Source of the DNA: Spirochaetales bacterium
GTDB lineage: Bacteria > Spirochaetota > Spirochaetia > CADAEX01
Assembly: GCA_024233785.1 (NCBI GenBank)
Contig: JACKPD010000011.1
Location: 5,002 to 69,001 of the forward strand
Reading direction: 5' to 3'
Length of the DNA stretch: 64,000 nucleotides
Positions 1 to 64,000 of this stretch are shown piece after piece (position 1 is the first letter of the stretch; every line of letters begins with the position of its first letter). Below the pieces are notes generated by a model. It saw only the letters and a list, made by a program, of their open reading frames with translations. It was not told the origin of the DNA and made no database searches. A program made the position numbers and the translations under genes.

Positions 1-1
1 G

Positions 2-652
2 CCTTCAAGTCATCCGCAGATTGAGAAATTTATCCTTAAAACCCTTGAAAATGAAAAAATGACACTGGTAATAGAAACTTCCGGAATCGGGTGGAAAAAC
101 GGGATAATTGAAACACTTGCCGGTAAAAAAGACCTTTTCGGGGACAGGCTTATATGGATTGTGTCCCTGGATACAGATGACCGGGGCGTTTATAAGCAGC
201 TTCGCGGGGAAGGGTATGATGATGCTTTATCGTTTTCCGCTCTGCTTAACAGTAATTTTCCTGAAACTGCCTATTTCCAGGCTGTAAGGATGCATGAAAA
301 TGAGAAACCCCTTGAAAAGTTCTATAAATCCTGGAAACAGGATAGTAAAAAAATAATAGTGCAGAAATATGATAATTTCTGCGGATTTCTCCCGGACAGG
401 AAAGTAACTGACATATCTCCTCTTAACAGGATACCGTGCTGGCATATAAAAAGGGATATGCCGGTTTTACTCGACGGTACTGTTCCTCTGTGCCGGGAGG
501 AAGTCGGAAATCAAAGAGTACTCGGCAATATCTTTACAGACAATATTGAAGAAATATGGAGAGAAGGGGAAAAATATTATCTTGAACAACTGGACTCCAA
601 CTATTCAGGAATATGCGGGAAGTGTGATGAATACTATACCTACAACTTCTAA
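2..652 (+). CDS. radical SAM / SPASM-domain protein, C-terminal part (5' end lies outside the window)
   Basis: The reading frame is open from the window edge (no stop from nt 2). The C-terminus carries a Cys-rich SPASM-like cluster (IPCWH...VPLCREE...GICGKCDEYY). It is first in a chain of overlapping co-oriented genes. Confidence 0.55.
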   Translation, partial: PSSHPQIEKFILKTLENEKMTLVIETSGIGWKNGIIETLAGKKDLFGDRLIWIVSLDTDDRGVYKQLRGEGYDDALSFSALLNSNFPETAYFQAVRMHENEKPLEKFYKSWKQDSKKIIVQKYDNFCGFLPDRKVTDISPLNRIPCWHIKRDMPVLLDGTVPLCREEVGNQRVLGNIFTDNIEEIWREGEKYYLEQLDSNYSGICGKCDEYYTYNF

Positions 653-1592
653 AAGGGCGAGAATTCCCTATACAGTCCTCGGGGACGGAGGAAGCGGAGG
701 GAAAAGACATTTTGAACGCCTTTCGCTTCTTGTCCTAAACAGGGGAAAATCCATATTTAAAACTGATTTTTTAAAGGAAATTGAAAGCCTTGGTTTTGCT
801 GAGGTAATATCCATAGAAAATCCCGGTGTAAACTATGATGTTGAAAGCATCTCAAGGAAATTCCCTTTTGTTAAATTCCTTCTGCTTCAGGAAAGCTGCA
901 GCCCCGGAGAGCAGATAAATCTCGGGCTTGAAGAGGCAAAAAGCGAATATGTATATACAGTATGGAACAATATGAAGCTTTCTCCATCATCTGTATCTGT
1001 AAGGCTTGTTGAAAACCTTCAGAATGAAGAATCAATCTGTACTGTCCCGGTACTTAGAACTTCGGGAAACGAAATAGTCCCTTCGATTGTGATACCGGCA
1101 TTTAAAAAAAGGAATCTCAAGATTATTTATACTGTTCCCAAAAAAAACGGCGCGATCACCCTGTTCCCGTTTGATTATTGCGGTATTTACAACAGGGAGA
1201 AATTCCTTTACAGCGGCGGTTATGATTACTCAATCCTGAACCAGTACTGGCAGAAGATGGATTTCGGTTTCAGGGTGAACATGTGGGGCGGAAGAATTAT
1301 ATGCAATACAAGCCTTCAGTCGGCCTATACTTCTGATTTTATTACAGATGATTCCTCTGTTGACAGATACTACAGGAAGTTTTACCTGAAAAATCTTGCG
1401 GTAAGGTTTAACGGTGATTCAGGTTATCTTCCGGGTTCGAAATTTATACAGTATCTTTTAAGGTCGGGTGAAAGTTTTTTTACAGCAAGAAATAATTTTA
1501 ATGAAGCAAAAAAATGGGTTGAGCTGAATAAATACCGTTTTAATTTTGACTGCAGAGGGTTAACAGAATTATGGTCAGATCCGGAAATGTAG
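627..1592 (+). CDS. hypothetical protein, degenerate GT-A (GT2-like) fold
   Basis: Long ORF. I prefer the internal ATG at 627 (MNTIPTT) over 546 because 546 lies deep inside the upstream gene. The layout resembles GT2 (LSLLVLNRG...SPGEQINLGLEEAKSEYVYTVWNNM), but no DxD motif is visible. Confidence 0.45.
   Translation: MNTIPTTSKRARIPYTVLGDGGSGGKRHFERLSLLVLNRGKSIFKTDFLKEIESLGFAEVISIENPGVNYDVESISRKFPFVKFLLLQESCSPGEQINLGLEEAKSEYVYTVWNNMKLSPSSVSVRLVENLQNEESICTVPVLRTSGNEIVPSIVIPAFKKRNLKIIYTVPKKNGAITLFPFDYCGIYNREKFLYSGGYDYSILNQYWQKMDFGFRVNMWGGRIICNTSLQSAYTSDFITDDSSVDRYYRKFYLKNLAVRFNGDSGYLPGSKFIQYLLRSGESFFTARNNFNEAKKWVELNKYRFNFDCRGLTELWSDPEM
682..691 (+). repeat. GGGACGGAGG word, copy 1
   Basis: Exact 10-mer in sense orientation in the 627-1592 gene. 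It is read as GDGG, and a CGGAGG echo follows 9 nt later. Confidence 0.9.
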
Positions 1593-2290
1593 CTGTATTT
1601 CTACAGGCCCGTATCGGTTCAACACGGCTCCCGTCCAAAGCTCTTTTTGATCTTAATGGAATTACGGCGATCGGCAGGGCCATGATCAGGCTGAAAAGAA
1701 TAAAAGCAGATAATTATGTTGTTCTCACGGACCGCGACAGTTATGCAATACTTGAAAAGGAAACACAGAAGTACGGATTTGAGATTATGGAAGGTCCGGC
1801 TGATGATGTTCTAAAAAGATTTGCTCTTGCGATTATAAAATATTCTCCTGTTACATTTGTAAGGGCAACAGGAGATAATCCCCTGGTATTTTACCGCCAG
1901 GCGCAGTTTATTCTTTCAGAGCATATTGAAAAAAATGCGGATCACAGCTGGTTCACCGGAATGCCTCTGGGCGCCGGGGTTGAGATAGTAAAATCAGAGA
2001 AATTGCTGGAAGCGGAAAAAAACGCCTCTGATCCGTACGAAAGAGAACATGTAACTCCTTATCTTTACCGCAGACCGTCATTGTATAATCTTAATCATCC
2101 TGAAGCTGATATCAGCTCAACATATCCCGAAGGCAGAATAACCATGGATACCATGAATGATTATCTTTATTTAAAGAGAATATTTGAAATAGATAATATT
2201 ATCGGGACTGACTGTCTGACAGAAAGTACTGAACGGTTAATTGACTGGCTTAAAAAGAATCCCCATCCTGACAGTAATAAAAAATCATGA
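1571..2290 (+). CDS. cytidylyltransferase-family protein (SpsF/PseF/NeuA-like, CTP_transf_3)
   Basis: The N-terminus VAVFLQARIGSTRLPSKAL is the typical P-loop-like motif of acylneuraminate/sugar cytidylyltransferases. The gene overlaps both neighbours. Confidence 0.7.
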   Translation: MVRSGNVAVFLQARIGSTRLPSKALFDLNGITAIGRAMIRLKRIKADNYVVLTDRDSYAILEKETQKYGFEIMEGPADDVLKRFALAIIKYSPVTFVRATGDNPLVFYRQAQFILSEHIEKNADHSWFTGMPLGAGVEIVKSEKLLEAEKNASDPYEREHVTPYLYRRPSLYNLNHPEADISSTYPEGRITMDTMNDYLYLKRIFEIDNIIGTDCLTESTERLIDWLKKNPHPDSNKKS

Positions 2291-4098
2291 AAAAAATACT
2301 TTTTATCCCTTCATGTGAAAAAGGCAACGGAAGCGGCCATTTGCGACGGTGCTGCCTCTGGGCAGAGTCGCCGCTTTATGATGGTTACATCTATATCCCT
2401 GAACAAAGACTCGGAGAGTATCTGTCTGAAGGTAATTCTGAATTCGCAGCCGCGCATTTATCTGACAATGAAAAGATCGTAACAGCTTTAGAGGGACGCT
2501 GGGATATGTCGGTTCTTGATATGAGGAGAACTCCGGTACAGCTGATAGAAAAATGCAGAAGTATATCAATAATACTCACTGGTGTAGATGAGGGAGGTAT
2601 CTGGAGGAAAAACTTTGACTACCTTATTGATACCCTGCCGAATCCATATAATACGGGCGTAAGGAGCAATATTACTTCAACCGGTCTTCTTGGTATTCCG
2701 GATAAAAGAGAAGCCCTGCTTTCTTCCGGCAGAATAGATAAATATTCATCTGTATTAGTGTCCTTCGGCGGTGAAGACCCTGCCGGTATTACAGAGCGGT
2801 TTTTAAGCGATGCTGTCAGGTTCAGTCTTTTTGAAAATCTTGAAGTAACAGTTGTAACAGGCCCTTTTTTTAAAAATAAAGGTAAAATAAAGGATAAATA
2901 CGGTTGTTTCAACATTGTTGAATCTCCGAAAGGGATTGAAGATTTAATTGACAAAGCTGATCTTGTTTTTACCTCATTCGGACTTACAGCTTATGAAGCA
3001 CTTTATTCCGGAAAGCATGTAATTTTGATCAATCCGTCAGGATATCACAGGAAACTGTCCCTTATTGCGGGAATATGTGAAGCAGGTATAATTAACGGGG
3101 AAATCAGGAAGATTAAACAGATCCTTGATAACCCTCATCTTTATGATGAAAGTGCAATAAAATTACTTGATCCCCCCTCTGATATCATGGAGCTTTTTAA
3201 AAGTACCGCAGAGACAGAAAAAACAGCATGTCCGATTTGCGGGAATAAAGGGAAAATATTTAAAAGGTTTTTGAAAAAAAACTACATCAAGTGCGGCAGG
3301 TGCGGTATTTATTATCTTCAGAAGACAGGACCTTTTGCAAATGATTCAAAAATATACAATAAATCCTATTTTTTTGAGGAATATAAAAAGCAGTACGGTA
3401 AAACATATCTGGAGGATTTTAATAATATTTCAGTTATTTGTCTCAGCCGTCATAAAATAATAGAAAAAATCAAAAAATCAGGAAAAATACTTGATGTAGG
3501 GTGCGCATACGGCCCTTTTCTTGATGTCATGAATAAAAAAGGGTATGACTGTACAGGAATTGACATATCCGAAGATGCTGCAGGCTATGTCAGAAAGAAG
3601 CTTGGCATAAACGCATTCACTTTTGATTTTGCTTCATCCTCTTCTTTGACTGACCCTGACGCATCAGCAATTAAAAAAGATGTTCTCTCTCCTGAAGGAA
3701 ATTACGATATAATAACTATGTGGTATGTCATCGAGCATTTTAAAAATACAGATAAAATAATTCGAAAAGTACACTCGATGCTTAATGAAGGCGGTATATT
3801 TGCATTTTCCACTCCGAATTATTCCGGAATTAGCGGCAGGAAAAATATTTCAGGATTTCTTGAATCAAGTCCTGATGATCACTTCACAATATGGAATATT
3901 AAAACCGCCCGCCGGCTGATGCGGCAATACGGATTCAGAATAATCAGGGTGAGATCAACAGGACATCATCCTGAAAGGTTCCCCCGGTTTCTTGAATTAA
4001 CGACAGGAAGGAAGATTCTGGGAATAATCAGCAGAATATTCCGGCTGGGTGATACATTTGAAATTTATGCAGTAAAGGCAGGGCCGGTGAATGATTGA
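2287..4098 (+). CDS. fusion protein: PseG-like (GT28-fold) domain + Cys4 ribbon + class I SAM-dependent methyltransferase
   Basis: The N-terminus KILFIPSCEKGNGSGHLRRC resembles the G-x-GH-x-x-R start of PseG/SpsG. The middle has CPICGN...CGRCG. The C-terminus has ILDVGCAYGPF (SAM motif I) and a GGIFAFSTPN block. Confidence 0.6.
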   Translation: MKKILFIPSCEKGNGSGHLRRCCLWAESPLYDGYIYIPEQRLGEYLSEGNSEFAAAHLSDNEKIVTALEGRWDMSVLDMRRTPVQLIEKCRSISIILTGVDEGGIWRKNFDYLIDTLPNPYNTGVRSNITSTGLLGIPDKREALLSSGRIDKYSSVLVSFGGEDPAGITERFLSDAVRFSLFENLEVTVVTGPFFKNKGKIKDKYGCFNIVESPKGIEDLIDKADLVFTSFGLTAYEALYSGKHVILINPSGYHRKLSLIAGICEAGIINGEIRKIKQILDNPHLYDESAIKLLDPPSDIMELFKSTAETEKTACPICGNKGKIFKRFLKKNYIKCGRCGIYYLQKTGPFANDSKIYNKSYFFEEYKKQYGKTYLEDFNNISVICLSRHKIIEKIKKSGKILDVGCAYGPFLDVMNKKGYDCTGIDISEDAAGYVRKKLGINAFTFDFASSSSLTDPDASAIKKDVLSPEGNYDIITMWYVIEHFKNTDKIIRKVHSMLNEGGIFAFSTPNYSGISGRKNISGFLESSPDDHFTIWNIKTARRLMRQYGFRIIRVRSTGHHPERFPRFLELTTGRKILGIISRIFRLGDTFEIYAVKAGPVND

Positions 4099-5740
4099 AG
4101 CTGTTGAGGCAAATAATAAAACAGAAAAAGCCATTGTAATTCTTGGAGCAGGGATTATGCAGATACCTGCCATAGAGTCCGCGAAACGAAAGGGGTATAT
4201 AACAATAGTCTTTGACGGAAACTGCAAAGCGCAGGGAGCAGCTGTCTCTGACCATTTTGAGAATATTGACCTGAAAAACCGGGAAGCGCTGTTTGAAAAA
4301 TGCCTCGGCTACAGGAAAAAATATCAAATTGCGGGTGTTTTTACAGCAGGTACTGATTTTTCATATATCGTTGCCTGGCTTTCCGCTCAGCTCGGTCTTA
4401 AATCCATAAGCTATGAAACATCAATTAAAGCTACTGACAAATCGCTTATGAGGCAGGCGTTTCTTTCCTGTAATGTTCCGTCTCCAGCCTGGCTGATAAC
4501 TGAAAACAGAAACATTGACGAGACCATGGTCCGTAAACTTGGATTTCCTCTTGTTGTAAAACCTGTTGACAGCATGGGTGCGCGCGGCACAGTCAGGGTA
4601 GACGACAGCCTTCAGCTTGGAGAGGCATTTGATTCAGCATATATTCATTCAAGAACCGGAAAGGTTATTATTGAGCAGTATATTGAAGGCCCGGAATACA
4701 GTCTTGATGCAGTTGTAAAAGACGGAAATATAACAGTCTGCGGAATTGCAGACCGCCATATATTCTTCCCCCCATATTTTGTGGAAATGGGGCATACAAT
4801 GCCTGCTGTTCTGACGAAGGAGGCTTCTGATAATATCGCAAAAGTCTTCTGCGACGGAATTAAAGCCATAGGTATTGATAACGGATCTGCAAAGGGAGAT
4901 ATCAAATACAGCAGAAAGGGAGCTGTAGTCGGTGAAATTGCGGCAAGGCTTTCAGGGGGTTATATGTCCGGGTGGACATTCCCCTATTCTACAGGTTTTT
5001 CCGTTATTGACGCTGCTATTGATATTGCTGTTGGAAACGACCCTGGAGCCGTTGATTACAGCTACATAAACACTGCCGCAGAAAGAGCTTTTATCTCAAT
5101 ACCGGGTATTGTTGACTCAGTCTTTATTCCTGAAAATATTCAGAAAAACATTATAGAACGGAATGAAGATACTGTTATAAAAGAATTATTTTTAAATGTA
5201 AAACCTGGTGCTGCTGTAAATTTTCCAAAAAATAATGTTGAAAAATGCGGCAATGTAATTGCGGTTCACAGAGAAAGAGAGAAAGCTGTTTACGCGGCAG
5301 AACAGGCATGCCGTGATATATTTGTAAAACTGAAACCGTGCGGAGAGATGACCTATAATTTTATATTCAATGAAAAGGAATCATGGATACCTGATGCATT
5401 CAATCCCGGCCGGACAGCGCTTGAAATGCCTGATTATTACGGAAATATTCAGGATGTTGATATATTCAGGCACCCGATTAATGTAATTATGCCGGAAGCA
5501 GCCGCCGGGGACCCGGGAAGGGACTGGCAGGGCCGGACACTGGATAATGTGTTAAAGCAGATAGAATATCATACAAACATAAGGTTTGTTGAAAAAACGG
5601 ATATTGGCAGTTCTTTTGCAGTCGGACGCCTTTTCTGGAAAAGTGTTGCGCGAGGCAGCGTTCAGGGAGGGGTTTGGATTGTGGAAACACTTCTTGAGTA
5701 TCTTGAAAACGGGAAGGATTTAAAAGACTATAAATGGTAA
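4091..5740 (+). CDS. ATP-grasp domain protein (carboxylate-amine / L-amino-acid-ligase-like) with ~170 aa C-terminal extension
   Basis: VILGAGIMQIPAIESAKRKG pre-ATP-grasp start, FPLVVKPVDSMGARG, and IIEQYIEGPEYSLD. It is a paralogue of the ATP-grasp gene at 39427-40716. Confidence 0.7.
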   Translation: MIEAVEANNKTEKAIVILGAGIMQIPAIESAKRKGYITIVFDGNCKAQGAAVSDHFENIDLKNREALFEKCLGYRKKYQIAGVFTAGTDFSYIVAWLSAQLGLKSISYETSIKATDKSLMRQAFLSCNVPSPAWLITENRNIDETMVRKLGFPLVVKPVDSMGARGTVRVDDSLQLGEAFDSAYIHSRTGKVIIEQYIEGPEYSLDAVVKDGNITVCGIADRHIFFPPYFVEMGHTMPAVLTKEASDNIAKVFCDGIKAIGIDNGSAKGDIKYSRKGAVVGEIAARLSGGYMSGWTFPYSTGFSVIDAAIDIAVGNDPGAVDYSYINTAAERAFISIPGIVDSVFIPENIQKNIIERNEDTVIKELFLNVKPGAAVNFPKNNVEKCGNVIAVHREREKAVYAAEQACRDIFVKLKPCGEMTYNFIFNEKESWIPDAFNPGRTALEMPDYYGNIQDVDIFRHPINVIMPEAAAGDPGRDWQGRTLDNVLKQIEYHTNIRFVEKTDIGSSFAVGRLFWKSVARGSVQGGVWIVETLLEYLENGKDLKDYKW

Positions 5741-6819
5741 TAACAGGACGGAAATCAGCAGTTTTAATTGTTTTTCTTCTTTTTATACTCTGTTTAAATG
5801 CCAATGCAGCATCTGATGATATCTCTCTGGCGGATTTCATTAAACAAAATAATTTTTCGTTCAGATGGTCCCCGATACTTGATACCGGAGAACTTAAGTA
5901 TGGAGATGACATTTTCAGTTTCAAGCCGGGAGAAGATTTCATTGTATATAACTATAAGGAAAAAATAACAGGCTCCGGGATATACAGGGACGGAGGAATT
6001 ATCATAATTGACGGTAAAACCGCTGAAACAATTCTTTCAAAGAGCGGTTTTACCTCTTCCCCAAGACCGGTAGAGAAGGAATCGGCTGATGTTAAACCTT
6101 CGGGGCACAGGATTGCTGCAATAATTATTGATCCCGGGCATGGGGGAAGGGATTCCGGAGCAATAGGCAGACATGAAATTGATGGGAATAATTATACTGT
6201 TTATGAAAAAGATGTTGTTCTTGATATTGCGCTTGAATTAAACAGGAGGCTGACCTCTGCCTACAGGGATAAAAAAATAATTCTTACCAGAAACAATGAT
6301 TCATATCCATCGCTAGATGACAGGGTAGAAAAAGCAAATAATGTCAAACTTGGAAAAAACGAGGCAATTGTATTTGTTTCTATACATGCAAATGCATCTT
6401 TCAATAAAAACGCGAAAGGGTTCGAGGTCTGGTATCTTCCGCCCGAATACAGACGGGACCTGCTTGATGAGAACAATGCTGACAAGAAAACCAAAGATAT
6501 CCTTCCTATCCTCAACACAATGCTTGAAGAGGAATTTACAATAGAAAGTATTTTATTGGCGCAAAACATACTTGATGGTCTTGATAAATCAATTGGCAGT
6601 AAGGATTTAAACAGAGGTTTGAAGGAAGAAACCTGGTTTGTTGTAAAAAATGCCAAAATGCCTTCTGTTCTGATTGAAGTGGGATTTGTATCAAATAAGG
6701 AAGAATCTGTAAATCTTTCGGATAAAAATTACTTGAAGAAAATAACCGAAGGTATTTATAATGGGATAAAAAGATTCATCGACAATCTTGAAATGATTAA
6801 TACCGGCGGAGAAAATTGA
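5734..6819 (+). CDS. N-acetylmuramoyl-L-alanine amidase (Amidase_3 / AmiC type)
   Basis: IIIDPGHGGRDSGAIG, VSIHANA and PSVLIEVGFVSNKEE are the canonical Amidase_3 zinc-ligand blocks. An N-terminal signal peptide is present. Confidence 0.85.
   Translation: MVITGRKSAVLIVFLLFILCLNANAASDDISLADFIKQNNFSFRWSPILDTGELKYGDDIFSFKPGEDFIVYNYKEKITGSGIYRDGGIIIIDGKTAETILSKSGFTSSPRPVEKESADVKPSGHRIAAIIIDPGHGGRDSGAIGRHEIDGNNYTVYEKDVVLDIALELNRRLTSAYRDKKIILTRNNDSYPSLDDRVEKANNVKLGKNEAIVFVSIHANASFNKNAKGFEVWYLPPEYRRDLLDENNADKKTKDILPILNTMLEEEFTIESILLAQNILDGLDKSIGSKDLNRGLKEETWFVVKNAKMPSVLIEVGFVSNKEESVNLSDKNYLKKITEGIYNGIKRFIDNLEMINTGGEN
5987..5996 (+). repeat. GGGACGGAGG word, copy 2
   Basis: Exact 10-mer in sense orientation in the amidase gene, read as RDGG. 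Confidence 0.9.
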
Positions 6820-6820
6820 A

Positions 6821-7285
6821 TTGAGTAAAAAATTAAGGATGATATCTGCTATTTCCATTTTGGCAGTATTTATAATATCGTTTGCAATATATATTTCTGT
6901 AAATTTACATAAAACAGAAAGAATTTTTTTCTTTCCTGAACATAATAACAGCAAAACAGTAGGTGAAAGCCGCAGAATTCCCAGATTTATAAACAGGGAG
7001 AAAAATGTAGATATATTTACACGGGAATTGCTGCTGGGTCCTCTTAATATGAAGCTGGATTCTTTATTTTCTTCTGGTACAAAACTGGAAAAAATGTTAT
7101 ATAGAAACAAAATTATTTACCTTGATCTTGATATTAAGGCGCTTTTTCCTGATAAAAAGGCAATACACGGTTTCGATACCGGAATTAGACTGTTAAAAAA
7201 AAATATAAAGTTTAATTTCCCCTATGTAAAAAAGGTGGTTGTTACAATATCGGGTGAAGAAACTTTAATTGAGGACGGGGAATAA
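6821..7285 (+). CDS. GerMN-like domain protein, membrane anchored
   Basis: An N-terminal TM helix is followed by a GerMN-like pattern (ELLLGP...IIYLDLD...VKKVVVTISGEE). The start is TTG at 6821, or the ATG at 6839. Confidence 0.5.
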   Translation: MSKKLRMISAISILAVFIISFAIYISVNLHKTERIFFFPEHNNSKTVGESRRIPRFINREKNVDIFTRELLLGPLNMKLDSLFSSGTKLEKMLYRNKIIYLDLDIKALFPDKKAIHGFDTGIRLLKKNIKFNFPYVKKVVVTISGEETLIEDGE

Positions 7286-7355
7286 AACCGGTTATTTTAC
7301 AATTAAATGGAAGTTTTGCCAGCAATTACAAAAATCTAAAAAAAAATAAAAGTTG

Positions 7356-7383
7356 TTGACAAAATCTGTACCTATTTTATAAT
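7356..7383 (+). promoter_or_regulatory. sigma70-type promoter for flaA (TTGACA - 16 nt - TATAAT)
   Basis: TTGACA at 7356-7361 and TATAAT at 7378-7383, about 36 nt upstream of the flaA ATG. An AGGAG RBS precedes the start. Confidence 0.5.
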
Positions 7384-7419
7384 TGTATTTAAGGTTTATT
7401 AAAGAAAAAGGAGCTATAG

Positions 7420-8415
7420 ATGAAACGGTTCTTCATCCTTCTAACAACAGTTTTTTTCTTCATTAGTGCAATTTCATTTGCTGAAGAAGCTGTATTGATT
7501 GACTTTTCAAAATTGGCAGCAGATTATCCTGAACAGGATCCTAAAGAAAACGCAAGAACACTGGTAGATTATTCAGATAAAGCTGGTACATCTTATTCAG
7601 ATGCAGAAAAAGCGGAGATGAAAACATCAATCGCTCTGAATAACTGGGATGTTGTGCTTGCATCTTCATCAAGAAGAGTTATAAATCAGGCCCTGTCCAT
7701 GACAAAAGAGGTTCCTGTAATTGCAGAAGCAAAAAAATATGCAGGAGAAAAAGTTATTGGTATCAGGATTCATTTTCCTGATGAATCATTTAATTCATGG
7801 GCATTGATCAAACCTCCGTTTGAGATACCTGCCTACATGAAAAAGACAAACATTGAAGGTGACGGCAAACTTGTAGAAGACGAAACAGACAGATACGGTT
7901 CAAAGTTTATCGACGGATATGGTGTTGTTAAGAATGTCGGTGTAATTAAATCACTTTCCATGAATGTTTACGGATCAAATTTCCCTAACGGTCTTGAAGT
8001 AATACTGAAAGATCAGAACAACGAAGAAAAAGCCATATTCATGGATTATCTAAACTTTGAAGGCTGGAGAACTATTACCTGGAAGAATCCTAATTACATT
8101 ACAGAAGTAAGAAACAGGGATGTTTATCAGACACCTCTTTATCCGAAAGCTACACCAATGGTAAAACTGGCAGGAGTCAGAATTTTAAAAGATGCTTCAC
8201 AGGAAGGCGGGGATATAATTACATATATTAAGGATATCTCTGTTGTTTATGATAAAGCGGTTCTTACAATCGAAAGAGATGTTGATGAAGAAGCTATCTG
8301 GGGTATTCTTAAAGAAAGAGAAGAATCTAGAAGAACAGCTGAATTTGAAAGACTTGGTCAGCAGCAGGTTCTTAGATATCTTGAACAGAAAAAAATGCAC
8401 GTAGATGAAGGATGA
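7420..8415 (+). CDS. flaA: flagellar filament outer-layer (sheath) protein FlaA
   Basis: A signal peptide is followed by AEEAVLIDFSKL, the conserved mature N-terminus of spirochaete FlaA. The size (~330 aa) is typical. Confidence 0.85.
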   Translation: MKRFFILLTTVFFFISAISFAEEAVLIDFSKLAADYPEQDPKENARTLVDYSDKAGTSYSDAEKAEMKTSIALNNWDVVLASSSRRVINQALSMTKEVPVIAEAKKYAGEKVIGIRIHFPDESFNSWALIKPPFEIPAYMKKTNIEGDGKLVEDETDRYGSKFIDGYGVVKNVGVIKSLSMNVYGSNFPNGLEVILKDQNNEEKAIFMDYLNFEGWRTITWKNPNYITEVRNRDVYQTPLYPKATPMVKLAGVRILKDASQEGGDIITYIKDISVVYDKAVLTIERDVDEEAIWGILKEREESRRTAEFERLGQQQVLRYLEQKKMHVDEG

Positions 8416-8457
8416 TCTTACTGAACATATAATTGTTTAACTGCTAGATATATAAAA

Positions 8458-8485
8458 AAGCTCCCGATAAGGGGGCTTTTTTATA
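8458..8485 (+). terminator. rho-independent terminator after flaA
   Basis: The stem AAGCTCCC/GGGGGCTT has a GATAA loop and is followed by a T-run. Confidence 0.7.
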
Positions 8486-8493
8486 TTTATAGT

Positions 8494-8522
8494 TTGAAAA
8501 AAAACTGTTTATGATTTATAGT
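8494..8522 (+). promoter_or_regulatory. candidate sigma70-type promoter for the che operon (TTGAAA - 17 nt - TATAGT)
   Basis: TTGAAA at 8494-8499 and TATAGT at 8517-8522, about 55 nt upstream of cheA. Confidence 0.4.
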
Positions 8523-8576
8523 GTAAAAGAAAATATAGCTTAAGCTGTCTTCAAATCCTTTAAATACAGAGATGAT

Positions 8577-10946
8577 ATGAGCGATTATTTAGATCCTGCA
8601 AATGAAGAATTGTTAAAAGATTTTTTTCTTGAAGCTAATGCCCAGTTAGAAAATCTTGAAAAAAATATTTTAGTAATTGAAAATGATCCCGGAAACAAGG
8701 AAGCCATAGATGAAATATTCAGGGCTGCACACACACTTAAAGGAAATTCAGGTGCAGTTGAAATGTTTGAGATATCTGAATTTACTCATATTCTGGAAGA
8801 TCTTCTGGATGATATAAGAGCCGAAAAAATAAATGTTGACAGTGATGTTGTTGATATACTTCTCGAATCTCTGGATATTGTCAAAGCAATGATTGAAGCA
8901 CGGACGCAGGGTGATGTTTATGGTTCAGACTGTGCGGAAATAAAGGAAATCCTTAAATCATTAATTTCAGGCTCTGACAAACAAAATTTAAAAGATAAAA
9001 AACAAAAAACCAGCCCGGTGAAAAAAGCTGATATTCAATCGAAAACGGCTGCGCCGACAGTAAAGGATTCAAAAAAACTTACAGAATATGAATTACTTGA
9101 GCTTTTTAATGAATCAGGTAAAGATGAAAAAATATATGATGTCGAAGTCTTCTATAATGAAGATAATCCAATGAATTCCATAGGCGGAATTCAGGTTTTT
9201 GCGAAACTTAAAAATTTATCCAAAGTATTGTTAACAAAACCTGATTTTGACATGTTATATGAAGATAATTATTATCCTGTAGTTGATTTTTTTATTACTA
9301 CAAACAGGGATCCAGGTGAAATCAAGAAAATAATTACTATTGCTGATGTCACAACTGAAATAAATATTGCTGAAATACAAAAAAATGATAATTTTCAAAA
9401 TTTAAAAACAGAAAATGAAAAGATTATTGATTCTGTTACTGAAGATAAAAAAACTTCTATTGTTCCTCCTGAGAGCAGGAAAGAGATGGAAAAATCCGAT
9501 GAGACAGATAACACCGATGATGCCGGCGATAAAACAAAACTTCAGAAATTAAAAAAACCGACAAGCACCGATTCTACGGTATTAAAAGTAGATTCAAGGC
9601 GTATCGATAATCTCCTAAATCTTGTCAGTGAAACAGTAATCAATAAAGCAACTTTTAATCAGATAAGTTCCCAGTTTTTAGGCATTCTTGATGAATTGCA
9701 CACAAAACAGCAGAAAATGAATGACACTATAAATGATATATATGATGGAGTTGAAAAATATCTAAAAGATGGTGTAAAAATTAAAGCTGTTAAAAAAGAA
9801 TTATCCCCGGATTATGAAATAGCAAAAACCGCTTTAAACAATATTGAATCAACTCTTAAAAATGCAATTACGAAACTTGTAAATACCTCCCAGAATTTTG
9901 GAAGAATCACTAATGAACTTCACGAAGGAGTTCTTCAGATAAGAATGGTTCCCATTTCACAGATTTTTTCCAGATTTCCCAGACTTGTACGGGATGTATC
10001 AAAAAAACTGGATAAGAAAATACAGCTGGTAATAGAAGGAGAAGATACAGAGCTTGACAAATCTGTAATTGAGCAGCTGCTTGATCCGCTGATTCACTGT
10101 GTAAGAAATTCTATGGACCACGGTATCGAATTACCGGAAAAAAGAATCGAAAATAAAAAAAATGAAGAAGGAACTATTGTTCTAAAAGCAAAAAACGAAG
10201 GCAATATGATCCTGATAGAAATATCGGATGATGGAAAAGGTATAGATTTAGACGTAATACGGGATAAGGCCGTCAATAAGGGTATTATTCACCCGGGAAA
10301 AGCCCTTACAGAAATAGAAGCATTTAACCTGATCTTTGAACCTGGATTTTCTACTGCCGCTGAAGTAACTAACATATCAGGCAGAGGAGTCGGACTTGAT
10401 GTTGTAAAGAAACAGATTGAAAAACTGAATGGATCTGTCACAGTATGGTCACGTAAAGGGGTAGGAACAACCTTGTCTATCAGATTGCCTTTGACTCTGG
10501 CTATTATTCAGGGGCTTCTTATAAAGGTTGGGAAAGAGATATATGCCATACCAATAACTTCAGTCATTGAAAGCCAGAGAATATTTTCTGATGATATAAA
10601 ATTCCTTGATAATCATGAAGTGTTTGATGTAAGGGATGATGTAGTTTCCCTTGTCCGTCTAAACAGATTATTTGGAATACCGGCTAATGAGAACGGAGAC
10701 ACCCATTATATAGTAGTGGTAGGAAGCAGTGATAAAAAGATAGGATTGATGGTTGATCAGCTGATCGGTGAAGAGGATGTGGTAATAAAGCCATTGAAAG
10801 ATAAATATACAAATGTTCCGGGGATAGCAGGGGCGACCATTCTTGGAGACGGACAGGTTTCTCTGATTCTTGATATTAATCAGATACTTGAACTTTGCTT
10901 TAAAAAAGAACGGACAGCCCGTGAGAGAAGAAATTATATAAATTGA
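8577..10946 (+). CDS. cheA: chemotaxis histidine kinase CheA
   Basis: The Hpt motif HTLKGNSG, dimerisation and HATPase blocks (DHGIE, DDGKGID, GRGVGLDVV) and a C-terminal CheW-like domain are all present. Confidence 0.95.
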   Translation: MSDYLDPANEELLKDFFLEANAQLENLEKNILVIENDPGNKEAIDEIFRAAHTLKGNSGAVEMFEISEFTHILEDLLDDIRAEKINVDSDVVDILLESLDIVKAMIEARTQGDVYGSDCAEIKEILKSLISGSDKQNLKDKKQKTSPVKKADIQSKTAAPTVKDSKKLTEYELLELFNESGKDEKIYDVEVFYNEDNPMNSIGGIQVFAKLKNLSKVLLTKPDFDMLYEDNYYPVVDFFITTNRDPGEIKKIITIADVTTEINIAEIQKNDNFQNLKTENEKIIDSVTEDKKTSIVPPESRKEMEKSDETDNTDDAGDKTKLQKLKKPTSTDSTVLKVDSRRIDNLLNLVSETVINKATFNQISSQFLGILDELHTKQQKMNDTINDIYDGVEKYLKDGVKIKAVKKELSPDYEIAKTALNNIESTLKNAITKLVNTSQNFGRITNELHEGVLQIRMVPISQIFSRFPRLVRDVSKKLDKKIQLVIEGEDTELDKSVIEQLLDPLIHCVRNSMDHGIELPEKRIENKKNEEGTIVLKAKNEGNMILIEISDDGKGIDLDVIRDKAVNKGIIHPGKALTEIEAFNLIFEPGFSTAAEVTNISGRGVGLDVVKKQIEKLNGSVTVWSRKGVGTTLSIRLPLTLAIIQGLLIKVGKEIYAIPITSVIESQRIFSDDIKFLDNHEVFDVRDDVVSLVRLNRLFGIPANENGDTHYIVVVGSSDKKIGLMVDQLIGEEDVVIKPLKDKYTNVPGIAGATILGDGQVSLILDINQILELCFKKERTARERRNYIN

Positions 10947-10974
10947 CTTTGAATGTTTTAAATAAGGAATAACA

Positions 10975-12306
10975 ATGAATACCGATATATGGGAACTAAA
11001 AGAAGAATATAATAAAGCAGAGGCAGTAGATAATATTGATTATAAAATGGTTTCTTTCTCACTTGGCGGTAAAGATTACGGAATCGATATAATGAAGGTT
11101 AAAGAAATTCAGAAAGTCAATAAATTTACATTTGTTCCCAACTCAGAACCGTATGTAAGAGGAGTATTTAACCTTCGAGGCGATATTATATCAATTATAG
11201 ATCTTAGAATTATGTTCAGCGTTTCTTATGATGAAAATTATAATGACCTTGAAGATGTTATAGTATTAACAGTTGACGATAAAAAAATTGGAGTAATTGT
11301 AGACTCCATAAATAAAGTAATCGGGATACAGTCATCTACAATACAGACTCCTCATCCTATTTTCAGCAATATCAATATCAAATATATAAACGGTATAGTC
11401 GAGAAAGATTCCAAAATATATATTATCCTTGACATTGAAAGAATTTTCGGTCAGGAAAATGATATAGAACAGGAACCGGTTTCTGACGAAAAAATAATTG
11501 ATTCCGGTTCTATTCCTGAAAAAACTGTTTACCGGACCGCGGATGTAAAAACGGAAACTGATGTTAACAAGGATTTTATAAAGGAAACTCTTAAAACCTT
11601 TATAAACTTCCATGTTACTGATATAAATGAGGCCTGGTTTTTCAGAAGGTATGATGAATGGCTGAAAAAAAGAAGGGAATCAGAAGAAAATGTACAATTG
11701 TCAGGTGTAGAAGATGCTGAAAAATTTCTGCAGACTTTCTATTCAGGAAATACAGGCAGATTTTTTGACCAGGCGTCAGCACAGGCATTAATGAAAATAA
11801 TTCCCGAAAATATTAAAGGTAATTATTATATCTGGAATATCGGCTGCGGAAACGGGTATGAAACATATTCAGTTGCAGCGGTCGCAAGAAAACAGAATCC
11901 TGATGCTGCCATTAAAATATGGGCTAATGATAAAGATCTTTTAAGTATTTCAAATGCGCCTAATATAACTGTAGACAGGAATTCTGTACCCGGATATCTG
12001 AATGATTTTATCTCTGAAGGAACAAAAGGAGGAGTAATATCACAAAAGTTAAGAGATATTATTTATTTCGAATATCATGATGTCAAAAATCATAATCCTT
12101 ATCCTGATGTAGACATGATTATTTGCAGGGACGTTCTGTCTTTTTTCGATTATAATGAACAATTCAGAATTTTAAGTGAATTGTTTGAAAAATTAAAGAA
12201 TAACGGTATACTTATCACCGGCGATAATGAAAATATTGTCCTCGAAGGATTAGACAAATATGAGGAACAGGGTATTGTTTTTTACCGTAAAAATGCAGGT
12301 ATTTAA
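10975..12306 (+). CDS. cheW: CheW domain fused to a CheR-like SAM-methyltransferase-fold domain (spirochaete-type coupling protein)
   Basis: The N-terminal CheW domain reads FSLGGKDYGIDIMKVKEI...VRGVFNLRGDIISIIDL. The C-terminal half has IWNIGCGNGYETYS and ICRDVLSFF blocks, as in CheR. Confidence 0.85.
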   Translation: MNTDIWELKEEYNKAEAVDNIDYKMVSFSLGGKDYGIDIMKVKEIQKVNKFTFVPNSEPYVRGVFNLRGDIISIIDLRIMFSVSYDENYNDLEDVIVLTVDDKKIGVIVDSINKVIGIQSSTIQTPHPIFSNINIKYINGIVEKDSKIYIILDIERIFGQENDIEQEPVSDEKIIDSGSIPEKTVYRTADVKTETDVNKDFIKETLKTFINFHVTDINEAWFFRRYDEWLKKRRESEENVQLSGVEDAEKFLQTFYSGNTGRFFDQASAQALMKIIPENIKGNYYIWNIGCGNGYETYSVAAVARKQNPDAAIKIWANDKDLLSISNAPNITVDRNSVPGYLNDFISEGTKGGVISQKLRDIIYFEYHDVKNHNPYPDVDMIICRDVLSFFDYNEQFRILSELFEKLKNNGILITGDNENIVLEGLDKYEEQGIVFYRKNAGI

Positions 12307-12321
12307 TTGTAAGGAGAAATT

Positions 12322-12786
12322 ATGAGAGTAGAGTATATTAACCCTTTTGTAGAAGCCGCTTTCAATGTGCTTAAGGAAGTTCTTAATACTGAAATTAAAC
12401 GTGGAGAACTTTATCTGAAATCGACTTCACAGCCTGTCCTTGGAGTCGCGACAATAATTGGTCTTGCGGGAGATGTAGAAGGAAGGGTCCTTCTTGACAT
12501 GAGTCATGAAACTGCCCTGAAAATTGCATCTGAAATGAATATGGAAGAACTTACGGAATTGGATGAACTTGGAAAAGCTACCATAACGGAGCTTGCCAAC
12601 ATGATAACCGGGCAGGCAGTAACAAAGCTGCACGAAATTGGTTTCAGGTTCGATCTTACCCCTCCATCAATAGTCACCGGTAGAGATATGGTTATCTCCG
12701 ACAGCGGTGTTGAAGCGCTGATAGTACCAATTGAGCTTACACAAGGTAAGATTGAAATAAATGTCGCAGTCAAAGAAAAAGCTTAG
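12322..12786 (+). CDS. cheX: CheY-P phosphatase CheX
   Basis: The protein is ~150 aa with a YINPFVEAAFNVL start typical of the CheX/CheC family. Its position between cheW and cheY matches the spirochaete operon. Confidence 0.8.
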   Translation: MRVEYINPFVEAAFNVLKEVLNTEIKRGELYLKSTSQPVLGVATIIGLAGDVEGRVLLDMSHETALKIASEMNMEELTELDELGKATITELANMITGQAVTKLHEIGFRFDLTPPSIVTGRDMVISDSGVEALIVPIELTQGKIEINVAVKEKA

Positions 12787-12798
12787 AGGAGTTTGTAT

Positions 12799-13239
12799 AT
12801 GAGAGCAAAAATGGATTATCCTAATATCAATACAAAGAAACCTGACGGTATGAAACCTGACGGATCAGCTTACAGGGTACTAATAGTTGATGACTCAATG
12901 TTTGTAGCAAAGCAGATTTCACAGATACTTACATCCGAAGGATTTGAAATTATCGGAACTGCTAAAGACGGGCTTGAAGGACTTGAAAAATATAAAGAAC
13001 TTCATCCCAATGTAGACCTTGTAACCATGGACATAACAATGCCGAATATGGATGGTGTTACCTGTCTTCAGAAAATTATTGAATTTGATCCAGAAGCAGT
13101 TATTATTATGATAAGCGCACTTGGCAAGCAGGAACTTGTAAAACAGTCTTTACTTTCAGGCGCAAAAAATTATATAGTAAAACCTCTGGACAGAATAAAG
13201 GTACTGGAACGTATTACTTCTGTTCTAAAAGGTACATGA
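12799..13239 (+). CDS. cheY: chemotaxis response regulator CheY
   Basis: The receiver domain has VLIVDDS, DLVTMDITMP and IVKP. I chose the ATG at 12799 (AGAGGAG RBS 7 nt upstream) over the TTG at 12793. Confidence 0.9.
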   Translation: MRAKMDYPNINTKKPDGMKPDGSAYRVLIVDDSMFVAKQISQILTSEGFEIIGTAKDGLEGLEKYKELHPNVDLVTMDITMPNMDGVTCLQKIIEFDPEAVIIMISALGKQELVKQSLLSGAKNYIVKPLDRIKVLERITSVLKGT

Positions 13240-13243
13240 AACA

Positions 13244-13317
13244 GGGCGGCTAGCTCAGTTGGTTAGAGTACTTGCTCGACACGCAAGGGGTCGGCAGTTC
13301 GAATCTGCCGTCGCCCA
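13244..13317 (+). tRNA. tRNA-Val (anticodon GAC)
   Basis: A hand-folded cloverleaf gives acceptor GGGCGGC/GTCGCCC, D arm GCTC/GAGT, anticodon stem CTTGC/GCAAG with loop TCGACAC, and T arm GGCAG-TTCGAAT-CTGCC. It starts 4 nt after the cheY stop. Confidence 0.85.
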
Positions 13318-13345
13318 TATGTAACTGTTTATCATGTAAAGATTT

Positions 13346-13382
13346 AATGCTTTGGGTTTAAACGCTCGAAGCATTTTTTTTG
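13346..13382 (+). terminator. rho-independent terminator after tRNA-Val
   Basis: The stem AATGCTTTGGG/CTCGAAGCATT (with wobbles) is followed by T8. Confidence 0.6.
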
Positions 13383-13557
13383 CTCATTTTGGTTTCTATG
13401 TGTAGAAAGATATATTATTATTATATTTATTGGATTTAAAACTTTTTTTAATTATAATGTTTTTTTTATAATAAAAAGCATTTAAAAACATAGTAATTTT
13501 TTTAGATATTTTAAAATAACAAATTAAATTTATGGTTATATAAAATCTATAATTAAA

Positions 13558-13965
13558 TCAGCCGCTGATATTACATAGATTAGTTTCAGCATCTTTCATC
13601 CAGCTGTATGCGTTTTCAGTATTTGTAAAAATCCTTACAAAGTGATTCGATTTCTTATCTGAAATAGTTTCAAAAACACTTAATATTGTTTTATCTGTGA
13701 GCGGATTCACGATTACACCGCAGAGCGAACCTTTGAGTTTTTCCATGTTTTTTTCAGCAATTTTACATATTCTATCAACACTTGAAACAGGGAAGCAGTA
13801 CATGTTTACTTCGCTGTAGTCATACAACAGGCCGGTTCCGGCCTTCCACCTGCTGTCAGAGAGGATTTCATCAAGTATAATTTCTATTTTTCCAGGATCA
13901 ATGCCCCCGCTGATTTTTACAGAGAAAAAAAGCGGTAAATTAGAGTCTGATATTGTATATCTCAT
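13558..13965 (-). CDS. hypothetical protein (135 aa)
   Basis: A clean ORF flanked by very AT-rich intergenic DNA. I do not confidently recognise any motif. Confidence 0.55.
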   Translation of the reverse strand: MRYTISDSNLPLFFSVKISGGIDPGKIEIILDEILSDSRWKAGTGLLYDYSEVNMYCFPVSSVDRICKIAEKNMEKLKGSLCGVIVNPLTDKTILSVFETISDKKSNHFVRIFTNTENAYSWMKDAETNLCNISG

Positions 13966-14162
13966 TAAAGTCTCCCAGGACCGTGTATTTAGTAGACATT
14001 TTAATAATTTTTCTGTTTAATAATATGACTTTTTAATAATTGAAAGATAAGACTATTTTGATTTGTAATTTTTAATAATTAACAATATTAGCATATCTGA
14101 ATAAAAAATCAAGTCAAATATATAACACCCTACAGGAATATTTAGCAGAGGATTAACACCGG

Positions 14163-15128
14163 ATGATTAAAATATTATATTCATTATTTATTGTATTCTC
14201 CGGGCTGACAACAGGCTATTTACTGCAATTTTCTTCGTTGTTTCCATACGGGTCAATAAATAATGGCAAGGTTAGAAAAATACTGCAGAGGCTGGTTATT
14301 ATTTTTCTTAACCCTGTTGCTTTTATCGGATCAATCTGGATTCTTGATTTAAGGAAACATCAGCTTTTATTTATGCCTCTATCAGGATTATTGGCGCTGA
14401 CTTCCGGCGGTATCTTTGCTTTGATCACAGCAAATTACATGAAGATGAGCAGAAAAGAAAGCGGAGCATTTGTCGCCTGCGGTTCTTTTACAAATATCGG
14501 GAACATCGGAGCCCTTGTCTGTTATTCTTTTCTTGGAGAAAAAGGATTCGCGCTTGTCCCGTTTTATAAACTTTTTGAGGACTTATTTTATTATCTGATC
14601 GGATTCCCTTTTTTACGGACATTCGGTATCAGAAAAGATAATAATCATAATTATAGAAAATTAGGCGTCAAATTCGATCCCATGTTATCTGCTGTAATAA
14701 TCAGTATTCTGACTGGGTTTATTTTGAATCTGTCAGGAATAAAACGCCCTGATTTTTTTAAACCCTTAAATGCGGTAATAATTCCGCTTTCCTCATTCAC
14801 AATGCTTCTTACAATCGGTATGGCTTTGAAATTCGGTAAAATGAGAGAACTCGCATTTAAAGCCTCAGCAGTACTGCCGGTAAAATATCTTGCTGTCCCT
14901 TTTATTACTTTTTTATTTGCAAAATACACAGGGCTCGGTGAGATTGACAGCGGATTGCCGTTAAAGGTGGTATTGATCCTTTCATCAATGCCTGTTGCTA
15001 TACTTGCAATGATTCCGTGCACGCTTTATGATCTGGACCTCGACCTCGCAAATACATGCTGGTTTTTTTCAATGCTTTTAATGGTTCTAACTGTTCCTGT
15101 TTTGAAAATATTTATAACTTTAATATAA
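14163..15128 (+). CDS. polytopic membrane transporter, AEC (auxin-efflux-carrier)-like
   Basis: There are about 9-10 predicted TM helices, and the length and N-terminal pattern resemble the Mem_trans/AEC family. The assignment is tentative. Confidence 0.45.
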   Translation: MIKILYSLFIVFSGLTTGYLLQFSSLFPYGSINNGKVRKILQRLVIIFLNPVAFIGSIWILDLRKHQLLFMPLSGLLALTSGGIFALITANYMKMSRKESGAFVACGSFTNIGNIGALVCYSFLGEKGFALVPFYKLFEDLFYYLIGFPFLRTFGIRKDNNHNYRKLGVKFDPMLSAVIISILTGFILNLSGIKRPDFFKPLNAVIIPLSSFTMLLTIGMALKFGKMRELAFKASAVLPVKYLAVPFITFLFAKYTGLGEIDSGLPLKVVLILSSMPVAILAMIPCTLYDLDLDLANTCWFFSMLLMVLTVPVLKIFITLI

Positions 15129-15151
15129 GTCATAATTTAATTAAAAAAATG

Positions 15152-16339
15152 TCAGAATATTATTCCATAAGCCATTCCGGTAAAAGCTGATAAAATTATA
15201 ACAAGGCTTACATAAACAATAGTCTTTTTTAAGCCCAGTTCACTGTGAATTACAAGCATTGAAGGAAGGGAAAGTGAAGGGCCTGAGAGCAGCAGTGCAA
15301 GAGCCGGACCTTTACCCATACCTGCTCCTATAAGCCCCTGCATAATCGGAACTTCTGTGAGAGTTGCAAAATACATGAAAGCTCCTGAAATTGAAGCTGT
15401 TAAATTTGATATTATTGAATTACCTCCTAAAAGTCCGGCTACCCATTCTGTCGGAATAAAAGCCCTGTGGCCGGGTCTTCCCAATAGAAAGCCTGCAACC
15501 AGAACTCCTGAAAAAAGGAGAGGAATTATCTGAATTGAAAAATCCCTGGTTGAAATTACCCATTCTTTAATTTCATCCTTTGAAAACCATTTGATTAGCA
15601 TAATAATGAGTGCTGTAAAGAAAATACCAGTAATTAAATACTTGTTATTATAAATAAAGTCCCACAGAGGAAATGTCCCTCTGGACTGGGCCCAATTAAG
15701 AAAAACAAGAATCCCTACCATAGAAAAAAGATAGAGTATATTCATTCCGAGAGTTCTGCCGTTGTCATCACTTATTGTCTGACTGAACATGCGTTCATCT
15801 GTCACTCTTTTTTCATCATCCTTCCTGAAGAATAAGTGCATAAGAAAACCGATAAGGAAAGCAAATGAAACAGCGCCGACTGCCCTGGCAAGACCGATCT
15901 GCCAGCCTAAAACCTTTCCTGTAAGGATTATCGCCAGTATGTTGATAGCAGGACCTGAGTATAGAAAAGAGACCGCAGGGCCGATTCCGGCGCCTTTTTT
16001 ATATATTCCCTTAAACAAAGGGAGAACTGTACATGAACAGACAGCAAGAACTGCGCCAGAAACAGAGGCAACAGAATATGCGGTAAATTTATTAGCCTTC
16101 GGCCCGAGGTATTTTATAACTGCCTGCTGGTTTAAAAAAACCATTATTGCTCCTGCAATGAAAAAAGCAGGGACAAGACATAACAGGACATGTTCTCTGG
16201 CATATTCCTGAAGCATAAAAAAAGCTTCGCTTATACCGGATTGAACTGCAGTATTTGAAAACGGGATAAAGTAAGACGCAATAAAAACAGATAAAAGAAT
16301 AAGCAATCTGCTGTTCTGAGTCAGCGCTTTTTTAGCCAT
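15152..16339 (-). CDS. permease of the ArsP_1/DUF318 family
   Basis: Polytopic membrane protein with the CSC-containing block VLAVCSCTVLPLFKG typical of this family. It is co-transcribed with the small thioredoxin-like protein usually paired with it. Confidence 0.7.
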   Translation of the reverse strand: MAKKALTQNSRLLILLSVFIASYFIPFSNTAVQSGISEAFFMLQEYAREHVLLCLVPAFFIAGAIMVFLNQQAVIKYLGPKANKFTAYSVASVSGAVLAVCSCTVLPLFKGIYKKGAGIGPAVSFLYSGPAINILAIILTGKVLGWQIGLARAVGAVSFAFLIGFLMHLFFRKDDEKRVTDERMFSQTISDDNGRTLGMNILYLFSMVGILVFLNWAQSRGTFPLWDFIYNNKYLITGIFFTALIIMLIKWFSKDEIKEWVISTRDFSIQIIPLLFSGVLVAGFLLGRPGHRAFIPTEWVAGLLGGNSIISNLTASISGAFMYFATLTEVPIMQGLIGAGMGKGPALALLLSGPSLSLPSMLVIHSELGLKKTIVYVSLVIILSAFTGMAYGIIF

Positions 16340-16351
16340 TTTTAATACCCT

Positions 16352-16594
16352 TTAATTGTTGTAATTATTTAAAATATCAATTATCTGATTTTTGGTTAGA
16401 ATTTTCCCTGAACTTTTAACATCTCCGTCTATGGCAAGAGCCGGTGTCATCAGAACTCCGAATTCCATTATTTCGTTTATGTCTGATACTTTGACAATTT
16501 CTGCATCAAGATCTGTTTCGGCAAGGGCCTCTTTGGCATTGGATTCAAGTGTTCTGCATTTGGGACAGCCTGTACCAAGAATTTGGATTTTCAT
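16352..16594 (-). CDS. thioredoxin-fold protein (redox-active disulfide protein 2, TM0996/MTH895 type)
   Basis: The protein is 80 aa with MKIQILGTGCPKC (CxxC) and a TPALAIDG block. Confidence 0.8.
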   Translation of the reverse strand: MKIQILGTGCPKCRTLESNAKEALAETDLDAEIVKVSDINEIMEFGVLMTPALAIDGDVKSSGKILTKNQIIDILNNYNN

Positions 16595-16672
16595 ATTTTC
16601 TCCTTATGTTTATAAATTATATTATGTTCAAATTGCTAATCCATCTTTGTATAGATTTAAACAGTTAAGCTA

Positions 16673-16692
16673 ATATGGCAATATAGCCATAT
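16673..16692. promoter_or_regulatory. palindrome ATATGGC-N6-GCCATAT in the divergent ars promoter region (candidate ArsR operator)
   Basis: A perfect 7-bp inverted repeat lies between the divergent thioredoxin-like/permease and arsR-arsC units. Confidence 0.35.
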
Positions 16693-16763
16693 ATGAGGTG
16701 ATTTGTCAATATATCAGGTTGCTAATCATTTAATATAAATGTAAAATATATCAGGGTGTAATA

Positions 16764-17096
16764 ATGACAGAAGATGAAAAATATAAAAGCGAGGGGCGGG
16801 CAGCTATTCTTAAGGCCATTTCCCATCCCTCAAGGATATTCATTGTAGATAAGCTTAATGAAAAACCTTACTGTGTATGTGAACTTGCGGAAATGATAGG
16901 TATTGACCAGTCAACCACTTCAAAACATCTTTCCATCTTAAAAAATGCAGGAATAATTGATGATACAAAAAAAGGGACAACTGTATATTATTCGCTTAGA
17001 TGCAAATGTCTGCTGGATTTTATAGGATGTATTGAGAATGTAATTAGGATGAATATTGACCGGAATAAAAAGTATATGGGAGTTGGAAATAATTGA
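16764..17096 (+). CDS. arsR: ArsR/SmtB-family metalloregulator
   Basis: HPSRIFIVDKL...YCVCELAE...STTSKHLSILKNAGII: a winged HTH with the CVC As(III)-binding site. Confidence 0.85.
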   Translation: MTEDEKYKSEGRAAILKAISHPSRIFIVDKLNEKPYCVCELAEMIGIDQSTTSKHLSILKNAGIIDDTKKGTTVYYSLRCKCLLDFIGCIENVIRMNIDRNKKYMGVGNN

Positions 17097-17527
17097 AAGA
17101 AAAACCAAAAATACTGTTCCTGTGCACAGGAAATTCCTGCAGAAGCCAGATGGCCGAAGGTTGGGCCAGATACCTTATTCCGGATATCGCGGAAACCTGG
17201 TCTGCAGGAATTGAAAAACATGGATTAAATATGAACGCGGTAAAGGTTATGAAAGAAGCCGGAGTAGATATATCCTCTCATAAAAGTAAAATTACATCAG
17301 AACTTCCTTACCAGAATTTCGACTATGTTATTACAGTCTGTGATCATGCAGGAGAAAACTGTCCATTTTTCCCGGCAAAAACAAAAATTATACATCACAG
17401 TTTTGATGACCCGCCCCGTCTTGCAAAAAATGCCGTAAATGAAGAGGATGTTCTTAAAATTTACAGACGGGTAAGAGATGAAATCAGGGATTATGTTTTA
17501 ACACTTAAAGAGGTAATATCCGGCTGA
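17093..17527 (+). CDS. arsC: arsenate reductase, LMW-PTPase (thioredoxin-coupled) type
   Basis: ILFLCTGNSCRSQMAEGW is the CX5R P-loop, and the downstream Cys pair region is VCDHAGENCPFFP. Confidence 0.85.
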   Translation: MKEKPKILFLCTGNSCRSQMAEGWARYLIPDIAETWSAGIEKHGLNMNAVKVMKEAGVDISSHKSKITSELPYQNFDYVITVCDHAGENCPFFPAKTKIIHHSFDDPPRLAKNAVNEEDVLKIYRRVRDEIRDYVLTLKEVISG

Positions 17528-17568
17528 TGGTGAAAATACTTTTTCTGAAAAGCTGATTAGAATTATTT

Positions 17569-19764
17569 TCAATATTCATTTATTAAATCAGCAAGCGGAT
17601 AATAATGCTTCAGGATCTCTTCCGCTGAAAATCCTTCAGATGCCATCCCTGCCGCTCCGGTCTGACACATCCCGACTCCGTGCCCCCATCCGGCTCCTGC
17701 AAAAATAAAGAATTGAGGAACCATATCTTCGCCCATTTTAGGCATGACAATAAAAAGATTACTGCGTAATCCGCCGAGACGGTTTCTTATCGAATCATTG
17801 CGTATTATTTCATTCCCTTTGCTCCCTTCAACAAGAACCTCATTTACCCTTCCGCTCATACCCCGGCCCCGGGTTGTAATCCTTAATATTGTACCTATAT
17901 CTTTCCCGATTCTTGCCTCTATTTCCTCTCTTGGAACAATAATTCTCCATCGGTATGAAGATTTATAGTAAAAGGGCGGAATTGAGCTGTATGACGGAGG
18001 TTCTGATAATATCCACCTGGTAAGCTCACTTGGGGACGGAGGATTGGTTTTAAATAAAAGCTGAGGATCGGTTACTCCAATTATCGGAGCATTCATTTTC
18101 CAGACACTTTCCGCTGATTCTGTTCTTCCTGCGGAATTGGCGGAATAGAAAGCATTGAGATAACTGTCATCATGTTTCAGAACCAGTCCTCGGGTTTTTT
18201 CTACAGCAGCAGTAGTTTTAATGTTTTCACCGGACAGCCCGCGGTAGAATGCGGAATGAATAGACCCGGAAAGGTCAAATCCCCGTTTTTCATATTTTCC
18301 CATATTCGCAAGTGTATAAGAGCGGGCAGCGACTGCCTGAGCGGCAAGCGCCTCTTCAGGCCAGGAAGAGGGCATCTCTGATGGAACTACAGAATAAAGG
18401 TATTCCTCAAGAGGCAGCGTGTTAACAATTGTAATTCCATTATTCTGAAAAGGTATAAAGGATATCCTGCCTCTATAGGCCCTGTCTTCCTGTCCTGCAG
18501 ACTGATATCCGCCGCTGTGCGAAATATCAAATATAAGAGTAGTCAGAAATGGATTATCGTAAACAAGCGAGACCGGCTTCGAAACAGTTAGAACAGCTTC
18601 ATTATCTGAAGAGAATATTTCGATATAATTATTATTAAAGACAATTCTGTAAATCTGATTATTATTACCTTTAAGAAGCTGTTCCCCTGACCGGGAAATT
18701 ATAATGAAATCCCCACCTGTTTTGATAAATAATTCACTTAATTTTTCTGCAAGTCCCACTCTTACCTGCGGCATCGAGTCTCTTCCGTCAGTAATTGAAA
18801 TTGCTTTGGGGACGGAGGATGAAATTCTTTTTTTTGCAGTAAATTCCTCCTTTTCTTTAATAATTGCAGGGTTATTTCTTTCAAAAACTGTGAGGATATC
18901 TTCTGTTTCCCTGTCCCACGGTCTTATTGCCATTGATCTTTGAAGCTCTGAATATCCTTCTTTTAACCTGTTTTGAGCAAGAAGGGTTTTAGCTAGATAA
19001 GGCCGTGCCTGTGTGATATTGGAATCCTGTTTTAGAGCTGTACGAAGATGTTTTTCAGACAAATCGAAATCATTATTTTTAAAATACAGTATTCCAAGTG
19101 CAAAATGCGATAGAGGAAAGTAATCCTTTATTCTGATGGAAGATTCAAATGAGTATATCGCTTTATCTGTTTCGCCGCTATTTTGATATGCCCATCCGGT
19201 AAAAAAAAGCATTTCTGATAATTCATCCATTTGTGATTTTTTTTGTTCAATATCATCCCGGGAATTTAAAGTAATATTCCGGATTAAAGATTCAGTTTTA
19301 CCAACATACCCTTTATTATTTCCGGATAAAAAGAGCGGCAGGGCGCTGTCTTCCCAATTTGAAAATGTCCTGTTACTGTCTTTAGAATCGGGTTCATTTT
19401 GATTGTTTGTTTCAGATAAGAAACTTCCTGATTTTAATAATTCTGCTGCTTCTGAAAGGCGTCCTGACTCTTCGAAGAGCCTTGCCAGACTAAGTACAGC
19501 ATCGGAATTTGATGGATCTTCCAGAATAATTCTTTCAAACAGGGAGACAGATTCATTAAAATCACCGTCATAATATGCTGAAACAGCAGTCATTAAATTT
19601 ATGCTGTTCTCTGCAGGATTATCTTTTTTAATTACTTCTACAGCTTCACATCCAGCTATAAACGTGAGAAAAAATAAAAAGAAAGAAAAGATATTATTAA
19701 AAAAATGAAATTGTGTTTTAATTTTAAATGCATTCATTGGTAAATAATTATATATCAAAAACAT
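17569..19764 (-). CDS. TPR-repeat + SpoIID/LytB-domain protein, probable lipoprotein
   Basis: EALAAQAVAARSYTL is the SpoIID signature. The N-terminal half has TPR-like repeats, and a lipobox FIAGC is present. The start may be the internal ATG at 19737. Confidence 0.8.
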   Translation of the reverse strand: MFLIYNYLPMNAFKIKTQFHFFNNIFSFFLFFLTFIAGCEAVEVIKKDNPAENSINLMTAVSAYYDGDFNESVSLFERIILEDPSNSDAVLSLARLFEESGRLSEAAELLKSGSFLSETNNQNEPDSKDSNRTFSNWEDSALPLFLSGNNKGYVGKTESLIRNITLNSRDDIEQKKSQMDELSEMLFFTGWAYQNSGETDKAIYSFESSIRIKDYFPLSHFALGILYFKNNDFDLSEKHLRTALKQDSNITQARPYLAKTLLAQNRLKEGYSELQRSMAIRPWDRETEDILTVFERNNPAIIKEKEEFTAKKRISSSVPKAISITDGRDSMPQVRVGLAEKLSELFIKTGGDFIIISRSGEQLLKGNNNQIYRIVFNNNYIEIFSSDNEAVLTVSKPVSLVYDNPFLTTLIFDISHSGGYQSAGQEDRAYRGRISFIPFQNNGITIVNTLPLEEYLYSVVPSEMPSSWPEEALAAQAVAARSYTLANMGKYEKRGFDLSGSIHSAFYRGLSGENIKTTAAVEKTRGLVLKHDDSYLNAFYSANSAGRTESAESVWKMNAPIIGVTDPQLLFKTNPPSPSELTRWILSEPPSYSSIPPFYYKSSYRWRIIVPREEIEARIGKDIGTILRITTRGRGMSGRVNEVLVEGSKGNEIIRNDSIRNRLGGLRSNLFIVMPKMGEDMVPQFFIFAGAGWGHGVGMCQTGAAGMASEGFSAEEILKHYYPLADLINEY
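18033..18042 (+). repeat. GGGACGGAGG word, copy 3
   Basis: Exact 10-mer, antisense to the SpoIID-like gene (the gene reads PPSP). A partial copy, GACGGAGG, lies at 17993-18000. Confidence 0.9.
18809..18818 (+). repeat. GGGACGGAGG word, copy 4
   Basis: Exact 10-mer, antisense to the SpoIID-like gene in a different frame (the gene reads SSVP). Confidence 0.9.
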
Positions 19765-19845
19765 AAATATAGATAATAGAAAGCGCTCTATTTCTTTTTA
19801 ATAACAATAGTATTTATAAAATTATGAGTGATACGATAGAGGTAT

Positions 19846-20529
19846 TTATGCTGCCGGCTGAGGTGCTGTATCTGGAGGATGCCTGTCATCCGGGGCAATT
19901 TCATAACCAGCGATATACTTTCTGGATATGTCAGTATTTGTGTTTTCCATTTCTGCCGAATCAATGATAAAAGCAATTTTCTGCCAGGCTTTTTCAACAG
20001 CTACCGAGAGCGGCAGGGGATTTTCCATTTCATTATTGTATAATATTGTATTTCCCTCATTAGTCATTAAAGGAATAAAATTTCCGGAAAATTCTTTTTT
20101 TTCGTTCATGAATTTACAGGATTTGTATTTGTGATTTCCGTATTTATCCAAAACACCTGAAAATGCAAATGCCCTGCATAATAACGGCCGTGCGGGATAG
20201 ATCAGGCAGTGGTAATCGTTTTTTTCATCGAAAAAAATACAATTTTTTCTGTTTTCAATATTCTGAAATAAAGATGACAGGCTTTTGTTTTCTTTGATAA
20301 TCCAGAATGCGGCAAATAAGGCTTCAGAATAATATATTTCAGGTTCGTAAATGCTGCAGCAGCTGCCGCATCCCTTAGGGCATTTAATTGAGTAATCAGA
20401 AGCAAAAATGCCGGTTTTTATATCTATACTGCGGTAGAGCTGATCAATCAGGTTAATGTAACTGCTGATAACCGGAAAATTTTCAAGTAAATCAATGGTG
20501 TTCATATTTTTGGTTTTTATAACAATCAA
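19846..20529 (-). CDS. YkgJ-family Cys-cluster protein (CxxCxxCC zinc/iron-chelating domain)
   Basis: CPKGCGSCCSIYEP, plus downstream YHCLIYPARPLLCRAF blocks typical of UPF0153. Confidence 0.65.
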   Translation of the reverse strand: MIVIKTKNMNTIDLLENFPVISSYINLIDQLYRSIDIKTGIFASDYSIKCPKGCGSCCSIYEPEIYYSEALFAAFWIIKENKSLSSLFQNIENRKNCIFFDEKNDYHCLIYPARPLLCRAFAFSGVLDKYGNHKYKSCKFMNEKKEFSGNFIPLMTNEGNTILYNNEMENPLPLSVAVEKAWQKIAFIIDSAEMENTNTDISRKYIAGYEIAPDDRHPPDTAPQPAA

Positions 20530-20680
20530 TGATATTGATAAAAAAAAAATAATGTCAATAAGCAGTTATATATAATATAATATTCCCGTACTGTAAAACA
20601 AACTGAAATATAAACCTGCAGTTTTATTTAGTTAATTCTATAAGGTGGAAAAACATTGAAAGATATGTTAAAAAAAAGTA

Positions 20681-21379
20681 ATGAATAAAAAACAAAAATT
20701 GCTTGTTGTCGAAGATGAAGATGATATCAGGGAACTGATTGCCTTTAATCTGGAAATGAGCAACATGGAAGTATTTAAGGCTAAAAACGGGGAAGAGGCG
20801 ATTGAAATTGCTGAGCGTGAATATCCTGATATAATAATTCTGGATGTTATGCTTCCGGGAATCGACGGATTTGAAGTATGCAGATATCTGAAGAAAAACG
20901 TTGCGACACGTGATGTCCCGATAATAATGCTTACTGCGCGCGCTGAAGACACAGATGTTGTCAAAGGGCTTGAGATTGGGGCTGATGATTATATTACAAA
21001 ACCTTTCAGCCCCAGAATACTTATTGCAAGGGTTCACGCAGCCATGAGGAGAAAAAATGAAACCGGAACTGAACCTGCAGCACAAAGACATTTTAAAATA
21101 CATGATATTATCATAGACCTTCCACGCCATGAAGTTTTTGCAAGAGGTGAATTTGTTAATCTTTCAGCTACCGAGTTTGCGATACTTAAATTTCTTGCTT
21201 CCAATCCAGGGTGGGTTTTTTCAAGAAGCCAGATAATTGATGCAGTAAAAGGGGGGAATTACCCTGTAACTCCCCGGTCTGTAGATGTACAGATTTTGGG
21301 GATCAGAAAAAAACTCGGCAGCCAGGGGCGGTTTATAGAAACAGTCAGGGGTGTCGGTTACAGAATCCAGGCAGAATAA
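20681..21379 (+). CDS. OmpR/PhoB-family response regulator
   Basis: The receiver has LLVVEDEDDI, ILDVMLPGIDG and ITKPF. The C-terminal winged-helix block is RGVGYR. Confidence 0.9.
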   Translation: MNKKQKLLVVEDEDDIRELIAFNLEMSNMEVFKAKNGEEAIEIAEREYPDIIILDVMLPGIDGFEVCRYLKKNVATRDVPIIMLTARAEDTDVVKGLEIGADDYITKPFSPRILIARVHAAMRRKNETGTEPAAQRHFKIHDIIIDLPRHEVFARGEFVNLSATEFAILKFLASNPGWVFSRSQIIDAVKGGNYPVTPRSVDVQILGIRKKLGSQGRFIETVRGVGYRIQAE

Positions 21380-21392
21380 TAAACCTTAAATA

Positions 21393-23150
21393 ATGAGAAA
21401 TAAAACTCTATTTTTTCAGTTTTTTACAATTCAGATAATTCTCATCTTTGCGTCAATTTTTGTCTCTGCTTTTCTATCTACAAGGACGCTGGTTCAGATG
21501 ATAAATGATAAAACAGCAAAAGAACAGGAGACAATATGTAACTTAATAGTAAACATGCTGCCCGAAAAAGGATTTGTATCACTTTATAACGCACAGGATT
21601 TTGCGTTCAGGGCCTCTGCAGGGACAAGAATCCGCCTTACTTTGATCCAGTATTCCGGAAGTGTTCTTGCGGATTCTCACAGCGACCCGTCAGTTATGGA
21701 AAATCATTTCAACAGACCCGAGGTACAGGATGCACTCCGCGGCTTTATAGGAAAATCTGTAAGGTACAGCACAACAATGAATGAAGAGATGTATTACATT
21801 GCAATTCCGGTCCCTACCCGGAATCTTATAGTAAGAACTTCAATTTCTGTTGAGGATATAAAGCGTCAGGTTAAATTTATATATATCAGACTTGCTATTT
21901 CTACATTTATTATACTTTTTTTTGCAACTATTTTTGCCTATTTAATAGCAAAAAACACAAGCGGTCTTATTAATTCCATAAAAAATGTGGCAGAACATTA
22001 TGCTTCAGGAGATTTTTCCATATCTCTTGAGGAAGGCGGGAACCTTGAATTACAGAATTTAGGTAAATCCATAAATATTATGGGTAAGCAGCTTAAGGAT
22101 AAAATTAATACCATAACATCACAAAGGAACGAACTCCAGGCAATGCTTAACAGCATGACTGAACCGGTTATTCTCCTCGATGAAAATATGAATGTTAGAG
22201 AAATTAACCCCTCAGCTGTTGATGTTATTGACAGCGAGAAAGTAGTAAGCTCAAGAAAATTAAATTCAATATTAAAAAATACGCAGATACTGAAAATTGT
22301 AAAAAACGGTATAAAGACAAGAAAATACCAGGAAGAGATAGTCTGTCTTAACGAAGAGGATCAGCTTTATTATCTTGTTCATGTCTCATTTATAGAAAAA
22401 CTCGGAGAAGAAAAGAATGCCGCACTTTTAGTTATGAATGATATATCAGGTATTAAAAGACTTGAGAAAATGAGGAAAGAGTTTGTCGCGAATGTTTCCC
22501 ATGAATTAAAAACACCAGTAACTTCAATTATTGGATATGTGGAAACCCTGCTGGCCGGAAAGGTTTCAGATAAAAAAGATTTCAGGAATTTTCTTTCAGT
22601 AATAAACAGGCAGGCAGTAAGGCTGGAAAAAATTATTGAAGATCTGCTTACACTTTCTAAAGTAGATGATGAACTGGTAAAACTTACTAAAGAAGTTATT
22701 CCGGTTACTGATCTTATCGGCAGCTCGGCATCGGCATGCTCATATATCGCGGAACAGAAAAATATGAGCATTATTATTGACTGTGATGATGAACTTGAGC
22801 TTTTTGCCCATCCAATTCTTGCAGAACAGGCTGTGTCCAATCTTATTGATAATGCAGTCAAGTATGGTTATCCGGATACAGTTATTAATGTAAAAGCAGA
22901 GGCTGTTGATAATAATGTTATAATCACAGTTGCTGATTCAGGCCCTGGAATATCTAAAAAGAATATAGACAGAATATTTGACAGGTTTTACCGTGTAGAT
23001 AAATCAAGGAGCCGTGATTTAGGCGGGACAGGGCTCGGCCTTGCTATTGTAAAGCATATTGCAAGAACTCACGGAGGAAAGATTGAGGTTGAGAGTGAAG
23101 TCGGGATCGGAACAACTTTCCGGTTATATTTCAGCAATGAGAAATTATAA
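21393..23150 (+). CDS. sensor histidine kinase (TM-HAMP-PAS-HisKA-HATPase; PhoR-like)
   Basis: The H-box is FVANVSHELKTPVTSI, the N-box is NLIDNAVKY, and the G-boxes are DSGPGI and GGTGLGLAIVKH. Confidence 0.9.
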   Translation: MRNKTLFFQFFTIQIILIFASIFVSAFLSTRTLVQMINDKTAKEQETICNLIVNMLPEKGFVSLYNAQDFAFRASAGTRIRLTLIQYSGSVLADSHSDPSVMENHFNRPEVQDALRGFIGKSVRYSTTMNEEMYYIAIPVPTRNLIVRTSISVEDIKRQVKFIYIRLAISTFIILFFATIFAYLIAKNTSGLINSIKNVAEHYASGDFSISLEEGGNLELQNLGKSINIMGKQLKDKINTITSQRNELQAMLNSMTEPVILLDENMNVREINPSAVDVIDSEKVVSSRKLNSILKNTQILKIVKNGIKTRKYQEEIVCLNEEDQLYYLVHVSFIEKLGEEKNAALLVMNDISGIKRLEKMRKEFVANVSHELKTPVTSIIGYVETLLAGKVSDKKDFRNFLSVINRQAVRLEKIIEDLLTLSKVDDELVKLTKEVIPVTDLIGSSASACSYIAEQKNMSIIIDCDDELELFAHPILAEQAVSNLIDNAVKYGYPDTVINVKAEAVDNNVIITVADSGPGISKKNIDRIFDRFYRVDKSRSRDLGGTGLGLAIVKHIARTHGGKIEVESEVGIGTTFRLYFSNEKL

Positions 23151-23239
23151 AAAGATACCTGCCTGCCGGATTAACTAAATCTCTTAAGCATTACCGGTTC
23201 AGACAGGTTTTTTAAAGCAGTTTGTTTTTTACTCTTCTA

Positions 23240-24862
23240 TCAGCTATTGTTTCCATATCTTTTAGCAAGAATAAAAAGTCCAGCAAAAAATAATATAATC
23301 GTTAAACTTAATCCGGCGAATAAGTTATTTGTTATACCTGAAGCAAGATGGCCCGCAAGAGAAATGAATGCAATAAAAAGTGCATATGGCACCTGTGTCG
23401 CGACATGTTCAAGGTGGGGGCAAGAGGCCCCGGTCGAAGAAAGAATAGTGGTATCTGATATCGGGGAAGAATGATCGCCAAAAATAGCCCCTCCAAGAAC
23501 TGCGCCTGTTGGTACCAATGTTGCGTTTAAAAGCGAATTCCCGTCTAGATTCATGGACTGGGCAAGCGCTATTGTAATTGGCATTACAATGGGAATCATT
23601 ATTGCGAATGTTCCCCAGCTGGTGCCTGTGGAGAAAGAGATAAGACAGGAAATTATAAATACCACTACAGGAAGCAGCCATAAGGGGAAGCCGCCGTTAA
23701 CAACAGCTTCAGACAGGAATAAAGAGAGGCCAAGTCCGCCTTCATCCGGTGTGCTTTTTATTAATGATCCTATAGACCATGCCATGGCTAGTATAATGAG
23801 TGCCGGAACCATGGATTTGATGCCTTCAATAATAGCTGATGCAGCTGTTTTAATTGTAAGAAGTCTCCGTGAAATATAATATATATATGATAAAACCAAA
23901 GTAAATATCACTGCATACATAAGTGCGGCAGATGCATCGGTATCATTAAATGCACTGGAAAGAGGAATTGATTTAACTGCATCAGGCAGGTTTTTAATTG
24001 ATTCTCCGTCAATGGCTGCAAACCAGGTTGTTAAAGGGAAAAAAACAACAGCAAATATTATTAGTGCAATTATTGGCAAAAGCATATCCATTGGGCGGGT
24101 GTTTGCCCCTCTTGGGTCTTCTTCGATTTTACCTGCAGGAAGGCCGTATTTAATTTCATCAAAAAGTATTTTATCCTCCAGAGCTCTCTTTTCACTTTTA
24201 GCCATCGGTCCGAAATCTTTTTCTGTAATTATGATAACTGCAACAAGTAGAATTGTAAAAATTGCGTAGAGGTTGTAAGGAATTAATTTAATAAAATAGG
24301 TGAATTCACTTATTCCAAGTGATGAAAACCCGTCTGAATCCTTTATTACTGACATTACATAAACTACCCAGGATGATATTGGAGCAATAATGCATACCGG
24401 AGCTGCGGTTGAGTCAAGAATATAAGCTAACTTGGCTCTGGAAGTACCTGTTTTATCAGTTAAAGGACGCATAACTGTTCCAATAGTAAGGGAATTAAAA
24501 TAGTCATCTATAAAAACAATAAGGCCAAAAAACCATGTAAACATGAGGCTTTGTTTTTTAGTTTTCAGTTTGCCTGCCGCCCAGTCTCCAAATGAAAAAG
24601 CTGCCCCTGTTTTTGAAAGCATTCCGACAAGTGCTCCGAGAAGTCCGCAAAAAAGAAAAATACGGATGTTCCAGCCGTCTGCAAGCGAATTTGCAATCCA
24701 GTCTGTAAGTGCCATACCTGCTGCAACAGGATTGCCCCCTGCAACAATCAGAGTTCCTGATAATATACCGATGAAAAGCGATATAATTACATCTTTTGTT
24801 ATCAGAGCCAGTGCAATAGTCAGAAACGGAGGAAGAAGTCCAAAAATACCAAAATGATCCAT
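23240..24862 (-). CDS. NhaC-family Na+/H+ antiporter-like transporter
   Basis: A 540-aa polytopic protein whose N-terminus (FGLLPPFLTIALALITKDV) and overall layout are typical of the NhaC family. Confidence 0.7.
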   Translation of the reverse strand: MDHFGIFGLLPPFLTIALALITKDVIISLFIGILSGTLIVAGGNPVAAGMALTDWIANSLADGWNIRIFLFCGLLGALVGMLSKTGAAFSFGDWAAGKLKTKKQSLMFTWFFGLIVFIDDYFNSLTIGTVMRPLTDKTGTSRAKLAYILDSTAAPVCIIAPISSWVVYVMSVIKDSDGFSSLGISEFTYFIKLIPYNLYAIFTILLVAVIIITEKDFGPMAKSEKRALEDKILFDEIKYGLPAGKIEEDPRGANTRPMDMLLPIIALIIFAVVFFPLTTWFAAIDGESIKNLPDAVKSIPLSSAFNDTDASAALMYAVIFTLVLSYIYYISRRLLTIKTAASAIIEGIKSMVPALIILAMAWSIGSLIKSTPDEGGLGLSLFLSEAVVNGGFPLWLLPVVVFIISCLISFSTGTSWGTFAIMIPIVMPITIALAQSMNLDGNSLLNATLVPTGAVLGGAIFGDHSSPISDTTILSSTGASCPHLEHVATQVPYALFIAFISLAGHLASGITNNLFAGLSLTIILFFAGLFILAKRYGNNS

Positions 24863-25170
24863 AAAAACTCCTGAAATAGTTTTATTCTACAGTAATAATT
24901 TTTACAGCTATTATTGAACTGTAATCATATTCTGTCCCATGCTGCAATAACACCCGCATGAATACAGTATGACGATTTTTTAATTAAAGTCCTGCAGGCA
25001 AAGATAATATTATCCCTTATGTGATTTTGTGGTCAATCAATAATTGCGAATATTGCAATTATTAAAACTATTCTGACAGGTAGGGTATAATAATAAATAT
25101 TGATAAGTTGGAGTTTATCTGTCAAAATAACGATGTTATATGGTTATGTATTTATATGAAGGAGTTTCTT

Positions 25171-26454
25171 ATGGAACCAATTGTAAAAGAACTTAATACA
25201 ATACTTGATAATTCAACAATTTATACCCTTCTTTCTGACCTTGGAAAAAGAATGTTTTTTCCAAAAGGAATTGTTTCACAGGCCGCAGAAGCCGGTACCA
25301 AGGCAAAAAAATATAATGCAACTGTAGGTATGGCGACAAGCGATAATAAACCTATGTTTCTGCCATCAATAATGAAACACATAAGCGGGCTAGAGCCATC
25401 AGAGATATTCAGCTATTCACCTACAGCCGGGATATTGAAACTCAGGGAAATCTGGAAAGATGAGATGCTTAAAAAAAATCCTTCAATCGGAGATTCTCTT
25501 ATTTCTCTTCCAATTGTAACGTCAGGTCTTACCCATGGAATCTCAATAGCCGCCGACCTTTTTGTAGACAAAGACGACAGTGTGGTAGTTCCTGATATGT
25601 ATTGGGGTAATTATAAACTTATTATTGAGGGACGGAGGCAGGGAAACATTGTCAACTATCCGTTTTTTGATAATGATAAGATAAATATAAAAGGACTTGA
25701 AAATACTATTAAATCAACCGGGAATAAAAAAACAGCTGTTATTCTTAATTTCCCGAATAATCCTACAGGTTATTCTCCTTCTGTAGAAGAATCTGATGAA
25801 ATTATATCAATGTTTAACAGACTTGCAGAAAACGGGCATAAAATTCTTGTGATTTGCGATGATGCGTATTTCGGACTTTTTTTTGAAGAAAATACATCCA
25901 CTGAATCCCTTTTCGGGAAACTCTGCAATCTTCATGAAAATATACTGGCGGTAAAAATTGACGGTGCAACAAAAGAAGAACTAGTCTGGGGATTCAGAAC
26001 AGGTTTTATAACCTATGGGGGAAAAGGGATAACAAAAGAACAGTATGAAGCCCTTCAGCAAAAAACAATGGGTGCAATAAGATCATCTGTTTCAAGCTGC
26101 AGTACCCTCACTCAAAATCTTTTATTAAAAGGTCTTTCGAGCGGAACTTATCATCAGGAAAAGGATTACGCCGGAGAACGGATGAAAGAAAGGTATTTAA
26201 AAGTAAAAGAAATTGTTCAAGATATACCATCAGATGTACCTCTAAAGATCCTTCCTTTTAATTCAGGGTATTTCATGACATTCGAATTGCTGGGAAAAGA
26301 CGCAGAGAAACTTCGAAAATATCTTCTTGAAGAATATTCCACAGGTACAATCTCAATTGCGGGAAAATATCTGCGAATTGCATTTTCGTCTGTAAATATT
26401 GAAAAAATACCGGAACTTTTTAAACTAATTTATAAAGCAGTTAAAGAAATATGA
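25171..26454 (+). CDS. class I/II PLP-dependent aminotransferase
   Basis: [11 protein letters not shown] and DDAYFGLFF blocks are present. I chose the ATG at 25171 because of the AAGGAG RBS; the 25108 start has no RBS. Confidence 0.8.
25629..25638 (+). repeat. GGGACGGAGG word, copy 5
   Basis: Exact 10-mer in sense orientation in the aminotransferase gene, read as GRR. Confidence 0.9.
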
Positions 26455-26479
26455 TTCTAATCTAAAAAGGGGTAGTGTT

Positions 26480-28345
26480 ATGGAAAAAAAAGCTCAAATG
26501 AAAAATAAATTGAGAAGCAGTCTGACTATGGATGACAGGAAGATGGCAGGGGCAAGAAGTCTCTGGATTGCAAATGGAATGAAAAAAAGTCAGATGGGTA
26601 AACCTATTATTGGAATAGCCAACTCTTTTACTCAGATGGTGCCGGGACATGTTCATCTGCATGAAATTGGACAATATGTAAAATCAATTATCGAAGAACA
26701 AGGCTGTTTTGCGGCAGAATTTAATACAATTGCAATTGATGACGGTATAGCCATGGGACATGACGGGATGCTTTATTCTTTGCCATCAAGGGATTTAATT
26801 GCGGACAGTGTTGAGTATATGTGCAATGCGCATAGGGTAGACGCTCTTATCTGTATAAGTAATTGCGATAAAATTACCCCCGGAATGCTTATGGCTGCTA
26901 TGAGACTTAATATCCCTGCGATTTTTGTATCAGGGGGGCCGATGGAGGCAGGAAATTATAAAGGTAAAAAAATAGATCTTATCGATGCAATGGTCCAAAG
27001 TGCTGATAAAAATGTTTCTGACAGCGATGTTGATGAACTGGAAAGGAGCGCCTGCCCAACATGCGGGAGCTGTTCCGGTATGTTTACTGCTAATTCAATG
27101 AATTGTCTTAATGAGGCGCTTGGACTTGCACTTCCAGGAAATGGGACAATTGTTGCAACACATAAAAAGAGAAAAGAGCTGTTCAGAAAGGCCGCCCTGC
27201 AGATTATTGAAAATGCTGACCGCTATTACAGACTGGGGGATGATTCTGTTCTGCCCCGCTCGATCGGTACACGGAATGCTTTCCTGAACTCCATGACACT
27301 TGATATTGCAATGGGAGGTTCAACAAATACAGTACTTCACCTTCTTGCAATAGCGCAGGAAGCAAAAACTGATTTTACAATGAAGGACATTGATGAATTA
27401 TCCAGAAAGGTCCCATGTATATGTAAAGTAGCTCCAAGTTCAAGCTATCATGTTGAAGATGTAAACAGGGCTGGAGGTATTATAAGAATACTTTCTGAAC
27501 TTGCACGCGCCGGTTTAATTGATAAAACAGTAAAGAGGGTTGATTCACCTTCACTGGGAAAAACGATAGATGATTATGATATATCAGGCGATAAGGCTAG
27601 TCCTGAAGCATTTGAAAATGCCAAAGCAGCGCCTGGAGGTGTATTTAATCTTATTTTAGGCTCACAGGACTCAACATTTAAAGATCTTGATACTGATAAT
27701 AAAAATGGGTGCATTAGAAGTGTTGATAATTGTTATTACAGGGACGGAGGACTTGCAGTCCTTTATGGCAATATTGCTGAGAAGGGATCAATAATAAAAA
27801 CTGCTGGTGTAGATAGCTCACTTTTTAAATTCAGAGGTAAAGCTAAAGTGTTTCATTCACAAGAACTTGCTTGTGATGCGATCCTGGGCGGGAAAATTTC
27901 AGCAGGAGATATTGTTGTAATTATTTATGAAGGCCCAAAAGGCGGACCGGGAATGCAGGAAATGCTATATCCGACTTCATACATTAAATCTATACATCTT
28001 GGCAAGGAATGTGCATTAATTACTGACGGAAGATTCTCAGGAGGTACTTCAGGCCTCTCAATTGGCCATGTTTCACCTGAAGCAGCATCAGGAGGTACAA
28101 TTGCCCTCATAAAAGATAACGACATCATAGAAATTGATATACCTGCCAGGTCAATAAATCTTAATATCAGCCTTGATGAGTTGGAAAAAAGAAAAAAAGA
28201 AGAAAAAAATAGAGGAAAAGCTGCATATACACCTGTCCGTGATAGAATTGTATCTGATTCTCTAAAAGCCTATTCATATTTTGTAACATCTGCTGATAAA
28301 GGAGCGGTTAGAGTAGTTCCGGAAAATCTCTATAAACCGGAATAG
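26480..28345 (+). CDS. ilvD: dihydroxy-acid dehydratase
   Basis: [16 protein letters not shown], the Cys-cluster region [27 protein letters not shown] and [12 protein letters not shown] are all canonical IlvD blocks. Confidence 0.95.
27741..27750 (+). repeat. GGGACGGAGG word, copy 6
   Basis: Exact 10-mer in sense orientation in ilvD, read as RDGG within the conserved [10 protein letters not shown] block. Confidence 0.9.
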
Positions 28346-28381
28346 ATTTACATATTCAATTGCACAGCTGAATTTTGCAAA

Positions 28382-28395
28382 GGGACGGAGGTCCC
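28382..28395 (+). repeat. intergenic hairpin GGGAC-GGAG-GTCCC containing one copy of the GGGACGGAGG word
   Basis: A 5-bp perfect stem with a 4-nt loop, 37 nt after the ilvD stop and ~107 nt upstream of the Y1 transposase gene. Confidence 0.8.
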
Positions 28396-28427
28396 AAATA
28401 ATCAGATATACAGGCTTCAATGTATGA

Positions 28428-28466
28428 AAAACATGGATTATTAGTATAACTTTTAATCCATGTTTT
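28428..28466. repeat. perfect 13-bp inverted repeat AAAACATGGATTA / TAATCCATGTTTT (13-nt spacer) upstream of the Y1 transposase
   Basis: Read directly: the arms are 28428-28440 and 28454-28466. It resembles the subterminal hairpins of IS200/IS605-type elements. Confidence 0.75.
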
Positions 28467-28501
28467 GAAGCAGTAAAGTTATTATATATGTTAATTAATA
28501 C

Positions 28502-29017
28502 ATGAGAATCCCAAGAAAAATAAAAGAAAATGTTTTTTATCATGTAGTTGCTAGAGCAAACAGGAAAGAATTTATTTTTAATACCACTGAAATTAAAGAG
28601 ATGTTCATTCTGGTACTTAAAAAAGCTAAAAAAAAGTATTCATTTCAAATAAAAAACTTTTGTATAATGGATAATCATATACATTTATTGATTAAACCTG
28701 GGGAAAATATAAATTTATCTAAAATTATGCAGTGGATATTAAGTGTTTTTGCAATTAGATATAATAAAAAATATGGATATATCGGACATGTTTGGTATGA
28801 TAGATTTAAAAGTAGTATTATCGAAAACTTAAAAGAGTTCATAAATACTTATAAATATATTGCGAATAATCCTGTTGCTGCAAAAATTGTTAAAAAAGTC
28901 CAGAATTATTATTACTGTGGAATAAACTATAAAAAATTTGAATTTATTGATCCACCTGATAAATTAGAAGAGAAACTGTTAAAATATTTTTTTAATGATG
29001 TTTTTCGCGAATTATAA
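28502..29017 (+). CDS. Y1 (HUH) tyrosine transposase, RayT / IS200-like family
   Basis: FYHVVARANRKEFIF, the HUH motif MDNHIHLLI, GHVWYDRFKS and a catalytic-Tyr block YKYIANNP. This pattern matches COG1943-type REP-associated transposases. Confidence 0.8.
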   Translation: MRIPRKIKENVFYHVVARANRKEFIFNTTEIKEMFILVLKKAKKKYSFQIKNFCIMDNHIHLLIKPGENINLSKIMQWILSVFAIRYNKKYGYIGHVWYDRFKSSIIENLKEFINTYKYIANNPVAAKIVKKVQNYYYCGINYKKFEFIDPPDKLEEKLLKYFFNDVFREL

Positions 29018-30233
29018 ATCCTTTTTCTAATTTTTTATCAGTTACAAGATATGATATTTTTCCATGATCTGCTTTTAATACATTATCAAAATTTTCATTA
29101 TAAAGACTGTAATTAGTATCTATCATATAAAGAAGATCCGGTCCGATATATTCTATTTCTTTATTTACAGAAATTTGGTTTTTTACATCAAGAAGATAAC
29201 AATATTTATTGTGGAAAGATGTGTTTTTTATCAATTCACTAATACTTCCAAGAAAATTATATTCTGTCATATAAGATTTATAAGTAGATTCTTCAATTTC
29301 TTCTTTTGAATAGTAAAAACCAGTTGAAAATTCTCTGTGGCTGACTTTATAAATTTCATTTACATATTGATCTAAATTATTATCAATAAAATTATTCCTC
29401 CGTCCCTTAAATTCATTAGCAGCTGATATAGAATCAATCATTTTTCTGTAGGCACGGGTAACTACTGCTGTATAATATATTGATTTCATCCTGCCTTCAA
29501 TTTTAAGGGAATCAATGCCGGCATTTTGAAGATCTTTTATATGATCTATCATGCAAATGTCTTTAGAAGAGAGGATAGATGTGAAATTTTCACCTTCAAT
29601 TAATGGGAAGTACTCTCCCTGTCGTTCGGATTCTTCAAGAACCCTGTATTTCCATCGGCAGGAATGGGCGCAATCGCCTTTATTTGCAGAGCGGTCGGCA
29701 AGATATTTGCTTAAAAAACACCTTCCGGAATAAGCCAGACACATCGCTCCGTGAACAAAAACTTCAATTTCAAGATTATCAACATTTCTTTTTATATCTT
29801 CAATTTCCTTCAGAGATAATTCACGCCCGGGGATTATCCTTGAAAATCCCATATCTCTGTAAAGCTTTGCTGAATTTGTGTTAACACAATTTGCCTGTGT
29901 GCTCAAATGCAGTTCAGTATTGGGAAAATATTTTTTCATAACGGGAATGAGGCCGATATCACTAATTATAAAGGCATCAATAGGATAATTTGATATATAA
30001 TCAATTTCACTTTCAAGCTGTTTTATATCATAATCATGAAAATAGATATTAAGTGCCGCGTATAGTTTTTTATTCTTTTTTATATTCTTAATTTCAAGGT
30101 ATTCGTCTTTTCTGAAATTATCGGCTTTTGCTCTTAGCGAAAAGTTTTTAAGTCCTATATAAGCTGCATCAGCGCCATATTCATATGCATAAAATAATTT
30201 CTCTATACTGCCTGCAGGGGATAATAATTCCAT
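28992..30233 (-). CDS. peptidase U32-family protein
   Basis: MELLSPAGS...GADAAYIG start, a GAMCLAYSGRCFLS Cys block and DSLKIEGRMKS. Its 3' end overlaps the transposase 3' end by 26 nt. Confidence 0.85.
   Translation of the reverse strand: MELLSPAGSIEKLFYAYEYGADAAYIGLKNFSLRAKADNFRKDEYLEIKNIKKNKKLYAALNIYFHDYDIKQLESEIDYISNYPIDAFIISDIGLIPVMKKYFPNTELHLSTQANCVNTNSAKLYRDMGFSRIIPGRELSLKEIEDIKRNVDNLEIEVFVHGAMCLAYSGRCFLSKYLADRSANKGDCAHSCRWKYRVLEESERQGEYFPLIEGENFTSILSSKDICMIDHIKDLQNAGIDSLKIEGRMKSIYYTAVVTRAYRKMIDSISAANEFKGRRNNFIDNNLDQYVNEIYKVSHREFSTGFYYSKEEIEESTYKSYMTEYNFLGSISELIKNTSFHNKYCYLLDVKNQISVNKEIEYIGPDLLYMIDTNYSLYNENFDNVLKADHGKISYLVTDKKLEKGFIIREKHH
29397..29406 (-). repeat. GGGACGGAGG word, copy 8
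   Basis: Exact 10-mer on the minus strand, in sense orientation in the U32 gene, read as GRR. Confidence 0.9.
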
Positions 30234-30280
30234 AATTTAAGAAAGATAGATATTTAAAAGATTATTGTCAATAAATATTA

Positions 30281-30314
30281 ATTCATTAAATTAGACGAAT
30301 CTACTTTAATGAAT
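30281..30314. promoter_or_regulatory. 10-bp perfect inverted repeat ATTCATTAAA-N14-TTTAATGAAT in the divergent U32 / YeeE promoter region
   Basis: Read directly. Flanking TATTGTCAAT / ATTGACCAAT extend it imperfectly. Confidence 0.3.
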
Positions 30315-30431
30315 ATTGACCAATATATGTATTTTCATGTATTTTATTTATATAACATTGTTGATTTTATATATTAATATACAAACATATAACGTAAATG
30401 ATATAAATCTTTTTAAAAGGAGATCCACAAA

Positions 30432-31166
30432 GTGGGAGATGAAAAAAACACAACTAATACTTCTGTGTCTGGTACTACAGCTTCTGGCAGTATATCAGGT
30501 ATAAGAAGAAGCAGCAGGACTGCTTCGAGAAAACCGAAAAAAGATCAAATATTGCCAGGTCTTGGAATTCTTGTGCTTATCGTAATATCGGGTTTTGCAT
30601 TAAGTTTTATCTCAAAAACACTGGCATTTTTCTGGATCACAGGTAATGTTTTCGGGTTTGTTCTCCAGAAAACAAGATTCTGTTTTACAGCCTCAATGCG
30701 GGATCCTTACTTAACCGGAGGTACAAATCTCACCAAATCCGTTCTTGCCGCTCTGGCAATTACTACATTGGGATTTACTGCGATAAAGTATGGTGCCTTT
30801 ATTAATGGAATGCCGATCCCGGGACAGGGTTTTGTGGTTCCTGTAAGTCTTGCAACTGTGCTGGGCGGATTGATTTTCGGAATAGGAATGGTTATTGCCG
30901 GCGGGTGTGCGTCAGGTACACTGATGAGAGTTGGTGAAGGCTTCGCAATGCAGATACTCTCTCTGGTGTTTTTTGTTGCAGGGTCACTTTGGGCTGCCCA
31001 TGATTACGGATGGTGGCAGCTTAATGTAATTATGAAGGGGAAAGCCGTATTCCTTCCCGATGTATTCGGATGGTTTGGGGCTGTAACAATACAGTTATTA
31101 ATTATCGCTTTTCTATGGATTGCAGCTGATAAATGGGGCAAAAGAAAAGCTGAACAAAGTCATTAA
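30432..31166 (+). CDS. YeeE/YedE-family sulfur-compound transporter, N-terminal-half type
   Basis: GTG start with an AGGAG RBS. The RFCFTA and GGCASGTL blocks (conserved Cys motifs of YeeE/YedE) follow a Ser/Thr/Arg-rich cytoplasmic tail. Confidence 0.75.
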   Translation: MGDEKNTTNTSVSGTTASGSISGIRRSSRTASRKPKKDQILPGLGILVLIVISGFALSFISKTLAFFWITGNVFGFVLQKTRFCFTASMRDPYLTGGTNLTKSVLAALAITTLGFTAIKYGAFINGMPIPGQGFVVPVSLATVLGGLIFGIGMVIAGGCASGTLMRVGEGFAMQILSLVFFVAGSLWAAHDYGWWQLNVIMKGKAVFLPDVFGWFGAVTIQLLIIAFLWIAADKWGKRKAEQSH

Positions 31167-31183
31167 AATTAAGGAGCATTAAA

Positions 31184-31411
31184 ATGAAAGAAGTAGAACT
31201 TGATTGTCTGGGCGAAGCATGTCCGGTACCTCTCGTAAAAGCACAGAAAAAATTGGCAGAACTTGAAATCGGCGATATCCTGATAGTTCAGATAGATCAC
31301 AGCTGTGCAATGAAAAATCTCCCTGAATGGGCAAGAACTGATGGCCACAATGTTGAAGTTGAGGAAGTCGGTGACGGCGAATGGGACGTTATAATCGAAA
31401 AAGTAAAATAA
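31184..31411 (+). CDS. TusA/SirA/YeeD-like sulfur carrier protein
   Basis: The protein is 75 aa with LDCLGEACPVPLVKAQKKL (CPxP motif). Confidence 0.8.
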   Translation: MKEVELDCLGEACPVPLVKAQKKLAELEIGDILIVQIDHSCAMKNLPEWARTDGHNVEVEEVGDGEWDVIIEKVK

Positions 31412-31426
31412 CCCCTGGAGGGATCA

Positions 31427-31972
31427 ATGAAGCTGACTGATAAAATTAAAACCAATGATTACTACATACTGTGGTTAAAAGATGCCTGGCCGTATTTAAC
31501 CGGAGCCATATTACTGTCAGTTTTCCAGATTGTGACTTTTGCTGTGACAGGAAACCCTTGGGGTGTATCTGCTGCATTTGCCAACTGGGGAGCCTGGATA
31601 TATGAATTTGCAGGCGGTTCGGTAGATAAATGGTATTATTTTGCCAGTGAAGGTGCTAAAAATACTCTGGAACGGGGTTTTCTCAATGATTTTGCGTCAA
31701 TGAGGAATGTAGGCATTATTACCGGGGCTCTTTTCGCGACGCTGATAGCATCCGGTTTCAAATTTAAAAAATTCAAATCCTCAAGGCAGGTTCTTGCTGC
31801 AATACTTGGCGGTTTATTAATGGGTTACGGGGCAAGAATTGCACAGGGATGCAATATAGGAGCTTTTTACAGCGGTATATCATCTTTGTCTCTTTCCGGC
31901 TGGGTATTTGGTCTTTTCCTTTTTATAGGAGCCATGATCGGCAGCAAATTGCTTGTTAAATATTTTATGTAA
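31427..31972 (+). CDS. YeeE/YedE-family transporter, second half
   Basis: Four to five TM helices and the GARIAQGCNIGAF block typical of YeeE/YedE. Confidence 0.75.
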   Translation: MKLTDKIKTNDYYILWLKDAWPYLTGAILLSVFQIVTFAVTGNPWGVSAAFANWGAWIYEFAGGSVDKWYYFASEGAKNTLERGFLNDFASMRNVGIITGALFATLIASGFKFKKFKSSRQVLAAILGGLLMGYGARIAQGCNIGAFYSGISSLSLSGWVFGLFLFIGAMIGSKLLVKYFM

Positions 31973-31992
31973 TTAAAAATTAAGGAAAAGTA

Positions 31993-33228
31993 ATGAGAGA
32001 AAAAACAAGAGAACGATACGATGTCGTCATTATAGGCGGTGGGGCTTCAGGATTAACGGCAGCGATATACTGCGGCAGAGCAAGACTAAATACACTTGTA
32101 ATAGAAAAAGCGCTCATAGGCGGGCTTGCTACTTATACAAATGAAATCGGGAATTTCCCCGGTTTTCCTGATTCATTAACCGGGCTTGAACTGATGAACA
32201 AGTTTCATCAGCAGGCTAAGAACTTCGGCGTTAATTTCAAGCTGACAGATGTTAAATCCGTCAGAATGGAAAATGAAATCAAGGAAGTTGAAACTTTCAG
32301 AAATATTTTTGAATGTAAAGTCGTAATAATAGCATCCGGAGGAAGACCAAGAACAACCGGAGCTGTAAACGAAGAGAAATTTCTTTTTGATAAAGGTATT
32401 TCATTTTGCGCCACATGTGACGCTGCGGCAAATACAGATAAAACTGTAATGGTCATCGGAAGCGGTGATGCTGCTATTGAAGAAGGGATGTTTCTTACAA
32501 AATTCGCAAAAAAGGTAATTGTTTCAGTAATTCATGATACTGGCAAAATGGACTGTAATGAGATTGCAAAAGCACAGGCACTTGCTAACCCTAAAATGGA
32601 ATTCAAATGGAATACAGTTGTTAATTCCTTTGAAGGAGAGGAGAGACTTGAGAAAGTAATACTAAAAAATCTTAAGACAGGTGCTCTTGATACAGTAATT
32701 GCTGATACATGTTTTGAATTTATTGGTTATCTCCCTAATTCGGAGATTTTCAAGGATCAGTTGAAACTAACTAAACAGGGCTATATAACAACAGATGAAA
32801 AAATGCGGACTGATATTCCCGGTGTATTTGCCTGCGGTGATATAAGGGAAAAAGAACTTAAACAGGTCGCTACTGCTGTAGGTGACGGTTCAATTGCCGG
32901 TGTTGGTGCTGAAAAATATATAGCGGAATCTGAAATGTTCAGAAATCAGATTATGCAGAAAGAAAAAATTGGTATGATTTATATCTATTCAGCTATTGAT
33001 GCTCCCAGCAGGGAACTTATGCCAATGCTTCAGGAAATTGAAAAAGAATTCGAAGATAAGGTTAAACTAAATTTTATTGATATTTATAAAGGCAGATCAC
33101 TTTGCGACAGACTTGACTGTACAGCATCGCCAATGACTATTTTTTATACAAAAGATGGTGTAGTAATTGACGGTTCTATGGATTGCTCAAAACCTGCGAT
33201 TGTTGAAAAACTCAAGAGTCTGATATAA
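31993..33228 (+). CDS. thioredoxin-disulfide-reductase-like flavoprotein fused to a CxxC-less thioredoxin-fold domain
   Basis: YDVVIIGGGASGLTAA (FAD), CATCDA (redox Cys pair) and GSGDAA (NADPH). The C-terminal ~100 aa has a thioredoxin pattern, with DAPS where CGPC is expected. Confidence 0.85.
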   Translation: MREKTRERYDVVIIGGGASGLTAAIYCGRARLNTLVIEKALIGGLATYTNEIGNFPGFPDSLTGLELMNKFHQQAKNFGVNFKLTDVKSVRMENEIKEVETFRNIFECKVVIIASGGRPRTTGAVNEEKFLFDKGISFCATCDAAANTDKTVMVIGSGDAAIEEGMFLTKFAKKVIVSVIHDTGKMDCNEIAKAQALANPKMEFKWNTVVNSFEGEERLEKVILKNLKTGALDTVIADTCFEFIGYLPNSEIFKDQLKLTKQGYITTDEKMRTDIPGVFACGDIREKELKQVATAVGDGSIAGVGAEKYIAESEMFRNQIMQKEKIGMIYIYSAIDAPSRELMPMLQEIEKEFEDKVKLNFIDIYKGRSLCDRLDCTASPMTIFYTKDGVVIDGSMDCSKPAIVEKLKSLI

Positions 33229-33237
33229 GGAGGTATT

Positions 33238-34146
33238 GTGAAACTAAAATACGGAATATTTTTTTCAGTTTTACTGCTAACTGTGCTGCTTTTCTCCTGC
33301 GGACAGAAAGCCCCTGGTGAAATAAATACAGAAATAATCACTGCGAAGGAAGCTTTAAGCCTGATCAGTGATAGTAAAACAGTTCTTGTTGATGCCAGAA
33401 ATTTCCCTGACTACAGTAATGGACATATTGAGGGTGCTGTAAACATTTCAAGAGCAGACATAGTAGTTAATACACCCTATATCAATATGCTGGCTCCAGC
33501 TGTTCAGATCGAAGAACTGATGGGCAGAAAGGGTATCGATAATTCCATGCTGATTGTTGTATATGATAATAACGACAATATGGATTCTGCCAGATTATGG
33601 TGGACATTGAAGTATTATGGAAATGATAATGTAAAGGTTGTCAGCGGCGGTCTTAACGCCCTGCTGTCAGTTGGTGCAAAAGTATCAGATCAGGCTGCCT
33701 CAAGAGAAGCTAAGACATATGGTATTACAGAAGAAAGAAAGAATATGATTGCAGTCAGGGATGATTTGCGGGAGCTTGTCGATAATCCGCGTTCGGAAGC
33801 TGTAATTATTGATACAAGGTCACAGAAAGAATATGAAGAAGGTACAATACCAGGATCAATTCTTTTAGACTATAAGGATAATAATTTCAGTGACGGCACT
33901 TATAAGACGGTGCAGCAGATAAGGATAAGATATCTTCAGGAGAAGATTGACTATGATAAGGAGATTTATATGTACTGTAAAACTTCGATAAGAGGTGCTC
34001 AGACATATCTTGCTCTTTATAACGCAGGTTACAGAAACCTGAAATTATATGACGGAGCATGGGTTGAGTGGATTGCAAACCCCATGAATCCAGTGTTTAA
34101 ACCGGAAAAACCGGTTTATATGATTAATTCATCAGATAATTCATAA
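33238..34146 (+). CDS. tandem-rhodanese sulfurtransferase lipoprotein (SseA/TST-like)
   Basis: GTG start after AAGGAGG, lipobox LLFSCGQ, two rhodanese domains, and the active-site loop MYCKTSIRGA in the second. Confidence 0.8.
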   Translation: MKLKYGIFFSVLLLTVLLFSCGQKAPGEINTEIITAKEALSLISDSKTVLVDARNFPDYSNGHIEGAVNISRADIVVNTPYINMLAPAVQIEELMGRKGIDNSMLIVVYDNNDNMDSARLWWTLKYYGNDNVKVVSGGLNALLSVGAKVSDQAASREAKTYGITEERKNMIAVRDDLRELVDNPRSEAVIIDTRSQKEYEEGTIPGSILLDYKDNNFSDGTYKTVQQIRIRYLQEKIDYDKEIYMYCKTSIRGAQTYLALYNAGYRNLKLYDGAWVEWIANPMNPVFKPEKPVYMINSSDNS

Positions 34147-34177
34147 AAAAATTATAATAATAAGAAGAGGTATTTTA

Positions 34178-35125
34178 ATGAAAAAATTTTTATTTTTAAA
34201 GATCGCGCTTATAATGCTGCTAAGTACTACAGCATCTACTGTTTGGGCTACAGGAGCTAAAGAAGCACCTGCCGCATCCCCTGCTGCAGAAATGAAAGTA
34301 AATTATGCTGCAGAAGCGGTAAAAAATTATTATGCAGATCTGGCTGCACATACAAACTATCAGATCAAGGAAGCTGACTTTGTTGAAAAAGTAAAAGCTG
34401 GTGAACAGATGTTTGTAATTGATGCAAGATCAGCGGCGGATTATGCGAAAGGCCATGTAAAAGGGGCAGTTAGTGTACCATGGGGTATGCCTGTTGCTGA
34501 AAAACTTGCATATCTTCCCCATGAAGGGAATGTATACATCTACTGCTATTCAGGTCAGACAGCTGCTCAGGCAGGTATGCTGATGAACGCGGCTGGTGTT
34601 CCTGTGAAATCTGTGGCTTTCGGCTGGAACTTCGGAATTTCAAAAGTTCCCGGCTATGAGGCTATTACAACAACTGAAGCAACTGAGCTTAATATGTCAA
34701 AAAAATATGATGTGAATCCTGTTATAGCAAAAAAAGTTACTGAATATTTTGAGAGATTCGCATCGATCAAGGACACACCTTTTGCCAGCAATATTATCAG
34801 CGAAGCAAATGCTAAAGCTATTTTTGATGCTAAAGATAAATCAGCTGTTTTTGTATCAATCAGAAGAGCTGAAGATTATGCGAAAGGGCACATTGAAGGT
34901 GCGATTAATATACCGTTTGCATCAGGTATGGATTCTTCTTTTCAGTCCCTGCCTTCAGATAAAAAAATTATAATCTACTGTTATTCAGGCCAGACTGCGG
35001 GGCAGACTGTAGCAGCTTTAAGGCTTCTCGGTTATGACGCTGTATCCCTGAAAGGCGGAATGGGTGTTCCCAAGAATGCCCCAATGGGATGGACAAACCA
35101 GGGTTATCCTGTAGTTGCCCAGTAA
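34178..35125 (+). CDS. secreted double-rhodanese protein with two catalytic Cys loops
   Basis: A signal peptide, then IYCYSGQTAAQ and IYCYSGQTAGQ, each preceded by YAKGH(V/I)xGA. Confidence 0.8.
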   Translation: MKKFLFLKIALIMLLSTTASTVWATGAKEAPAASPAAEMKVNYAAEAVKNYYADLAAHTNYQIKEADFVEKVKAGEQMFVIDARSAADYAKGHVKGAVSVPWGMPVAEKLAYLPHEGNVYIYCYSGQTAAQAGMLMNAAGVPVKSVAFGWNFGISKVPGYEAITTTEATELNMSKKYDVNPVIAKKVTEYFERFASIKDTPFASNIISEANAKAIFDAKDKSAVFVSIRRAEDYAKGHIEGAINIPFASGMDSSFQSLPSDKKIIIYCYSGQTAGQTVAALRLLGYDAVSLKGGMGVPKNAPMGWTNQGYPVVAQ

Positions 35126-35177
35126 TAAGTAATTTGTTTTAAGATGACAATAGCTTCCTGCTATTGAAAATTAATAG

Positions 35178-35216
35178 AGCTGCCGTAAATGAATATTCAG
35201 AACGGCAGCTTTTTTA
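35178..35216 (+). terminator. rho-independent terminator after the rhodanese genes
   Basis: A perfect 9-bp stem AGCTGCCGT/ACGGCAGCT is followed by T6. A smaller hairpin (CAATAGC/GCTATTG) precedes it. Confidence 0.7.
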
Positions 35217-35255
35217 TGTAAACTTTTCTCAACTGCTGATAAAATATTTTAAATT

Positions 35256-36914
35256 ATGAATCAATCAAAAAGTAAACTGATATTTTTTTTATTGGGACTT
35301 TATTTTTTTCTCAATCTCTTTTTTCTTGATTCATATCCTTTTGTACATTCAGATGAAGCATGGCTGGCTTCCCTTACACGTTCAATAATAACTGAAAAAA
35401 ATCCTGCTGCTACGGAAGAGTTTTTCAGGTCAACAGATAGATTTCCGCATGCGGTAAAGCTGCTGTTTCATATATTTCAGGCACCATTTCTAATGATGGA
35501 TTTTTCAATTAATACAGCTAGGTTGTTTTCGATTATAGCATCAGTCTGCGTCCTCTATTTTCTTAATTTATTAATAAAACAATATATCAGTTCCAGTTTT
35601 ATCAGAATATTTACTCTACTTTTAATACTTACTGATATTCAGTATATCTACATATCCCGTTTTGCCAGACAGGAAATAATTATTTATCTTTTTGCGGTGA
35701 TACAGCTTGTTATTATTTCAAGTATCAATAAAGATAATTTTAGGAGAGTTATTTTATCGTCATCGTTTTTATCCGGTATTTCCATCTTTATACATCCGAA
35801 CAGTTTTATTATTTTTACAGGAGTAATTCCTTATTTTGCTGTTACTCTTTTATATAAAAAGCATAAAATCTCCAAAATATTGAGAAATATCGCAATATTT
35901 ATTTTTATCACTATAATCTTTGGTGCAATAGCTCTATCTGTAAGCTTAATCATGGATAAGGATTTTTTTAATCACTATTATAATTTTGGATCAAGTCACG
36001 GTGTAGGGGATTCTTTATTTATTAAATTGCTTGTTTTTCCAAGATTTTTATACAAGATATATAATCAGGTCCAGGGAACGTATTATCTCCCTGATGTCAG
36101 AGTCCAATTTCATTTATTTGCAGCAGCCCTTATTATTGCTTTTTTTCTGTCTTTTTCAATAAAAAATTCAAAAAACCGTATTTTACCTCTAGTAATATTT
36201 TCTGCCGGTATTGCTGCAGGAATAATTATTATTGGAAAATACAGCCCTCCATCAATCTTTTTCCTCTTTCCAGTGTTATGGATTTTATTGGGGACGGAGG
36301 CAGACATCCTTTTTAATTTGAGAATGGGGAAGGTTGCACTCCCTGTTGAGATGAAAACAGGGACGGAGGATAATTTTAAAAACAAAGAAACAGCTAAAAC
36401 AAAAAATAATATTGTTTTTTTTCCATTCATTCTCTTAATATCTTTTTCATTTTTATTGTTTTACCAGATTACAAAGGCATATACAGAGGTAAATAGCTGG
36501 AAAGATATCAGCTATAATGAGTATTCCATGGAAATAGCAGATTATACAGGTAATAGCGGAAAAGTTCTTGCAAACACAAATCTGGCTTTTTCTTTAGATT
36601 ACGGGAGACTTTGTTCATACAGCGATCTTGATCAGGTAATAGCAAAAAAATTAAAATTCAGTGATTATATTGAATTAAACAAAATTGAATATATCATCTG
36701 GACAGAAGAACTGGATATTATAGCGAAGGAAAGACCAGTATGGAACGATCTTTATGGTAACATTTACAGTTATTATGATGATGCAGTCTCTTTTCTTGAT
36801 AACAAATGTACTCTTGTCAAAGATTTTAGAAATAAAATATATCCGGTCAGAATTGTTGATTACATGAAAAAAAGAGAATACCAGGTGAAAATTTATAAAG
36901 TCCATCCAGGCTGA
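35256..36914 (+). CDS. GT-C-fold membrane glycosyltransferase (GT39 / ArnT / PMT_2-like)
   Basis: At least 10 TM helices, an early periplasmic-loop acidic motif (PFVHSDEAWLASL) and a soluble C-terminal domain. Two copies of the 10-mer lie in a hydrophilic loop. Confidence 0.6.
   Translation: MNQSKSKLIFFLLGLYFFLNLFFLDSYPFVHSDEAWLASLTRSIITEKNPAATEEFFRSTDRFPHAVKLLFHIFQAPFLMMDFSINTARLFSIIASVCVLYFLNLLIKQYISSSFIRIFTLLLILTDIQYIYISRFARQEIIIYLFAVIQLVIISSINKDNFRRVILSSSFLSGISIFIHPNSFIIFTGVIPYFAVTLLYKKHKISKILRNIAIFIFITIIFGAIALSVSLIMDKDFFNHYYNFGSSHGVGDSLFIKLLVFPRFLYKIYNQVQGTYYLPDVRVQFHLFAAALIIAFFLSFSIKNSKNRILPLVIFSAGIAAGIIIIGKYSPPSIFFLFPVLWILLGTEADILFNLRMGKVALPVEMKTGTEDNFKNKETAKTKNNIVFFPFILLISFSFLLFYQITKAYTEVNSWKDISYNEYSMEIADYTGNSGKVLANTNLAFSLDYGRLCSYSDLDQVIAKKLKFSDYIELNKIEYIIWTEELDIIAKERPVWNDLYGNIYSYYDDAVSFLDNKCTLVKDFRNKIYPVRIVDYMKKREYQVKIYKVHPG
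36291..36300 (+). repeat. GGGACGGAGG word, copy 9
   Basis: Exact 10-mer in sense orientation in the GT-C gene, read as GTE. Confidence 0.9.
36360..36369 (+). repeat. GGGACGGAGG word, copy 10
   Basis: Exact 10-mer, 69 nt after copy 9 in the same frame, read as GTE. Confidence 0.9.
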
Positions 36915-36952
36915 ACTGTATCTGTAAAAAGATGGAAGGATTTATTAAGGAA

Positions 36953-37708
36953 TTACGGCTCATCAATAAAGGAATAAAGTTTATTGTAAAAGTCTGAAAA
37001 TCCGGTAACTGAAAAATCTGAAATTCCTGAAAAATTGTTTTTTGTCTGATAAGCGATAGTACCTGATTTGCCCATAACAGCAATATCTGTTGCAAGAAAA
37101 ATAGCTTCATGGATATCATGTGTTACAAATATAACTGTCAAATCAGTTTTTTCTTTAATTTCAAGGACAAGTTTATGGAGTTTTTTTCTTGTCTGGGCAT
37201 CGAGACTCCCGAATGGTTCATCCATCAGAAGAAGATCCGGTGATGTTGCAAGCGCCCTGGCAATTCCAGCTCTTTTTTTCATCCCTCCTGAAAGTCTGTG
37301 CGGGTAATAGTTTTCAAATCCTGTGAGATGTACCTTATTTATTATATCCAATGCAATCTTTTCTCTGCCGTTTATATTGGATAATCTCAAGGGCATTGAA
37401 ATATTCTCAATAACATTAAGCCATGGGAAAAGCTGATTATCGTCCTGAAATATTAAAATACGGCCTGCATCGGGATTTTTAAGTACTTTCCCGTCAAAAA
37501 GCACTTTACCGGCAGATGGAGGAACCAATGACGCGATAATTTTCAGGAGTGTAGTTTTTCCGCATCCAGAGGGACCAAGAATACAGAGTAGAGATTTTTT
37601 CTGAATATTGAAAGAAATGTTGTCTATGACTTTCCTGGGTTCCTTTATTCCCTGATTATCATCATTATATGAAAAATAAAGATTTTTAATTTCAAGATAA
37701 TCATTCAT
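36953..37708 (-). CDS. ABC transporter ATP-binding protein (NitT/TauT, SsuB/TauB-like)
   Basis: Walker A GPSGCGKTT, signature LSGGMKKR and Walker B LLLMDEPF. I prefer the ATG at 37708 (ATGA overlap with the permease stop); the ORF could start at 37723. Confidence 0.9.
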   Translation of the reverse strand: MNDYLEIKNLYFSYNDDNQGIKEPRKVIDNISFNIQKKSLLCILGPSGCGKTTLLKIIASLVPPSAGKVLFDGKVLKNPDAGRILIFQDDNQLFPWLNVIENISMPLRLSNINGREKIALDIINKVHLTGFENYYPHRLSGGMKKRAGIARALATSPDLLLMDEPFGSLDAQTRKKLHKLVLEIKEKTDLTVIFVTHDIHEAIFLATDIAVMGKSGTIAYQTKNNFSGISDFSVTGFSDFYNKLYSFIDEP

Positions 37709-38475
37709 ATGGACATTCCCCATTTTTTCACTGTTTTGTTTTCAAGAATGGTGAAAAAAACTTCTTCAGTCAGTATTCCTGCAACTACAATAACGAGAAG
37801 TCCTGCAAACAGCCCTGATGAATCCATAAAAACCCTTTTATTATATAAAAACCACCCGATGCCGCCTTTCCCTCCGGCAGCGCCAAAAAGCATTTCTGCA
37901 CTTATCAGTGCGCGCCATGATCTTGCAAATGCTATGCGTGAACCTGCAAGAAAATAGGGAAGAGATGCCGGAAGAGTAATTTTTAAAAATCTGTCCTTTT
38001 TCCCCATTGAATAATTATCTGCGACAAGAGTATATGTTGCCGGAATTGATCTATAGCCTGTATACAGGTTTGTAATCAGAGGCCAGATAACGGAATGAAG
38101 GACAATTATCAGTATTGATTCGATTCCTGTACCTACCCATAAAAGCAGTACTGGTAAAAGTGCTATTCCTGGAAGTGGATGGAAAACTGAAATTACAAAT
38201 TTTAGAAATGATTCAAATATTGCAGAGGAATGCGCTGCCATTACAGCTATCATGGCAAGAATAATACCTGCTGTAATACCAAAAGCAATAACTGCGAAAG
38301 AAAGTAAAAGCTGAATTGCAATACCTTCACTGGAAAATGCATGGAAAAGGGATTTTATTATTGATAATAGTGATGGATAGACTAGCGGTGAAAAATTCCC
38401 GGTAAGCCTTACTGTTTCCCATAGGACAATAAATAAACATACCCAGAGAAATTTTAACAGTATTGGCTTTTTCAT
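37705..38475 (-). CDS. ABC transporter permease (SsuC/TauC-like)
   Basis: Six TM helices and an EAA-like loop (ARSWRALISAEMLFGA). Confidence 0.85.
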   Translation of the reverse strand: MKKPILLKFLWVCLFIVLWETVRLTGNFSPLVYPSLLSIIKSLFHAFSSEGIAIQLLLSFAVIAFGITAGIILAMIAVMAAHSSAIFESFLKFVISVFHPLPGIALLPVLLLWVGTGIESILIIVLHSVIWPLITNLYTGYRSIPATYTLVADNYSMGKKDRFLKITLPASLPYFLAGSRIAFARSWRALISAEMLFGAAGGKGGIGWFLYNKRVFMDSSGLFAGLLVIVVAGILTEEVFFTILENKTVKKWGMSI

Positions 38476-39434
38476 TTATAATAAATACCGGTAAAATTTA
38501 TTTCAGGCTTAACATAACCGCTTTTTTTCATATAATCAATAAAAATATCAGTACCGTTTATTTCTGTAGAATATATAATATCGTCCCGTTTAATATATTC
38601 CAGTATTTCTTCCTTATCTGACTGATATTCCACTGACAGTATTTCAGCAGATCTATCCGGTTCATTTTTAATAATTTCCGATGCTTTTTTAATTGCATTA
38701 ATAATTGCTGCCACTGCTTCAGGACTTTTGGATGAGAAGCTGTCTGTTACTGTTCCGACAGCAAAGGTAAAATCACTGCCGGCCGCTTCCTTCCCGTTTA
38801 ATATCAGCCTGAACCCTGGTATTTTCAGTTCCTGCATAATAAAAGGGGGTGATGTAAAGTGGGCTGTAACATCTTTTTTCTGTAAAAGCGCATTCATTCC
38901 ATCAGGGTGCGCCATTGTAATAAGCATATTGTCGAAATAGCCGGCATTACCAAGGTGTTTTTCCGCCGCCATTGAAAGAAGCATATGCTGAATACTTCCG
39001 GGTTGTGGAAGTGCTATTCTGTCGTTGTCTGTAAAATCAGAAAGTGTTTTTATACTATCCTTCCATGTTACCAGCCCGACAGGCACAGAACTTAATCCTG
39101 TAAACATTTTCCATTTCATACCGTTGCTGTACCCGATTAAAAAAGGAGGGATTGCCATAAATCCGACATCAAGGTTTCCTGAAAGCATTGCTTCTCTTAT
39201 TGATGCTGTGTTTACGAGTTTTTCCCATTTTATTTCCCATCCGGGAAGTTCCTTATCAAGAATTTTGTCTGCCCTTATTATCTGAAGCGGGGCATAAGCA
39301 AGCCCGAACTGTTCCGCGATAACCAGTTTTTTATTGTCCCCGGTATCATTTTTTCCGCTGCATGAAACAATAAAAAGTATTCCGGAAAGCAAAAATAAAA
39401 ATATTATAGGCGGCAGTACTTTTTGCTTAAACAC
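38472..39434 (-). CDS. ABC substrate-binding lipoprotein (NMT1/SsuA-like)
   Basis: Lipobox FIVSCSG, and a periplasmic-binding pattern similar to the aliphatic-sulfonate/NMT1 family. It overlaps both neighbours. Confidence 0.7.
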   Translation of the reverse strand: MFKQKVLPPIIFLFLLSGILFIVSCSGKNDTGDNKKLVIAEQFGLAYAPLQIIRADKILDKELPGWEIKWEKLVNTASIREAMLSGNLDVGFMAIPPFLIGYSNGMKWKMFTGLSSVPVGLVTWKDSIKTLSDFTDNDRIALPQPGSIQHMLLSMAAEKHLGNAGYFDNMLITMAHPDGMNALLQKKDVTAHFTSPPFIMQELKIPGFRLILNGKEAAGSDFTFAVGTVTDSFSSKSPEAVAAIINAIKKASEIIKNEPDRSAEILSVEYQSDKEEILEYIKRDDIIYSTEINGTDIFIDYMKKSGYVKPEINFTGIYYK

Positions 39435-40716
39435 TAAAACGTCTCCTTGTTTTATAACTCAGTAAATTAAAATCACTGATTAAAAGATTTAATCCCTTAT
39501 CATCAATAATTTTCGTGTTATCAATAAACTGTTTGATAGAACTGTTTAGGGTATTTATATTACAATTTTTCAGTATTGCATATCCAGCTCTTTGTGTTGA
39601 ATTCGCAACAGGATTTATTTTTACATTGCTATTAATTATGAATTTTGCAGAAATAATATTGTTATCCTGTTCCGCATAGTCAGGAAATGACAGCTGCTTA
39701 ATCAGACCTGGTTTGGAAAAAAGGAGCAGGGTGGTGAAATATTCTCCGTTGAAAAATAATGCAGAGGGTTTTATTCCGCTGAATATTTTATCCGGAATTT
39801 TCTCTCCTAAAGAACCTTTAATTAATATTTCTGCAATATCTATTCCTGATGCATGAGGCATAAATTCATCTTCATACGCTCCCCCGAGCCTGCATGCTAT
39901 TTCGTTAACATATATCCCGTCCTTGCCTATCAGATATTGGAAATATATTGGTCCGTTTTCAATTTTGAAAGCTTTTATTATATTTTCTGTAAGCCTGATT
40001 ATCTCATCTTTGCGGGAAGAAACATAGGCTGAAGGATATTGATGTGATGAGCAAATACCTATAGAAGGTAAATTATTAAAAGTAACCCTGTCTGTCACAC
40101 TCAATATATACAGCCTGTTTTCTTTTACCCATCCGCTTAATGTTATCTCATCTGAATCATAATATTCTTCAAGAATAACAGAAGTTTCTCTTGAAAAAGA
40201 TAGCGCATACTCAATATTGGAAAGGACATCCTTACAGGTGTTTAATTTCATAACACCCCGCTGTCCCTGACTGTCAAGCGGTTTAAGGACAAAGGGAGGC
40301 TTGAGAACCTGAATATCAGTTTTTTTTGAATTTTTATCCAAAAGTATATAGTCGGCTGTTTTAATTTCTGCTGATTTAAAAACAGCTTTCATATATTTTT
40401 TGTTAGTCACCGCAAGTGCTTTTTCGGGTGTTAAAAACTGGGGAAGTGAAAGTTTATGTGCTATATATGCGCTTGTAAATACCGGCTGGTCAGTTCCGGC
40501 AGTAGCAACAGCATCAATTGAATTTTTTTCCGCAGCCTTTAGCGCTCCCTTATAGTCAAAAGTGCTGACTTTTTCGAACTTACTGCAGAATTTCCTTCCA
40601 GGCGCATCTGGATTTATATCTGCCAGAATTGTAAAAAGGCCCATGCTTTTTGATTTTTTAATAAGATTTATCTGGCTGCTGCCGCCGCCGAGTATTAATA
40701 TGGATTTTTTATCCAT
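39427..40716 (-). CDS. ATP-grasp domain protein (carboxylate-amine ligase-like)
   Basis: ILILGGGSSQINLIKKSK start, PFVLKPLDSQGQRG and ILEEYYDSDEITL. It is a paralogue of the gene at 4091-5740. Confidence 0.75.
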   Translation of the reverse strand: MDKKSILILGGGSSQINLIKKSKSMGLFTILADINPDAPGRKFCSKFEKVSTFDYKGALKAAEKNSIDAVATAGTDQPVFTSAYIAHKLSLPQFLTPEKALAVTNKKYMKAVFKSAEIKTADYILLDKNSKKTDIQVLKPPFVLKPLDSQGQRGVMKLNTCKDVLSNIEYALSFSRETSVILEEYYDSDEITLSGWVKENRLYILSVTDRVTFNNLPSIGICSSHQYPSAYVSSRKDEIIRLTENIIKAFKIENGPIYFQYLIGKDGIYVNEIACRLGGAYEDEFMPHASGIDIAEILIKGSLGEKIPDKIFSGIKPSALFFNGEYFTTLLLFSKPGLIKQLSFPDYAEQDNNIISAKFIINSNVKINPVANSTQRAGYAILKNCNINTLNSSIKQFIDNTKIIDDKGLNLLISDFNLLSYKTRRRFSV

Positions 40717-40721
40717 TTTAA

Positions 40722-41666
40722 TCAGTCCTTTACTCTTTCTGATAAGTTTACCGGAATTGTCTCTGATACTGATATTTTCCCCTCTCCAACGGTCAGTAAT
40801 TCCGGGGTTTTCCTCTTTTTCAATTTTCGGGAATTCTTTACTAGTTTTATTATACTGAAATAAAGTGAATCAGGGAGGGTATAATGCACAACAAGAAGAA
40901 AAAAAAGGCGTAAAAGCTTAAAGAGAGTGTATCTGCTGTTGGTAATCATGGCAGCATCAGTTTGCAATGTGTAAATACGGGGTTTTAATCTCAGCGCAAT
41001 TGCTGATATATAAATAAAATCTCTTTTTAAAGTGATAATTTTCTGTAGAAGGTCCCTGGAGAGAAGCCTGAAGCTGGTTATTTTGACGCCGAATGGTTTG
41101 CTGAAAAAAAGAAAGAAAAAAAGATCGTGTATTAATGATCCCAATGATCTTGTTATGGAATATATATTGCGGGATGAAGCAAATACTATAAAACATCCTC
41201 CGTCCCCCGGGATTTTACTGTCTGGGCTGGATCCTCCGTCCCCAAACCCGAACATTTGCGGTATATAATTGGGGTCGTGCTGCAAATCATCATCCATTGT
41301 GATTACTTTGCCGCCTTCAGAATATAACAGTCCGTAATAGGTTGCTTCCTGCTGGCCGCTGTTTTTAGAAAGGTGTATACCCTTAATCCTTTTATCCATA
41401 TTGTTAAGTAGTTTAATCTTTTCCCAGGTATTGTCTGTACTGCCGTCGTCTGTTATGAGAATTTCCCATTTATCAGTTATCCTATCAAGAACAGCAATAG
41501 TTTCCATACATGTTTTTTCAATTACAGAACTTCCGTTAAAAGATGGTATTACAACACTGAGTTCTGTGAAATCGCACTTATTATCCTGTTTTCCCGTCTC
41601 ATTGCTGCAGGCTTTATTCGGGTAACTCTCCTTGCCCGCATTGGTTTCTGTATTCATATATTCCAT
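40722..41666 (-). CDS. GT2 polyprenyl-phosphate glycosyltransferase (ArnC/GtrB/DPM1-like)
   Basis: LSVVIPSFNG, ILITDDGSTDNT, ITMDDDLQHDP (DxD/QxxP) and C-terminal TM helices. It contains two copies of the 10-mer. Confidence 0.85.
   Translation of the reverse strand: MEYMNTETNAGKESYPNKACSNETGKQDNKCDFTELSVVIPSFNGSSVIEKTCMETIAVLDRITDKWEILITDDGSTDNTWEKIKLLNNMDKRIKGIHLSKNSGQQEATYYGLLYSEGGKVITMDDDLQHDPNYIPQMFGFGDGGSSPDSKIPGDGGCFIVFASSRNIYSITRSLGSLIHDLFFFLFFSKPFGVKITSFRLLSRDLLQKIITLKRDFIYISAIALRLKPRIYTLQTDAAMITNSRYTLFKLLRLFFLLVVHYTLPDSLYFSIIKLVKNSRKLKKRKTPELLTVGEGKISVSETIPVNLSERVKD
41197..41206 (-). repeat. GGGACGGAGG word, copy 11
   Basis: Exact 10-mer on the minus strand, in sense orientation in the GT2 gene, read as GDGG. 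The extended match is GGGGACGGAGGAT. Confidence 0.9.
41233..41242 (-). repeat. GGGACGGAGG word, copy 12
   Basis: Exact 10-mer, 36 nt from copy 11 in the same frame, read as GDGG. The extended match is GGGGACGGAGGAT. Confidence 0.9.
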
Positions 41667-42004
41667 ACAATAATGCCCGCCGCAATTAAAATAATTCCCG
41701 ATGTTTTTTTTATGCTGAAATTTTCTTTGAAAAGGATTAATCCTGATATTGGAATAATTATTTGATTTAAAGCTGTTAAACTGAATGCTTTTGAAAGTTC
41801 AAGTGTCTCCAGCGCCTTAAAATAAAAAAGGGGAGCGGCTGCCGTAAAGAGTATTCCCGCCGTAAAAAAGGGATTGGCCAGACTTCCAATTACTTTTATA
41901 TAAGGTTTTTGAAGTTTAACTGTTAAAGCAAAATATTTAAAAATAAGATGCCCCGCCGCGGTAAAAATCACCATTGCCAGAGCAGAAAAATAACCGGCTG
42001 CCAA
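41654..42004 (-). CDS. small 4-TM EamA/SMR-like protein (ArnE/ArnF-type flippase subunit candidate)
   Basis: 116 aa with four hydrophobic helices, placed next to the ArnC-like GT2. Confidence 0.55.
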   Translation of the reverse strand: MAAGYFSALAMVIFTAAGHLIFKYFALTVKLQKPYIKVIGSLANPFFTAGILFTAAAPLFYFKALETLELSKAFSLTALNQIIIPISGLILFKENFSIKKTSGIILIAAGIIVWNI

Positions 42005-42005
42005 A

Positions 42006-42422
42006 TTACACTTCCTGTTTTTTTGTTTTTTTTACTTGTAATTCTGAACCGGACAGTACCAGCAGAACCCCCGCGGTTATCAGCAAAGAACCTGCCAGTT
42101 TACCTGGTGTGACATCTTCTGCGAATATTATTACTGAAAAAAATAGAATAAGTATATAATTTAAAGATAAAACAGGATAGGCAGTTGAAATATCTGATTT
42201 TTTAAGGATAAAAAACCATAAAGGGGCCCTTGAAATTAGAAAGCAATAACTTAAAATATGAAAAATATTAAGACCTGTTTTTACCGGTAATTCATATTCT
42301 GATGACTGAAGAGAACCGTATTTTGCTGATATTTGCCCTGCCGCCATAATTAATATATATAAAAAAAGCAATAAAAAGTATCTGTATTTCCGACTTTTTT
42401 GAAAATCATAGTGAATTATCAT
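42006..42422 (-). CDS. small 4-TM EamA/SMR-like protein (ArnE/ArnF-type flippase subunit candidate)
   Basis: 138 aa with four hydrophobic helices. It is the first gene of the minus-strand operon. Confidence 0.55.
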   Translation of the reverse strand: MIIHYDFQKSRKYRYFLLLFLYILIMAAGQISAKYGSLQSSEYELPVKTGLNIFHILSYCFLISRAPLWFFILKKSDISTAYPVLSLNYILILFFSVIIFAEDVTPGKLAGSLLITAGVLLVLSGSELQVKKTKKQEV

Positions 42423-42533
42423 GAAACCATTTTATCAGGAAATTCAAAACAATTACAGATTTCCCTATATTTATTTTGACATTATAATTACGCTTTGCTA
42501 AAATCAGTAAATTGTATTTAAGATGGAGAAAAT

Positions 42534-43541
42534 ATGAAAATTGCAGTAATATTCGGCGGGATGAGTTCAGAGCGGGATGTCTCGATTGCCAGCGGCGCTC
42601 AGATATTTAAGGCTCTTAAATATAAAAATCATGATGTTATTGCAGTAGATACCGCATCCGGAATTCTTGATAAAAAAGCTGAGTTGAGTTTTCTTGATGC
42701 AAAAGTAAAAGAGCTGCCGCCGGATTCAGACAAAAAAGCGCTTATGAAAGGGCTTGGAAGTCTTATCCGTTCAGGCGGACTGTCAGATTTTGATATCTGC
42801 TTTCTTGCTCTTCACGGAGGTGCGGGTGAAGACGGTACAATCCAGGGTTATCTTGATATCGAAGGGATACCCTATACAGGAAGCACACACATGCCATGCT
42901 GCTATGCGATGGATAAGCATGTAGCAAAAACCCTTTTCAGATACCATAATGTTCCTACACCGGACTGGCTTATGGCACCGGTCTCCGCAGAAGAAGCTGT
43001 GAAGAGGCTTGGGCTGCCGTTGGTTGTAAAACCTAACCGTGAAGGGTCAACTGTCGGCCTTTCCATTGTTAAATCAATTGATGAATTTGATAAGGCCGTT
43101 AAAACCGCATCTTATCACGACAGGGAAGTTCTTATTGAAAAATTTATCCCGGGAAGGGAACTTACAATCGGTGTTCTTGATGATATCCCTCTCGGGGTTG
43201 GCGAAATCATTCCAAAGATGTCTGAAATATTTGACTATAAATGCAAATATCAGAAGGGAGGGGCTGATGAAATATTCCCTGCTGACCTTACGGCTGAACA
43301 GACTCAATATGTTATGGATACAGCTGTAAAAGCTCATAAAGCCCTGAAAATGGAAGACTACAGCAGGGTAGACTTCAGGATGGCGCCTGACGGCAGCTTG
43401 TGGTGCCTTGAAGTCAATGCACTGCCTGGTATGACATCCTCGAGCCTGCTGCCTCAGTCTGCCGGGGTAATGAAAATCAGTTTTCCTGATCTTTGCGAAA
43501 AAATATGCATGCTTGCTGTTGAAAGAAGGAAGAAAGGATAG
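42534..43541 (+). CDS. ddl: D-alanine--D-alanine ligase
   Basis: MKIAVIFGGMSSERDVSIASG, LHGGAGEDGTIQG, LPLVVKPNREGSTVG and EVNALPGMT are present. Confidence 0.95.
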   Translation: MKIAVIFGGMSSERDVSIASGAQIFKALKYKNHDVIAVDTASGILDKKAELSFLDAKVKELPPDSDKKALMKGLGSLIRSGGLSDFDICFLALHGGAGEDGTIQGYLDIEGIPYTGSTHMPCCYAMDKHVAKTLFRYHNVPTPDWLMAPVSAEEAVKRLGLPLVVKPNREGSTVGLSIVKSIDEFDKAVKTASYHDREVLIEKFIPGRELTIGVLDDIPLGVGEIIPKMSEIFDYKCKYQKGGADEIFPADLTAEQTQYVMDTAVKAHKALKMEDYSRVDFRMAPDGSLWCLEVNALPGMTSSSLLPQSAGVMKISFPDLCEKICMLAVERRKKG

Positions 43542-43574
43542 GGACGTATACAGGGGTTATAATATCTGCAATTA

Positions 43575-44417
43575 TTAATTAGTTTTTTTCGAGAGCAGCA
43601 TTTCCCTGTTGTCTGTGAGATATTCAATAAACAGGTATTGAAGGCCTCCAAAAAAATCTCTTTCAAGAGCAGCACCCGGTTTTGTAATATATCTGTAATG
43701 CCAGGGTTCAAATTCATATCCGGTAATATTTTCATGTCCTTCAGGATATGAGAGTGAAAAACCGTACTTCCAGCTGTTTTCTTTTATCCATTTTCCTTCA
43801 TCCGTGTCCATGAAATCTTTTGTTATACTTCCGAAATCCATAGATGTTCCAAGCTGATGCTGCGAAGCTCCAGGCGGGGCGGAAAAACGGGCAGTCTCTT
43901 CTTCTCCGTAAATACCAATATAATAATTATAAAGGTTTTTCTGATAACTATAGGACCTGTATGCAGATGATATTACAATTTTAAGTCCTGCTTCTGATGC
44001 GTCTGATATCATTTCCTTCAGATCAGTCATGACAGTTTTTCTTATTTTCATCCCTTCCTTATTAAGCAGAAAACCTTCGTTATCAAGCGGTAAAAGATCT
44101 GAAGGTTCAAAATCTGCGTTTAAAAGATTTTTTTTATCAGCGGGAAAGAAAAGCTGGTTTTCTTTCCCGTCTGCCTTTTCCAAAGACAGAACTTCCGATA
44201 ACAGTGAGATGAAAGTTTTCTTGTCTTTAAGAATATTGTCTCTTATATCATCAGGCAGCTTATCTAAAGTTAAAAGAAATTCTTTCTCTGTTATTTTTAT
44301 ATCTCCGTCAATAAATAAATTTTCACTTTTTACGCAGGAAATAAAAACAACAAGCATGGAGATAAATAATATAAAGTAATTGATGCCTGAATACAAATTC
44401 CTGATGGATTTTTTCAA
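43575..44417 (-). CDS. M15B (VanY-type) D-alanyl-D-alanine carboxypeptidase
   Basis: SAYRSYSYQ, GASQHQLGTSMD and EPWHYRY are the zinc-ligand blocks of peptidase M15B. A signal/anchor sequence is present. Confidence 0.85.
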   Translation of the reverse strand: MKKSIRNLYSGINYFILFISMLVVFISCVKSENLFIDGDIKITEKEFLLTLDKLPDDIRDNILKDKKTFISLLSEVLSLEKADGKENQLFFPADKKNLLNADFEPSDLLPLDNEGFLLNKEGMKIRKTVMTDLKEMISDASEAGLKIVISSAYRSYSYQKNLYNYYIGIYGEEETARFSAPPGASQHQLGTSMDFGSITKDFMDTDEGKWIKENSWKYGFSLSYPEGHENITGYEFEPWHYRYITKPGAALERDFFGGLQYLFIEYLTDNREMLLSKKTN

Positions 44418-46753
44418 AATATTATCCTGATAACATCTTCAAAATAATCAACAGGATAAAATTTTATTCCCTTTTTTATATGGACGGGAATCTCCTCAAG
44501 GTCTTTCTCATTCTGACGCGGAATTATTATGTTTTTAATGTTATTTCTTCTAGCTGCGATTGTTTTTTCCTTAAGTCCGCCAATCGGCAGCACAGCCCCT
44601 GAAAGAGAGAGTTCTCCTGTCATAGCGAAATTCTTTTTTATTATTTTGTTTCTCATAAGCGAGAATAATGCCGAAGCCATAGTTATACCGGCAGACGGTC
44701 CGTCCTTGGGAGTTGCTCCTTCCGGTATGTGAAGATGAAAAATATTATTTTCGAAAAAATCCTTTTTTATACCGTATTGAGGGGCAAGAGTTCTCACATA
44801 TGTATAGGCTATATTGGCAGATTCCTTCATTACATCTCCCATCTGGCCGGTCAGCTTGAATCCTTCTTTCCCTTCTGTAAATACAGTTTCTATCATCAGG
44901 GTATCCCCTCCGAAATTAGTCCATGCAAGGCCGATTACCATTCCAGGTTTTATTACCTTTTTGATTTCTTCCGGTCTGAAGCTGGGTTTGCCAAGATATT
45001 TTTCTATACTCTCTGATGTAATCTTAACAGGCGGTTTTAAATCATCAAGTATAAACTGTTTTGCTATTTTCCTGTGTATTCTGTCGAGTGATTTCTCATA
45101 GTTTCTCACTCCCGCCTCCCGGGCATACTGGTCTGCTATTACTGAAAGAGCAGCGGAATCGTATTTTACCTGGTGCTTTTTTATTCCGCTGGATGATAGG
45201 CTTTTAGGTATAAGGTATTTTTTTGCGATTGCAATTTTTTCTTCTTTAATGTAACCGGCAAGCCTTATAATCTCCATCCTGTCCCTCAGTGGAGGAGGTA
45301 TAGTATCGAGAGTGTTCGCTGTTGTTATAAAAAGAACATGGGATATATCAAACGGCAGGTCAAGATAGTGGTCCCTGAAACTTATATTCTGCTCCGGGTC
45401 AAGGACTTCAAGCAAAGCTGATGAAGGGTCGCCCTGGTAGGAGACGCCGAGTTTATCAATTTCATCTATCATGAATACAGGGTTTTTTGTTTTTACTATT
45501 TTTAGTCCCTGTATTATTTTCCCGGGCATAGCTCCGATATAGGTTCTCCTGTGGCCTTTGATCTCAGCCTCATCCCTCATTCCTCCGACAGAGAATCTGA
45601 AGAATTTTTTCCCCATAGCCCTTGCAATTGATTTTCCTATTGATGTTTTTCCGACTCCAGGAGGGCCTACAAGGCAAATAATTGAACCTTTAGTATCCTG
45701 TTTTAACTTTCTGACAGAAAGGTATTCAATTATCCTTTCTTTTACATCCTCAAGACCATAGTGGTCCTTGTCAAGGATTTCCTTGGCCGCAATTATATCA
45801 AGATTTTCCGGCTCAGGTTTATTCCAGGGCAGCGACACTATAGTGTCAAGATAATTTCTTGTAACGCCGAATTCGGCTGATACAGGTTCCATGAGAGAGA
45901 ATTTCTGCAGTTCCTGTTCTACCTGTTCCTTAGCTTCCCCTTCAAGCTCCAGTTTTTCGATTGCTTCTTTAAACCTTATGTATTCACTGCTTTTTGAATC
46001 AACAGGCATACCAAGTTCTTTTTTAATAGCTTTTAGTTCTTCCCTCAGGAAATAATCCCTCTGGTTCTTTTCGATTTTTTCGTTAATCTGGAGCTGGATT
46101 TTTTTCTGTATCCGCAGGAGTTCCTGTTCCTTTTTAATAAAAACAAGTACCTGTTCCATTCTTTTTCTTACGTTAAGTGTTTCAAGTATTTTCTGCTGCT
46201 CAGTCCTGTCAATATTTAGAATTGATGCTATGAAATCGGCAATTTTTCCCGGCTGATCAATATTTACCATATTCAGCCGCATTTCTTCCGAAAATAGGGG
46301 ATTATTCTCTGAAACCTGTTTCATTTCGGAAATAATGGAACGGGTAAGCGCCTTGACTTCCATTGTTTTTTCAGCTTCATCATTCATAAAATCCACTTCC
46401 GCTGTCAGAGGCTGAATTTCCGATATATAATGCTTTATTCTGAATCTTTTAATTGTGGATATAAAAATATTCATTCCGCCGTCCGGCAGGTTGATTTTTT
46501 TTACAATTTTTGCGGCCGTACCGACTGTATAAAGTTCTTCAGGTGAAACTTCTGATGATTCTTCATCTTTCAGCAAAACAAGGCCGAGCATACTGTCATT
46601 TATAAGGGATTGTTCAACAACCGCAATATCCTTTTTTGACATAATCATAAGCGGTGTAAATATACCCGGAAATATCGGTTTGCCAGAAAGGGGAATAATA
46701 TATAGTTTGTCCGGCAGATGCTGACCAGCAGGTATTATTTCCTTTTGAGACAT
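44414..46753 (-). CDS. lon: ATP-dependent Lon protease
   Basis: A Lon N-domain, Walker A GPPGVGKTS and the protease site KDGPSAGI. Confidence 0.95.
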   Translation of the reverse strand: MSQKEIIPAGQHLPDKLYIIPLSGKPIFPGIFTPLMIMSKKDIAVVEQSLINDSMLGLVLLKDEESSEVSPEELYTVGTAAKIVKKINLPDGGMNIFISTIKRFRIKHYISEIQPLTAEVDFMNDEAEKTMEVKALTRSIISEMKQVSENNPLFSEEMRLNMVNIDQPGKIADFIASILNIDRTEQQKILETLNVRKRMEQVLVFIKKEQELLRIQKKIQLQINEKIEKNQRDYFLREELKAIKKELGMPVDSKSSEYIRFKEAIEKLELEGEAKEQVEQELQKFSLMEPVSAEFGVTRNYLDTIVSLPWNKPEPENLDIIAAKEILDKDHYGLEDVKERIIEYLSVRKLKQDTKGSIICLVGPPGVGKTSIGKSIARAMGKKFFRFSVGGMRDEAEIKGHRRTYIGAMPGKIIQGLKIVKTKNPVFMIDEIDKLGVSYQGDPSSALLEVLDPEQNISFRDHYLDLPFDISHVLFITTANTLDTIPPPLRDRMEIIRLAGYIKEEKIAIAKKYLIPKSLSSSGIKKHQVKYDSAALSVIADQYAREAGVRNYEKSLDRIHRKIAKQFILDDLKPPVKITSESIEKYLGKPSFRPEEIKKVIKPGMVIGLAWTNFGGDTLMIETVFTEGKEGFKLTGQMGDVMKESANIAYTYVRTLAPQYGIKKDFFENNIFHLHIPEGATPKDGPSAGITMASALFSLMRNKIIKKNFAMTGELSLSGAVLPIGGLKEKTIAARRNNIKNIIIPRQNEKDLEEIPVHIKKGIKFYPVDYFEDVIRIIF

Positions 46754-46855
46754 TATAAAAACTCCTGATAAAATAATAAGTTAAATAATTATTCAATAAT
46801 TATATTAAAGCTAATTATTATTGTATAATGTTGTCAAGGAAAAAGAACTTTCAGG

Positions 46856-47620
46856 ATGAACAGAAACCTAAAAATAGATGGAATAGTTATACGGAATTAC
46901 AGGATACATGATTATCACAAGGGGAGTGTTGTCTTCTCGCCACAGAAAGGAATAATTAATACAATTTCTTATGGCGGCTATAAAGGGAAAAGTAAACTGG
47001 GACCTGCCGTTCAGCCCCTTACAAGGGGACATTTTGATATCTATGCTGATCCTTTGAGCAGGAGTATCAAGATTATTGATTATACGCCGGAAGAATTTTA
47101 TGATTCCATAAAAAATAATCTGAAAAAATATTATACAGCCCTGTGCTGGCTTGAAATAGCTGTAAAGGCTCACGGAGGAGGGGAAGGGGCTTTGGAACTT
47201 TATCAGCTGCTCTCTTCATCTCTTGATCTTCTTGAAAAATGTCCTTCTGAGCTTGATGACAGAATGATGGTTCAGTACCTGCTGAGGAGCACGGTACTTA
47301 TAGGCGGAAACTTCATTTCCGATGAATGCGGGTTCTGCAGCCGCAGCATGATAGATAATGAGACAATGTTTTACAATCATCATCACAGCTGTTTTATCTG
47401 TACTGATTGCGCTGATTTGAATAATTCCATGATCAAAATTGTCCCGGGAATCAGGAAATATATCGATTATTCATTAAAAAATGAAATCGGGCTCTCATTA
47501 AAGGCAGGAATCGAAAATAATTTATTGAAATACCTGAAGTCTATATTATATAGTATAATACAGGAATATCTGGAAGACAGTCTTTCAACCCTGCGGACAG
47601 GTAAAGAATATCTCGGCTGA
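46856..47620 (+). CDS. recO: DNA repair protein RecO
   Basis: An OB-fold N-terminus (IDGIVIRNYRIHDYHKGSVVF), a central helical region and a Cys4 zinc motif (CGFC...CFICTDC). Confidence 0.8.
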   Translation: MNRNLKIDGIVIRNYRIHDYHKGSVVFSPQKGIINTISYGGYKGKSKLGPAVQPLTRGHFDIYADPLSRSIKIIDYTPEEFYDSIKNNLKKYYTALCWLEIAVKAHGGGEGALELYQLLSSSLDLLEKCPSELDDRMMVQYLLRSTVLIGGNFISDECGFCSRSMIDNETMFYNHHHSCFICTDCADLNNSMIKIVPGIRKYIDYSLKNEIGLSLKAGIENNLLKYLKSILYSIIQEYLEDSLSTLRTGKEYLG

Positions 47621-47634
47621 TTTTTCGGCAGCTT

Positions 47635-49797
47635 ATGCTGGACCAGGTAAAACAGGTAATAATATACTTAATGAAATATAATAAAAAACCGATTGATTCG
47701 GATTCAGTCAAAGAAATATCGTCAAGATATAACATAAGCCTTCTCCTGTCTTCCATACTTGTAAGAAGGGGAATAACAAAGCCTGAAGACATCGTTTTCG
47801 TCCTTGAGGAAGATCTTAAATATATTCATAATCCTTTTCTGTTTCACGAAATGGAAGATGTTGTTGACCGTATACATGCTGCTGCTGATGAAGGTGAAAA
47901 GATTATTGTATTCGGGGACAGGGATGCGGACGGAATTACATCAACAGTCCTGATTGTTAAAAAATTGAAAGAGATGGGTATTGATGTAAGCTGGTCGCTC
48001 CCTTCCGGTGATGAACCATACGGTATTACGGAAGAGAAGGTAAGGGAATTCGCTGAAAATGACGGCACGCTGATTATTACAGTCGATTGCGGCATATCAA
48101 GCACCAAAGAGATAAAATACGCAGCTTCACTGGGCATAGATACAATTATTATCGATCATCATACTCCTGGGGAATCTATCCCTGAGGCGTTTGCGATTAT
48201 AAATCCTAAACTTGAAGATACAGGCTATCCTTTCCGGGACCTTGCCGGATGCGGGGTAGTTTCCAAGGTTATCTGGGCGCTGACATTTTCCGATACCGGG
48301 CTTTATAAAAAAAATATATGCATCCTGAATATAATTCCGGCCGGAGGGGGGTCTTTTACCGCGGAAGCTCAAAGAATGTTCAACCTTGTTAACACAAGCG
48401 ACCCGGTAAGGGAGGTTTTTGTTCCGGGTGTCATAAATGATCCAGGCAGGACCGGCCTGATTAAATATATGCGTGATTCAATTATTATTGTTTATTCGCT
48501 GCCCCAGCAGAAAAGGCTTTTTAGTGAAATATTCGGCAGCAGTATGGAGCTCAATGCCTTTGATATTGCTGATCAGGCAACAGAACTTTTCCCCCGGCTT
48601 AAGGGGATGAGTCTTCTGAAAATGAAAGAGGTAAGCAGGGGAGGCAGATACAGCGAAAATCAGCTGACAGAGCTTGATATACTTCTGAATTTATTTAACG
48701 CAGTTGTTTTAAAGCAAAACCAGATCCTGAATGACAGAATTGAAAATATAATGGATATGGTTACAATCGGATCGATCGCGGATATGATGCCGCTTGTCAA
48801 TGAAAACAGGATAATAGTAAGACACGGGCTTAAAAACATACAGAAGACCGCCAATAAAGGGCTGCACGAGCTTCTATTCAGGCAAAAACTGCTTGATAAA
48901 AATATATCAACATCAGATATAGCATGGAATATTACACCGCTCATTAATGCGACAGGGCGGATGGGTGTACCTGAAAAAGCTGCCGAATTGTTTTTTTCTG
49001 AAGATCTTGAAGAAATAAGGGCCCTCGCTGATGAAATTATTTCACTTAACAAGGAGAGAAAAAAGCTGGGAGATAACCTCTGGGATCTTCTTTTTAATTC
49101 TGCGAAAAAAAGCTACGAAGAGATGGATGAATCTCTGGTTGTTACCGGAGGAAGCAAGGTTAACAGGGGGATCACTGGGATACTGTCAGCCAGGTTTGCG
49201 TCTTATTTCAAGGTGCCTGCTATTGTTTTCACTGTTATGGATGACCGTATTGTCGGTTCTGTAAGGAGCATGAGCAACTATTCCATTATGGCTATGCTGA
49301 ATTTCTGCAGTGATCTTTTTCTTGATTTCGGCGGCCATGATTTTGCCGGCGGGTTTTCCATGGAAAAGGAAAATCTTGATACATTAAAAAAGAGACTTCT
49401 GGATTATATAAAAAACAGTACCAGAATTAACAGGGAAGACCGTATTATTGATATAGATGCTGAACTTCCGCCAGGATACCTTAACCAGGAAATTGTTGAT
49501 GTAGTCAGCGCAATGATGCCTTTCGGAGAGGGGAATCCTGCTCTTTTATTTCTTGCCAGATCATTAAAGGTAAAAAATATAGAAATTATGGGTAATAAAG
49601 CAGCCGGTCATCTCAAGCTTGTCCTTGAATCAGGCAATATACCCTGGCCCGCAGTTTTCTGGAACGGAGCTGAAAAAGCAGGCAGGGATGTTTCAATTGA
49701 TGACACGGTAGATATAATTTTCAGGTTAAGGAATAATTATTTCATAAACAACAATATACCCCAGCTTGATATTATTGACATGGAAAGAATCATCTGA
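47635..49797 (+). CDS. recJ: single-stranded-DNA-specific exonuclease RecJ
   Basis: DHH motifs (IIVFGDRDADGITS, TVDCG, IIDHH) and a DHHA1 block (GGHDFAGG). The exact start is uncertain. Confidence 0.9.
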   Translation: MLDQVKQVIIYLMKYNKKPIDSDSVKEISSRYNISLLLSSILVRRGITKPEDIVFVLEEDLKYIHNPFLFHEMEDVVDRIHAAADEGEKIIVFGDRDADGITSTVLIVKKLKEMGIDVSWSLPSGDEPYGITEEKVREFAENDGTLIITVDCGISSTKEIKYAASLGIDTIIIDHHTPGESIPEAFAIINPKLEDTGYPFRDLAGCGVVSKVIWALTFSDTGLYKKNICILNIIPAGGGSFTAEAQRMFNLVNTSDPVREVFVPGVINDPGRTGLIKYMRDSIIIVYSLPQQKRLFSEIFGSSMELNAFDIADQATELFPRLKGMSLLKMKEVSRGGRYSENQLTELDILLNLFNAVVLKQNQILNDRIENIMDMVTIGSIADMMPLVNENRIIVRHGLKNIQKTANKGLHELLFRQKLLDKNISTSDIAWNITPLINATGRMGVPEKAAELFFSEDLEEIRALADEIISLNKERKKLGDNLWDLLFNSAKKSYEEMDESLVVTGGSKVNRGITGILSARFASYFKVPAIVFTVMDDRIVGSVRSMSNYSIMAMLNFCSDLFLDFGGHDFAGGFSMEKENLDTLKKRLLDYIKNSTRINREDRIIDIDAELPPGYLNQEIVDVVSAMMPFGEGNPALLFLARSLKVKNIEIMGNKAAGHLKLVLESGNIPWPAVFWNGAEKAGRDVSIDDTVDIIFRLRNNYFINNNIPQLDIIDMERII

Positions 49798-50786
49798 TGT
49801 CTCCCAGGATAGTTTTTTCATTCTTTTTCCTTTTCTTATCATTTTGTGCCACTGCCGAGACTGTAATAAAATGTCAGGAAGAATCTTCTCCGGGGGAGAT
49901 AGTCAGGGTTACTGCTGTAACTTCTGATATTGTAAATAAAATCTCAGCTGAACTTAAAAATGAGAAAGGGATTCTGATCAAGGATTTTCAGGGATTCAGG
50001 TATAAAACTGATTCTATTCAGGGGCTTTCATCAGAAAGCAATACCGGACTTGACTGTTTTATAATCATTATCAGTTTCGACCCTGCCCTAAGGAGCGGCA
50101 AATATCTGCTATCTGTAAATATTGAGGGGGAATATCCTGAAAAGAGGGATTTTTCTGTGTTTCTTAAAGAAAGGGCATATAGAAAAGAGACTATTTCATT
50201 AAATCAAAACCTTTCTGATCTGCGTACAGATGATTCTGAAAGACGGAAAAAAGAAACACTTGAACTTATAGGATATTTGAATACCTTTAACAGTGAAAAT
50301 ATTCTTGCTGATACAAATATCATGAAACCGATTATGAATAATCCGGTTACTACTTCATTCTTCGGTGATATCAGGAATTTCATATATAAAAGCGGTGAAA
50401 ATGTCAATTCTGTCCATAACGGGATAGATCTGGCAATAACACCGGGTACACCTGTACACTGCAGCGCGTCCGGCCGCGTTATATATTGCGGCAGCCGTCT
50501 TCTTACAGGAAACAGTGTAATAATTGAGCATCTTCCAGGATTATTTACGATTTATTATCATCTTGAAAAAATATATGTTGAGACAGATCAATTTCTTTCC
50601 AAAGGTGCGGTATTAGGCCTTGTCGGAAGCACAGGCCTCTCTACAGGCCCCCATCTCCACTGGGAGATTAGAAACCAGATGACTCCTGTTGATCCTGAAT
50701 ATTTTACAGTCAATCCGCTGATTGACAAAGATGAAATTTTAAGTATTATTAATTCTGATTTTTCGGATTTGGCCAAAGGGAGGTGA
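49797..50786 (+). CDS. M23-family metallopeptidase (catalytically intact)
   Basis: HNGIDLA (HxxxD) and [15 protein letters not shown] (HxH). Confidence 0.85.
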
Positions 50787-51001
50787 TTTTTATCGCTTTT
50801 GTGAGAATAGATGATACAGAACCGCTCGAAAAAGCTCTTAAAAGATTTAAGCGAATGGTTGAGAAAGAAGGTATAATCAGAGAATGGAAAAAAAGAGAGT
50901 TTTTCGAAAAACCTTCCACAGTCAACAACAGAAAGAAAAAAGCAATCATCAGAAAACAACAGAAGAAACTGAGAAAAATGCAGTCGACTAAAGGTTACTG
51001 A
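50783..51001 (+). CDS. rpsU: 30S ribosomal protein S21
   Basis: [31 protein letters not shown] is a very typical S21 sequence. The true start may be the GTG at 50801. Confidence 0.85.
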
Positions 51002-51007
51002 TAACGA

Positions 51008-51037
51008 AAAGGGACTTGAATCAAGTCCCTTTTTTTA
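51008..51037 (+). terminator. rho-independent terminator after rpsU
   Basis: The stem GGGACTTG/CAAGTCCC is followed by T7. Confidence 0.75.
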
Positions 51038-51216
51038 TCTGTTAAAAATTGGATATTGAATATCTTTTGATATCCGCAGATGACAATATTTACAAAAATG
51101 ATTATAATTTATGTAACTAAAAAACAGTCAAGATTCTTTAATATTTTATAAGTTCAGCTTTTGACATAATAAGCCTGATTTAAATTTAAATTGTTTTTTT
51201 GTTTAAGGAGTAAGAG

Positions 51217-51804
51217 ATGTTAAAAAAATTACTTGTTATCTTTACATTGTTATCTGTTCTTTCTGTAATCGGTTGTGCTTCCAAGCCGGCTAAAGAAAAA
51301 AAAGCTGAGGAAAAGGCTGTAAAAGAGACTATGGCTGATGTTCCTCAGTTTTTTCTTATGCCCCCTACAGCAGAGGATGCTCTTTACGGAGTAGGTGTTG
51401 CTAAAATGTCTTCTCTTGATATGTCAAGAACAATGGCCCTTGCAAGAGCAAGGGATGATATTGCAAGACAGACAAGCCTTCAGATACAAAATGCCATAAC
51501 TGATTATGCGCAGGAATCAGGGGTAGACAGTACACAGACAATTAAATTCGTGGAAACTGTCTCAAGACAGATTGCAGAGACAAAACTTCAGGGCGCGAAA
51601 CCGAAAGAGATGTATGCAGCAAAAGACGGTACAATTTATGCCTTAATTGAATATAAAACATCCAATTTTCAAGCTGATGCAGCGGAAGTATTCAAGAGAA
51701 ATGAAGAAGCCGCTTTTTCTGAATTCAAGGCAGCACAAGCGCTTGAGAAGCTTAATTTTGAATTAAAGAGCAATCCGACGAAATCAAACCCTGTAAAGGA
51801 ATAA
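51217..51804 (+). CDS. LPP20-like lipoprotein
   Basis: Lipobox VIGCAS and an LPP20-type block (PQFFLMPP...ALYGVGVAKMSS...ALARARDDIARQ). Confidence 0.7.
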   Translation: MLKKLLVIFTLLSVLSVIGCASKPAKEKKAEEKAVKETMADVPQFFLMPPTAEDALYGVGVAKMSSLDMSRTMALARARDDIARQTSLQIQNAITDYAQESGVDSTQTIKFVETVSRQIAETKLQGAKPKEMYAAKDGTIYALIEYKTSNFQADAAEVFKRNEEAAFSEFKAAQALEKLNFELKSNPTKSNPVKE

Positions 51805-51861
51805 TGATTATACTTGATTTAATTTCGTATGAATCTTTAATCTTTAACAGATAAATACAAT

Positions 51862-51899
51862 CCCCGGCAAGTTCGGTTATAGGCTCTGCCGGGGTTTTT
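51862..51899 (+). terminator. rho-independent terminator
   Basis: The stem CCCCGGCA/TGCCGGGG is followed by T5. Confidence 0.6.
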
Positions 51900-52004
51900 A
51901 CTGCGGGCACCTTGAAAACAGTATTATAAACACCTGAGGAAAATGCGATTCCAGGAATTCCTGCCGCAAAGTGTCCGCAGTTATTAAATTCGGGAAAATG
52001 AAAA

Positions 52005-52826
52005 TTGGTTCTAAAATCTATCTTGAAAAGGTCATTAATCGTTGTTTCAGTACTAATCCAGTTATCCTGCGCCGGAGAAACAAGAGCTGCCAACCAAACC
52101 GGCCCTGATAATTATGGTAAGGCAATTGAATCAGAAGACATTTTTTTTGACAGTGTATGCAACACCCCCTACAGCAGGGGCAGCCTGTTTTTTTACGGAT
52201 TTTCTGCCCATTATACTGATATAGAAAAAGAGAATGATGCTATACTGGAAAGCGCTTTTGAGTCTGTAATTCTGTTCCATAATATTGACGTCAGTTATTT
52301 CGGTATTTATCTTGAGTCAGGCGCTGCTTTTCAGGGTATATCAAGAAAATTATTTATTGAAACTGAAATATTAAATGAGGAAAACATTAAAGAAAAACTT
52401 AAACTGCGCTATAATTTCAGAAACAGAAATATTTCAGGCGCATTGTTTGAGATTGAACAAAGTGATTTAATAAACATTGATTCTGATAATTTTTATGATT
52501 TTACAGGTATTGAGATATCTGTAAGAGAAAAAAAACCTGCCTGGATTAATATTCTACCTGAAAACAAAGATTATAATTTCAGTGTAGGTATATCAGAACG
52601 GTACAGCAGGATATCACAGTCCATAAGAAATGCTGATCTGAATGCGATTGAGGAGATGATTAAACAGAAATCGGTATCTGTTGTATCAAAAACAGATCAG
52701 GGTTATTACGGAAGAAATGGAACAGAACATTCTGCCGCTTATATAAAAGGTTTTTATATAATCAGAAGATGGTGGGACAAGGACATGAGAAACTATTATT
52801 CGCTAGGTGTTTCATCAGCTCAATAA
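52005..52826 (+). CDS. lipoprotein with C-terminal LPP20-like domain
   Basis: The TTG start gives a signal peptide with lipobox QLSCAG. The C-terminal block is PAWINILPENKDYNFSVGISE...NADLNAIEEM. Confidence 0.55.
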   Translation: MVLKSILKRSLIVVSVLIQLSCAGETRAANQTGPDNYGKAIESEDIFFDSVCNTPYSRGSLFFYGFSAHYTDIEKENDAILESAFESVILFHNIDVSYFGIYLESGAAFQGISRKLFIETEILNEENIKEKLKLRYNFRNRNISGALFEIEQSDLINIDSDNFYDFTGIEISVREKKPAWINILPENKDYNFSVGISERYSRISQSIRNADLNAIEEMIKQKSVSVVSKTDQGYYGRNGTEHSAAYIKGFYIIRRWWDKDMRNYYSLGVSSAQ

Positions 52827-52850
52827 CTCCATGATATAAAGGGGAATTAT

Positions 52851-54248
52851 ATGTTTTCAGGAAAAACTGCTTACTTTTTTGGAATACTCATTTCATCAGT
52901 CATTTTACTTAACAGTTGTATTACAACTACATCTGGGGTTTCAAAAAAAAATACCGGCCAGGAATCCCGTCCTGTATGGATCGACAGCTATCCTGTAGAC
53001 AGTGATTATTTTATAGGGATTGGCTCTTCAAATACAGGTAATCAGTCAGCTGACTATGAATTGGCAAAATCAAAGGCATTAAACGCTCTGGCAGCAGCAA
53101 TTTCTGTCAATATTAAAAGTACTCAGGATTTTACTGTAAAAGAAGATTCCGAGGGAAAATCCTTTCAATCAACAGAACTTCAGATAAATCAGTCTGTAAG
53201 CAGAAATTTCAAGGAGATCGAGGTTTTTGATTCCTGGTTTTCTGAAACAGAAGGTTCATGGTTTTATTACAGAATCTCGAAGGCAGGATGGGCGGAAATA
53301 CAGAGGAAGGAAAAGGAAGAAATTGCTTCCCGCGTAAATGGTGTCATATCGCCTGTCCTTTTATCACCGGATTCAAGTGATTTTGAAATACTCTCGTCTT
53401 TAGGAAAAGGCTGGCAGCTTGTTGCGGAATCCCCGTACGAAGGGACAATAAATGCAGCTATAAATGGCCAAAATGGTATTTTAATAGATCTGCTTGAAGA
53501 AAATATTTCAAAAGTATTGTCAGGTATCGTTCTAAAGGTTGAACCGGAGGTAATTGTAACTGAACCGGGAAGACTTGAAGATATTAAAGTAACTGTAACA
53601 GACAAAAACGGACGCACCCCCGGACCGCTTAAAATTGATTTTATCAACAAGGCTGACGGTGCGAAATTGACTGATATTACTACAGACAAGGATGGGCAAT
53701 TCTCCGGAAAGGTTGGTTTTAATCTTCTCCCGGCAGGTAAAAACACTATATATGCTTTAATTTCCATGCAGAATGCAGGCATAAATCCGGACGGATTCAG
53801 AAAAAAGGTATCAGTTCCAGGGAAAGAGCTGTCAGCAGTAATGAACCAGGTAAGTGTTTTACTTAAACTTGTCGTTGTAGGCGATGCTGAAATAGAAAGT
53901 CTTCCCGATTCTGTTAAAGCGCTTTTTTCCAGGAAAGAACTTGCTCTCCGTCTTTCATCAGGGACAGGAGATGAAAAGCATTCAATAATTTTTACCATGT
54001 ATTTCAGGAATCTTCCTGAAAACACCCACGGCCTGTATATAACAAATGTAAAAGCTTCAATATCCCTGATGAAGGAAGGAAGCAATATTTATTCATATGA
54101 AACAAAAGAATACCGGGAAGTAGGGCTTACCTGGGACCAGGCTCAGGAGCGGGCTTCTATCAAGCTTTTAAGGGATATCAATAATGATGATATCTTTATC
54201 ACAGGGCTTCATAGGGCGGTCTATTCCGGGCTTTCTCTTGATAATTAG
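52851..54248 (+). CDS. large lipoprotein with N-terminal LPP20-like domain
   Basis: Lipobox LLNSCIT, followed by RPVWIDSYPVDSDYFIGIGSS...AKSKALNALAAAI. Confidence 0.6.
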   Translation: MFSGKTAYFFGILISSVILLNSCITTTSGVSKKNTGQESRPVWIDSYPVDSDYFIGIGSSNTGNQSADYELAKSKALNALAAAISVNIKSTQDFTVKEDSEGKSFQSTELQINQSVSRNFKEIEVFDSWFSETEGSWFYYRISKAGWAEIQRKEKEEIASRVNGVISPVLLSPDSSDFEILSSLGKGWQLVAESPYEGTINAAINGQNGILIDLLEENISKVLSGIVLKVEPEVIVTEPGRLEDIKVTVTDKNGRTPGPLKIDFINKADGAKLTDITTDKDGQFSGKVGFNLLPAGKNTIYALISMQNAGINPDGFRKKVSVPGKELSAVMNQVSVLLKLVVVGDAEIESLPDSVKALFSRKELALRLSSGTGDEKHSIIFTMYFRNLPENTHGLYITNVKASISLMKEGSNIYSYETKEYREVGLTWDQAQERASIKLLRDINNDDIFITGLHRAVYSGLSLDN

Positions 54249-54254
54249 ATAATT

Positions 54255-55130
54255 ATGAATCAGCAGCAGATAAAAGAAAACCTGCAGAAGCTGGCAGTTA
54301 CTCCTGATTTTACAGTTATTCTGTCAGGCAAACAAAGCAGTAAGGTTGACGGACTTTATAAGCCTCAGTCACGGGAAATTATAATCCACAACAGGAATAT
54401 GAAAGGGGATAACGACACCATGTATACCGCAATACATGAATTTGCCCACCATGTTCACTGTTCTGCCGCCGGAACTCCCTTTTCCGGCCGGTGCCACACC
54501 AGAGAGTTCTGGGCAATTCTTCATAATCTGCTTAAAAAGGCCGAAGAATTAAATATTTACAGAAACGTTTTTAAAAGTGACGGGGAGTTCGCTTTATTTA
54601 CCAGAAAAATAAGGGAAGAATACATTAAAAAAAACGGGGAACTGATGAAAGAACTTGGCGGTCTTCTTTCAAAAGCCAAAAACATGTGCATAGAACGGCA
54701 CCTGAGCTTTGACGACTATACAGACAGGGAGCTTGGCATTCACCGCCATATTGCATCAGCCCTTATTAGTGTTTATGGACTTGATATTTCCCCGGAAATC
54801 GGGTTTGAAAACATGAAAACCGTAGCATCGGTTAAAATACCGGAAAAAAGAAATGAAGCTGAAAAACTTTTTATAAACAGGGAGAGTCCTGATTATGTAA
54901 AATCTGTTCTTGCGGGGAAAAAGAATGAATTTTCCGGAGGTTTATCTGCAGGAGAATCTGAAGATCCATCTAACGATGTTTCTGCAAGACTTGTTTCCGA
55001 GAAAAAGAAGATAATTAAAACAATCGAGACATTAAACCGGAAACTCAATGACATAAACACAAGGCTGAAGGATATTGAAAAACAAAAAAATATTTTCAAC
55101 GATATTATTGACATCGAAAAAACAATATGA
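54255..55130 (+). CDS. hypothetical protein with HExxH metalloprotease-like motif and C-terminal coiled coil
   Basis: AIHEFAHHVH (HExxH), then a Lys/Glu-rich helical tail. It is cytoplasmic by the absence of a signal peptide. Confidence 0.5.
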   Translation: MNQQQIKENLQKLAVTPDFTVILSGKQSSKVDGLYKPQSREIIIHNRNMKGDNDTMYTAIHEFAHHVHCSAAGTPFSGRCHTREFWAILHNLLKKAEELNIYRNVFKSDGEFALFTRKIREEYIKKNGELMKELGGLLSKAKNMCIERHLSFDDYTDRELGIHRHIASALISVYGLDISPEIGFENMKTVASVKIPEKRNEAEKLFINRESPDYVKSVLAGKKNEFSGGLSAGESEDPSNDVSARLVSEKKKIIKTIETLNRKLNDINTRLKDIEKQKNIFNDIIDIEKTI

Positions 55131-55147
55131 TATTGTCCATTTTGTAA

Positions 55148-55220
<73 letters not shown>

Positions 55221-55222
55221 TA

Positions 55223-55260
55223 GGGTAAGTACTTGTTATATAAGGACTTACCCTTTTTTT
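55223..55260 (+). terminator. rho-independent terminator after tRNA-Val(UAC)
   Basis: The stem GGGTAAGT/ACTTACCC is followed by T7. Confidence 0.6.
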
Positions 55261-55280
55261 ATTTTATTGAGGGAGAAAAG

Positions 55281-55664
55281 ATGAGGGAATTCAAGTACAA
55301 CCGTCTGTTGATAAAAATTTATTTATGGCTGTCTTTTGCCGCAGCAGGGGCATTGCTGCTTTCCTTTTTTTTCCCGGAGAAAAAAATTGCTGTAGTTTTA
55401 TTTATTCCCATGTTTTTATATTTTATTTACAGAAATATGACAGTGCTGAAAACATTTGAAGACAGATGCGAAATCAGAATTGCTCCGTTTCAGAGTATAC
55501 TTAATGTAAATTACAGTGAAATCCTTAAGATATACTGTGAAAAAAACCTTTTGATTATCTTGCTGGATAACGGGAAAAAAATTAAAGTATCGATGAGTTC
55601 ATTTAACGCATCTGACCGGAATGAGGTTCTTGAAATTCTTAATAAACAATCAAAGGAAAAATAA
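55281..55664 (+). CDS. small membrane protein (two N-terminal TM helices + soluble tail)
   Basis: ATG at 55281 after a GAGGGAG RBS. I recognise no motif. Confidence 0.5.
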   Translation: MREFKYNRLLIKIYLWLSFAAAGALLLSFFFPEKKIAVVLFIPMFLYFIYRNMTVLKTFEDRCEIRIAPFQSILNVNYSEILKIYCEKNLLIILLDNGKKIKVSMSSFNASDRNEVLEILNKQSKEK

Positions 55665-55858
55665 AAGTTAGAGAAAGTAACTGTCCCGGTGTTTACGGCT
55701 TAAAATTCACAGTTAAAGTTTATTTTGCTATTTATTTTATTAAAATGCTGCAATCAAAATAGACAAAAAACAATATTTTATGTATATTGACTGAGCTTTT
55801 CATTTGTTGAATACCGTGCTTCATATATTCAACCTGAAAATAATTTAAGTGTAAAATA

Positions 55859-55931
55859 CGGGCTGTAGCGCAGTTGGTAGCGCGCTTGGTTCGGGACCAA
55901 GAGGCCGCCGGTTCGAATCCGGCCAGCCCGA
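55859..55931 (+). tRNA. tRNA-Pro (anticodon CGG)
   Basis: Hand-folded: acceptor CGGGCTG/CAGCCCG, anticodon stem CTTGG/CCAAG with loop TTCGGGA, and T loop TTCGAAT. Confidence 0.9.
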
Positions 55932-55936
55932 AAAAA

Positions 55937-55964
55937 AGACTGCACTGCAAGGTGCGGTCTTTTT
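55937..55964 (+). terminator. rho-independent terminator after tRNA-Pro
   Basis: The stem AGACTGCAC/GTGCGGTCT (one wobble) is followed by T4-5. Confidence 0.55.
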
Positions 55965-56133
55965 AGCATAAATTGGTTGATTTGGCCTGATGAATCAAAA
56001 TTCCGCCCGAAGGAAATGACAGATTATTGATTCTGATATTTACAGAGTTTATCATGCAGGATATTGACTTCAGTTTAAGCATACCTTTTCCGATTCTATT
56101 AATACATTTATATCTTAAATACAAGGAACATTA

Positions 56134-56940
56134 ATGCAGAAATGGATTTTTGCTTTAATTCTGATAAATATTACAAATATTTCAGCTTTTGCAGGGGAGA
56201 AGATTCATCCTGTTAAAAAAGGGGAAACATTATACAGTATATCAAGAATGTACAATGTTTCACTTGATAAGATACTTATAGAAAACAAGATCGATGATCC
56301 ATCAAGAATTAAAGCCGGATACAAACTTATAATACCCGAAACAAAAGCTTATGACAGTAAGGAATATGTTGTATCTAAGGGTGATACTCTTTACAGTATC
56401 GCAAGAGAAAACAATATTGAAATAGAAACTCTTCTGACTGAGAACAGTTTTACCAAAAAAACAGTAATCAAAATCGGACAGAAAATAAAGATCCCGCTTC
56501 TTAATGATATTGATACCCCGAATACAATCGAAAAATACAATACTGATTCAGGAATTGCTGAAGGGAAAAAAATAGAGAATGGAAAAACCGGATATTACTG
56601 GCCAGTTAATGGTGAAATGAAAAAAATGTCAGGCAAACTTCAGGGTTCCCGAATTTCTGCTAAAATTGGAGATGTTGTTTATTCTGTATCATCAGGGAAA
56701 GTTGTATGGGAAGGGCCTTACAGGGGCTTCGGAAGAGTAATTTTTGTTGAATCTGTTTCAGGATATGTGTATGTTTACGGTGGAAGTGAAAAAACAAATG
56801 TGACTGTAGGAGATTCGGTTGCGCCAGGCTCTGAATTAGGTATTATAGGGTTTAATGTTTATGACAATAAGCCGGCAATGTTTTTCTCAGTTTATAAAGA
56901 TGGTCAGCCTATAGATGTGGAGAAAGCTCCCAGACTTTGA
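56134..56940 (+). CDS. NlpD-like protein: 2 x LysM + degenerate (ligand-less) LytM/M23 domain
   Basis: Two LysM repeats (VKKGETLYSISRMYNV, VSKGDTLYSIARENNI). The C-terminal M23 fold has no HxxxD or HxH motif (LQGSRISA, AMFFSVY instead). Confidence 0.8.
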   Translation: MQKWIFALILINITNISAFAGEKIHPVKKGETLYSISRMYNVSLDKILIENKIDDPSRIKAGYKLIIPETKAYDSKEYVVSKGDTLYSIARENNIEIETLLTENSFTKKTVIKIGQKIKIPLLNDIDTPNTIEKYNTDSGIAEGKKIENGKTGYYWPVNGEMKKMSGKLQGSRISAKIGDVVYSVSSGKVVWEGPYRGFGRVIFVESVSGYVYVYGGSEKTNVTVGDSVAPGSELGIIGFNVYDNKPAMFFSVYKDGQPIDVEKAPRL

Positions 56941-56960
56941 TTTTTTTACAGGTACAATAA

Positions 56961-57953
56961 ATGAAAAAAATAGAAGCCGGGAAAAATATACTCAATAATG
57001 AAAATGATAATAGTAACGGCATCGGAAGGTTAAACAACATTAAAAAAGAGAGAAGTAAAAACCCTGATCCGCTGCTTCTTTATTTAAAACAAATTTCAAA
57101 AATCAAACTCCTCACAATTTCCGAAGAATATGAACTCGGCAAGGAAATTGTAAATTATAAAAATGCACTTGAAGAGATATACAGCAATACCCCTGATGAC
57201 AATAACCTGATTCTGAAAACAAAAGAAAAACTTAATCATTCGAAGTCAAGGATGATCAGGGCTAATCTGCGTCTTGTTGTCTCTATTGCCAAAAAATACC
57301 AGTACAGGGGCCTTACCCTTCTTGATCTGATAGATGAAGGTAATATAGGCCTTATTGAGGCTGTAGAGCGATTTGATTATACCCGGGGCTGCAGGTTTTC
57401 AACATATGGAACATGGTGGATAAAACAGGCGATAATTAAAGCCCTTGCAAATAAAGGGCGGACAATAAGATTACCCATCCATATGCTTAATACCATAAAG
57501 AAATGCTATCTTGTTGCAAAACAGCTTACAAAAGAAAATGGGAAAGAACCTGATTACAATGAAATCAGCAAATACGTAAATATGTCTCCGGAAAGAGTTG
57601 AGGAAGTCATGCAGTATTCCAATGAGACATCTTCACTTGATACAATAATAGATGACGGCAGCACAACCAAACTGGGTGATTTTCTGAGAGATGAAAAGAC
57701 CCTGAGCCCTCTGGAAACAGTGTTTCAGAAAATGCTTCATGAAACAATGGTCAAAATACTTGAACAGCTTTCTGACAGGGAAAAAATGATTATAATGCTC
57801 AGATACGGTTTCGAAGGTGACGGCCCTCACACCCTCCAGGAAACAGGAGAGATTCTGGGAATAACACGGGAAAGAGTAAGACAGATCCAGGAAAAAGCGC
57901 TTATTAAGCTTAAAAAGATGTCAATTATCGATGATTTTAAAAAATACCGTTAG
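56961..57953 (+). CDS. sigma-70-family sigma factor, group 2 / RpoS-like
   Basis: Region 2 reads DLIDEGNIGLIEAVERFDYTRGCRFSTYGTWWIKQAI, and region 4 reads LQETGEILGITRERVRQIQEKAL. At 330 aa it is too short for a spirochaete RpoD. Confidence 0.85.
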   Translation: MKKIEAGKNILNNENDNSNGIGRLNNIKKERSKNPDPLLLYLKQISKIKLLTISEEYELGKEIVNYKNALEEIYSNTPDDNNLILKTKEKLNHSKSRMIRANLRLVVSIAKKYQYRGLTLLDLIDEGNIGLIEAVERFDYTRGCRFSTYGTWWIKQAIIKALANKGRTIRLPIHMLNTIKKCYLVAKQLTKENGKEPDYNEISKYVNMSPERVEEVMQYSNETSSLDTIIDDGSTTKLGDFLRDEKTLSPLETVFQKMLHETMVKILEQLSDREKMIIMLRYGFEGDGPHTLQETGEILGITRERVRQIQEKALIKLKKMSIIDDFKKYR

Positions 57954-57969
57954 CACCTGTCCAAGAAGT

Positions 57970-58389
57970 TTATTTGAATTTTTTATTTTGCCTTTTTTTC
58001 TTGAACTTAAAAAATAATTTACTGAAAAGATCGGATAAAAATCCCAGGATGCGTCTGAATATATTTTTGCTTTTCAGTCTTGAAAGTTTTTTATAAGCAT
58101 CGGAAATTTCATCCGCAGTAAAATCTTTTCTCTGTATGTTTTCTTCAATTTCCATTTCAAGAAGATCAGCCTTGCTGTTGACTTCAATAATAACAGCATT
58201 AATATATTTCCAGCCCAGGCGTTTGGCTGATTCATATCTTCTCTGTCCAGCTATAAGCTGCATTTTGGAATTCAGCACTATGGAGTTCAGCTGGCCGAAT
58301 TTACTCATGCTGTCCATAAGCGGCTGAAGGTCTCCAAGGTTTTTTCTAATCCTTTTTTTCAGTATAATATCTTCGATTTTCACTTCCAT
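57970..58389 (-). CDS. stand-alone ParB N-terminal (ParB/Srx, CTP-binding-fold) domain protein with basic C-terminal tail
   Basis: The arginine-patch block LIAGQRRYESAKRLGW is present, but no HTH follows. The tail is KKKRQNKKFK. I chose the ATG at 58389, 20 nt after the PBP1A stop. Confidence 0.6.
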   Translation of the reverse strand: MEVKIEDIILKKRIRKNLGDLQPLMDSMSKFGQLNSIVLNSKMQLIAGQRRYESAKRLGWKYINAVIIEVNSKADLLEMEIEENIQRKDFTADEISDAYKKLSRLKSKNIFRRILGFLSDLFSKLFFKFKKKRQNKKFK

Positions 58390-58408
58390 AAACAGCCGCC
58401 CTGTATCA

Positions 58409-60946
58409 TCAATCAAGCAGATCCGTGCTTATATTACCTGAATTATCAGAGTTAGTCTCTACCCCGGATTGTTTATTATCCATTTCAGACATTGATTTAA
58501 GAGTCTCATAATCCTGTAAATTAAGGATTTCTTTTTCCAGGTTTTCAAGATCAGCAGAACCTGTGTAAAAATTGTTCTGCAATTTTTTAATAAGTTCCTC
58601 ATTTCTGTCAGATTTAAACTGATGCAGCGTACAAAATTTTCTTGGTTCAGTTCCTGCAATGAATATTTCCGATTTTGTTCCTTCATTACAGTATTCTGTC
58701 GGCAGCATCCCGGAAACAGAACATACCGAAAGTTCTACAAGCCCGCCTGGTTTTTTAAATTCTACCGGCGGCATTTCTGGATTGTTTTCATGAACATCTT
58801 TCATATATCTTGCCCAGACAGGCCCTGCAGCCTGTGCTCCTGTCTGATTCAGACCCAGAGAGTTGCCAGGCATATCAAAACCGAACCATATTGCAGTAGT
58901 CATATAAGGAGAAAACCCGACTGTCCACGCATCTGACCAGTTCTGGGTTGTTCCGGTTTTTCCCCCAAAAGCCATAGGAAAACCGTTAACAAGTCTTCTT
59001 CTGTTGGCAAGTGTACCGTATTCCACAGTGCTTTTCAGCATATCAACCATAATATAGGCAGCCTGCGGACTCATAATCTGAATCCTCTCTCCCTCGCGTT
59101 TCTGATTTGCCCTTAATTCCCGTTCAGGCTCAAGAATTATTTTTCCGCTTCTGTCTTCTATATAGCGTATCCCGATCGGTGTAACTTCTTTGCCCTGATT
59201 TGGAAATGTGGCAAATGCTTTTGCCATCTGGATAGGCGCTACCCCGATAATACCCAATGCCAGGGGGTATTTCCTTGGAAATGTATCTGCAATATCATCA
59301 GGATCTTTTATTCCCAAAAGGCGTGCCGCCCTGTTGATTGCCGCGTCAAATCCAATGAAATCAAGCACCTGAATCGAGGGAATATTCATTGAGTTTGCAA
59401 GTGCATACCTTACGGAAACAGGCCCTTTCCATTCTCCAAGAAAATTATTCGGTGCATACGGTGTGCCGTCATCATTCCGGAACATTACAGGTTTGTCATA
59501 AAGCATTGAGGAAGGGGTAAGCAGTTTTGATGATATTGCAGCAGAATAATACAATGGTTTGAAAGCAGAACCAGGCATAACCTTTGCCTGTACAGCCCTG
59601 TTAAGTTTTTTGGTTTCGAAATCGCTTCCTCCTACCATTGCTTTTATATAACCGGTTTCGTTATCTATGGAAATCAGAGCGCCTTCAACAGTGTTCCGTT
59701 TGATTTTCCCCGCCTGATTTGCCTGGCCCATTCTGGAAATAAATCTTAAATCTGAAGAATCAAAAAGAAATGATAAAGCATTAATGGCAGGGTTAACTAC
59801 TTCGTAATAATTATCATAAGCAAGTTTTTTATCCTGCGAGCCGGCTGATCTTATACTGTCAAGATCAAAAAACAAGGCAAGTGCTTCGACTATTGGCAGG
59901 AACTCCTTATCTGCGAAATTTGTCCTTGTTCCTGCGTTTTCAAGATATGTTTTATTCATTGAAATAAAACCATCCTGCATGTATTTATCTGCTTTCTGCT
60001 GATATTTAAGATCCAGTGTCGTATGTACAACAAGTCCGTCCCTGAAATAATCAAGAGAACCGTATAAAATATCCTCCAGCTCCTGTCTTATATATTCACT
60101 GAAGTAGGGAGCTTTATCATCTTTAACAAGGTAGGCAGTTTCGGAAGAAGAACGGAGCGGATCATATGTTTTATTCCAGTATTCATTAAAAGATAACTCA
60201 GCTTCCTCACGTGTTATATAATTGAGGTCAACCATCTGATTAATAACCTCTTTCTGGATAACACGCGCTCTTGCAGGGTATTTTATCGGGGAATACCGCG
60301 CCGGATTGGCTAGCTGTATAACCAGAATTGCAGATTCAGCTATAGTAAGGTCTCTTGCGGAATGCCGGAAGTAAAACTGAGATGCGGCTTCTACTCCGTA
60401 TGTGTTATGACCGAAATATGATTCATTAAGGTATAATTCAAGTATTTCGTACTTGCTCAGGGTCTTTTCAAGCTGAAGTGCCCACCATAATTCAACAATT
60501 TTTCTTTTTATGGTTTTCTGCGAACGGTCAGCATAATGTTTCCCTGCAACCTGCTGCGTTATAGTGCTGCCTCCTGATACATATTGGCGTGTCATTATTT
60601 TCCATGCTGCGCGGATTATCCCTTTAAGGCTGAAGCCGTTATGCTGAAAAAATTCCCTGTCTTCCCTTGTTATGAGAGCCTGAATAAGGTGTCTTGGAAG
60701 TTCATCTATAGGGATAATCTCCCTTTTCTCATCAGAAAAAAATTCTGTTATAAGATTTCCGTGTATATCAAGTATCTGGGACGGTAGTGAAGGGTGATAT
60801 TCACCGATCGAATTGGACTCGGAAATATTGCGCGTGAGGGCAAACATTACGCCGAACGTTATACCGGATAAAAGAGTTAAAAAAGTAATTAAAGCGACAA
60901 ATATCTGAAGAAGTAATTTTTGTTTTTTAGTGAATAACATGTTCAT
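58409..60946 (-). CDS. class A penicillin-binding protein (PBP1A-type transglycosylase/transpeptidase)
   Basis: GT51 motifs (EDREFFQHNGF, GGSTITQQ), transpeptidase motifs (SAFKP, a KTGT-like GKTGTT) and an N-terminal TM anchor. Confidence 0.95.
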   Translation of the reverse strand: MNMLFTKKQKLLLQIFVALITFLTLLSGITFGVMFALTRNISESNSIGEYHPSLPSQILDIHGNLITEFFSDEKREIIPIDELPRHLIQALITREDREFFQHNGFSLKGIIRAAWKIMTRQYVSGGSTITQQVAGKHYADRSQKTIKRKIVELWWALQLEKTLSKYEILELYLNESYFGHNTYGVEAASQFYFRHSARDLTIAESAILVIQLANPARYSPIKYPARARVIQKEVINQMVDLNYITREEAELSFNEYWNKTYDPLRSSSETAYLVKDDKAPYFSEYIRQELEDILYGSLDYFRDGLVVHTTLDLKYQQKADKYMQDGFISMNKTYLENAGTRTNFADKEFLPIVEALALFFDLDSIRSAGSQDKKLAYDNYYEVVNPAINALSFLFDSSDLRFISRMGQANQAGKIKRNTVEGALISIDNETGYIKAMVGGSDFETKKLNRAVQAKVMPGSAFKPLYYSAAISSKLLTPSSMLYDKPVMFRNDDGTPYAPNNFLGEWKGPVSVRYALANSMNIPSIQVLDFIGFDAAINRAARLLGIKDPDDIADTFPRKYPLALGIIGVAPIQMAKAFATFPNQGKEVTPIGIRYIEDRSGKIILEPERELRANQKREGERIQIMSPQAAYIMVDMLKSTVEYGTLANRRRLVNGFPMAFGGKTGTTQNWSDAWTVGFSPYMTTAIWFGFDMPGNSLGLNQTGAQAAGPVWARYMKDVHENNPEMPPVEFKKPGGLVELSVCSVSGMLPTEYCNEGTKSEIFIAGTEPRKFCTLHQFKSDRNEELIKKLQNNFYTGSADLENLEKEILNLQDYETLKSMSEMDNKQSGVETNSDNSGNISTDLLD

Positions 60947-60976
60947 AGGTTAAAAACAGAGGGGACCTTTGTCAAG

Positions 60977-61012
60977 ATAAAAAACAGACCGGCCCTGTAA
61001 AAGAACCGGTCT
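60977..61012 (-). terminator. rho-independent terminator (minus strand) between the 61110-62096 gene and PBP1A
   Basis: On the minus strand, the stem AGACCGG/CCGGTCT is followed by GTTTTTT. Confidence 0.6.
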
Positions 61013-61029
61013 ACCTCGAGGTATCGAGT

Positions 61030-61063
61030 ATAATATAGTTAACTGGGAGGGGAACTATATTAT
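61030..61063. repeat. perfect 11-bp inverted repeat ATAATATAGTT / AACTATATTAT with a G-rich 12-nt loop
   Basis: Read directly. The loop is AACTGGGAGGGG on the plus strand (CCCCTCCCAGTT on the transcribed minus strand). Confidence 0.6.
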
Positions 61064-61109
61064 CACGACACTTTTATTATCGGCCTGTTGAATATAAGCT
61101 TAATACTTT

Positions 61110-62096
61110 TTATTCTACAGTTACATCAATATCGAGCAATAAATTTATAGTATATTTTTTACCGTTTTCCAGGGCCATTTTTCTACTGAGGCTGTATTGG
61201 CCCAGTTTGAAAATAATCGTATGTTCTCCTTCATTAAGATTGGTAAGCTCTTTTTGTGATGTCAAATTACCGTCAAAATAAACTTCTGCCTCTGAAGGGG
61301 CAAGAATTACAACATGAGGCATTTTTTTTACAAGAACAGCTGAAATTGTACTTTTTTCATTTCTGTTGATTACAACAGATTGTTCAAAAGGGATAAATCC
61401 TTCTTTTTCAATCCTTATTTTTTTTACACCTGTAGAAAGACTGATATTTTCAGTATTCTCATAGGGTTTATTATCAATAAATAATTTGAAGTCTTTTATT
61501 TTATCGGATCCGTTTTTTTTGCCTTCAAAGACATTTACCAGAAGATCTCCTTTGTCAGGATAGATAAAAACAGTTTTAATTTTGATAGTTTCATCAAGAA
61601 GCACATCTGGAATACCTTTCATTACAGGCAGGACTGTCAATAAAAGCGGGAAAAAAGATTTCTTGAAATCATCAGGGGCCAGTATTTGAGTTCCAGGTAT
61701 TATTTCATTTCTGGATGGTTTTGCTGAAAAATAGAATTCAACATAAAATCTGCTTTTATCAGACAATACAAAATATTTTACTGTATCGCCTATATAACTT
61801 GATATTTCAGTTGCTGGTTCGGGGGAAATATTGTTATACACAAAAAGAGCAAAATTACTGGGATATTCCCTTAGTGTTTCAGAAAGTCTTATTTCCATCT
61901 GTATTTTTACAGGCAGGCTGCTGTTATTATCAAGCTGAAAGGCAATAATATCTTCTGGAGATATGCTGATCTCATCAGTTTTTGATAATTCCTGATTAAT
62001 TACAGCAATATTCCTGACAGGTCCCCGGATATTCTCGGAATAAACCTGACTGGATAAAAATAGTAAAAGTGTTAAAAATAAAGTATTAATTCTCAT
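61110..62096 (-). CDS. secreted hypothetical protein, possible PEGA-like beta-rich C-terminus
   Basis: A signal peptide is present. C-terminal segments (KIRIEKEGFIPFEQSVVI, EGEHTIIFKLGQYS) resemble PEGA repeats. The call is tentative. Confidence 0.5.
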   Translation of the reverse strand: MRINTLFLTLLLFLSSQVYSENIRGPVRNIAVINQELSKTDEISISPEDIIAFQLDNNSSLPVKIQMEIRLSETLREYPSNFALFVYNNISPEPATEISSYIGDTVKYFVLSDKSRFYVEFYFSAKPSRNEIIPGTQILAPDDFKKSFFPLLLTVLPVMKGIPDVLLDETIKIKTVFIYPDKGDLLVNVFEGKKNGSDKIKDFKLFIDNKPYENTENISLSTGVKKIRIEKEGFIPFEQSVVINRNEKSTISAVLVKKMPHVVILAPSEAEVYFDGNLTSQKELTNLNEGEHTIIFKLGQYSLSRKMALENGKKYTINLLLDIDVTVE

Positions 62097-62100
62097 ATTA

Positions 62101-62997
62101 TTACTTTTTCCTATTAATAAGTATAAGCGGATCTTCAGCTTTATCTCTGCCCCTTACTTCAAAATGAAGGTGGGGCCCTGTTGAATAGCCAGTATTGCCG
62201 ACTTCTCCGATAATTGTGCCTGCATTAACTGGACTGCCTGATTTTACAAAAGATTTTTTCAAGTGTCCATATACACTTTGGTAAGTACCGGGATGTTTGA
62301 TAATAATATAATTGCCTAGCACTTTGTCATAGCCTGATACAGTCACAATTCCCTTTCCAGCTGCAATAACCGGTGTACCGCCTGGGGCGGCAATGTCAAT
62401 TCCGGGATGAAATGATGGTTCGCCTGTAATAGGGGAGAGCCTCATTCCGTAATATGATGTAATTCTCCCTTTATCCAGCGGGAATCGGAAAAAAGCATCA
62501 AGAAAAAAGGCTCTTTCCGTATTGTTGAATCTTCCATCAATAATATAAGTGAATTTTTCTTTTCTTTCCCTGTAGTTTACAAGAATTTCATTTGAACGGT
62601 CATAAAATCTGGCTGAAAGAAGATATTCCACATCTCCTGACGGCTTTTCTGGTACAAATAACACAGGCTGATTAGGTATTAATATCTCTTTTTTACTTGC
62701 GAATTCGCTTACAGAAGAAATTCTGTTTAAAGTTGTGATAGCTTCATAAGGCAGGTTCAGACGGGATGCAATCATGAAAAGATTTTCTTTACTTCCGGGT
62801 TTGTAGCTGTATAAAGCAAGAGGGACTTCGCCTGTGCCTGAAGAATTTAAAACATAGGATGTTGTAATATCGGATGTAATTTGTCTGAAGATATAGTCAT
62901 CGCTGCCGAGATTCATAATTACCGGATATTCGGAATATGCGGAAAATGGTGTTAAAAATAATAATAGAATTATTAAATAAAATCTTGAAGAAAACAT
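62101..62997 (-). CDS. M23-family metallopeptidase (catalytically intact)
   Basis: HPGIDIAAPGGTPV, GHL and GNTGYSTGPHLHFEV, with a signal peptide. Confidence 0.85.
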   Translation of the reverse strand: MFSSRFYLIILLLFLTPFSAYSEYPVIMNLGSDDYIFRQITSDITTSYVLNSSGTGEVPLALYSYKPGSKENLFMIASRLNLPYEAITTLNRISSVSEFASKKEILIPNQPVLFVPEKPSGDVEYLLSARFYDRSNEILVNYRERKEKFTYIIDGRFNNTERAFFLDAFFRFPLDKGRITSYYGMRLSPITGEPSFHPGIDIAAPGGTPVIAAGKGIVTVSGYDKVLGNYIIIKHPGTYQSVYGHLKKSFVKSGSPVNAGTIIGEVGNTGYSTGPHLHFEVRGRDKAEDPLILINRKK

Positions 62998-63390
62998 TTA
63001 AATATTAAAAAATCTGAATAATCCGGAAATTAAAAAAAGTGTTCCGATAATCAGAATTCCCTGGAGATAGATTCCGTTTTTAAAGAGCAGGATTGAAGAT
63101 AAAAGAAGAACGGCTGCGGATATCAGGAGTAATAATTTCGTAATGAAAATTCCGGAATATTTCAATGAAAATCTCTTTTTTCTTATTCCAGTGACTGCAT
63201 TATAAGCAATATAGCCGGCGGCTCCTGTAAATAAAAGGAGTGTAAAGGCGCTCTTGAATCGCGTCGCTGCTATCCACATAGGTGTAACTATTATAAATGA
63301 CGAGGCTGCAATTAATCCTGCGGAAACCAGAATAAAAAAAAGTATATTTAATAATTCCTTATATGCATCAGTTATTTTTCTTGTTTTCAT
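62998..63390 (-). CDS. small membrane protein (4 TM helices)
   Basis: A hydrophobic 130-aa ORF that abuts the M23 gene and overlaps the TPR gene by 4 nt. Confidence 0.5.
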   Translation of the reverse strand: MKTRKITDAYKELLNILFFILVSAGLIAASSFIIVTPMWIAATRFKSAFTLLLFTGAAGYIAYNAVTGIRKKRFSLKYSGIFITKLLLLISAAVLLLSSILLFKNGIYLQGILIIGTLFLISGLFRFFNI

Positions 63391-64000
63391 CTTGCTGCCT
63401 TGTAAGTATCTTTTTTCTCTGGTATTTCAGTCAGCCGGCTTTTGAAATAAGCTGCATCGAGAGGGCGGTCAAGAAGCGTTGAAATTTCGATCAGATATTC
63501 AAGTACGCTTTTTATCTCTGATTTATTATCAATTACGTCAAATATTTTGATTGATTTAATGAAAAAAGGGTATGCTTCTTCAGGTTTGCTGTTTTTAAGG
63601 TGTACAATGCCCAGCGCCTTATAGTCCTTTGCAAGTCCATAGCTGTTTTCAACTATTCTGTCCTCATCAATTGCCTTATTCAGCATTTCTACAGATTTGC
63701 TGAAATTATTCTGTCTTGAATAAACTGATGCTGCAAGATAATAGTTGGCAGCAAGGCTGGAGTGTGCTTTTTCCCTCAGGTTGATTTCAGAAGCTCTGTC
63801 AATATATGAAATTGCTTCACTGAAATTACCTTTTTTTCTCAAAGATATCGCAACAGTATGATAAACTTCCGCTTTTATCAAAGGATATGATTCTGAATTT
63901 GAAAGAGCTTCATTCAGCAGAGCATCTGATTCTTCAATTTTCCCCTGTTCAATGTAGAGTTCTGCCATATTGCGTGCGGAAATTGCGGTAAGTTCCCTGT
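63387..64000 (-). CDS. TPR-repeat protein, 5' end outside the window
   Basis: The frame stays open from 63968 to the window edge. TPR-like A/Y/L periodicity is seen throughout. Confidence 0.6.
   Translation of the reverse strand, partial: RELTAISARNMAELYIEQGKIEESDALLNEALSNSESYPLIKAEVYHTVAISLRKKGNFSEAISYIDRASEINLREKAHSSLAANYYLAASVYSRQNNFSKSVEMLNKAIDEDRIVENSYGLAKDYKALGIVHLKNSKPEEAYPFFIKSIKIFDVIDNKSEIKSVLEYLIEISTLLDRPLDAAYFKSRLTEIPEKKDTYKAAR

Follow-up and report, generated by a model that had tools for sequence, protein, structure and literature searches.

The window analysed here, a stretch of 64,000 nucleotides from a Spirochaetales bacterium, contains 12 exact copies of the 10-mer GGGACGGAGG, nine on the plus strand and three on the minus strand, with the positions and strands reported in an earlier note on this DNA. 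Eleven of them lie within open reading frames (ORFs) and one is intergenic. The copies read in sense are found at 682-691 (plus strand, peptide GDGG, in the ORF 546-1592), 5987-5996 (plus, RDGG, in an N-acetylmuramoyl-L-alanine amidase gene), 25629-25638 (plus, GRR, in an aminotransferase gene), 27741-27750 (plus, in ilvD, where it spells the universally conserved [KR]DGGLAVL motif), 36291-36300 and 36360-36369 (both plus, GTE, in the gene of a 552-aa protein), and 41197-41206 and 41233-41242 (both minus, GDGG, in the same family-2 glycosyltransferase gene); the ninth is described below. Two copies on the plus strand are antisense to a SpoIID/TPR gene, in two different frames: 18033-18042 (peptide PPSP) and 18809-18818 (peptide SSVP).

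The intergenic copy (28382-28391, plus strand) is located 110 nt upstream of a gene encoding a 171-aa HUH/Y1 tyrosine-transposase-like protein (28502-29017, plus strand), which is RAYT-like and falls in the TIRYT-type group. Another copy (29397-29406, minus strand) is located 380 nt downstream of this Y1 gene, inside a U32 peptidase gene, where it is read in sense as GRR. These two copies are the candidate upstream and downstream terminal repeats of the element. The earlier note did not mention the Y1 gene beside the sole intergenic copy. The only Pfam domain found in the 171-aa protein was Y1_Tnp (1.8e-18, residues 10-123). Its HUH motif (NHIHLL) and tyrosine motif (YKYIANNP) align to those of the family. 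It scored 79.0 bits with the NCBIfam model for REP-associated tyrosine transposases (NF047646, cut-off 80), 36 bits with that for IS200 (cut-off 55), and was matched by the structure of TnpA-REP (PDB 4ER8, E=4e-4). BLASTP gave 1e-34 with the TIRYT gbm_2474 (35% identity), 7e-32 with dau_2153 and 4e-26 with rba_2408, and 1e-10 and 1e-7 with the RAYTs of P. fluorescens and E. coli. By sequence similarity, the protein thus resembles published TIRYTs more closely than it does canonical RAYTs or IS200 transposases. Its alignment with TIRYTs of 220-240 aa covers their first ~140 residues, and the protein lacks the C-terminal extension that most TIRYTs have.

The earlier note described the intergenic copy as part of a hairpin. 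There is indeed a single such copy, but its hairpin is weak (5 bp, -4.8 kcal/mol), and although the copy itself is kept in two related species (loci L139 and L271), the adjacent bases and the hairpin are not. The other copies flanking Y1 genes that we examined do not fold and have no conserved hairpin. A hairpin or REP structure for GGGACGGAGG was ruled out, as only the copy at 28382 forms a 5-bp stem. A terminator-like hairpin of ilvD (28428-28466) does not contain the word, and an Rfam search found only tRNAs. Taking the window alone, the probability that GGGACGGAGG flanks the Y1 gene by chance is about 0.01, which is less improbable than it would be for a rare word, GGGACGGAGG being frequent (one per 5 kb). 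The candidate downstream repeat is inside a conserved gene.

The abundance of the word is far above expectation. Dinucleotide shuffles of the window give 0.02 copies, in agreement with the earlier estimate of far less than one, and the enrichment is of about 200- to 600-fold (190- to 480-fold with a third-order Markov expectation). It concerns the exact word only: the numbers of sites with zero, one, two and three mismatches are 12, 0, 20 and 182 in the window, for 0, 0.95, 16.8 and 164 under the null, i.e., there is no one-mismatch variant at all and no halo of one- or two-mismatch variants in excess. The bases outside GGAGG are as invariant as GGAGG itself. The base on the 5' side is a purine in all 12 copies, and a fourth leading G occurs in only six of them. 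As noted earlier, the word is followed by A in nine of the 12 copies, five of which run on to ...GGAT. The counts previously given for the 7-mer ACGGAGG also hold (18 in the window, 14 on the plus and four on the minus strand, 12 of them within the full word); one coordinate was wrong, 42814 having been given as 42824. As a control, we used 80 loci listed from a contig scan with IlvD, mostly from Bacteroidota. They contain five chance copies of GGGACGGAGG in 1.37 Mb, each with a pyrimidine before it. The same scan also gave L004, a locus considered below. No bacterial match was returned when the literature was searched for the exact word or its complement.

Could the copies be mere by-products of the proteins and their codon usage, or of a protein motif that recurs? 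In favour of this, [G/R]DGG is encoded by five copies, and the one in IlvD falls on a universally conserved peptide. Yet among 72 other taxa a single one uses GGGACGGAGG to encode the latter, and the copies of the window use three sense and two antisense frames. The peptide readings were mostly as described earlier, i.e., [G/R]DGG at five sites, GRR at two, and GTE twice in one gene, except that [G/R]DGG occurs in four genes and not five, since the copies at 41197 and 41233 are in the same gene. The [GR]DGG peptides of the window (5/5) and its GRR peptides (2/2) are all spelled with the word. We carried out the codon-preserving control that the earlier note had suggested, shuffling synonymous codons with proteins and codon usage fixed. 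It gives 0.16 copies in ORFs (0.13 sense and 0.03 antisense) versus 11 observed (nine and two), with a maximum of three copies in 2000 shuffles, which refutes the by-product reading and leaves it with a negligible probability.

The copies are also conserved between species. Most are identical at homologous sites between species of about 79% nucleotide identity. The six window copies covered in L139 are all conserved, and in the species of L141 and L271 seven of eight covered copies are kept, while the eighth differs by a single synonymous base (copy 36291, in L271). Of the antisense copies, that at 18033 is found unchanged in L139, L141 and L144 and that at 18809 in L139 and L141; at the latter site, the residues of more distant relatives differ, with no indel. 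The copy at 25629 is kept in L139, L141 and L271 and lost in the more distant L253, that of ilvD is kept in L139 and L271, and that at 29397 has the same position and orientation in L139, L271 and L272. L271 keeps the copy at 36360 and has an extra one 36 nt upstream. The probability that all 10 third codon positions within words survived by chance in L141 is 0.005. This is the conservation at synonymous sites that the earlier note had proposed to look for. The enrichment is not confined to the window either: the word is scattered in other genes of L273, L274 and L004, and its genic density in the lineage is about 0.15-0.2 per kb (about 200 kb sampled). In two relatives with about 50% SpoIID identity we found no copy in 22 kb each. 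In three species (including those of L139 and L271) the Y1 gene itself keeps its place between ilvD and the U32 peptidase gene, and its third codon positions diverge about three times faster than the first and second. However, at least three paralogues are encoded by one related genome of 3.79 Mb.

Codon-preserving shuffles, conserved antisense copies and conserved synonymous positions thus strongly support the central inference of the earlier note, with the DNA word and not the peptide as the target of selection or drive. The genic copies came about through substitution of bases and choice of residues and did not enter genes by insertion. That a 12-nt unit was inserted in frame was ruled out, as there is no indel in the alignments of SpoIID and IlvD (including at the ilvD site itself). 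A signal at the level of RNA, either a Shine-Dalgarno-like GGAGG that pauses ribosomes, as the earlier note had considered, or a protein-binding site on the mRNA, would account for the GGAGG contained in the word and for its strong preference for the sense orientation (14 sense versus two antisense copies in the window and L004). It is at odds with the two antisense copies that are exact in three species, with the intergenic copies and those flanking transposase genes in both orientations, and with the equal invariance of bases outside GGAGG. We regard it as very improbable.

A word-pair scan of metagenomes led to the Y1 gene; the matches listed were mostly local arrays and not scatter. The same scan of viral contigs gave 57 matches, all of them local tandem repeats in unrelated phage contigs. 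Loci with Y1 homologues were then considered in two sets, one picked by GGGACGGAGG and the other by protein similarity only. The first alignment-based search for homologues gave mostly Xanthomonadales, and a second one used the window protein alone. Among the loci picked by the word, five (L216, L213, L157, L251 and L245), on unrelated metagenome contigs with GC contents from 33% to 67%, hold Y1 homologues beside arrays of the word. Loci picked by protein have GGGACGGAGG on both flanks, on the plus strand upstream and on the minus strand downstream. The Y1 gene of Stenotrophomonas (L266-L269) has three exact copies and a near one at no more than 120 nt from it, and the remaining 20 kb contain no further copy. 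In Luteimonas viscosa (L270) there are ten copies around the Y1 gene, and the word also flanks the Y1 gene of spirochaete relatives (L271/L272, L273 and L274). In all, homologous genes flanked by the word are found in three related species of spirochaetes, in Stenotrophomonas and Luteimonas and on the metagenome contigs. The flanking copies are inverted at every homologous locus where both flanks are visible (the window, L139, L271, L273, L274, L216, L266 and L270). The homologues of Xanthomonadales with the identical 10-mer have about 50% identity to the TIRYT Smlt4509 of S. maltophilia. More distant homologues are associated with related G-rich cores, GGGACGGTT and GGGTCAGG / GGGGTCAG, the last of which fits GGGGWSAS. 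The word and the Y1 enzyme are thus very probably linked, as far as comparison of loci can tell. The same system occurs in Stenotrophomonas with no intragenic scatter, and hence the Y1 enzyme alone is insufficient to produce it.

The three analogies drawn in the earlier note, with uptake sequences, Chi/KOPS and HIP1, are not supported, among other reasons because the identical 10-mer constitutes the inverted repeats of Y1 genes in bacteria where it is otherwise rare. As a DNA uptake signal, GGGACGGAGG would be preferred by a competence receptor, and biased uptake followed by recombination would raise its copy number. It resembles DUS and USS in being a long exact word, enriched by orders of magnitude, that occurs in several coding frames, shapes peptides (all [GR]DGG and GRR sites are encoded by it) and keeps stable positions among relatives. 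One relative has a dprA gene, but dprA is near-universal and proves nothing. In Haemophilus and Neisseria, uptake sequences are accompanied by near-cognate variants produced by the balance of mutation and drive. Unlike these, GGGACGGAGG lacks a mismatch halo, has no inverted pairs in terminators (there is no close inverted pair in the window), is about five times sparser than DUS/USS and is tied to a transposase family found across phyla. In Xanthomonadales it is absent away from Y1 genes, and the two relatives with no copy in 22 kb also argue against uptake, which we consider unlikely.

A HIP1-like iterated word would be maintained by a methyltransferase and biased very-short-patch repair. 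The all-or-none spectrum, with exact copies only, and the conservation of intragenic copies at synonymous sites are in line with this, but the word is not palindromic (it is not its own reverse complement) and is longer than typical restriction-modification sites. The sole protein of the window with a methyltransferase domain (2287-4098) is of the small-molecule type according to Pfam, and none is linked to the word. Moreover, the bias of patch repair guards one position and not ten, and the association with Y1 genes would be unexplained. This reading is distinctly unlikely.

A polar sequence read in the direction of replication, by a helicase-nuclease of the RecBCD/AddAB type (as for Chi) or by FtsK (as for KOPS), has in its favour that GGGACGGAGG is G-rich, that about one copy per 5 kb resembles the density of Chi in E. 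coli, that the strand bias (9:3) goes in the same direction as the GC skew, which is positive across the window, and that the independent antisense copies are on the locally G-rich strand (4/4). However, the orientation follows the sense strand, which in these short loci is inseparable from the direction of replication. We dropped GC skew as a proxy for the latter, since it is confounded by gene orientation. An 'opportunity' model of the strand bias was also dropped: the word is already present at almost all peptides compatible with it, which makes the model circular. Chi and KOPS words that are known have 5-8 nt and are modestly enriched, whereas GGGACGGAGG is an exact 10-11-mer enriched at least 200-fold. 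The inverted pairs and arrays that accompany Y1 genes in several phyla also speak against such a signal, and we find it quite unlikely.

The closest match is with TIRtrons, in which inverted copies of a cognate sequence stand on either side of a RAYT-like HUH/Y1 tyrosine-transposase gene. The genes of TIRYTs (TIR-associated tyrosine transposases) are flanked by inverted repeats with the common sequence GGGGWSAS (Di Nocera 2013 PMC3733652; Quentin 2018 PMC6006769), and TIRYTs probably correspond to subclass 2.1 of TnpA-REP-like proteins (Quentin 2018 PMC6006769). As in these systems, the window has an HUH/Y1 protein homologous to RAYTs, encoded between inverted repeats that are not REPs and have a G-rich core, and the repeats are dispersed as a family in the genome (TIRs often as dimers or clusters). 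There are differences. The core in the window, GGGGACGG..., matches GGGGWSAS at seven of eight positions, with G for A at position 7. The protein has 171 aa and lacks the helix-turn-helix-like C-terminal extension of subclass 2.1 (Quentin 2018). The dispersed copies are a bare core of 10-12 nt, nearly all in ORFs, made by substitution and conserved across species; we found no account of this in TIR families.

REP/REPIN-RAYT systems (Nunvar 2010 PMC2817692; Bertels and Rainey 2011 PMC3116915; Messing 2012 PMC3479197) similarly have a domesticated Y1 transposase between inverted short sequences that are hugely over-represented in the genome and form long-lasting populations. Their transposase gene is single-copy and vertically inherited, as that of the window may be. 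REPs are palindromes of 20-40 nt that lie outside genes, carry GTAG or CGTC heads and move as units, whereas GGGACGGAGG is a non-palindromic, intragenic sequence of 10-12 nt with no insertion footprints. With intragenic REPs (Di Nocera 2013), GGGACGGAGG shares that the sequence of a repeat family is tolerated in protein-coding genes. The same is true of Rickettsia palindromic elements (RPEs). Both of these are inserted whole and in frame, adding residues; here no residues were added and existing codons were altered to spell the word.

We thus infer that the window contains a TIRtron, made up of the gene 28502-29017 and the repeats at 28382 (plus) and 29397 (minus), and that GGGACGGAGG is probably the conserved core of its terminal inverted repeats. 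This recognition site of a mobile element would, by a similarly probable reading, have spread to coding DNA and, across species, been retained in it. Whether the Y1 enzyme is also the reason for the intragenic copies is evenly balanced. As the putative reader, the enzyme would recognise GGGACGGAGG in single-stranded form, in the way that TnpA-REP of E. coli recognises REP, and might also nick the word and reseal it. Intragenic copies would persist because this interaction is useful to the host or because repair is biased towards the exact word. The lack of a halo of decayed copies could result either from purifying selection, if strong, or from near-cognate sites being corrected efficiently. 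We know of no Y1 mechanism that makes exact 10-mers through point substitution. A more specific proposal, which we hold only tentatively and think rather doubtful, is that a domesticated TIRYT was co-opted to read several hundred coding sites, exact and of 10-11 nt, across the chromosome. These sites would be exposed on single-stranded DNA in replication or transcription and upheld by selection or by enzyme-dependent biased repair, not by transposition.

These results bear on the long-standing question of what domesticated transposases of the RAYT type and their repeats do for the cell. Previous surveys sought extragenic palindromes or frequent 16-mers, which a gene-embedded 10-mer would escape. 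The cognate site proposed here is short, exact, non-palindromic, embedded in ORFs and conserved, and would therefore imply a function or drive independent of hairpins and of transposition as a unit. If true, a co-opted TIRYT reader would be a new kind of genome-wide signal, with a role comparable to those of Chi, KOPS or uptake sequences. The case also shows that extreme abundance of a word in coding DNA does not by itself make it an uptake sequence. It offers a simple handle, with one small protein and one 10-nt single-stranded site, and predicts that the density of GGGACGGAGG in the complete genomes of the family depends on whether they have the Y1 gene.

The 12 exact copies of the word GGGACGGAGG that the earlier note had located in the window (nine on the plus strand and three on the minus strand) were all confirmed in place, as was its count of the 7-mer core, which occurs 18 times, 12 of them within the full word. 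The window has a G+C content of ~37% and encodes FlaA and a CheA-CheW/CheR-CheX-CheY cluster, genes that identify its source as a spirochaete. Dinucleotide-preserving shuffles lead to an expectation of 0.02 copies. Among all 9-11-mers of the window, the word ranks first in over-representation by a wide margin, at 190- to 480-fold its third-order Markov expectation. This enrichment is limited to the exact word. Sites with 0, 1, 2 and 3 mismatches were observed 12, 0, 20 and 182 times (null: 0, 0.95, 16.8 and 164), i.e., the window holds no one-mismatch variant. Such a spectrum would be expected under strong purifying selection or efficient correction, and would fit an uptake-type drive less well. 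The flanks of the copies are unrelated except for a purine on the 5' side of all 12 and an A on the 3' side of nine.

Eleven copies are found in ORFs. Nine are read in the sense direction, in all three frames ([G/R]DGG, GRR and GTE), and two are antisense, both in the SpoIID/TPR gene and in two different frames. We reshuffled synonymous codons while holding each protein and the overall codon usage fixed. The 2000 shuffles gave 0.13 sense and 0.03 antisense copies (maximum of 3), against the nine and two observed. This refutes codon usage as an explanation, and the earlier suggestion that the force acts on DNA rather than on protein was correct. All the [GR]DGG and GRR peptides of the window are spelled by the word, by means of rare codons (CGG and ACG among them). 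The ilvD copy encodes the universally conserved [KR]DGGLAVL motif, for which one of 72 other taxa uses the word, and the two SpoIID sites have other codons or residues in more distant relatives. The alignments are free of indels at the ilvD and SpoIID sites. The intragenic copies therefore arose by substitution, and the insertion of an element as their source is ruled out. The copy at 682 belongs to an ORF (546-1592) that shares ~100 nt with the end of a SPASM-domain ORF (59-652); a later start is probable for this gene and would place the copy close to its 5' end.

Close relatives were searched with the SpoIID/TPR protein as query. All six copies in the 16 kb shared with L139, a spirochaete locus with 92% nucleotide identity from a 3.93-Mb circular contig, are kept, and the intergenic copy is kept although its flanks differ. 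We infer that the loci L141 and L271/L272 belong to one species with ~79% nucleotide identity to the window, because L272 and L141 share one sample. Among the window sites covered by its contigs, this species keeps seven of eight copies: those in the aminotransferase, ilvD and U32 peptidase genes, the one in the intergenic spacer, the two in SpoIID, and one of the two in the gene of the 552-aa protein. In the latter gene, L271 has one window copy off by a single synonymous base and one extra copy absent from the window, differences that point to some turnover. The word is also kept at homologous synonymous sites, as the earlier note had thought worth checking: in L141, conserved residues have a third-position identity of 0.59, and the survival by chance of all 10 third positions in its three words has p = 0.005. 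Together with the alignments above, these comparisons show intragenic copies that originated by substitution and are maintained at synonymous sites. In L253, a more distant syntenic relative (57-86% protein identity) whose assembly is riddled with frameshifts, the spacer between the aminotransferase gene and ilvD contains four words in tandem, with a 33-36 nt period (6836-6950). The aminotransferase gene of L253 has no intragenic copy, EGRC replacing EGRR.

The sole intergenic copy of the window (28382, +) follows the stop codon of ilvD at 37 nt and precedes a 171-aa ORF (28502-29017, +) by 110 nt, and an inverted copy (29397, -) lies 380 nt downstream of this ORF. The encoded protein matches the Pfam profile Y1_Tnp (1.8e-18) and E. 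coli TnpA-REP (PDB 4ER8), contains the HUH and catalytic Tyr motifs, and scores 79 bits with the NCBIfam model 'REP-associated tyrosine transposase' (RAYT), for which the cut-off is 80. The hairpin at the 28382 copy is weak and unconserved. Between the word and the start of the Y1 gene, a strong hairpin followed by TTTT (28428-28466, -11.9 kcal/mol, z = -6.5), also seen in similar form in L271, probably acts as the terminator of ilvD. No more than 12.3 kb separates 10 of the 12 copies from the Y1 gene, and the 23-kb tail of the window (41243-64000), which encodes ddl, lon, recO, recJ, a PBP1 gene and M23 peptidase genes, has none. This hints that the density of the word may drop away from the Y1 gene, on few copies and with a boundary picked post hoc. 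Three relatives have ~50% SpoIID identity: L142/L143 and L145, each devoid of the word over 22 kb, and L144, with a single copy. The best 120 Y1 homologues include no protein from the L142/L143 and L145 genomes and three from that of L144. This weakly suggests that the word and the Y1 gene occur together across these relatives.

We compared two further sets of loci. The first was picked by the word itself, by scanning metagenomes for pairs of the word at close spacing (at least 120 loci). Among the matches listed, most were local word arrays, and five of them (L216, L213, L157, L251 and L245; G+C 33%-67%) have a Y1 homologue ~10-530 nt from the array. In L216, two-copy inverted arrays, with a unit of 22 nt that starts with the word, bracket the Y1 gene. 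The second set was chosen only by similarity to the Y1 protein. In the four Stenotrophomonas loci (L266-L269), the word is found on the plus strand at -115 nt, adjacent to a one-mismatch copy, and on the minus strand at +66 and +88 nt; the remaining 20 kb contain no copy. In Luteimonas viscosa (L270), 10 copies surround the Y1 gene. The spirochaete homologues (L271/L272, L273 and L274; 60-76% identity) have one to three plus-strand copies upstream and one to three minus-strand copies downstream. In more distant homologues, which are plasmid-borne, the flanking repeats contain G-rich cores related to the word: Acetoanaerobium has GGGACGGTT, Legionella GGGTCAGG, and both Sporomusa and Skermanella GGGGTCAG. 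Judged from these loci, the word is associated with the Y1 gene family. Some of our observations could be explained if the word were an uptake sequence, a Chi/KOPS-type signal or a HIP1-like word, but none of these analogies, which the earlier note had drawn, accounts for the same 10-mer bracketing Y1-transposase genes in distant phyla, and they are not supported. An action at the RNA level also explains part of the data, yet leaves the same bracketing unexplained.

RAYT-like tyrosine-transposase genes with terminal inverted repeats instead of REPs have been named TIRYTs, and the whole units TIRtrons (Di Nocera et al. 2013, PMC3733652). Many TIRtron repeats have GGGGWSAS in common, and some families are moderately abundant (PMC3733652). 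For subclass 2.1 of another survey, near whose genes no REP-like sequences were detected, a probable correspondence to the TIRYTs has been suggested (Quentin et al. 2018, PMC6006769). A previous screen of RAYT flanks used 16-mers in extragenic space (Bertels et al. 2017, PMC5581495), and such screening would miss the present word. The window protein is much nearer to published TIRYT sequences (1e-34) than to canonical RAYTs (1e-7 to 1e-10); the Xanthomonadales Y1 proteins are ~50% identical to Smlt4509 of S. maltophilia. The feature is best explained as a TIRYT/TIRtron-type system, the putative recognition core of which has colonised coding DNA. It differs from the known kind in that the repeats are non-palindromic, only the 10-12-nt core is repeated in the spirochaete clade, and the core, away from the gene, sits inside ORFs (window, L273 and L274: 0.15-0.17 per kb), whereas Stenotrophomonas, with the same word flanking its Y1 gene, lacks such intragenic scatter. 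Intragenic density reaches 0.44 per kb in L004, a Spirochaetaceae MAG with 64% G+C and five sense copies in leuD and a 5-FTHF cyclo-ligase gene. Domesticated RAYTs are usually single-copy, whereas one related genome has at least three Y1 paralogues (P0247, P0248 and P0335 in the 3.79-Mb contig ena:ERZ21862645 ctg38542c, L273). For work on REP/RAYT systems, the finding is clearly of interest.

TnpA-REP is described as binding and cleaving REP DNA (PMC3479197). By analogy, the Y1 enzyme may recognise the word on single-stranded DNA, and this interaction would be the reason why copies persist, either by per-site selection or by enzyme-dependent biased repair. Sense copies outnumber antisense ones 14:2 in the window and L004. 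Independent antisense copies number four (18033 and 18809 in the window, 18329 in L273, 11750 in L144), each on the locally G-rich strand, and none of the copies combines the template strand of its gene with the C-rich strand. A requirement for exposure as a single strand could account for this pattern, but the numbers are small and the GC skew of 20-kb pieces follows gene orientation. As yet, the orientation of the copies is not informative.

Other occurrences of the word are diverse. Eleven soil contigs (L213, L173, L220, L198, L176, L165, L192, L182, L215, L147 and L163; 63-71% GC) have arrays of 2-12 GGGACGGAGGT with an 18-22 nt period, often two facing each other, with an iteron- or operator-like look. 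The arrays of L213, L251 and L245 abut a Y1 gene, in the orientation opposite to that of spirochaetes and Xanthomonadales. Hairpins of the form GGGGACGGAGGTACCTGTCCCC make up a family in L155, L164, L166, L199, L210, L230, L241 and L256 (38-47% GC, some from human gut). The word occupies one arm; the other arm, as its reverse complement, reads GGGGACAG and fits GGGGWSAS; no Y1 gene was seen in these short contigs. An apparent C-terminal remnant of a second TIRYT-like gene, itself bracketed by the word, adjoins the intact gene of Luteimonas viscosa (L270, 11300-11680). In L191, an unrelated contig with 30% GC, two words (1163(-) and 1199(-)) are at the 5' edge of a homologue of the U32 peptidase, the family that holds the window's downstream copy. 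Around 25 phage contigs (among L082-L138, 50-58% GC) have a word pair exactly 79 nt apart, which seems to reflect repetition within a phage gene; its equality with the span of the window pair 36291/36360 is a coincidence, without similarity to the window. Finally, a second 10-mer, TGCTTCAGGA, often extended to ATGCTTCAGGA, occurs seven times in the window (883, 16206(-), 17606, 22001, 27601(-), 33026 and 38715), against 0.15 expected from dinucleotide shuffles. Its copies have unrelated flanks and are sporadic in relatives, and its enrichment, ~13-fold above the third-order Markov expectation, is far milder than that of the main word.
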